From a virus (lineage: Duplodnaviria; Caudoviricetes), in IMG/VR virus record IMGVR_UViG_3300025018_000407, positions 1-30,951 of that record: 30,951 bases of DNA; one strand, given 5' to 3'. The stretch's first letter is position 1. The number at the start of each line of letters is the position of its first letter. This document shows positions 1 through 30,951 of this stretch, piece after piece. The position numbers were made by a program, and so were the translations under genes. The notes below the pieces were generated by a model that ran no database searches, was not told where the DNA came from, and worked only from the letters and a program-made list of their open reading frames with translations.

Positions 1-161
1 AAATGATATTTAAACTACTTATAATACAAGAGTTAAGTCAATTTTATAGAAAATATTAACACCCGTTAAGAAATTATTTCTTAAAATACTGAATTTATTA
101 TAGTTATAAAAATTTCAAATTCATGCATTTTTAGAGTAAAAATTGAGGTAAAATCGGTAAA

Positions 162-536
162 ATGAAAAGTAAATCACGAAAACCACAATTCCAAAAGTTT
201 TTACTTTATGTCGGAAATGGCATAATTTTTTGTCTTAGATATAATCAAATTTATCATTTTTTAGAAATTGGATTTCCGAAATTAGGTTTCGATTATGCTT
301 GTTATTTAATTGATGACTTCTTCATACCTTGTATGAAAAAAGAAAATCAGAGTGATCAAGAATTAAAAAAACGATTGAGAGCACAATGCAGAGCGGCACT
401 TGGACGAGGGAAAACAAAACGATTTTGGCTGAAATTAGAAGGAATACAAAAGAGAGAATTTAATCAAGGATTAAAGAAAATAAACAAAACAATGTTCATT
501 GAAAAAACGACAAGATTTAAAAGAATAATGCGTTAA
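162..536 (+). CDS. Hypothetical basic protein
   Basis: 124-aa ORF, GAGG upstream of ATG; no recognised motif. Confidence 0.55.
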   Translation: MKSKSRKPQFQKFLLYVGNGIIFCLRYNQIYHFLEIGFPKLGFDYACYLIDDFFIPCMKKENQSDQELKKRLRAQCRAALGRGKTKRFWLKLEGIQKREFNQGLKKINKTMFIEKTTRFKRIMR

Positions 537-577
537 AGGATAAATATTTATACTGCTTTAAATAAAGGATAAATATA

Positions 578-1339
578 ATGAAATACACCGGAAGCAAAAG
601 AAGAATTATTAAATTATTACGTCCGTATTTAGAAAAATACCGTCTGAATGCAACGCATTATATTGAATTATTTGTGGGCGGATGCAATGCAATCATAGAT
701 ACTAATATTAGTTTGCAGAGAATCGGCAACGATCATAATTTTTATTTAATCGCTTTGCTTGAAGCATTACGAAAAGGGTATAAACCGCCTATGCAATTCA
801 CCAAAGAAGAATATTTAGAGGTCAAAAAGAACCGTGAAAACTATCCTCCTGAATTAGTAGGATACATAGGTTATAGTTCGTTTAAAGCAAAATGGTTTCA
901 AGGTTTTGTTTCTAATGAATATTATTATACAAAACCTTATTTAACACAAAAAAGAAGAAATCCACAATTAGAATATTATCGGTCTGTAATGAATATGATT
1001 CCATTTATTCAAGATATAAAGTTTACAAGTTTAGATTACCGTGAAGTAATAATACCGAATAAATCCATTGTTTATTGTGATCCTCCGTATCAATTGTCTT
1101 CAAAACTTAATAATGATTATTATTATTATTATCGTGAAAAAAGTTTTGACCATAATGCTTTTTGGGACTACATGAGAGTAATCTCAAAGAATAATTTTGT
1201 TTTTATCAGCGAGTTGAATGCACCGGATGATTTTAAATGTATTTTTCAAACTGAACTGGCAAACGAGTGTATGGATAAAAGGACAGTAGATATAAAATAC
1301 AATAATGAAAAATTATTTATAATGAATTATTCCAAATAA
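578..1339 (+). CDS. DNA adenine methyltransferase (Dam/D12-class N6-adenine MTase), orphan
   Basis: N-terminal KYTGSK, motif I ELFVGG, catalytic motif IV VYCDPPY, later FISE and EKLF motifs; AAGGA SD. Confidence 0.92.
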   Translation: MKYTGSKRRIIKLLRPYLEKYRLNATHYIELFVGGCNAIIDTNISLQRIGNDHNFYLIALLEALRKGYKPPMQFTKEEYLEVKKNRENYPPELVGYIGYSSFKAKWFQGFVSNEYYYTKPYLTQKRRNPQLEYYRSVMNMIPFIQDIKFTSLDYREVIIPNKSIVYCDPPYQLSSKLNNDYYYYYREKSFDHNAFWDYMRVISKNNFVFISELNAPDDFKCIFQTELANECMDKRTVDIKYNNEKLFIMNYSK

Positions 1340-1356
1340 CTGAAAGGATAATAGAT

Positions 1357-2154
1357 ATGTTATTCCACCGTTCAAATCTTATTATTCATAAAATGGCAAA
1401 TCAAGACCCTGAGCAACAGAACACGCATTGTCTGTACTTTGCAGAAGATGGCTCAACCGTTGCCAGTAACCGTATTAGTGCAATAGCGTGCTCTCCTGTA
1501 GATAGGAGACAATATTTTCCCGATATTGGTAAGAAACCAATTGATTTGGAATATGGCACGGCGGTTCATTTGGACGTGGTTGAACAAGTCCTAAAAAATA
1601 TACCCAAAACAAAAGATTCATTTATGCAATACGCGGTAATTACAAGGATGGATAATGAGCGCATAGAACTAACCACTACCGATAAACAAAAAGAATTATC
1701 GGTAACAGGAAAAGTATTGCGTATTTCATTCCCTGATTGGAAAGCGCTGTTTCGTATTTCGTTTGATTATGTAAAAACATTTTTTAATAATTGTTCATCA
1801 CTGCTCACGCGAAAGCAGATTGACGAAAACGAAAATTATGGACGAATAGCCGTAAATCGGAAAATGCTGATTCAATTATTACAAACTATTGATGATGCCT
1901 GTGGAAATCAAAATGAAGATTTAATTTACATTGAGTTTTCAAGCGATAAGAATCCTTTATTACTACGGGCACAAAACAGGATAACCGGACAAAAAGTAAT
2001 CTCTATTATCCGTCCGGTATTTCTTGCGGAACAATGGATGAAATATGATGAATGGGAATCCTCTGTATTTAATTTACTGAATACTGAAAATGAAAAAAAT
2101 ACTGAAAATTCAATACCGTTAAAGAAAAAAATACCGTTAAAGAGAAAGGAATAA
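1357..2154 (+). CDS. DNA polymerase III beta-clamp-like protein (short, two-domain)
   Basis: DGSTVASN resembles vATDG; FPDWKALF resembles FPDYxxV; IAVNRKML...IEFSSDKNPLLL...IIRPV resembles the clamp C-terminal domain; visual alignment only. Confidence 0.6.
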   Translation: MLFHRSNLIIHKMANQDPEQQNTHCLYFAEDGSTVASNRISAIACSPVDRRQYFPDIGKKPIDLEYGTAVHLDVVEQVLKNIPKTKDSFMQYAVITRMDNERIELTTTDKQKELSVTGKVLRISFPDWKALFRISFDYVKTFFNNCSSLLTRKQIDENENYGRIAVNRKMLIQLLQTIDDACGNQNEDLIYIEFSSDKNPLLLRAQNRITGQKVISIIRPVFLAEQWMKYDEWESSVFNLLNTENEKNTENSIPLKKKIPLKRKE

Positions 2155-2156
2155 TA

Positions 2157-2546
2157 ATGGAATTTACAAAACCAACTGATTTTTTATGGTGTATTGTTGC
2201 AGTATTGTTTATAGTAATAATACTGAATGAATGTAAAAGGAGTAATACTGAAATGACAAATAAAACCTGGACAACTCATAACGGAAAAGAAATTGAAATT
2301 AACAGAATGTCAGCCAGATACATTGATAATATTTTAAATATGCTGACTGAATTAAAAGATAAGCAGGAATTAAGTGCACTGCAAAAATTCAATAAAGACT
2401 ATTTAAATATTGATTTCGATTTGCAGAATGTGCTGGATGCAATTGAAAATTTTATTGATATCTTTGAATGTGAATTAAAAGTAAGAGACGCCGATAAAGA
2501 CAATTGGAATGCCGGTCTTAAATCGTTAAAAAGGAGTATTAAATAA
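2157..2546 (+). CDS. Hypothetical phage protein; hydrophobic N-terminus, alternative start at 2253
   Basis: ORF; internal AAGGAG then in-frame ATG at 2253; WTTHNGKEIEINRM resembles a recurrent phage W-x-T-x-x-G motif. Confidence 0.7.
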   Translation: MEFTKPTDFLWCIVAVLFIVIILNECKRSNTEMTNKTWTTHNGKEIEINRMSARYIDNILNMLTELKDKQELSALQKFNKDYLNIDFDLQNVLDAIENFIDIFECELKVRDADKDNWNAGLKSLKRSIK

Positions 2547-3061
2547 TGATAGATAAAAGTATAATATATTATTTTCAAACATTAACAAAAGAGAAACTAA
2601 TAAGACAAAAACGGTGGAATGTCATTTCATATTGTTGCATTGAAATTAAAAATACAATAAAGGAATTTGAATATTTTAAATATGAGTGTGAACACTGGAT
2701 TAATCAATTTGAATTACATGACAATTATATCAAAATATTATTTACCACTCAAGTGGATACAAATGCTTCATACGGCGGAAATTGGCAATCAACAACATCA
2801 TATCTAGCCTTATCGGAATCATGCGTTTTAAATGCGGACGAAGTTACATTTTCTATTTTTGATTATATTGAAAGTATTGAATACTCCGCTTTTCACGAAG
2901 TTTGCCATTTATTATTTTCTGATTTTTGTAATCATATTGAAACTCACCGCTATTTGAATTTGGATATTGTAGAATGCTCTGAACATAAATTGATAAATAA
3001 ATTATGGAATTTGCATAAAAACCGTGAAGGGTCTATCAGTAAATTATTAAAAGGATTATAA
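2546..3061 (+). CDS. Hypothetical protein with HExxH zinc-metallopeptidase-like motif
   Basis: AFHEVCHLL plus downstream Glu; TAATG coupling to the upstream gene; AAGGAG SD. Confidence 0.6.
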   Translation: MIDKSIIYYFQTLTKEKLIRQKRWNVISYCCIEIKNTIKEFEYFKYECEHWINQFELHDNYIKILFTTQVDTNASYGGNWQSTTSYLALSESCVLNADEVTFSIFDYIESIEYSAFHEVCHLLFSDFCNHIETHRYLNLDIVECSEHKLINKLWNLHKNREGSISKLLKGL

Positions 3062-3096
3062 ACAAATCTAAGGAATTGAAAAAGGAGAAACAGATA

Positions 3097-3444
3097 ATGA
3101 ATAAAATTAAAGTTGGTTCGGAAGTGGTTATATTTAATCGAAATGGTTTTTCTATTGAAAGAATTACAGGAGAAACAAAATTACATTGGATAGTTAATAA
3201 AAATAAATATAAAAAGTCAAATGGCGGTTATATTCATAATGATTTCTGGTCAAATATACATATTGACTTTAATGCAGATGTTGCCGTGTATAAAGAAAAA
3301 CAAAAAAGGATAAATAAAATAAGATTCATTACTTTTAATTTACATAATCACAATATGGTTTCAAAAATGTCTAACGATCATTTAGATGAAATAATCAATA
3401 TAATTAAAAATTATAAAATAGAGAAACCGGAGGATGTGAAATGA
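3097..3444 (+). CDS. Hypothetical phage protein
   Basis: ORF track starts at TTG 3076; in-frame ATG 3097 follows AAGGAG and is the likelier start. Confidence 0.7.
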   Translation: MNKIKVGSEVVIFNRNGFSIERITGETKLHWIVNKNKYKKSNGGYIHNDFWSNIHIDFNADVAVYKEKQKRINKIRFITFNLHNHNMVSKMSNDHLDEIINIIKNYKIEKPEDVK

Positions 3445-3535
3445 AAACATATTTTTATAAAACATGAATTACCGCTTGAAATCAATGCGTTTGCAGAATT
3501 ACGGGAATTTATTTTAGAACATGGAGATTAAAACA

Positions 3536-4024
3536 ATGGATAAATCACTACTCACATCATTATTAGGTACTCAGCATCAAGAATGTTTAGATCAATTGTT
3601 GTCTGCTGATGATTTGTTAATTAACAAAATGTGTGCATTGCTCATTATGAAATGGAATCTATTTTCAACTGAATTTCACTGGCAAAATAGATATTACACC
3701 GGAAATTTACCTGAAGATTTATCTAAAATGAAAGTAACTCATTTTATGGATAGTTATAATCCGTGTAAAAATGAGAGTCAATTTTCAGAATTGTTAAATG
3801 AAGTATTAGAAAAATATCAAACCGGATTAACATTAGAAATTTTAATACGCAGGAAACAAAAAGAATTTACGATTAACCCTTTTTATTCTCAAACGGCTGA
3901 AAATTTAGGTTTGAAAAAATTAAGTGATTATCCGGTTTTAAAAAGTCATAATAACCGAGCCGGATGTGTATTATTATTGTATTATGTTATTCAAAAATAT
4001 TTTGAGAATGTACATGTATCTTAA
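3536..4024 (+). CDS. Hypothetical protein
   Basis: ORF 3521-4024; GGAG at 3523-3526 favours the in-frame ATG at 3536. Confidence 0.7.
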   Translation: MDKSLLTSLLGTQHQECLDQLLSADDLLINKMCALLIMKWNLFSTEFHWQNRYYTGNLPEDLSKMKVTHFMDSYNPCKNESQFSELLNEVLEKYQTGLTLEILIRRKQKEFTINPFYSQTAENLGLKKLSDYPVLKSHNNRAGCVLLLYYVIQKYFENVHVS

Positions 4025-4051
4025 TTTTTTATTTTAATTTGGAGGACAAAC

Positions 4052-4255
4052 ATGTTGAAATACACGGTTAAGAAGAATGGTAAAATCATTGATAAAGGGC
4101 AATCTAATTTAAAAACAAAATTAGAACTTTATCATAGTCTACAGGAACAATTTTGGTATCGTAGTTCTTTTATAGAATCACCGGATTTTTTGTATTCAAT
4201 CGGCACAATGCAAAACGATATTTACTTAATTGAAATAGAGGAGATAAGAATATGA
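4052..4255 (+). CDS. Small hypothetical protein
   Basis: 67 aa, GGAGG SD, ATGA overlap with the next gene. Confidence 0.75.
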   Translation: MLKYTVKKNGKIIDKGQSNLKTKLELYHSLQEQFWYRSSFIESPDFLYSIGTMQNDIYLIEIEEIRI

Positions 4256-4452
4256 AATACTTTATAGATTTGAGAATACAGTCAAAAGAATTCTTAGACA
4301 ATTTAAGTAATGAGTCCATTCATACCGTGATAGATTATCTTTTGGAGTATAAAAAGGATTTTCTAATCAAAAAACTCATGACCTTAGTTGAGGGTAAATA
4401 TGCCGATATTTTAGAAATTTGTCTAAAAGAAGAAGATAAGGAGGAGGAATAA
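4252..4452 (+). CDS. Small hypothetical acidic protein
   Basis: 66 aa, GAGGAG SD, ATGA overlap. Confidence 0.75.
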   Translation: MKYFIDLRIQSKEFLDNLSNESIHTVIDYLLEYKKDFLIKKLMTLVEGKYADILEICLKEEDKEEE

Positions 4453-4512
4453 TATAGTTTGGATTGGAAATGAAAAATATTCGTGATTTAAACTATTGAA
4501 AGGACAATTAAA

Positions 4513-4764
4513 ATGAGAATGAAAAGCGGTGTATATGCGGTTACGAATACGATTATTCAATCTCTTGCAGAGCACAAGAGGGACCCTTTATTTATTGACG
4601 GAATTAAATGGATAGTGCATTTAAACAGTATACCGATTTCAGATGCGGGACAAATTAAAGCACAACAGGTTATATCCATGTTTAAAAGGCTGGATGATTA
4701 TGCTAAACCGGATGAATTATTAAATGAAATTCAAAAGAAAATAGAGGAGTTATTTGATGATTAG
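4513..4764 (+). CDS. Small hypothetical protein
   Basis: 83 aa, AAGGA SD. Confidence 0.7.
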   Translation: MRMKSGVYAVTNTIIQSLAEHKRDPLFIDGIKWIVHLNSIPISDAGQIKAQQVISMFKRLDDYAKPDELLNEIQKKIEELFDD

Positions 4765-4800
4765 AACGTATCCTATTTTATTAGAGGAGGAGTTAAGAGC

Positions 4801-5295
4801 ATGAATCAAATTACAAAAAAGAATTTTGTAGAAAGAATAGAAACTATGATTGACTCTCCGCATTTAATTATTTCAGAGAGTCAATTTTACGGAATGCACA
4901 AGGAAGAAATATTATTGAATTGTGCATTATTATCCGTTAATCGTATACGCGGGGGTACGGTATTTTTAGTCATAAAAGATCAAGGTGATTTGCAGAGAAT
5001 TGTTGACTTGATTTTGCAAAAGAAAACAGTGGTTCCTTTGTTAAAATTTGAGGGGTTTAATGGGAAATCAAATATATATGCCTGTATCACTTTTGAAAAC
5101 AACACAAGGTTATACGTGTTTCACTTACTAAAATGTAAGGAAATTGAATGGTTTTATCAAAAGAATTTTATTGATTGTCTTGTATATCAACGTATTGATT
5201 TTTTGAAAAAACAAAATGAATATAATCTTTTGATGGAACGGTTAAAAAGTAATAATTTACAATACCATGTTAATCAAATTGAATTAACTGAATAA
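4801..5295 (+). CDS. Hypothetical protein, possibly a degenerate terminase-type ATPase N-domain
   Basis: 164 aa, strong GAGGAGG SD; strand/helix pattern resembles terminase ATPase domains but Walker motifs are not intact. Confidence 0.6.
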   Translation: MNQITKKNFVERIETMIDSPHLIISESQFYGMHKEEILLNCALLSVNRIRGGTVFLVIKDQGDLQRIVDLILQKKTVVPLLKFEGFNGKSNIYACITFENNTRLYVFHLLKCKEIEWFYQKNFIDCLVYQRIDFLKKQNEYNLLMERLKSNNLQYHVNQIELTE

Positions 5296-5310
5296 CGTAA
5301 TTATCTAATA

Positions 5311-5359
5311 AATAATAAAAAAAAGGTACAGTTACAGTTTGTACCTTTTTTTTATTATT
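5311..5359. terminator. Rho-independent, potentially bidirectional terminator ending the early cluster
   Basis: Perfect 20-bp inverted repeat AATAATAAAAAAAAGGTACA (5311-5330) / TGTACCTTTTTTTTATTATT (5340-5359), 9-nt loop, A8 and T8 tracts. Confidence 0.9.
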
Positions 5360-5404
5360 GTAGAAATGACACCCAAAAATAATATTCGTTGAAACAACTA
5401 AATC

Positions 5405-5432
5405 TTGACAATAATAAATAAGTGATTAAATT
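5405..5432 (+). promoter_or_regulatory. Putative sigma70-type promoter for the morphogenesis operon
   Basis: Exact TTGACA at 5405-5410, 16-nt spacer, TAAATT at 5427-5432; lies between the terminator and terS. Confidence 0.55.
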
Positions 5433-5472
5433 TTAAAAAAGGATAAAAACATAGAAAATATCGGGCAGAATA

Positions 5473-6015
5473 ATGGACAGTAAGAAGCCGTCTAAAACAA
5501 ATACAAAAAAAGTTGGATTGGTTAGTAAACATGTAACTAAGAAGAATCGCCAACTAAGAAAAAAAATAAAAGACAATACCTTAACAGTCGGTTCTTACTT
5601 ATCTGCTTTGGAAAAACGTAAGTTTTTAGAATTATTTTCTGAAATGCCCGTGCGTGGTACATGTTGTAAAAAACTAGGAATCGGCACGGTAAGATTAGAG
5701 CAAGAAGAATTAAACGATGCCGACTTTGCGCTTGCTATTAAACATGCAAAAGAACAAGGCATAGACACGATAGAAGCAGAGGCGATTCGACGTGCGCGTG
5801 ATGGTTTTGACGAACCTGTTTTTTATAATGGTGAACAATGCGGAACCAAGCGCCGATATTCAGATACACTAACTACGCTATTATTAAAAGGCAACCGCAA
5901 AAAATATAGAAATATTGATGCAACTAATAATAGTGAAGCAGGAGATCAAGTAACCAGAATGTCAATTGCGGAATTGGCGAAATTGGCATCACAACGTGAA
6001 AGACGCGGTACATAA
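5473..6015 (+). CDS. terS: Terminase small subunit
   Basis: EAEAIRRARDGFDEPVFYNG...YSDTLTTLLLK motif typical of a small-terminase family; HTH-like N-region; directly upstream of terL. Confidence 0.85.
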   Translation: MDSKKPSKTNTKKVGLVSKHVTKKNRQLRKKIKDNTLTVGSYLSALEKRKFLELFSEMPVRGTCCKKLGIGTVRLEQEELNDADFALAIKHAKEQGIDTIEAEAIRRARDGFDEPVFYNGEQCGTKRRYSDTLTTLLLKGNRKKYRNIDATNNSEAGDQVTRMSIAELAKLASQRERRGT

Positions 6016-6092
6016 CTAAGAAAAAAAAATATTGTAATTGATTGTAAGAAAATTGTAGAGAAAGAAACCATGAATTTTATATAGGAAAAATA

Positions 6093-7799
6093 ATGACCAA
6101 ATTCTGTGTACAAGATTTATTATTGGAATCGGTTATCCGTGAAAAGAATATTTCAGATGCTGATTTATTTTGGCATTATCAAAATGATGATGATGGTTGG
6201 AACCGTTTTATATTTGAAATATTACAATGCGATTTAGATAATGAACAAGAACAAATAGTACACAGTATACAGCACAACAAAAGAACAACCGTTAAATCCG
6301 GTCATGCTCGTGGAAAAGATTATACCGGAGCGGCGGTGTGTTTAACACATTGTTTATTATATAATCCAAGTAAAACTATAGTTACCGCACCTACACAGCG
6401 GCAAGTTTATTCAATCAATATGTCCGAAATAGAAACAATATATAATCATGCCGAAACAATATTAAATCAAAGCGGTAATACATTAGGAGCTAATATTATG
6501 CGCTCCAAAATTACGTTTGATGATGAGCCCAATCATTTTCTGGAAGCATTTAAAGCAGCCGATAAATCAACGGAATCTTGGACAGGTTATCATAGTCAAA
6601 ATATTTTATTATTAATTACCGAAGCCAGTGGTATAGAAAATCAAACTTATGAGGCGGTGGAAGGTTTATTAACCGGTACTTCACGCCTGGTATTATTAGG
6701 AAATCCAAACTTACAAACCGGAGAATATTTCCGGTCATTCCGTGATCCTCAATATTCCGCTTTAACTTTGGATTGTTTATTCGCCCCAAATGTAAGAAAT
6801 AAATTCACCGGTAAAGACAGCAATAATCCTAAGTATATTAAAGGTCAAGTAGATTGGGAATACGTAAATGACCGTGTGCATAAACCAGGTTGGACGCAAG
6901 TAATAAACGAAAAAGAATTCGGCAAAGACCCGGATGATTTTGTGTGGGAATCACCAAAAGAAATTGAAGTAATTGAAAAAGGCAAAACGAAAACCGTTAC
7001 AAAATTGGTAAAAGAATATAGACGTCCAAATGATTTATTCTTAATTAAAATACGCGGTAAGTTTGGACGCGAAAGTAATGAAAAATTAGTGCCATTATCA
7101 TGGTTGGAATTAGCACAAGAGCGCTGGAAAGAACGTTCGTCCCTTTATGACTGGGCTGATAATGATTTATTCTTAGGAGCCGATATTGCCGGTATGGGTA
7201 TTGATCTGGAAGTACACATGCCAAGATTTGGTAATTACGTTGAAAAGCCTAGAGTATTTGCAGAAAGTGACGCGGTAAAATCAACAGGCAGGCTTATTAC
7301 TTACGCGAAATTACAAGAGCGTTCTTACTTTGCTATCTTTGTGGACAGTATCGGCGAGGGTGCAGGTACTTATGCTAATTTAAAACAATATCGTAATGAT
7401 GAAATATTAGATGGGTGTGCAGTTAATTATGATATTGTATGCTGTAAAGGAAGTAATAGGGATAGAATTTCAGGACTGACAGATTTAACAGGTGTGCATA
7501 AATTCTTTAATGCTCGGTCTTATTGTTATTGGGCTCTCAGAGAAAACTTAGACCCGAAATTAGGGGGGTTATTAGCATTGCCTCCTTGTGAGGAATTGAT
7601 TGAAGATATCCATGCACACAGTATAGTCCCCAGAAGTGATGGACTCATTCAAATCTTACAAAAAGAAAAAGTAAAAGAGAGTTTAAAACGTTCACCGGAT
7701 TACTCGGACCCGTTAGCGTATTCTTACTTCCCGTATAAGCGCGATTTATCACATTTAATCAATGATACCAAGCCTTTTAAAGGCGTAGGAGTATTTTAA
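6093..7799 (+). CDS. terL: Terminase large subunit
   Basis: Walker A KSGHARGKD, TAPT, Walker B variant LLITEASG, GNP motif, RNase H-like nuclease GADIAGMGID ... SPDYSD. Confidence 0.95.
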   Translation: MTKFCVQDLLLESVIREKNISDADLFWHYQNDDDGWNRFIFEILQCDLDNEQEQIVHSIQHNKRTTVKSGHARGKDYTGAAVCLTHCLLYNPSKTIVTAPTQRQVYSINMSEIETIYNHAETILNQSGNTLGANIMRSKITFDDEPNHFLEAFKAADKSTESWTGYHSQNILLLITEASGIENQTYEAVEGLLTGTSRLVLLGNPNLQTGEYFRSFRDPQYSALTLDCLFAPNVRNKFTGKDSNNPKYIKGQVDWEYVNDRVHKPGWTQVINEKEFGKDPDDFVWESPKEIEVIEKGKTKTVTKLVKEYRRPNDLFLIKIRGKFGRESNEKLVPLSWLELAQERWKERSSLYDWADNDLFLGADIAGMGIDLEVHMPRFGNYVEKPRVFAESDAVKSTGRLITYAKLQERSYFAIFVDSIGEGAGTYANLKQYRNDEILDGCAVNYDIVCCKGSNRDRISGLTDLTGVHKFFNARSYCYWALRENLDPKLGGLLALPPCEELIEDIHAHSIVPRSDGLIQILQKEKVKESLKRSPDYSDPLAYSYFPYKRDLSHLINDTKPFKGVGVF

Positions 7800-7879
7800 T
7801 ATGAAATTTATATTAACGATTTTCATTTTGAATTATTGATGGATATAAACTTTCATTATTTATAGTTTAGGAATAAGAA

Positions 7880-9448
7880 ATGGCTGAAAACAATAACAAT
7901 ATTTTAACAGTAGGTTCAATCGTTAAAATGGATTTGACGATTCAACATGACGAATATCTTGAAACACAATACGCAAGAGATACATCACGCTTATTGTTTG
8001 ATGGCATTCATGCTTTGCAGAAATCCGGCAATATTAAAGATTACTTATTTGAAAAGAAAAATGAATCAAAAAATGATTATAACTTACGTGTTAAGCGTTT
8101 ATTACTTGATCCGTGGATTGATAAAATTATAACGGCTAGACAAGCGTTATTGTTTAGAAAGTCAATCATAAGAGAATTGATTTCCGAATTAAAAGAATAT
8201 ACTGAAAACGTTGACTTAAAAGGAACATCTATAGATTCCTTTATGGAAAATCAGTCAAAACAAGCGCAAATTGATGGTATCCGGTGGATATTAGTAGATA
8301 TGCCTCAACGTATTCTTGATGAGCAAGGTAATTTAAAACCGTTGACCGCATTACAAGAAAAACAATTAAACTTTCGCCCCTTTATGGAATGTATACCGGC
8401 AAATGTTGTAATTGATTGGGAATTTGGTGAAGATAAAAAACTATTATGGGTGGTCATGGAATTAAATATTAAAATGGCTAGGAGTATTGAAAACATTGGC
8501 AGAAAACCGGAAATTAGAAAACAATATAAAGTATGGACAAGAAATTATTGTGTTGTTTATGAAGAAGTAAAAAAAGGAACGCAATATGATATAATGCAGA
8601 ATACAAAAAATGATTTGATTACACTGCCTACGCAAACGAATACGGACAAAGAGTATAAAATTATTAGTATTCAATTAAATATGTTAAGTGAAATTCCATT
8701 AGTGCCTTTGTTTGGTGTTAAACGCAGTGAAGCAAGCGGAGACCCAATTTGTAAGAATATTCTGCAACATGTTATTTTACTAATGAATAAAAATAGTGTT
8801 ACCGATCATTTTGAAGAAAAAGCGGCGCATCCGGTTCCTTATGCAATCAGTAAAAAACCACCGGAAAAGATAGATAGTTGGAATGGTATTTGGATACCAA
8901 ACACAGCCGACGCGAGTGAACATTCTATTGGTCAAACGCAAATAGGATATTTAGAACCAACCGGAGCCAGTTTTTCGGTAATAAAAGAAACCATTAAAGA
9001 TATTACTTATAAAATATTATCTATTTCCTTAGCGCAAAATAGAAAAGAATCGTCACAAGTGCAATCAAGTGATTCTCAAAAAGAAGATAGAAAAATATTT
9101 AGTTCATCCTTATATAGCACATCATTACAGATTGAAGAAACGGAAATTAGGTGCTGGAATTTAATGGCAAAATGGCTGGGAAAAGAAACGGGAGTGGTTG
9201 AATTAACTTATAGCCGTGATTTTGATGACAAAGAAATAGCGGTTGAAATGATAAATTCATTACGTGATTTAGTAACGAGTTATTTACTGCCTAAGAAAAC
9301 GTTATGGGAATTATTGATTAAAAATGAAATATTACCGGACGATTTTGATTTTGATTTAGCGGAGTTGGAAATTTCAAATCAGATTAATGCCGAAAGCGGT
9401 ATCAATACCGGCAATATAATTCTAGGAGATGAAAATGATGAAGTATAA
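7880..9448 (+). CDS. Portal protein (DUF4055/SPP1-like)
   Basis: 522 aa after terL; ENVDLKG, GIRWILVDMP, IPLVP, GYLEPTG, YSRDF motifs. Confidence 0.9.
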   Translation: MAENNNNILTVGSIVKMDLTIQHDEYLETQYARDTSRLLFDGIHALQKSGNIKDYLFEKKNESKNDYNLRVKRLLLDPWIDKIITARQALLFRKSIIRELISELKEYTENVDLKGTSIDSFMENQSKQAQIDGIRWILVDMPQRILDEQGNLKPLTALQEKQLNFRPFMECIPANVVIDWEFGEDKKLLWVVMELNIKMARSIENIGRKPEIRKQYKVWTRNYCVVYEEVKKGTQYDIMQNTKNDLITLPTQTNTDKEYKIISIQLNMLSEIPLVPLFGVKRSEASGDPICKNILQHVILLMNKNSVTDHFEEKAAHPVPYAISKKPPEKIDSWNGIWIPNTADASEHSIGQTQIGYLEPTGASFSVIKETIKDITYKILSISLAQNRKESSQVQSSDSQKEDRKIFSSSLYSTSLQIEETEIRCWNLMAKWLGKETGVVELTYSRDFDDKEIAVEMINSLRDLVTSYLLPKKTLWELLIKNEILPDDFDFDLAELEISNQINAESGINTGNIILGDENDEV

Positions 9449-9911
9449 TAATTTATTACTATTTTTAATAATAACAATATTATCACTTAATTTAAAATGT
9501 GCAACATATACGGAGCGTGAATTTATTATTGAAAATCCAAAAATGGCGGTGATTACCGATATTGCCAGTAATAATATTCAAGCCAATCAACAATTGAATT
9601 GGAATTTAGGAATAGAAGCAATTCCGGTGCAGGGAATACCCTCCGCCAATACCTCATTAAGTAATAACGGAGTATTAGACGCGCATAAAGTTACAATTAA
9701 AATGGCAACGGATGGCGTATTGATTATTCAATCATTAGCCAGTCGTAATATCGGAGTTGACATTGCAGAATTACTGGTAAATTCAGTGAAAACCGTAGAT
9801 CATCCGTTTGGCAATTTAACAGTAAAAGAAAATGGCACTGCAACATTTGAACACGTGGAAAATCAAATTGGAGAAATACCATTAGAAAATAAGAAAGGAT
9901 TATTTTGGTAA
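9435..9911 (+). CDS. Signal-peptide-bearing beta-rich protein, putative head accessory protein
   Basis: AGGAG at 9424-9428 favours ATG 9435 or 9438; N-terminus KYNNLLLFLIITILSLNLKC-A. Confidence 0.7.
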   Translation: MMKYNNLLLFLIITILSLNLKCATYTEREFIIENPKMAVITDIASNNIQANQQLNWNLGIEAIPVQGIPSANTSLSNNGVLDAHKVTIKMATDGVLIIQSLASRNIGVDIAELLVNSVKTVDHPFGNLTVKENGTATFEHVENQIGEIPLENKKGLFW

Positions 9912-9917
9912 ACGATT

Positions 9918-11210
9918 ATGAAACTATTATCTACTTTTACGCTTTTGTTTTTAACGGCATTAATTTCACAAAGTCAAAATGTATTTCGTCCTGATTATCA
10001 ACAATTTCAAGATGACCAATATCACTCAGGAAATGAAGAATTACGAACATCCAATGCTATTATTTTATTCCAAGATGCTATTGAAATAGATAATGAATTT
10101 GACTGGGATTACAATGTAATCGGATCCGCTTCACGCATATTAAATTCAACAAATTCTGCAATTGATTTAATCATTGGTACAACAATGGCGGAATCAATAG
10201 AGCGTATTACACGCAAACAATTTAGTATACCAATCGGTAAATCAGCACGGGTAAATACCGCTTTTATTGCCAACGCAACTAAGAACGGATTAGTACAAGA
10301 GATAGGATTTGCAAATAATAATAATGGCGGTTTCTTGCGAATCAATGAAAATGGTTTTCATTTTATTCACCGGAATATAGCATCCGGCACGGTTACTGAA
10401 ACTACTTATACGCTGGGAGAATCAACTAATCTTTCAATCACAGACCGTTTTAATACCGCGCAAAGTTATTATAACAAATTAGATTTAACTAATAAAGTGC
10501 ATGTATTAACGCAGGAATTTCAATATTTTGGAGGCGGACGTATAAGACAAGGTTTTATCTTGGACGGTAAAATCATTTACATGAATGAAATCAATACAAA
10601 TAATATAACGTCTGAATCCATACTGAAAACAGTACGTTTGCCATTGTATTATAAAATAGTCAATTCCAGTACAACTAATAATGCCAGTACATTATCTTGT
10701 CTTGCATCTTCTTTGCAGATTGACGGCTCTTATGAAATCAGAAAATTTATGTCAACCGTTTCAAACGGCTCTGTAATTCGCAACGCTACCACTGAATTGG
10801 TTCCGGTATTGGCAATACGTCCTGCAATTAAAAATGAGCATGATTTATTTAATAAAAGGCTTATTAGTATTGAATCATTATTTTCACTGAGCGATACCCG
10901 CAGGGCATTGATTCAGATTGAACAAATATTAGATTCGAGTTTAATTAATGTGGAAAATTGGGGAAAACCTCATCATTATTCTGCTGTTGAATATGCTTCC
11001 AGTGTTACGCAAGTAATCAGCAGTAAAAGAAAATTATTGTTTTCTGAAATGATAAATGTTGACGATGTAAAGGGTACTAATAACTTACAATTACCTAAGA
11101 TCAGCCTTGATTCACGGAATACACAAGATGAAATCTTTTTAATCTCTGCAAAAATTATTGAGGGTTCAACAAGCGGATTTTCAATATCTGCTAACATTAT
11201 AGAGGAGTAA
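9918..11210 (+). CDS. Signal-peptide-bearing putative virion structural protein (beta-sandwich/lectin-like)
   Basis: MKLLSTFTLLFLTALISQS-Q; motifs RKQFSIPIGKS, GFANNNNGGF, YFGGGRIRQGFILDG, LPLYYKI recalled from a widespread phage structural family. Confidence 0.7.
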   Translation: MKLLSTFTLLFLTALISQSQNVFRPDYQQFQDDQYHSGNEELRTSNAIILFQDAIEIDNEFDWDYNVIGSASRILNSTNSAIDLIIGTTMAESIERITRKQFSIPIGKSARVNTAFIANATKNGLVQEIGFANNNNGGFLRINENGFHFIHRNIASGTVTETTYTLGESTNLSITDRFNTAQSYYNKLDLTNKVHVLTQEFQYFGGGRIRQGFILDGKIIYMNEINTNNITSESILKTVRLPLYYKIVNSSTTNNASTLSCLASSLQIDGSYEIRKFMSTVSNGSVIRNATTELVPVLAIRPAIKNEHDLFNKRLISIESLFSLSDTRRALIQIEQILDSSLINVENWGKPHHYSAVEYASSVTQVISSKRKLLFSEMINVDDVKGTNNLQLPKISLDSRNTQDEIFLISAKIIEGSTSGFSISANIIEE

Positions 11211-11214
11211 AAAG

Positions 11215-11484
11215 ATGATTAGTGAAAAAAAATGGGAAGAAGAACAAGCAGCACATACTTTATTGGAAGCGGAAAAAATTAAAGATAATCCGCAGTTATT
11301 ATCAGGAGCAAAACGGGTATTGCAGGAAACTGTAGAAAATGGAAATCAAGCAATCAATATATTAAATAGATTAGACGGAACAACTAATCAAAACGAAAGA
11401 AAGGAGATTCAAACGCCAAACAAAATAGTAACAGGTGCAGATATTGAAATGCAAAGAAAAAACATAACTGTGCCTGGAAGATAA
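11215..11484 (+). CDS. Small head-module protein of unknown function
   Basis: 89 aa, GAGGAG SD; KWEEEQAAHTLLEAEKIK helix. Confidence 0.75.
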   Translation: MISEKKWEEEQAAHTLLEAEKIKDNPQLLSGAKRVLQETVENGNQAINILNRLDGTTNQNERKEIQTPNKIVTGADIEMQRKNITVPGR

Positions 11485-11553
11485 GTAGTAAGTTTACGGA
11501 AACGCTAAATCCGGTTATTAGTTAGAATGACTAACTTTAAATAAACATGAAAT

Positions 11554-11579
11554 CGCCTAACGTGACGGCGTAAAACACG
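11554..11579 (+). promoter_or_regulatory. H-type RNA pseudoknot adjacent to the scaffold gene RBS
   Basis: CGCC 11554-57 pairs GGCG 11567-70; CGTG 11561-64 pairs CACG 11576-79; GC-rich island in an AT-rich spacer. Confidence 0.6.
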
Positions 11580-11594
11580 GAAAAGGAAAATCAA

Positions 11595-12407
11595 ATGCCT
11601 GAATTTAAATTAAATGAAAAAGGTTTCTTAGTTGATGAAAAGGACAATCAAATCAAAATTGGTGAAGACACCGTGCAATTACAAGGTTATTTACCGCAAG
11701 CAAAAGTAGATGAGATTGTGCAAACGCGATTGAAGAATAAAGATGCTGAATTGGATGAGAAAAAAAAGAAATTGAAATTATTGGAAGATGAAATCAAAGT
11801 TTTTAATTCTCAACCGGAGAAATCTCCGGCGGTTCAGCAGTTGTTGGAACAAAAACAAAAAGATTTTCAAACGATGCAATTGGCTTTGCAGAATGCCGAA
11901 AAATCAGCACAAGAAGCGGTAAGCGTTCAATTACAGAATGCAAAAGAACAAGCAACTAATTTTGAAAAGTTGTATATGGCAGAAAAAAATCAACGTGTAA
12001 AAGATCAAGTTGAAAATTTGATATTAAGCAAAACGGGTAGTATGTTTATGAATGCGAAAAAAGATGTACTGCCGGCACTCTTATCAAATTGGAAACGTGA
12101 ACCAAAATTAGATGTGGCTGGTAAACCGATTGAAAATCAATTTGTGGATTTATTTGAAATCGAATATTACGACAAAGATTCAAAGACTAAGAAGTCAGGT
12201 AAATTTGAAGTAGAAAAAGCCGTACAATTGTTTTATGAAAATCCTGAAAATGAATATTATCGTTCAGGCAAGATACCACATCAAGGCGGTGGTGGAGGTA
12301 TAGGAAACTTAGTTACACCGCTACAACAAACAGGATATATTAGTCCTGTGCAGAAAATAACCGCAGGTCTTCAAAATATGAAACTCGGTGACACTATTAC
12401 CGGATAA
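11595..12407 (+). CDS. Capsid scaffolding protein
   Basis: Long charged coiled coil, Gly run, C-terminal SPVQKITAGL helix; directly before the capsid gene; no protease gene seen. Confidence 0.85.
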   Translation: MPEFKLNEKGFLVDEKDNQIKIGEDTVQLQGYLPQAKVDEIVQTRLKNKDAELDEKKKKLKLLEDEIKVFNSQPEKSPAVQQLLEQKQKDFQTMQLALQNAEKSAQEAVSVQLQNAKEQATNFEKLYMAEKNQRVKDQVENLILSKTGSMFMNAKKDVLPALLSNWKREPKLDVAGKPIENQFVDLFEIEYYDKDSKTKKSGKFEVEKAVQLFYENPENEYYRSGKIPHQGGGGGIGNLVTPLQQTGYISPVQKITAGLQNMKLGDTITG

Positions 12408-12469
12408 ATAATGACTGAACCTTGCGGCTAAACTAAAAAGAAAAAGAAACAGGAAAGGAAATTTTCAAA

Positions 12470-13408
12470 ATGGCCAGTCAAACATTATCGGAAGCCGCAA
12501 AACTAATTAATAATCAAGTGATTCAAGGTGTCGTAGAAGACGTAATTACGACTAACCCCATTTTTAATTTTTTGCCGTTCAAAGGCTATACAGGTCAAGC
12601 GATTGTTGTTAATCGTGAAGACGCTTTAGGCGATGCCGGATTTTATGCTGTGGGCGCCACAATTACACATAAAGGCGCGGCAACATTCACGCAATATTCT
12701 TACTCGGCAGTTTCGTTAATTGGCGATGTTGAAATGAACGGTTTGGTGCAAGCACAATCGCAAAGTGCAGGTACGAATCAAACTGCAATTGAAATTAGTT
12801 CTAAATCAAAACGTTGTGGAAGATTATTCCAAAACGGTATGGTGTCGGGAACAGGTGTATCGCCGGATATGCACTCCCTGCATACATTAGTTGACTCGAA
12901 TCAATATACGACACCATCCGCCGGACAGGCGGTAAGTTTTACATTACTAAGAACGTTAAAAGATTTGGTAAAATCAAAAGATGGTCAGGTAGATTGGTTA
13001 ATGGCTCCAGGCAGAACACTAAGAAGCATTCAAGCATTATATGATGCGCTTGGAGGAACAACTCCGATGCATGTCATTGAACTAACATCCGGACAAAAGC
13101 AGTCCGTACTACTGTTTGAAGGCACTCCTGTATTCCAAAATGACTGGATGCCGGTAACAGAAACCGCGAATGGCGCGGCATTAACAGGCGGTGCATTGAA
13201 TTCAATTTATGCCGGAGTATGGGATGACGGCTCCGGTAAGATTGGTGTGAGTGGTATCCATCCTGAAAGTGTGCCGGCTGGTATTGTGGTTGAATATGTC
13301 GGCAAGCAAGAAGATAAAGACAATGATCAATACCGCGTAAAATGGTATACTAATTTTGTCAGCATGAACCGGAAAGGTATTGCAAGACTAACAAGTATTA
13401 ACAACTAA
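12470..13408 (+). CDS. Major capsid protein (HK97 fold)
   Basis: MASQTLSEAAKL...GVVE...LPF...NRE start and YRVKWY...IARLTSI end; 312 aa after the scaffold; strong SD. Confidence 0.92.
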   Translation: MASQTLSEAAKLINNQVIQGVVEDVITTNPIFNFLPFKGYTGQAIVVNREDALGDAGFYAVGATITHKGAATFTQYSYSAVSLIGDVEMNGLVQAQSQSAGTNQTAIEISSKSKRCGRLFQNGMVSGTGVSPDMHSLHTLVDSNQYTTPSAGQAVSFTLLRTLKDLVKSKDGQVDWLMAPGRTLRSIQALYDALGGTTPMHVIELTSGQKQSVLLFEGTPVFQNDWMPVTETANGAALTGGALNSIYAGVWDDGSGKIGVSGIHPESVPAGIVVEYVGKQEDKDNDQYRVKWYTNFVSMNRKGIARLTSINN

Positions 13409-13448
13409 TAATTTAATTCTAATTTAACTTATAATTAGAATTAAATTA
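13409..13448. repeat. Perfect 16-bp AT-rich inverted repeat after the capsid stop
   Basis: TAATTTAATTCTAATT (13409-13424) / AATTAGAATTAAATTA (13433-13448), 8-nt loop. Confidence 0.85.
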
Positions 13449-13470
13449 AAATGAAAAGGAAGGAATCATC

Positions 13471-14025
13471 ATGTCATCAAAAGAAAAAGAAATACCGTTG
13501 CACGAGCAAATCAATGCTAATATTGCTCCGATTAAAGTAATGTTGGACAAACAAGAAGTAGATGCGGTGCGTGTCATGTTAAACAATAAAACCGTAAAAG
13601 GTATGGAAGTCGGCGAGCGCAGAAATTTCTTTGGATTCGAATTAACGATGCAGCCGGACGGTGAAACCTGTACAGGATTTATTCCATATATTTTAGCGCA
13701 ATCGGAAATTGAAGCGGGGCGGTTTAAATTGATTAGTATGTCCGACCGCTTCGATTTCAAAGAAGAAACGAAAGATGACCGGCGCGCTTTTCATCAAACA
13801 CCATTGCAAACATTACGGACGGTGCAAAAATTAGATGTGGAACAACTAAGAAAATGGGTTACATCTAATTTCGGATTTTCAGTTTCGGACAATGCCACCA
13901 AAGAACAACTGTTAAATATTATTGTTGATAAAATCGGCGGCACGCAACAAGATTTAGACGAGGCGGTTAATGTGAAAGAAATTCAACCGCAATTACAAGA
14001 CGTCACAAAAAAGAAATCCGGCTAA
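13471..14025 (+). CDS. Hypothetical head-module protein with C-terminal HeH/Rho-N-like helical motif
   Basis: VEQLRKWV...GFSVSDNATKEQLLNII pattern; position after the capsid gene; AAGGAAGG SD. Confidence 0.7.
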   Translation: MSSKEKEIPLHEQINANIAPIKVMLDKQEVDAVRVMLNNKTVKGMEVGERRNFFGFELTMQPDGETCTGFIPYILAQSEIEAGRFKLISMSDRFDFKEETKDDRRAFHQTPLQTLRTVQKLDVEQLRKWVTSNFGFSVSDNATKEQLLNIIVDKIGGTQQDLDEAVNVKEIQPQLQDVTKKKSG

Positions 14026-14064
14026 GTAGTAAGTATCATCATTTTATTAAATAAGGAGAGTAAA

Positions 14065-14616
14065 ATGTTTAATCAATTCTTAAAAGAAATCAAATTCGTT
14101 TTACCTTTGGTATTATTTTTACTGTCTTTTTTAGTTATTAACACAAAAATATTTGCAGACGGCTCGGTTGCTTTTACCAATGATGCTTATGGAGCCGCCG
14201 GTAATTCAATTGGTGATGTTTCTCCGGCGGTTGAGCGTTCTCATTTATTCTCCGTAGCCAATACTACCAATCTTCCTGCGAACGGTATTATTACCGCAAC
14301 GTTTGATATTAGCGGAGCAATATCGTTAAATTTATTACTTGCAGATACCACCGATACCACCGGACAAAATACGGCTAATAAGATAGTATTTAGTCCTACC
14401 TTAGTTATGCAGGTGTACGTTTCACCTACCAGAATAGCATCCATTACTGAGTACCAATTGATTGGTGAAATTACTAATTTAGGTGGAACCATAATTAAAT
14501 TACCGGAACCTTACAGCGCGGCATTGTTTCGATTGCGTCCACCCAGACCGTCAAATTCACGTGCAGGAACATCGCACGATATTCGTATTGACAGCCGAAT
14601 CAATCATAGTTACTAA
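14065..14616 (+). CDS. Signal-peptide-bearing beta-rich protein, putative head decoration/spike base
   Basis: KEIKFVLPLVLFLLSFLVINTKIFA-D; mature part of alternating beta strands; between capsid and adaptor; AAGGAG SD. Confidence 0.7.
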   Translation: MFNQFLKEIKFVLPLVLFLLSFLVINTKIFADGSVAFTNDAYGAAGNSIGDVSPAVERSHLFSVANTTNLPANGIITATFDISGAISLNLLLADTTDTTGQNTANKIVFSPTLVMQVYVSPTRIASITEYQLIGEITNLGGTIIKLPEPYSAALFRLRPPRPSNSRAGTSHDIRIDSRINHSY

Positions 14617-14622
14617 CATTCG

Positions 14623-14691
14623 TCAGAGGAGGCAAATAATGTTTTTCACTTTCCTCCCGACTGTAATAAACGTTTTAAATGCCTCCTCTGA
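14623..14691 (+). promoter_or_regulatory. Long stem-loop sequestering a GAGGAGG SD, with CCUCCC in the loop
   Basis: TCAGAGGAGGCA (14623-34) / TGCCTCCTCTGA (14680-91) perfect 12 bp, plus inner AATGTTT/AAACGTT helix. Confidence 0.8.
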
Positions 14692-14719
14692 ATCTTATTT
14701 TAAAAGGGTACTAAGATGA
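14639..14719 (+). CDS. Putative 26-aa leader peptide MFFTFLPTVINVLNASSESYFKRVLR
   Basis: GAGGAGG 6 nt upstream of ATG 14639; TGA overlaps the next ATG (ATGA). Confidence 0.35.
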   Translation: MFFTFLPTVINVLNASSESYFKRVLR

Positions 14720-15240
14720 CAACATTGGACACAACGGTTGCCACGCTGACTGCAAACTCTTATGCCACACTTGCAGAATTAGACGCTTATTTTGATTCCG
14801 ATATTGCGTTTAAAGTAATATGGGATGCGTTTACTTCAACCGTTAAAACACAAAGAGCAATTGCCTCAACTCGTGCAATTGATTCTTTAAAGTATAATGG
14901 TTTTAAATATAAAAATAATTCTGAACAAATATTAGAACATCCTAGATGGCAAGATTACCCGTATCATGTCACTACTATCAATCCAAAAATTAAACAAGCG
15001 CAAGCGGAAATGATTAAATTACAATATGAAGATCAAGCAATAACCGGAACCGGAAAGAGTAATTCAGAGCAAATCATTAGTAGTGTTGACGTTTTTCAAA
15101 CGGTGAAAGTGAATTTTGAAAATGGTTTGCCGGAAACATCCAGTAATAAGCAACAGTTTTCCGGAGCAAGCGTTCAAAGGATTAAAGCATTATTAGCGAA
15201 TTATTTATTTGACAATTCATCTGTTTTAGTATGGGAATAA
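14716..15240 (+). CDS. Head-tail adaptor (DnaT-like-annotated family)
   Basis: ANSYATLAELDAYF, ILEHPR, IKQAQAEM, LLANYL motifs. Confidence 0.85.
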   Translation: MTTLDTTVATLTANSYATLAELDAYFDSDIAFKVIWDAFTSTVKTQRAIASTRAIDSLKYNGFKYKNNSEQILEHPRWQDYPYHVTTINPKIKQAQAEMIKLQYEDQAITGTGKSNSEQIISSVDVFQTVKVNFENGLPETSSNKQQFSGASVQRIKALLANYLFDNSSVLVWE

Positions 15241-15244
15241 TAAA

Positions 15245-16294
15245 ATGGTTCCTTTCTCTCTGCAAGATTATTTAATTCGCAGGCATATTATAGCCGAATC
15301 ATTTTCAAACGGAGTAACGAAAGAGTTGATTGAAATATTATTCAAAGCACAAAAACAAGTGCAAGATCATATACGCAATCAAAAAGCCGGAAAAATGACA
15401 AAAACAACAATGCAAAAAATTAACGTTGAAATCAATTCCGCATTAAAATTTATTAGTGAAGAATATACGAATAAATTAAATAAAGCACAAATTGAAATGA
15501 TAAAGGACGAATATAACAAACTGAAAAAAACCTTGCGGGGTAATTTAGGAAAATCAGTAAAAGAATCCAATTATATATTGCCTGTTAAACGCATTCAAGC
15601 AATATTAGCAACACCATCCGGCGGTCGGTTTGTGCAGGATTATATTAAAGCGCACGTTAATAGTTTACGAACAAGAATACGGACACAACTAACCATTGAT
15701 ATTATTGAATCTTCATCAATGGAAAAGACAGCGCGTAATCTTAGAACACAATTTGATATTAGCCGACGCGGCGCCAATTTGATTTCACGCACTTCTATTA
15801 TGGATGCCAGTAACAGAGCCAATGAAGAAGTATTCAAAGAAAATACCGATATTATTAAAGGATATAGATATGTTGCCACGTTAGATAATAGAACAACACT
15901 AATATGCGCGGGGCTTGACGGTAAAGAAGTAAGATTAAGGGAAAATTTACCTCAACCGCCATTGCATCCGCTTTGCAGGAGTTTGATTGCTCCTATTTTA
16001 TTTGACGATCAATTTGAGGGGTTAAAAAGAATTGCCGTAACGAATGTGGAAAGAAAAAAAGTAAAACATAGAGATGGTACAACTTCAACAAAATTTAGAA
16101 ATGTTAGCGGTAAAGATGTTTCGGCTAGTACTAATTTTTCTAAATTTCTTGAGAGGCAGCCTGCAAAGTGGCAACGGGAATATTTAGGAAAGACCAGATA
16201 TGAATTATATAAAGACGGCAAGTTATCTTTGCAGGAAATGGCTACCAATTCAAAATCGTTTACAATAGAAGAATTAAAAAAGAAAGTAAGTTGA
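15245..16294 (+). CDS. Minor head morphogenesis protein (SPP1 gp7 / Mu gpF family)
   Basis: ISRTS, YVATLDNRTTLICAGLDG, PPLHPLCRS. Confidence 0.93.
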   Translation: MVPFSLQDYLIRRHIIAESFSNGVTKELIEILFKAQKQVQDHIRNQKAGKMTKTTMQKINVEINSALKFISEEYTNKLNKAQIEMIKDEYNKLKKTLRGNLGKSVKESNYILPVKRIQAILATPSGGRFVQDYIKAHVNSLRTRIRTQLTIDIIESSSMEKTARNLRTQFDISRRGANLISRTSIMDASNRANEEVFKENTDIIKGYRYVATLDNRTTLICAGLDGKEVRLRENLPQPPLHPLCRSLIAPILFDDQFEGLKRIAVTNVERKKVKHRDGTTSTKFRNVSGKDVSASTNFSKFLERQPAKWQREYLGKTRYELYKDGKLSLQEMATNSKSFTIEELKKKVS

Positions 16295-16354
16295 ATCAAT
16301 TTAAGTTTAAAACTATTATTTATTTGTATAAAATATTAAAAAGAAAGTAAGTTA

Positions 16355-16762
16355 ATGGGAGCATTAAACGATAAAATCGCAGGCATTGTAACTAAAGTAT
16401 TTGATAATACTTTAGTATCCGGTTTGGAACTAACTTCATCGGTAACAATCAACCGTATTGCTTCTACAGTGTATAGTACTGCGGATGGTGATGTTACGGG
16501 GAATGCGGAAAATTATATAGTAAATGCAATTAAAAGAAAAATTACAACAAATGATATTAAACAATTACGCGAAATAGGAATTACCGTAACAACAGATGAT
16601 GTTATTCTTAGTATTGGTCAAGATCAAACGGATGCACCAACCGCTATTTTAAAAAATGATGAATTTGTTTTTGACGGTGGAACATATAACTTATTATTAT
16701 TAGAAACAAAAAATTTAGGCGCAACCGGATTAACTTGGATATGCACAGTCAGCCGGAGATAA
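16355..16762 (+). CDS. Head closure / head-tail joining protein
   Basis: 135-aa beta-rich protein with ...FVFDGGTYNL...WICTVSRR end; position before the gp10-like gene. Confidence 0.7.
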   Translation: MGALNDKIAGIVTKVFDNTLVSGLELTSSVTINRIASTVYSTADGDVTGNAENYIVNAIKRKITTNDIKQLREIGITVTTDDVILSIGQDQTDAPTAILKNDEFVFDGGTYNLLLLETKNLGATGLTWICTVSRR

Positions 16763-16764
16763 TC

Positions 16765-17187
16765 ATGGCTAAATTTAATCACAATTTTAAAGAAATGAAA
16801 AAAAGTTTTGACAATGTTTTTCAAGACCGAAAAAAACAACAAACAGATATTGTAAGAGCTGTTATTTTATCCTCTTTAAGTGATGTGATATTTTTATCAC
16901 CCATTATATCCGGAGGATACCGCAGTTCACATCAAGTAATGATAGGTACACTTGGAAGTATTACTACTACTGTTTCGATTAAAGAGCCATTTACGGTATT
17001 AGCGGAGGGGGAACAAATAATAAATGCAAATGTAAAACCGAAAGTAAGAAACTTGATTTTATTTGTCACAAATCCCATTGCTTACGCTTGGGCTTTAGAA
17101 AATGGTCATAGTAAATTACGCCCCAACGGTATTTATTCTATTGCAGAAGATCGCGTAAAGAACCGATGGAAGAAAATAACGGGGTAA
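16765..17187 (+). CDS. HK97 gp10-like tail completion protein
   Basis: SPIISGGYRSS and NPIAYAWALENGHS motifs; GGAG favours ATG 16765 over 16735. Confidence 0.85.
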   Translation: MAKFNHNFKEMKKSFDNVFQDRKKQQTDIVRAVILSSLSDVIFLSPIISGGYRSSHQVMIGTLGSITTTVSIKEPFTVLAEGEQIINANVKPKVRNLILFVTNPIAYAWALENGHSKLRPNGIYSIAEDRVKNRWKKITG

Positions 17188-17272
17188 TAAAAATTGAAAA
17201 TATAAAATGAAATTTTGTAGTTAATCTTATTTTTAAAATCAACTATAAAATTTAAACTTGAAAGTATAGAAC

Positions 17273-17719
17273 ATGACCGCTTACATCAATGAAAGAGTAT
17301 TAACAGTGGTGGACACATTCTTAGACACTAATTTTACTACTTGTGAAATTGAATTTAAAAATGTGGATTTAGATACTAAGAATTTAACTAAGTATATTTC
17401 TGTTTCGTATGTGCCCATTACGGAAGAACAATCCGTAATTCGTGTATCGAATCCGAAAGACAACGCCGGCGAGCGCAGGCAATATTTTCTGCAAATAATA
17501 ATTAACACGGAAAAAGGAAAAGGTGGTGGTGAAAATGCTCGGATAGCGGACGCACTAACAACACTATTAAATAATGTAACGTTGTCAACGGCAAATCCAA
17601 ATGAAAAAATAGAATTTGGGATTGTGTCTTCACCGTCACCGATTGGCGTCAATGATAAAAAATGGTATAGCGAAATTGTTAGAGTAAAATTCTGGATTCA
17701 GATTTCAAATACAAACTAA
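17273..17719 (+). CDS. Tail terminator protein
   Basis: 148 aa just before the tail tube; LQIIINTEKGKG...IADAL pattern. Confidence 0.75.
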   Translation: MTAYINERVLTVVDTFLDTNFTTCEIEFKNVDLDTKNLTKYISVSYVPITEEQSVIRVSNPKDNAGERRQYFLQIIINTEKGKGGGENARIADALTTLLNNVTLSTANPNEKIEFGIVSSPSPIGVNDKKWYSEIVRVKFWIQISNTN

Positions 17720-17733
17720 TAAGGAGAAGTAAA

Positions 17734-19191
17734 ATGGTTCAGGCAAAAGGTTCATCCGCAAAACTAATATTCGATTACGGCGATACTGATTATGGGAATG
17801 TGATTGCAGAAGGTTCAAGACGCCCAAAAGTATTAGCATTTAATACGTTTAATGTTTCAAAAAATCGGTCATTAAATCAAGCGCAAACCATTCGCGGTAA
17901 CCGTAATCCTATTGTTCCTTTTTATGGCAACGCGGATGTAAGCGGTCAAATTGTAGTCCCTGTTTCTGAAATTGATTTCGGCTATTGGTTGTCTTTATTA
18001 TTTGGCAAACCTGCAACGTCACAAAACGCGGAAAGTGCAGACCGAAAAGTCGGATTGCCCACTATTGCTGTAACGGCTGGAGTTGCTACTTTATCCGTTG
18101 CACAAGTAGAAGGTACTAATATTGACATTGGTGATAAACTTATTAGCGCATCCGCAACTGTTTACGTACAGTCTATTACCTCCACAACCGTCTATGTAAT
18201 TCGTGATATTAACGGGGATATTCCTGCTGATTTTGTTGCGGAAACATTAACCTCAATTACTACAGAATCGTTTAATCACGTTTTTAAGATTCACCCAACG
18301 AATGCCATTGCACACGGTGTAACCGAATTATCATTGGTAGATATTAGTCCGTTATTACAATATTATTTATTTTCAGGACTAAAAGCGAACCGTATGGCAA
18401 TCGGTTTCACCGGAGAAGCGGAAGAATTATTAGCCACTTTCGATGTGGTGGGAAAAGATATGCTGGAAAGTGAAAATGTAAGTGCGGGAGGTAATGTTAC
18501 AATTACTGCCGGCACTGCTGAATTTACAATTGCTCAGCCGAATGTTGCGGTTGGTGATATGTTAATTTACGGCACGGCTAATGATATTGCTTATATTACC
18601 GTTAAAACTGACAGCGATACCATGACCGTAAAAACTACACGAGCAGGATCAACCAATCCTGCAAATACAGCAGGGGCGGTAGCGGTTGGCGCGATCATCC
18701 AAAATGGCAATTATGCGGGGCATGGTAGTGATGAAATATTTACCCCCCGTTTTATTCGATTCGAAAATAAACATGCAACATTAACAGAAGGAGGCGGAGT
18801 AGCCAGTAATTTAAAACAAGTTAATTTAAACATTGATAATCAATTAGATACGACTTCCTTCGTCATTGCCGGAGGAGGTTTACGTTACCAATTACCGGAA
18901 GGCATCGCTAATGTATCCGGTAATATTGTAGCAATATTTGAAAACAACATTATCGCTTTAAAAGCAAGTAATGAAACCAAATCCGAAATGACGTTGACAC
19001 TTACAATAGATGCGGATGAAAAATGCGTTTTTGATATGCAGGAATTACGGTACTCGGAAAAAACGCCTGCAATTGACGGACCCGCCGGCATTGAATTAAA
19101 TCTTGATTTTGAAGCTTACTATGAGAATGAAACAAATGCCAGCGCGGTGCAAATTACATTAACTAATTTACACCCTAGTTATGCTAACTAA
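17734..19191 (+). CDS. Major tail tube protein with two inserted beta-domains
   Basis: QAKGS start, TIRGNRNP, VSGQIVVP, LNIDNQL, VSGNIVAIF, PAIDGPAGI motifs; followed by chaperones and tape measure. Confidence 0.9.
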   Translation: MVQAKGSSAKLIFDYGDTDYGNVIAEGSRRPKVLAFNTFNVSKNRSLNQAQTIRGNRNPIVPFYGNADVSGQIVVPVSEIDFGYWLSLLFGKPATSQNAESADRKVGLPTIAVTAGVATLSVAQVEGTNIDIGDKLISASATVYVQSITSTTVYVIRDINGDIPADFVAETLTSITTESFNHVFKIHPTNAIAHGVTELSLVDISPLLQYYLFSGLKANRMAIGFTGEAEELLATFDVVGKDMLESENVSAGGNVTITAGTAEFTIAQPNVAVGDMLIYGTANDIAYITVKTDSDTMTVKTTRAGSTNPANTAGAVAVGAIIQNGNYAGHGSDEIFTPRFIRFENKHATLTEGGGVASNLKQVNLNIDNQLDTTSFVIAGGGLRYQLPEGIANVSGNIVAIFENNIIALKASNETKSEMTLTLTIDADEKCVFDMQELRYSEKTPAIDGPAGIELNLDFEAYYENETNASAVQITLTNLHPSYAN

Positions 19192-19243
19192 GTAATAATT
19201 AGTTTATTCATTTTACAAATTGAAATTTGAAAGGGTATTTAAA

Positions 19244-19720
19244 ATGTCAAGTTTTTTACAATTATCACTTGAAAAAAATGAAATTCATACTATCACGAAT
19301 GAAAACCGGATTATCAAACAATCCAAGTTTGGTGATTTCAGTTTCTTTGTGGAATACAAAGATTTATCACGCAGTAAAACCAATGCCATCCGAAATAAAC
19401 ATACCAAGCGCATTAAAAATGCTCATGGAAAAATAGAAGAAAAAACAGACGAAACCGCAGTAGAAAATGATTTGTTTGTTGAAAAAATCGTAAATTGGAA
19501 TATCAAAGATTCATCCGGTATTGATATTCCTTGCACGGACGAAAACAAATTATTTATTTCAGAACATCACAAAGCATTTGCCAATTTAATCTTATTGGTC
19601 ATCGTCAATGAAGAAACCGGAGCCTTTAATAATATGCTGGATGATGACGATAATGAAAAATCAATAGAAGATTTACAAGAAGATATAAAAGAAAATGCGG
19701 ATGAAGAAATAAAAAACTAA
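19244..19720 (+). CDS. Tail assembly chaperone (lambda gpG analogue)
   Basis: IVNWNIKD...IPCTDENK motif; GAAAGGG favours ATG 19244; ends in a slippery site. Confidence 0.85.
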   Translation: MSSFLQLSLEKNEIHTITNENRIIKQSKFGDFSFFVEYKDLSRSKTNAIRNKHTKRIKNAHGKIEEKTDETAVENDLFVEKIVNWNIKDSSGIDIPCTDENKLFISEHHKAFANLILLVIVNEETGAFNNMLDDDDNEKSIEDLQEDIKENADEEIKN

Positions 19721-19760
19721 AATTAGTTTGGGGATGGTATATGAGTTCTTCTCCGAACTA
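19711..19760 (+). other. Programmed -1 ribosomal frameshift signal
   Basis: A-AAA-AAC at 19711-19717, 6-nt spacer, 11-bp stem 19724-34/19750-60 (two G-U); the -1 frame is open into 19741-20040. Confidence 0.88.
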
Positions 19761-20040
19761 TTGTGAAAAAACATGCAGACCGTATTTTAAAAAATTAGAT
19801 CAATTAACACCATGCAACGGGTGTCAGCATGAAAAGCCTGAAATTTTTAGCAGTAATCAAATTGCTTTGGATACGTTCTTGGATTGGTATTCTGTTCGCA
19901 GTGACTTTGGTGTATTCGATTTTCGTTTCATTTTGGATATATTAAAATTGGAAGGTTTAAATCAAAATGAAATTATGGATACCATGAAACGTTTATTAAT
20001 ATTAGATAAATACTTTCGTGAAAAATTGGATAAAAAATAA
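19717..20040 (+). CDS. Tail assembly chaperone frameshift extension (gpT analogue), Cys-rich
   Basis: -1 frame reads LKLVWGWYMSSSPNYCEKTC...CNGC; TAATG coupling to the tape measure gene. Confidence 0.82.
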   Translation, partial: LKLVWGWYMSSSPNYCEKTCRPYFKKLDQLTPCNGCQHEKPEIFSSNQIALDTFLDWYSVRSDFGVFDFRFILDILKLEGLNQNEIMDTMKRLLILDKYFREKLDKK

Positions 20041-22991
20041 TGCCTGGCGAATTAAAACCTCTCAATTTAGAATTTGGTGTAGACGATAATGGCTCCTTGA
20101 AATTAACTAAGATTGAAGGAACCCTCGCCAAAGTAGGCAATCGCTTAGACAGCGTATCTAAAAAAACATCCGCTTACGATGGTATTTTAACACGCTGGAA
20201 ACAATCTCTACGTTCAATTACTTCTGTTCTTTTTTCCGTGCAATCTGCAATCGTAGCCGTAGTCGGAGCATTAGCACTTAAAAAAGGCATTCAAGAATTT
20301 GCCTCTTTTGAATCGGGGGTTGTATCGCTTGGCAGAGTAACGGATAGAACATTTGCAGAAATTCAAAATGACATTCTTAGTTTAAATAGCACATTGGGTT
20401 CACCGTCTGAATTAGTAGCAGGCTATTATAATGCGATTTCATCGGGAGCCACCGATACTAAAAGTGCGTTGGATTTAGTTACCGCTTCCGCAAAAGCCAG
20501 TACTATATCCGGCATAGATCAAGGGCAAACGTTAAAAGGTCTTGCGCAACTAATGACCGCTTATAACGGGGAAATTAAATCCGCTACACAGTCCGCCGAC
20601 TTATTATTTGCAATCGAAAAAGAAGGCATTACTACTTTTGCAGAAATCATACCGCACATCGGTTCCGCCGCCGCCGCTTCTAAATTATTAAATATTAGTT
20701 CCACTGAATTAGCCGGAGCCATATCGTTAATTACACAGACTGCGGGTGAAACATCTAAAGCATTTACGCAATATCGTGGAATTGTTACAGGACTGATAAA
20801 ACCGTCTGAGAGTTTGTTAAAAATATTTGAAGAATTAAACGTTGCTAACGGTGAACAACTTATATCACAATTAGGCTTAGTAGGTGGATTGAAGGCAATT
20901 ATATCCAAAACAGATGGCTCTACTATAGCACTTGGTAAGTTGTTTGAATCCAGTGAAGCCATTAGAGGTGTTGTAAGTTTAATGGTAAATGATTTTGATA
21001 AATTATCTACCAAAATAAAATCAATTGAAGAAAATACTAAAGGTCTGGATGAATTTTGGAAAGATTTTTTAGCATCATTAGAAGGAAAATGGAATACTCT
21101 AACGAATACCATTAGTAAAATCATTATAGTTTTAGTTAAAATTGGTGATATTCAATTTAAGAATTTAGTAGACACAATTCAATCATTAGCGGATAGCACT
21201 CTAGTTTGGCTGCAAGAAAATGAAAAAATTATCAAAGCGAATTTAGATAAGACAATAAGGTTTATTGGTGATTCTGCAAAATGGCTTTATGAAAACTTTA
21301 ATTTATTTATAACGGGAGTCAAAGCGTTTATTGCTTATAATCTGCCTGGTATTATTGCTTCTCTGCCTGGATTATTTACATTAGCCACAACAGCGGCGAA
21401 ATCACTTTCAGCGATATTATTTGGTTTGGTTTTACGAAATCCGTTTGGATTATTATTAGCGGGTCTTGTAATATTTATTGATTACGTTCGGCAACATGAA
21501 AAAGACTTTGAACCGTTAATCCGTTTCTGGATTGAATTTAAATCGGTTGCTTTGCAGGCGTTTGAAACAGTAAAACTTGGATTGAAAAGTATTTATATTA
21601 CAGGTAAATTCTGGTTTGAATTATTATTCAATTATATTTCAAAAAGTATAAAAGATGCCTCAAAAGAAGTCAATTTTTTAATTGATAATTTTAATATAGC
21701 CGCTTCATTAAGTGCAGGAAAATTAAAACAAATTCCAAGATTAGAATTAAACATTGGTGATTTTCCTGAACCAAACTTAGAAAAATCTTTAACAAAAGCA
21801 CTAAATGATTCTAATCAAAACCTGCAAGATATAATTAAGAATACACTTGCAGAGCAAGACGCTTTAACCGATAGATTATTAAACGGAACTAAGAATAATT
21901 TGGAAAGCGTATTTTCTGATTTTACAATTCCAACTAATAATTGGGATGCAGTCTTAGACAGATTTACAACTATGTTTAATGAAATAAATGAAAAGGCAAC
22001 GGATACCGTTGCAAAAACAGCACAAACAGCATTGACCGGATTTACAAAAGAAGAAATTGAAAAAGCGGAAATGTTTTTAAATAATATATTAGTTAGTTCC
22101 CAAACACCCATGCAACAATTTGAAGCATTGCAATCCGAAATATTTTCAGCGATGGAAAAGACAAATGTATCTGCAAAAGATCAGGCACAAATTATGCAAT
22201 TCTTAGCCGGAGAATATAAAAAAGCATTTCGGGAAATGTTGGAATCATCAAGGGATTTTGAAGCAGGAGCATTGAGAGCATTTTTAAAAATTAAAGAAGC
22301 CGCTACCGATACGGCATTTCAAATTGAAGATGCTATTGTTGGTTCATTTAATGATATTCGCGCTGAATTTATTGATTTATTTTCAGAGGGAAATTTTGAT
22401 TTGAAATCCGTTATTAGTAATTTATATAAACGGCAACTGGGTGTATTTTTTGACCGGCAAATTGCCGCTCCGGTAGCAAGTCTAGCCGCTTCTAATTCAA
22501 GTTTAGTTGGTGGAGGTGGAGGATTTTTTAATATATTGAAAAGTATTTTCCCGTTTGACACCGGTGGCATTATAAAAAAGAAAATTCAAAAGTTTGACAG
22601 TGGAGGCATTATAAACAATTACACTACTAATGAAATTCAAAAGTTTGACACCGGTGGCATTATAAAAAAGAAAATTCAAAAGTTTGACAGTGGAGGTTTC
22701 ATGTCAACCGGATTATCCGGTATTATAAAACAACCTACGCTTATTAGTTTAGTTGACGGGATTAACTCAAGCAGAGGAGAAGCGGTGGTTCCATTGCCGG
22801 ACGGAAAATCAATTCCGGTTAAAAATATGGATGCAAAAACGAATAATCAATCATTGCAGACAATTACAAATAATTATTTTAATAATCGTGTGACCGTGAT
22901 TGCCGATGACCCGAAAACGTATGCGGATATTACAGACAAACAGCAAAAAAATACATTTCGTTTATATCAAAGACAATTATTAAATGCATAA
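20040..22991 (+). CDS. Tape measure protein (TP901-type core)
   Basis: 983 aa, helical, Ala/Leu-rich; EKEGITTFAEI core, central hydrophobic stretch, C-terminal FDxGG and GEAVVPLPDG motifs. Confidence 0.95.
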   Translation: MPGELKPLNLEFGVDDNGSLKLTKIEGTLAKVGNRLDSVSKKTSAYDGILTRWKQSLRSITSVLFSVQSAIVAVVGALALKKGIQEFASFESGVVSLGRVTDRTFAEIQNDILSLNSTLGSPSELVAGYYNAISSGATDTKSALDLVTASAKASTISGIDQGQTLKGLAQLMTAYNGEIKSATQSADLLFAIEKEGITTFAEIIPHIGSAAAASKLLNISSTELAGAISLITQTAGETSKAFTQYRGIVTGLIKPSESLLKIFEELNVANGEQLISQLGLVGGLKAIISKTDGSTIALGKLFESSEAIRGVVSLMVNDFDKLSTKIKSIEENTKGLDEFWKDFLASLEGKWNTLTNTISKIIIVLVKIGDIQFKNLVDTIQSLADSTLVWLQENEKIIKANLDKTIRFIGDSAKWLYENFNLFITGVKAFIAYNLPGIIASLPGLFTLATTAAKSLSAILFGLVLRNPFGLLLAGLVIFIDYVRQHEKDFEPLIRFWIEFKSVALQAFETVKLGLKSIYITGKFWFELLFNYISKSIKDASKEVNFLIDNFNIAASLSAGKLKQIPRLELNIGDFPEPNLEKSLTKALNDSNQNLQDIIKNTLAEQDALTDRLLNGTKNNLESVFSDFTIPTNNWDAVLDRFTTMFNEINEKATDTVAKTAQTALTGFTKEEIEKAEMFLNNILVSSQTPMQQFEALQSEIFSAMEKTNVSAKDQAQIMQFLAGEYKKAFREMLESSRDFEAGALRAFLKIKEAATDTAFQIEDAIVGSFNDIRAEFIDLFSEGNFDLKSVISNLYKRQLGVFFDRQIAAPVASLAASNSSLVGGGGGFFNILKSIFPFDTGGIIKKKIQKFDSGGIINNYTTNEIQKFDTGGIIKKKIQKFDSGGFMSTGLSGIIKQPTLISLVDGINSSRGEAVVPLPDGKSIPVKNMDAKTNNQSLQTITNNYFNNRVTVIADDPKTYADITDKQQKNTFRLYQRQLLNA
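22553..22696 (+). repeat. Exact 54-bp direct repeat (90-bp period) in the tape measure 3' end
   Basis: 22553-22606 identical to 22643-22696; encodes FDTGGIIKKKIQKFDSGG twice. Confidence 0.95.
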
Positions 22992-23007
22992 TCATTAAGG
23001 AAATATT

Positions 23008-23898
23008 ATGTCAATCATTACCGGATTCCATGAAGAACTTTTCCCTACCGATATTTCTTTCGGGTCAACTTGTATTTCTCATTTGCAAACAACTAAGAAT
23101 AAAACTAAAAGTGGTTTCAGGTCTGTAAACATTGATTGGGATGAATTCTCAGACAAATTTGATGTGTCGTATGGTGTCAAAACATTAACACAAGCACAAG
23201 CACTACGTGATTTTTTTCATGCCAGAAAGACTAATGCTTTCGGATTTCGATTCTTGGATTGGTTTGATTATTCTGCAAGCGATTCATTCATAGCACAAGC
23301 AACCGGTCTGGCTCCATCAACCTATCAACTAAGAAAGTTATATTACAATACCGGAGCAAATATAGTTAGTACGGTGATTGAAGTTAGCGGGGCGAATACA
23401 TTACATACCACCGACGGCTCCTCCTTATTTGAAAATATGCTGGAAGATATGAAAATATATGTTCGTGGTTTTACAACGGCACATAATAATAACTTATTAA
23501 CTGTAGTAAGTGTATCTCCAGATGGTGCAACGTTGACGGTATTGGAAACAATAGTAATAGAAGCCGCCGGAAATACCATTACGATTTCGCAAGCGGTTGA
23601 TACTAAGAATGTTTTTAAACCCGTTCACGGCGGTTTATTTACACCTCTTTCGCAAGCGGTAGTAATTAAGGTAGATGGTTCAACTCATAATAATTGGACG
23701 CTTAATTATAAGAATGGTCAATTCATTTTTGATGCTTCTGTGCCTGCTCAATATGCGCATATTACCGCTTCCTTTGAATTTCATAAGGCGGTTGCTTTTG
23801 AATCCAATGAACTGGGATGCCGGTTTGACAGTGACCGAATCTTAAGCGTTGAGAATATTATTTTGGAAGAATTAAATTTATCGGAGTTATTAGTATGA
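23008..23898 (+). CDS. Distal tail protein, GTA-like DUF2460/TIGR02217 family, with insertion
   Basis: FHEELFPTDISFGS, FFHARK...GFRFLDWFDY, ITASFEF motifs. Confidence 0.9.
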   Translation: MSIITGFHEELFPTDISFGSTCISHLQTTKNKTKSGFRSVNIDWDEFSDKFDVSYGVKTLTQAQALRDFFHARKTNAFGFRFLDWFDYSASDSFIAQATGLAPSTYQLRKLYYNTGANIVSTVIEVSGANTLHTTDGSSLFENMLEDMKIYVRGFTTAHNNNLLTVVSVSPDGATLTVLETIVIEAAGNTITISQAVDTKNVFKPVHGGLFTPLSQAVVIKVDGSTHNNWTLNYKNGQFIFDASVPAQYAHITASFEFHKAVAFESNELGCRFDSDRILSVENIILEELNLSELLV

Positions 23899-24761
23899 GG
23901 ACAATTAACGCAACCAGACAACTAAGATTAAATAGAGCGGTAACAACCGAAGCGCTCTGTATATTGATTACATTGCAGAATACTACGGTTATTGCGTTGA
24001 CCGATCATAATAAAAAAATTACGAATAACGGTATTGATTATTTGCCGGAGGAAAGTTTTTTTCCTTCTAAAATTGAGGGTAGTAATTCTATGCAGGATAA
24101 TTCTAAAATGGATTTTGCGGGGATTATTTCTACCGTTATTACTAAGTTGGATTTACATAGTGGTGTTTGGGATGGAGCGCAAATTAAGATTTTGTATATT
24201 GATTATATGCGTCCGGATTTAACGGCTATTATAATTAAACAAGGAAAAATCGGTAAAGTCAGTGTATCAGATTCCGGTTTTACTTGTGAATTTTTAGGAT
24301 TAAAAGATTATTTTCGTCAAAAAATAGGAAGAAATTTAATACCCTCTTGTGATGCACAATTTGGAGATTCGCGTTGTGGAAAAGATTTGACCGAATTAAA
24401 TAATAAACAGACAGGCACGGTATTATCATCCGTAACTAATATTACAATTGTAAGCAATGATATTGCCACAACTACGCATACTTCAACGAATGAAAACAAC
24501 AATTTTTATAATTTTGGCTGGATTCAATGGACAAGCGGAAATAATAACGGGAGAATATCCAATATTAAATTACATACATTCGCAACCGGAGAGCATACAT
24601 TTACATTTTTTCTACCTACGAATTTTAACATTCAAAATGGGGATTCGTTTGATATTGTTTCCGGTTGTGATAAAGCGTGGTCAACTTGCAGAGAACGGCA
24701 TAGTAATAACCGTTTTACGGGTTTTCCTTATTTGCCTGGTAATACTTTGTATTCTAATTAA
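23895..24761 (+). CDS. Baseplate hub protein, DUF2163/TIGR02218 (BR0599) family, four-Cys Fe-S-type motif
   Basis: LTDHN, CDAQFGDSRC, WTSGNNNG, GCDKAWSTC...FTGFPYLPG. Confidence 0.92.
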   Translation: MRTINATRQLRLNRAVTTEALCILITLQNTTVIALTDHNKKITNNGIDYLPEESFFPSKIEGSNSMQDNSKMDFAGIISTVITKLDLHSGVWDGAQIKILYIDYMRPDLTAIIIKQGKIGKVSVSDSGFTCEFLGLKDYFRQKIGRNLIPSCDAQFGDSRCGKDLTELNNKQTGTVLSSVTNITIVSNDIATTTHTSTNENNNFYNFGWIQWTSGNNNGRISNIKLHTFATGEHTFTFFLPTNFNIQNGDSFDIVSGCDKAWSTCRERHSNNRFTGFPYLPGNTLYSN

Positions 24762-24764
24762 AAG

Positions 24765-24850
24765 TAATTAAGTAATTTTAATTAAATGATAAAAATAAAG
24801 GATAATTTAATTAAGTAATTTTAATTAAATGATAAAAATAAAGGATAATT
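24765..24850 (+). repeat. Perfect 43-bp tandem duplication including the RBS
   Basis: TAATTAAGTAATTTTAATTAAATGATAAAAATAAAGGATAATT at 24765-24807 and 24808-24850. Confidence 0.95.
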
Positions 24851-24852
24851 AA

Positions 24853-27800
24853 ATGGTTTTACCTTTTTTATTAGCTACATTAGGAAGCTTTGCCTTCGGA
24901 CCCGTAGGGTTTGCATTAGGTTCACTTGCAGGCTTAGCCTTGCAAGGAAGACCCAAAACTTACGGGGCTCGTTTGAATGATTTATCTGTTCCAACAACTA
25001 ATTACGGTTCACCAATACCGCAAGGTTATGGCACATTTCCGGTTGTTGGTATTCCGGTTTGGTCTCCTGGTAAAAAAGAAGTAAAAAAATCAAGAACAGT
25101 GGGAGGATTTTTATTTTTTGGCGGAACAGATATATTTAATTATTATTATTTTTACACGGGAACCGAAATATTAACATCGCATGAAATTAACGGTATTGTA
25201 GCCGTTTATATTAACGATAATAAAGTAGCGGATTTTTCCGGAGCGGTTGTAACAACCGCAATGGAACAATCAACAGGTAATTTTTTAAAATATGTGCATT
25301 TTAATTATGGCAGTACCCCCAGCACCGCCTCTCCGACTGCAATCAAAACATTAGGCGGAGGTATTACTAATAAAGATGAAGTTCCTATTTATCCTGGTTG
25401 TGCTTATGTTGATTATGATTTATTTCCTTTGGAACAATTTTCAAACGCTGTGCCAACATTTAAATATATTGTTTCACGCAATGCTAATATTAGTGCTGAT
25501 AGTTGGACGAATGTTCCTGGCATACCCTGGCAGGGTCGTTCGTTATTTGGAGTAGCAAGACTGAAAAAAGAAGTCTATATTATTATGGGATTTTCCAATA
25601 CGGCGGATTTAATGGACGTTTGGAAATCATCCGATTTAATTAATTGGGAACGTGCTCCCAGTGTAGGTAATCCACAACTAGGATGGGATGCTACAATATT
25701 TGCACAACAAATACGGTTTACCAACCTATATAATTTTCGTGCTGTCAATTGGGTAACTAATGAATTATTAGTTTTATTCGCGAATCAAGACCCGATTGAA
25801 TATATAGTATGTTATGGCGGTGAAACAACCAACGGTAAATCTTGGATTCAACATTCAGAAACGGAATTAGGTAGTTTTATTATTGGTATTGCTTTTAACG
25901 GTAAGCGCTGGTTTGATGTTGTGGCATTAAGCCAAACTGCGTTTCCTAAACATTCTTACGGCATGTGCGTAGCGCGAGATTCTTCTATTTCTTCGAGTGA
26001 TATTATTTTATTATATGGCGGCGAGAGTATACCTGGTTACAGTGCAACAATCAACCCACCAGCCGGAGGGCATAACGGGGCTAACGGTGGATTTTATAAA
26101 AATTTATATTACTCAATCAACGGATTATCTTTTGCTGAAATAGCCTCCGATGGAGGAATGGATTATAGAACTAACTGCATATTAGTTGAATTCAAAGGAG
26201 AGGTATACGGTTTTGGTGGACATGTAGAACCTCCTGGAGATAGTAATATATCTAATGTAATTTATAAAAAACAACCTGGTTTTAATGGATTCTTATTGCA
26301 TAGTAATTATTTCAGAAAATTCTTTCCTGTACTATCCGCAAGTTTAGTTACTAATTCCGTGACAATAGAAAATTCAATTGTGAAAAATAATGTATTTGAT
26401 AACATCGGATTATCTGTGGTATTAAGCGGAGCGGATGGGGGTTCATTTACCGTAGCATCTATTGAAGCAGACGGCAGTAATACCAAAATTATTTTAAACG
26501 AAGCATTAACCGGAATTGTTATTACAGAAATTTATATTAATGATGCCCCGTTTAATGGTGCAATATGGACGGGTGGTGTCTGGCGTAATAAATTAGTTGT
26601 GATTATGGCGAACACAAGCGGAGGTTCATCTACTTTAAATGTATTTACCTCAAATGAAGGGCAAGTGTGGACACAAGATGCCGATCTTAGTCCAACTCCG
26701 GTAACGTATGGTTCCGGCAGTTATCCTGAATATTTTAATTTTGATGAAATTATTGCTTTATTAGGCGGTGAAAATTCTTCTCAAGCCGTACATAACGTAG
26801 TGTTACGTTCACAAACTCCCGTAACTGCTGCAAGTACAATTACATTATCTTCTATTGTTTCTGATATTTGGGAAAATCAATTATTGCGTTCCGCCGATTT
26901 ATTAGATGTTTCGGATATTACAACTGTTTTACTGCACGGGGCTCCTAACTATGATAATTCTTCTCCGGCGGATTATTTGGAACAATTATGTATTGCTTTC
27001 GGCATAGATGTAATTGAAACGGATAAAGTATATTTTCGTCAACGTAAAAATGCGGATACCGGAATAACAATCACAACTACTGAATTGGCTACTTATGCAG
27101 AGAATGAACAAATACCGGATATTATTCATTCCATCATTACTAATGATTTAAGTGTTGCGGTAGAAGTCAATGTTAATTATTACAATGTGTCTAATGATTG
27201 GAAAATTGATAGCGCTACCGCCAGAATACAAACTAATAAAATAGACGGCACAATTGAAATAGACAATCAAAATAAATTAGATGTAAATTTGAGTGTGTGC
27301 ATGACGCCGGAACAAGCACGGACGACCGCGCATTTTATATTATGGAATCAATTAGTAAGTCGTAAAAAAATACCTGTTCGATTAGGCATAAATAGAATTG
27401 CACTTGAGGAAGGCGATGTCATTACTTTGCAAACAGATGACGGTAATTTTACGGTGCGATTGGAAGAATTTTCTAATATTTCCAAGAATATTTTTGAATG
27501 GCAAACCAGTTTAGAAAACGTAACCTTGTATACCGTGCCGGATAGTGAGGTAGGTTCTCTGCCTGTCAATAATACACAAGACAGCCCTCTAATTGATTTT
27601 AATCTGAACAGTCAATTTTTGGATATTCCTTCTTTATTTAAAAATGAAAATAATGAATATGGGTTTTTTATTGCTTCTAATTTTTCAAGAGAATCTGAAT
27701 CTAAATTTAATGGTTATGAAGTGTACAGACAAACGGATCCAAATATTAATCATTATGAATTAATTGGTAGTTATAACAATCCTGGTATTATAGGAATTAC

Positions 27801-28608
27801 ACAAGATAATACCGCATTGATTAGTAATGCCAGTGAATTTCTTTTGGATAATGCCAGCACTTTGACGATTGATTTAGAAACCGGAAATTTACCTGAACTA
27901 ATTACTATGCGGGATATATACCGCTATCAAGGATACTTTTATTACGGCGGTGAAATTATGGCATATTCAAAAGCGCAACCTTTAGGTATTTTTGCGAACC
28001 GGAAACGCTATATCTTATCTTCACTACTTCGAGGACGGTTAGGAACAGAACATAAAATCAGTACGCATACCGCAAATGATATTTTTGTTTTTCTGGAAGG
28101 ATTATCCGATATTTTTTGCGGACAATCCGATATAGGAAAAGCGATCAATTATAAAATAGTTCCAATCGGTACTGATTACGAATTGGTTGTACCGGATTCA
28201 TTTACAAATAATGCAATTCGTAGAAAACCGTTGCCGGTTTCTTTATTAAAAGCCGAAAGAAACAATAGCACATTAACATGGAAAATTACCTGGAGCGGCA
28301 GATCAAGATTTTCTTTAGGATTTAATGATAGCCTGTTTAAAGTCATGTCAGAAAATGAAGAACATTATAAGATTGAATTTTATAATTCAACATATACTAA
28401 TATTTTATTTGACACATTTATAATGTTTCCGAAACGTGTACAAGGTATTGAAACAATCCCTACTTTTTTATTATCTTCCAGTATGCAGATTAGTATATTT
28501 GGAAGTATTCAAAATACTTTGTATTTGCGTGTATATCAATTAAGTGATGATTATACGTTAAATAGTTTTTTAAGTGAAACAAAACAATTAACGGCTACTG
28601 TACTATAA
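24853..28608 (+). CDS. Tail tip / central fibre protein (GTA megatron / gpJ-like) with Kelch-like propeller insert
   Basis: GARLNDL...YGSPIPQGYG, PIYPGCAY...LEQFSNAVP, LEEGDVI, LLRGRLGTE motifs; central GG/W-spaced repeats. Confidence 0.88.
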   Translation: MVLPFLLATLGSFAFGPVGFALGSLAGLALQGRPKTYGARLNDLSVPTTNYGSPIPQGYGTFPVVGIPVWSPGKKEVKKSRTVGGFLFFGGTDIFNYYYFYTGTEILTSHEINGIVAVYINDNKVADFSGAVVTTAMEQSTGNFLKYVHFNYGSTPSTASPTAIKTLGGGITNKDEVPIYPGCAYVDYDLFPLEQFSNAVPTFKYIVSRNANISADSWTNVPGIPWQGRSLFGVARLKKEVYIIMGFSNTADLMDVWKSSDLINWERAPSVGNPQLGWDATIFAQQIRFTNLYNFRAVNWVTNELLVLFANQDPIEYIVCYGGETTNGKSWIQHSETELGSFIIGIAFNGKRWFDVVALSQTAFPKHSYGMCVARDSSISSSDIILLYGGESIPGYSATINPPAGGHNGANGGFYKNLYYSINGLSFAEIASDGGMDYRTNCILVEFKGEVYGFGGHVEPPGDSNISNVIYKKQPGFNGFLLHSNYFRKFFPVLSASLVTNSVTIENSIVKNNVFDNIGLSVVLSGADGGSFTVASIEADGSNTKIILNEALTGIVITEIYINDAPFNGAIWTGGVWRNKLVVIMANTSGGSSTLNVFTSNEGQVWTQDADLSPTPVTYGSGSYPEYFNFDEIIALLGGENSSQAVHNVVLRSQTPVTAASTITLSSIVSDIWENQLLRSADLLDVSDITTVLLHGAPNYDNSSPADYLEQLCIAFGIDVIETDKVYFRQRKNADTGITITTTELATYAENEQIPDIIHSIITNDLSVAVEVNVNYYNVSNDWKIDSATARIQTNKIDGTIEIDNQNKLDVNLSVCMTPEQARTTAHFILWNQLVSRKKIPVRLGINRIALEEGDVITLQTDDGNFTVRLEEFSNISKNIFEWQTSLENVTLYTVPDSEVGSLPVNNTQDSPLIDFNLNSQFLDIPSLFKNENNEYGFFIASNFSRESESKFNGYEVYRQTDPNINHYELIGSYNNPGIIGITQDNTALISNASEFLLDNASTLTIDLETGNLPELITMRDIYRYQGYFYYGGEIMAYSKAQPLGIFANRKRYILSSLLRGRLGTEHKISTHTANDIFVFLEGLSDIFCGQSDIGKAINYKIVPIGTDYELVVPDSFTNNAIRRKPLPVSLLKAERNNSTLTWKITWSGRSRFSLGFNDSLFKVMSENEEHYKIEFYNSTYTNILFDTFIMFPKRVQGIETIPTFLLSSSMQISIFGSIQNTLYLRVYQLSDDYTLNSFLSETKQLTATVL

Positions 28609-28620
28609 AAGGAAATAACC

Positions 28621-29961
28621 ATGACAACTCCAAAATGGTCTTTTAATGAATTTACAAATCAAGATATTGATATTGCTACGAATTTGAATACGATTATCAA
28701 CGATATTGATTTATTACTTTATGGTATTTCTATCAATAATACCACTACGATACCTCCGGTCTCTCCGGCAAGCGGAGACGTGTATATAGTTGATGGGGAT
28801 GAATATATTATTACAGCCGTTAGTACGGTGGATAATTCATTCACGGTAGCAGGAGATCAATCAAGTAAATTTACGGTAGGAAAATTATTTATTATAAGGA
28901 GCGGAATACATCAAGGCAGTTGGACGGTAGTATCTTCTACTTATACCACCAGCACAAAAATCATAGTCGTGCAAGCAATAGGAAGCGCAACGGTAGCAGG
29001 AACCATAATGATAGCAAACGGGGTATGGAATGGTCATGTAAATGATATTACTATTTATCTAAATGGCTCTTGGAGATATATTAGTCCGGTTCAGCGCACT
29101 TTATTTTTTGATATTGCGCTTAATGATTATATTTATTACGAAGGGAATTCATTATCTTGGGTTACAGGCGTTCCGGTATCCGCGCATACACATTCATTAG
29201 TTGATATTACCGATGTAACTGCAACGGCTGGAGAAATAAACTTATTGGATTTGGGTGGATTAACTGCTGGACAAGTTTTGCAGGCAACCACCGCTACTAC
29301 CGCCGCTTGGCAGGGAATTACCGCCGGCAGTTTACCTACCGCTATTGATGCCGCTAAGATTGCCGACGGCTCGGTATCGAATATTGAATTTGAATATTTA
29401 GACGGGGTAACAAGTGCTATTCAAACTCAAATTGATTCTAAGGCTGCAAAAGACAGAATTGAAGACACTACCGCGGATACTTTTATTGATGTAAATAATG
29501 TGGATGATAATAATATTTATTTTGTATGTAATTCAATTCCGGTTATGCAATTGGATGAAGGAACAGGAGTGCCTTTAATTGGTTTTGGTATTGCCCCGAC
29601 TTCTAATATTCATTATAGAAGCACAACCGGAAGCATTGAATTTAAAATGGAAAGTACACAAGATGTACCCATACAGTTTACATTTGCTAACTCACAAAAT
29701 ATTTGGGTATTAACCGCAGATGCAAATTCTTTTTTAATATCATTAGTTGGTTTAGGTAGTGTATTATCCATTGATTCAACAGGAAAAGTTACATTTTTAA
29801 ATAATATTAGTCATGGAGGAATAACAAACTATGGCAGTAAAACGCAAGCACAAATAAATGCTTTAACCCCCGTTGAAGGTGATATTGTTTATAACTCTAC
29901 AACTAAAGATTACGAATTTTATAATGGAAGTAATTGGAATGGAATGGCAAGAGTAAATTAA
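28621..29961 (+). CDS. Tail fibre with N-terminal DUF2793-like domain
   Basis: PPVSPASGDVYIV...GVWNGHVNDI...WRYISP; HTH trimer motif; EFEYLDGVTSAIQTQID fibre repeat; C-terminal EGDIVYNSTT...YNGSNW. Confidence 0.85.
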   Translation: MTTPKWSFNEFTNQDIDIATNLNTIINDIDLLLYGISINNTTTIPPVSPASGDVYIVDGDEYIITAVSTVDNSFTVAGDQSSKFTVGKLFIIRSGIHQGSWTVVSSTYTTSTKIIVVQAIGSATVAGTIMIANGVWNGHVNDITIYLNGSWRYISPVQRTLFFDIALNDYIYYEGNSLSWVTGVPVSAHTHSLVDITDVTATAGEINLLDLGGLTAGQVLQATTATTAAWQGITAGSLPTAIDAAKIADGSVSNIEFEYLDGVTSAIQTQIDSKAAKDRIEDTTADTFIDVNNVDDNNIYFVCNSIPVMQLDEGTGVPLIGFGIAPTSNIHYRSTTGSIEFKMESTQDVPIQFTFANSQNIWVLTADANSFLISLVGLGSVLSIDSTGKVTFLNNISHGGITNYGSKTQAQINALTPVEGDIVYNSTTKDYEFYNGSNWNGMARVN

Positions 29962-29979
29962 ATTTGAAAGGATATTAAA

Positions 29980-30231
29980 ATGAAACTTGTAAGAATTGTC
30001 TGTCTGTTGGTTTTGTGTGTTGTTTTATGCGGCGCGGTGCGGGTGCAGGCGCAGGAAAAGCGCTTATTGATTATTCCGAAACGTTCGGAGATTACTCAGT
30101 TTAAAACTCTAACGCGGGGGCAAAAAAAGGCAATCAGAAACCGTGTGGCTGCGCTTCGTATATTACGTGGTTCATCCGTTCCTATAAAAATAAATATCAA
30201 GAAGATTCAGCGTAAAGGAGGAAAACGATAA
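29980..30231 (+). CDS. Small, very basic protein with signal peptide
   Basis: MKLVRIVCLLVLCVVLCGAVRVQA-Q; K/R-rich mature part; AAGGA SD. Confidence 0.75.
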   Translation: MKLVRIVCLLVLCVVLCGAVRVQAQEKRLLIIPKRSEITQFKTLTRGQKKAIRNRVAALRILRGSSVPIKINIKKIQRKGGKR

Positions 30232-30951
30232 TGAGATACTTACTTCCTCTTTTATTTATTTGTCGGTTTGCAACCGCACAAATAACACTTGTTGAAAAAG
30301 CACCGGATTTTATTCCTTCCGCTTCACCTTATCTGTTTGAAGCGAACGATAGTGATTTTTCCGCTTACGTAAAAAGTGACGGTTCAGCCGCTTTTCAGAA
30401 TGATGGGCTGATGGTTGAATTTCAGCCCTTTATCGGCGGGGGTTGGGAAGATACTAATTATCTGATTCAGGAAGCGGAAATATTCAGTGGCAGTAATCCG
30501 GTTGCAGTTGCTAATCAAATCCATTTTGCAAGTCCTTATACGTTTGCAGAGAGTTTATTAGTATACACCACTTACACGGAACTAAGATACCGTATGGTGT
30601 TTAATTCCACCGCCGGTCAGGACTTGGCGGGAATTATCCCCTCAACCAGTGATCTTATATTCGGTGGTTATAACTTTACGGTAGATGATTTAGCGGGTTC
30701 AACCGTGATTGCTTATGCCAGCATTGAGGATACCAGTGGAACTGTGATTGACCCAAGCGGATATGCAATTGCTTATAAAATCGAAATTAGAAATGCAACC
30801 GATACCTTGTTTGTTGAGCCCGCATTTGGTATAAAGGATACCGGTGAAACTGTATATGGTGAACTAATATGGTCTGATTATGGTATTTTAAAACGATGGT
30901 CTGCCGAAACATGGAATGATTTAATTTGGATTGACCCTGTAATTAGTGATA
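30231..30951 (+). CDS. Signal-peptide-bearing acidic beta-rich protein, truncated by the window end (absent from the ORF track)
   Basis: AAAGGAGG SD, TAATG overlap; hand translation MRYLLPLLFICRFATA-QITLVEK...LIWIDPVISD stays open for 240 codons. Confidence 0.85.
   Translation, partial: MRYLLPLLFICRFATAQITLVEKAPDFIPSASPYLFEANDSDFSAYVKSDGSAAFQNDGLMVEFQPFIGGGWEDTNYLIQEAEIFSGSNPVAVANQIHFASPYTFAESLLVYTTYTELRYRMVFNSTAGQDLAGIIPSTSDLIFGGYNFTVDDLAGSTVIAYASIEDTSGTVIDPSGYAIAYKIEIRNATDTLFVEPAFGIKDTGETVYGELIWSDYGILKRWSAETWNDLIWIDPVISD

Follow-up and report, generated by a model that had tools for sequence, protein, structure and literature searches.

Signal-peptide-like leaders on seven proteins encoded among the head and tail genes of an uncultured groundwater phage

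In the textbook view, tailed phages complete their particles in the cytoplasm. The locus described here raises the question of why, in an uncultured groundwater phage, signal-peptide-like leaders are found on seven proteins encoded among head and tail genes. Five of these genes are located in the window, i.e., the whole stretch of 30,951 nucleotides that was analyzed (Table 1), and two more are supplied by the overlapping contig L092. Proteins are named here by the start position of their genes. The tail genes are of the siphovirus type. The leader genes are tightly packed with structural genes, as the earlier note had described, and they adjoin or overlap the portal, capsid, and fibre genes with gaps of -14 to 39 nt. 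Promoter signals were not above chance (65 observed, 64.5 expected), and the number of Bacteroidetes-type promoters, 29 compared to 20.8 in shuffled sequence, is not decisive.

Table 1. Leader genes of the window and their neighbors.
Feature	Position	Strand	Remarks
Terminase small and large subunits, portal	5473..9448	+	Context, leaderless; profile matches
Leader orphan, 158 aa	9435..9911	+	14-nt overlap with portal stop; no family match
Leader and PHROG 1645 virion structural protein, 430 aa	9918..11210	+	ConA/GH16-like jelly roll without GH16 catalytic motif, then second beta domain
Scaffold-like protein (from position), major capsid protein (phrog_212)	11595..13408	+	Context, leaderless
Leader orphan, 183 aa	14065..14616	+	Two genes past the major capsid gene; strong SD
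Head-tail adaptor, Mu F-like protein, closure, terminator, tail tube, chaperones	within 14716..29961	+	Context
Tape measure, GTA-type distal tail, hub, megatron, DUF2793 fibre	within 14716..29961	+	Context
Leader and 59-aa strongly basic peptide (83-aa precursor)	29980..30231	+	Candidate envelope or lysis factor
Leader and first 240 aa of a 786-aa protein	30231..30951	+	Continues in L092:1-1767

Leaders were called by a hydrophobicity rule of our own, fixed after the data were seen, which demands a best uncharged 8-mer of KD >=2.6 starting by residue 18, a net n-region charge of at least 1 and an uncharged run of at least 9 residues. By this rule, leaders are encoded by 7 of the 30 late genes of the window and L092 and by 21 of 1,165 non-redundant control phage ORFs (Fisher p = 2.5e-6), and the enrichment kept p <=1.2e-4 across 30 threshold settings. 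All seven leaders show, again by our own rule, a basic n-region, an uncharged hydrophobic core and small residues at -3/-1. The weakest are 9435 and 30231, the latter having an arginine at position 13, which limits its uncharged run to 9, so that it fails at a run of at least 10. The five leaders listed in the earlier note were all confirmed, with every N-terminus present at the coordinates given there and showing these features. A lipobox ([LVI][ASTVI][GAS]C) was found in none of the seven leader proteins, which agrees with the earlier claim for the five; the cysteine in the c-region of 9435 stands in a context that is non-standard for a lipobox. Twin-arginine motifs were not found in the five leaders of the window. 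The claimed lack of a second transmembrane segment holds except for the borderline case of 14065, in which one hydrophobic stretch past residue 35 appears at KD >=1.6 and vanishes at >=1.8. The core genes had been described as leaderless, and portal, capsid, scaffold, tube, and tape measure indeed passed the rule at none of the settings, whereas the hub (23895) passes once a core start at residue 20 is allowed. The megatron (24853) passes at KD >=2.2.

These N-termini could also be read without any export, as uncleaved segments for oligomerization or membrane tethering, or as segments bypassed by later starts, with assembly in the cytoplasm. This would fit the hub and the megatron, which are cytoplasmic tail proteins with hydrophobic N-termini as well, and also the short core of 30231. 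The translation starts argue against it. The best SD site is predicted to fall on the leader start in all seven genes, with an energy of -5.4 or stronger in six of them; the SD of 9918 is weak (-2.8), its start lying 6 nt past the preceding stop. The start of 9435 is either 9435 or 9438, both with equal SD energy. The possibility that the true starts lie downstream of the hydrophobic segments had been raised before. Within 70 codons, no in-frame start was found beyond the leader in 9918 or 14065, whereas weaker in-frame starts (-4.0 to -5.4) do follow the leader directly in 29980 and L092:3966, which leaves this possibility some room there.

The predicted cuts are SQS-Q or LIS-Q for 9918, IFA-D for 14065, VQA-Q for 29980, and ATA-Q for 30231, the hyphen marking the cleavage site. 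For 9435 the site is ambiguous (ILS-L or LKC-A), which would also suit a reading without export. Five of the seven leaders have a glutamine at +1 of an allowed cleavage site (P = 7e-5), the exceptions being 9435 and 14065, and this speaks further for cleavage. This Q-rule is a mark of signal peptidase I substrates, with a mean of 71% in Bacteroidetes and 77% in Ignavibacterium according to the accessible part of the published account (PMC5837995). A Peptidase M28 search for a cyclase of the host was uninformative, as 14 of 14 controls were matched. The strong SD sites of the window genes argue for a host that belongs to neither Bacteroidia nor Flavobacteriia. Export of the accessory proteins, as proposed in the earlier note, is well supported, since the starts appear real, most cut sites follow the Q-rule, and 9918 and 14065 lack a later leaderless start. 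From their sequences, the leader proteins are predicted with high confidence to be exported by Sec and cleaved by a signal peptidase, and pyroglutamate would probably form at the new N-terminal glutamine. Uncleaved or bypassed segments appear very improbable.

The mature parts contain 0–1 cysteines each, which rules out disulphide folding as the reason for export. The Bacteroidetes O-glycosylation motif was not enriched either (9 observed, 9.7 expected). A C-terminal membrane anchor, a beta-barrel signal, PEP-CTERM or LPxTG was found by pattern in none of the seven, and no T9SS family was matched among the NCBIfam results. Lacking cysteine pairs, anchors, and outer-membrane signals, the mature parts would thus remain soluble in the periplasm.

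Whether such proteins may belong to the particle can best be discussed for 9918. It matches phrog_1645, which is annotated by its label as 'virion structural protein' (E = 2.8e-33, residues 19-367 of 430), as well as 120 phage records, and its conserved domain starts directly past the predicted cut. With the PHROG 1645 homologues of HMO-2011 (gp65), S-WAM2, and S-RIM8 it has the sequence match and the position at head or packaging genes in common. However, the family is mostly leaderless, whereas 9918 carries a leader and has diverged fast (22–26% identity), lying on a long branch of the family tree with an odd composition. The PDB yielded no relative of this family by sequence, and no mass spectrometric evidence for phrog_1645 itself was found, cyanophage proteomes included.

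The structure model of 9918 (pLDDT 81) shows a two-domain all-beta fold. It aligns with GH16/ConA jelly rolls at Z 18.5-19.0 and rmsd 2.4-2.6 over 172-180 residues, covering residues 27-250 of the mature protein; the fold searches hardly bear on the second domain. The catalytic motif of GH16 is ExDxE or ExDxxE. It was present in none of the 54 testable rows (of 56), the window reading TQEFQ there, and an active GH16 enzyme was rejected. Judging from the model, the jelly roll is likely a binding module. Four of the proteins had been called beta-rich; this was seen for 9918 only, the single-sequence model of 14065 (pLDDT 33) being unusable. Over its full length, 9918 matches the fold of a 418-aa protein of the haloarchaeal virus HFTV1 (TM 0.65). 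This would be gp20, assigned by its length, the link to 9918 consisting of fold and length; no sequence match between the two was found. The gp20 gene directly follows the capsid gene, and gp20 was identified by mass spectrometry in infectious virions (bioRxiv 2024.12.09.627619), the accessible part of this account giving no placement in the cryo-EM map. An equivalence of 9918 to the HFTV1 turret head was discarded, as gp31 is a deacetylase with a different fold. A virion link of 9918 is supported by PHROG 1645 together with the HFTV1 fold match.

It had been suggested that homologues in other phages may lack the leader, and this applies to 84 of the 87 PHROG 1645 clusters. The other three (L112, L125, and L193) have leader-bearing members, all of which sit among virion genes. 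Furthermore, none of the 86 complete homologous frames of the first set has a leader-like segment at any start, which counts against the reading without export. A single clade of the three with 9918 was rejected (AU p = 0.0004), so that the leader was gained repeatedly. L125 has a second leader on a member of the tail-protein family phrog_6465 (E = 4.7e-14) and L112 another on a 904-aa fibre, while L193 has no other clear one. The co-occurrence of leaders within loci (5/39 compared to 28/1,143 ORFs, p = 0.004) counts the false positive L136, omits L193 and was not relied on.

For 9435, 14065, 29980, and 30231 no usable relatives were found in the searched collections. 14065 matched only itself among 1.84 billion representatives, and the atlas matches of 9435 and 30231 were all below 0.9. 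The sole locus match of 9435 (L097, E = 7e-4) looks spurious and was dismissed, as was the idea of 14065 or 9435 being small beta domains like those in L125:5374 and L193, for which a profile link is absent. In the window, 30231 runs off the end of the contig, its full length of 786 aa (198+588) being obtained through the overlap with L092. It shows a weak match to a DNRLRE (CBM96-like) domain (NF033679, 21.5 bits with a cut-off of 34, E = 2e-4). 30231, the fibre, the tube, and the terminase have no relatives in the scanned collections, prophages included. The sixth leader protein (571 aa, fibre-like) has 26 matches, among them 9 with Peptidase_S74 and 15 with leaders, one of the latter a near-copy. 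Several of these relatives have an N-terminal anchor and resemble surface proteins of bacteria; by sequence, the Peptidase_S74 relatives support a virion link of this protein.

The earlier idea that leader proteins belong to the virion surface is thus partly supported, with a virion link for 9918 and, beyond the five, for the 571-aa protein. The five do not form one class. After the predicted cut, 29980 is a peptide of 59 aa with 19 K/R and 2 D/E, and from this sequence an envelope or lysis role fits better than a part of the particle. Together with L092:3966 (105 aa), whose 132-aa neighbor has a membrane helix at its C-terminus, it probably has another job, in the envelope or in lysis. Cationic phage peptides such as phiKT gp28 can replace spanins. 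The set may accordingly be a mixed one, with only 9918, 30231, and the 571-aa fibre as parts of the particle and with 9435 and 14065 as chaperones or adaptors of the exported parts; 29980 and L092:3966 would be lysis proteins that take over from spanins in breaching the outer membrane. The charge of 29980, the neighbor of L092:3966, and the lack of endolysin or spanin families in profile searches of 37.3 kb of phage sequence agree with this. Against it, both small proteins lack a family match and a lipobox, lysis genes may lie elsewhere in the incomplete genome, and for the large proteins it overlaps with the preferred reading of attachment to the particle. As a whole, this division is considered improbable.

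Comparable leaders occur in two cultured phages of Cellulophaga baltica, phi18:3 (gp085-087, NC_021794) and phi10:1 (gp091-094, NC_021802), where late genes beside tail genes encode fibre- or sugar-acting proteins with Q-rule leaders. These are 3 of 12 and 4 of 12 of the proteins annotated from virion MS/MS, such notes being GenBank annotations; a protein that is exported can also be carried along when particles or vesicles are purified. They have no sequence similarity to those of the window and form one cassette, whereas here leader genes also follow the portal and the capsid gene. No published discussion of the leaders of phi18:3 and phi10:1 was found, nor a published description of such late proteins joining tailed particles. 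The coat proteins of Inoviridae have Sec leaders that signal peptidase removes; a membrane helix then holds them in the inner membrane until they are built into the virion during extrusion. In contrast, the phage of the window has a tailed virion of the HK97 type, and its mature leader proteins lack a membrane helix.

Alternatively, the proteins may be exported and cleaved without ever reaching the particle, acting late on the envelope, where they might mask receptors, exclude superinfection, or loosen surface glycans, or serving as soluble decoys or helpers at lysis. The export signals, the strongest part of the data, speak for this as well, and glycans of the envelope could be bound by a lectin fold that is not part of a particle. 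In addition, leader-bearing phage envelope proteins are in print. In the accessible parts of the sources, huge phages encode leader-bearing OMPs and sortase substrates (10.64898/2026.10.24.761521), and Porphyromonas gingivalis phages have five Q-rule genes that were read as modifiers of the envelope or outer membrane (PMC10367356). The latter resemble those of the window in their Sec/SPI leaders, the +1 glutamine, and a function given as unknown, but in this part they have no tie to a virion protein family, as 9918 does. This tie, the mostly leaderless family of 9918 and the place of its leader-bearing members, the packing with portal, capsid, and fibre genes under no promoter signal above chance, the lack of an anchor that would hold the proteins in the envelope, and the Cellulophaga virion annotations all count against it. 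A role apart from the particle is the main rival and held to be less likely for the set; for 29980 it is rated likely.

For this phage, export, cleavage, and a putative attachment to the particle at lysis are given an even chance. The seven late proteins would be exported via the Sec machinery of the host, signal peptidase I would cut the leaders, and the new N-terminal glutamine would be capped as pyroglutamate. The mature proteins would then wait, soluble, in the periplasm. At lysis, the larger of them, with sugar-binding or fibre-like character, would attach to completed particles crossing the broken envelope. The likely benefit would be that sticky glycan-binding parts are kept away from assembling particles and that the export and capping chemistry of the host is used. 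On the other side, a leaderless DUF2793 fibre is already part of the tail, so the exported set is not required as the sole adhesin.

More tentatively, and somewhat short of an even chance, many tailed phages may finish their particles outside the cytoplasm, with accessory adhesins of head and tail that leave via Sec, are cleaved and capped in the periplasm, and join virions during lysis. The widespread PHROG 1645 lectin family, whose fold has relatives in haloarchaeal tailed viruses as well as in giant viruses, would have switched to this route at least three times through the gain of a leader, and the phage studied here would have moved most of its accessory parts. If leader-bearing accessory proteins do join particles at lysis, maturation would include a second step, outside the cytoplasm, for which export and modification enzymes of the host are used. 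Proteins folded in the periplasm could then also be displayed on tailed phages. The locus provides a clean comparative test, as one virion-protein family occurs with and without the leader after repeated gain, and the idea is directly testable in the cultured Cellulophaga phages, whose virion proteomes list Q-rule leader proteins. For annotators, a signal peptide does not exclude a virion role.

Finally, strain variation was seen in two of the leader proteins. 30231 has a strain-variable patch near residues 561-586, for which no template repeat was found within the 37.3 kb of phage sequence. In 9918, 14 synonymous and 5 non-synonymous variants were counted, and both changes in the leader are synonymous.

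Signal-peptide-like N-terminal leaders were borne out in the sequence for all five genes which the earlier note had singled out (9435, 9918, 14065, 29980 and 30231, named by start coordinate). Two further leader proteins were identified on L092, an overlapping contig which was found by an exact-pattern scan, is identical to the final 127 bases of the window and extends 6.3 kb beyond it. The observation is thereby confirmed and extended to seven genes, and its interpretation, export of virion proteins followed by assembly at lysis, is partly supported. The window is the complete 30,951-bp contig of a low-GC phage, in which a single co-oriented late region from 5473 on encodes terminases, portal, capsid (phrog_212), connectors, tail tube, tape measure and a GTA-type tail tip. 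The matching sequencing runs are labelled aquifer or groundwater; 9300-14800 was recovered from run X1, perhaps the sample of origin, as a single piece with 2 differences, and a variant strain covers it in longer pieces in run X2.

Features of the window, of its continuation L092 and of two loci with leader-bearing 9918 relatives (L125, L193)
Feature	Position	Details
D12-class adenine methyltransferase	578-1339	
Early protein	2157-2546	129 aa, N-terminal membrane helix
Post-portal slot	9435-11484	9435, 9918 and 89-aa gene
9918	9918-11210	
Mu F-like head morphogenesis gene	15245-16294	after adaptor
Tail tube	17734-19191	485 aa, two family-matching stretches
Distal tail protein	23008-23898	two family-matching stretches
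Variable patch of 30231	L092:850-1210	residues about 480-600
Fibre-like leader protein	L092:1772-3487	571 aa, three 14-aa repeats, +1 Gln
Small leader protein	L092:3966-4283	105 aa, +1 Gln, adjoins 132-aa holin-like gene
Putative cassette past late genes	L092:5250-6466	
AT-rich palindromes	L092:5262-5390	
Near-consensus sigma-70 promoter	L092:5566	
Exact 40-bp direct repeat	L092:5914-5953 / 6303-6342	includes SD preceding small ORFs
Five leader-bearing late genes	L125:5374-10752	between adaptor and tail stabiliser
9918-family gene	L193:6560-8455	leader, small beta domain, fused 9918-family domain

In the capsid relatives L002 and L006 the Mu F-like gene follows the portal gene. The tail tube and the distal tail protein seem, judged from sequence, to carry inserted domains.

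Leaders were called with our own rule, fixed after the data had been seen, by which 7 of the 30 late genes are positive versus 21 of 1,165 non-redundant ORFs of control phage loci (p = 2.5e-6). Under 30 threshold settings 5 to 9 genes were flagged, always with p ≤ 1.2e-4, and loose settings also flagged the hub and the megatron. For each leader gene the in-frame start with the best SD is the leader start, at −5.4 kcal/mol or stronger in six of seven. The SD of 9918 is weak (−2.8 kcal/mol) and its start lies 6 nt past the preceding stop; neither 9918 nor 14065 has an alternative start downstream of the leader within 70 codons. Gln at +1 follows an allowed −3/−1 site in five of the seven leaders (chance 7e-5 once the count of such sites is taken into account), which matches the Q-rule for substrates of signal peptidase I, given as 71% for Bacteroidetes and 77% for Ignavibacterium (PMC5837995).

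Sec export and cleavage of the leader proteins are thus very probable, and it is most unlikely that they are not exported. The new N-terminal Gln would be capped as pyroglutamate, and the mature proteins may reside in the periplasm, because they lack any anchor or signal for transport further out: lipobox, twin-Arg, C-terminal anchor and beta-barrel signal were all absent from the leader proteins. The Q-rule leaders, together with strong SD and the sigma-70-type promoter on L092, point to a host outside Bacteroidia, either Ignavibacteria-like or from elsewhere in the FCB group. Disulphide folding as the purpose of export was rejected by analysis of the leader proteins, in which O-glycosylation motifs are not enriched either.

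The best characterized leader protein, 9918, has matches to phrog_1645 (annotated "virion structural protein") and to 120 phage records, most of them from cyanophages, and its conserved part begins directly past the predicted cut. MS evidence for phrog_1645 itself was not found in the accessible parts of the cyanophage literature examined. Mature 9918 was modelled confidently from 56 sequences (pLDDT 81). The first domain is predicted as a jelly roll of the ConA/GH16 type (Z up to 19.0, rmsd 2.4, 172 residues), the GH16 catalytic motif being absent in 54 of 54 testable alignment rows, and is followed by a second predicted beta domain, scarcely probed by the fold searches. The modelled fold as a whole has matches among uncultured phages, tailed viruses of haloarchaea and giant viruses; whole-length matches occur in the haloarchaeal group and in proteins from Mimivirus, Bodo saltans virus and Pyramimonas virus. 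On these models the fold is an unnamed family spanning virus realms. The match from HFTV1 is 418 aa long, the same length as gp20, whose gene comes after that of the capsid and which was detected by MS in infectious virions (bioRxiv 2024.12.09.627619). This assignment is by length and fold alone, and gp20 was not detected by the 9918 sequence profile.

Within the 9918 family, a leader was found at any possible start in none of 86 complete matching frames of the first 83 loci (4 truncated frames set aside). In prokaryote genome assemblies 2 of 30 loci (L112, L125) have a leader-bearing relative, and among all 189 loci (188 matching, in 87 clusters at 70% identity) four were positive by the rule: L112, L125, L193 and L136. 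L136 was rejected by eye, lacking a basic n-region and sharing its start with the neighbouring gene; L193, marked truncated by the script, is complete and was retained. The remaining three are phage late regions without +1 Gln in the 9918 relative. The leader-bearing genes of L125, a contig of podovirus type from a Desulfobacterales bin, encode its 9918 relative, a fibre-like and a post-capsid protein, a small lipoprotein-like one and a tail protein of phrog_6465; L112 also encodes a leader-bearing 904-aa fibre, and in L193 the 9918-family gene is the second one after the capsid gene. A tree of 36 of the 88 representatives requires 4 changes of the leader label, 3 or more of them on well-supported branches, and a single leader clade was rejected (AU p = 0.0004), with a FastTree of all 88 concordant. 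These sequence comparisons show repeated leader gain; the exact placement of the window branch is unsure, since it is long and odd in composition.

Among the other leader proteins, 14065 matched only itself among 1.84 billion representatives, and 9435, 29980 and 30231 are without usable relatives. Joined to L092, 30231 has 786 aa and a weak DNRLRE match. Its strain-variable patch is mostly residue-changing (10 versus 5 non-changing codons among the differences listed, 40 of 175 rows), as would be expected of a receptor-binding part. A is involved in 13 of 15 listed changes at L092:1087-1203, which recalls DGR mutagenesis; the 37.3 kb of window and L092 contain neither a DGR template repeat nor a reverse transcriptase. 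Matches of the 571-aa protein carry the tail-fibre chaperone Peptidase_S74 in 9 of 26 cases and leaders in 15 of 26 (one a near-copy); its 544-aa strain variant P0008 has two repeats fewer and one additional Leu in its leader core. After its predicted cut, 29980 is a 59-aa peptide with 19 basic versus 2 acidic residues. A mixed reading of the leader set, with 29980 and the 105-aa protein serving lysis, has a low probability. The same 37.3 kb yielded no match to an endolysin or spanin family.

Leaders ending in Gln also occur in cultured Cellulophaga phages, on 3 of 12 MS-annotated genes of phi18:3 (gp085-087, within the stretch analysed) and 4 of 12 of phi10:1 (gp091-094), the MS status being that of GenBank notes. 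Other papers interpret Q-rule phage genes as envelope modifiers (PMC10367356), note signal peptides in rumen Bacteroides phages (PMC5723332) and describe envelope proteins of huge phages (10.64898/2026.10.24.761521). The main rival, export without attachment to particles, is a real but lesser possibility. The analysis shows the leaders, their starts, the operon position, the repeated leader gain and, for 9918, the family and the predicted fold, while binding of the exported proteins to particles at lysis is inferred; the full course of export, capping, periplasmic residence and binding has about an even chance. No paper on tailed-phage virion proteins exported and then attached was found in the literature searched, which left most subscription journals outside. 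The leader proteins would be variant accessory virion proteins, and might even mark a categorically new assembly step.

Finally, L092:5250-6466 has numerous related copies in the sequencing runs and looks like a repeated early-gene cassette.
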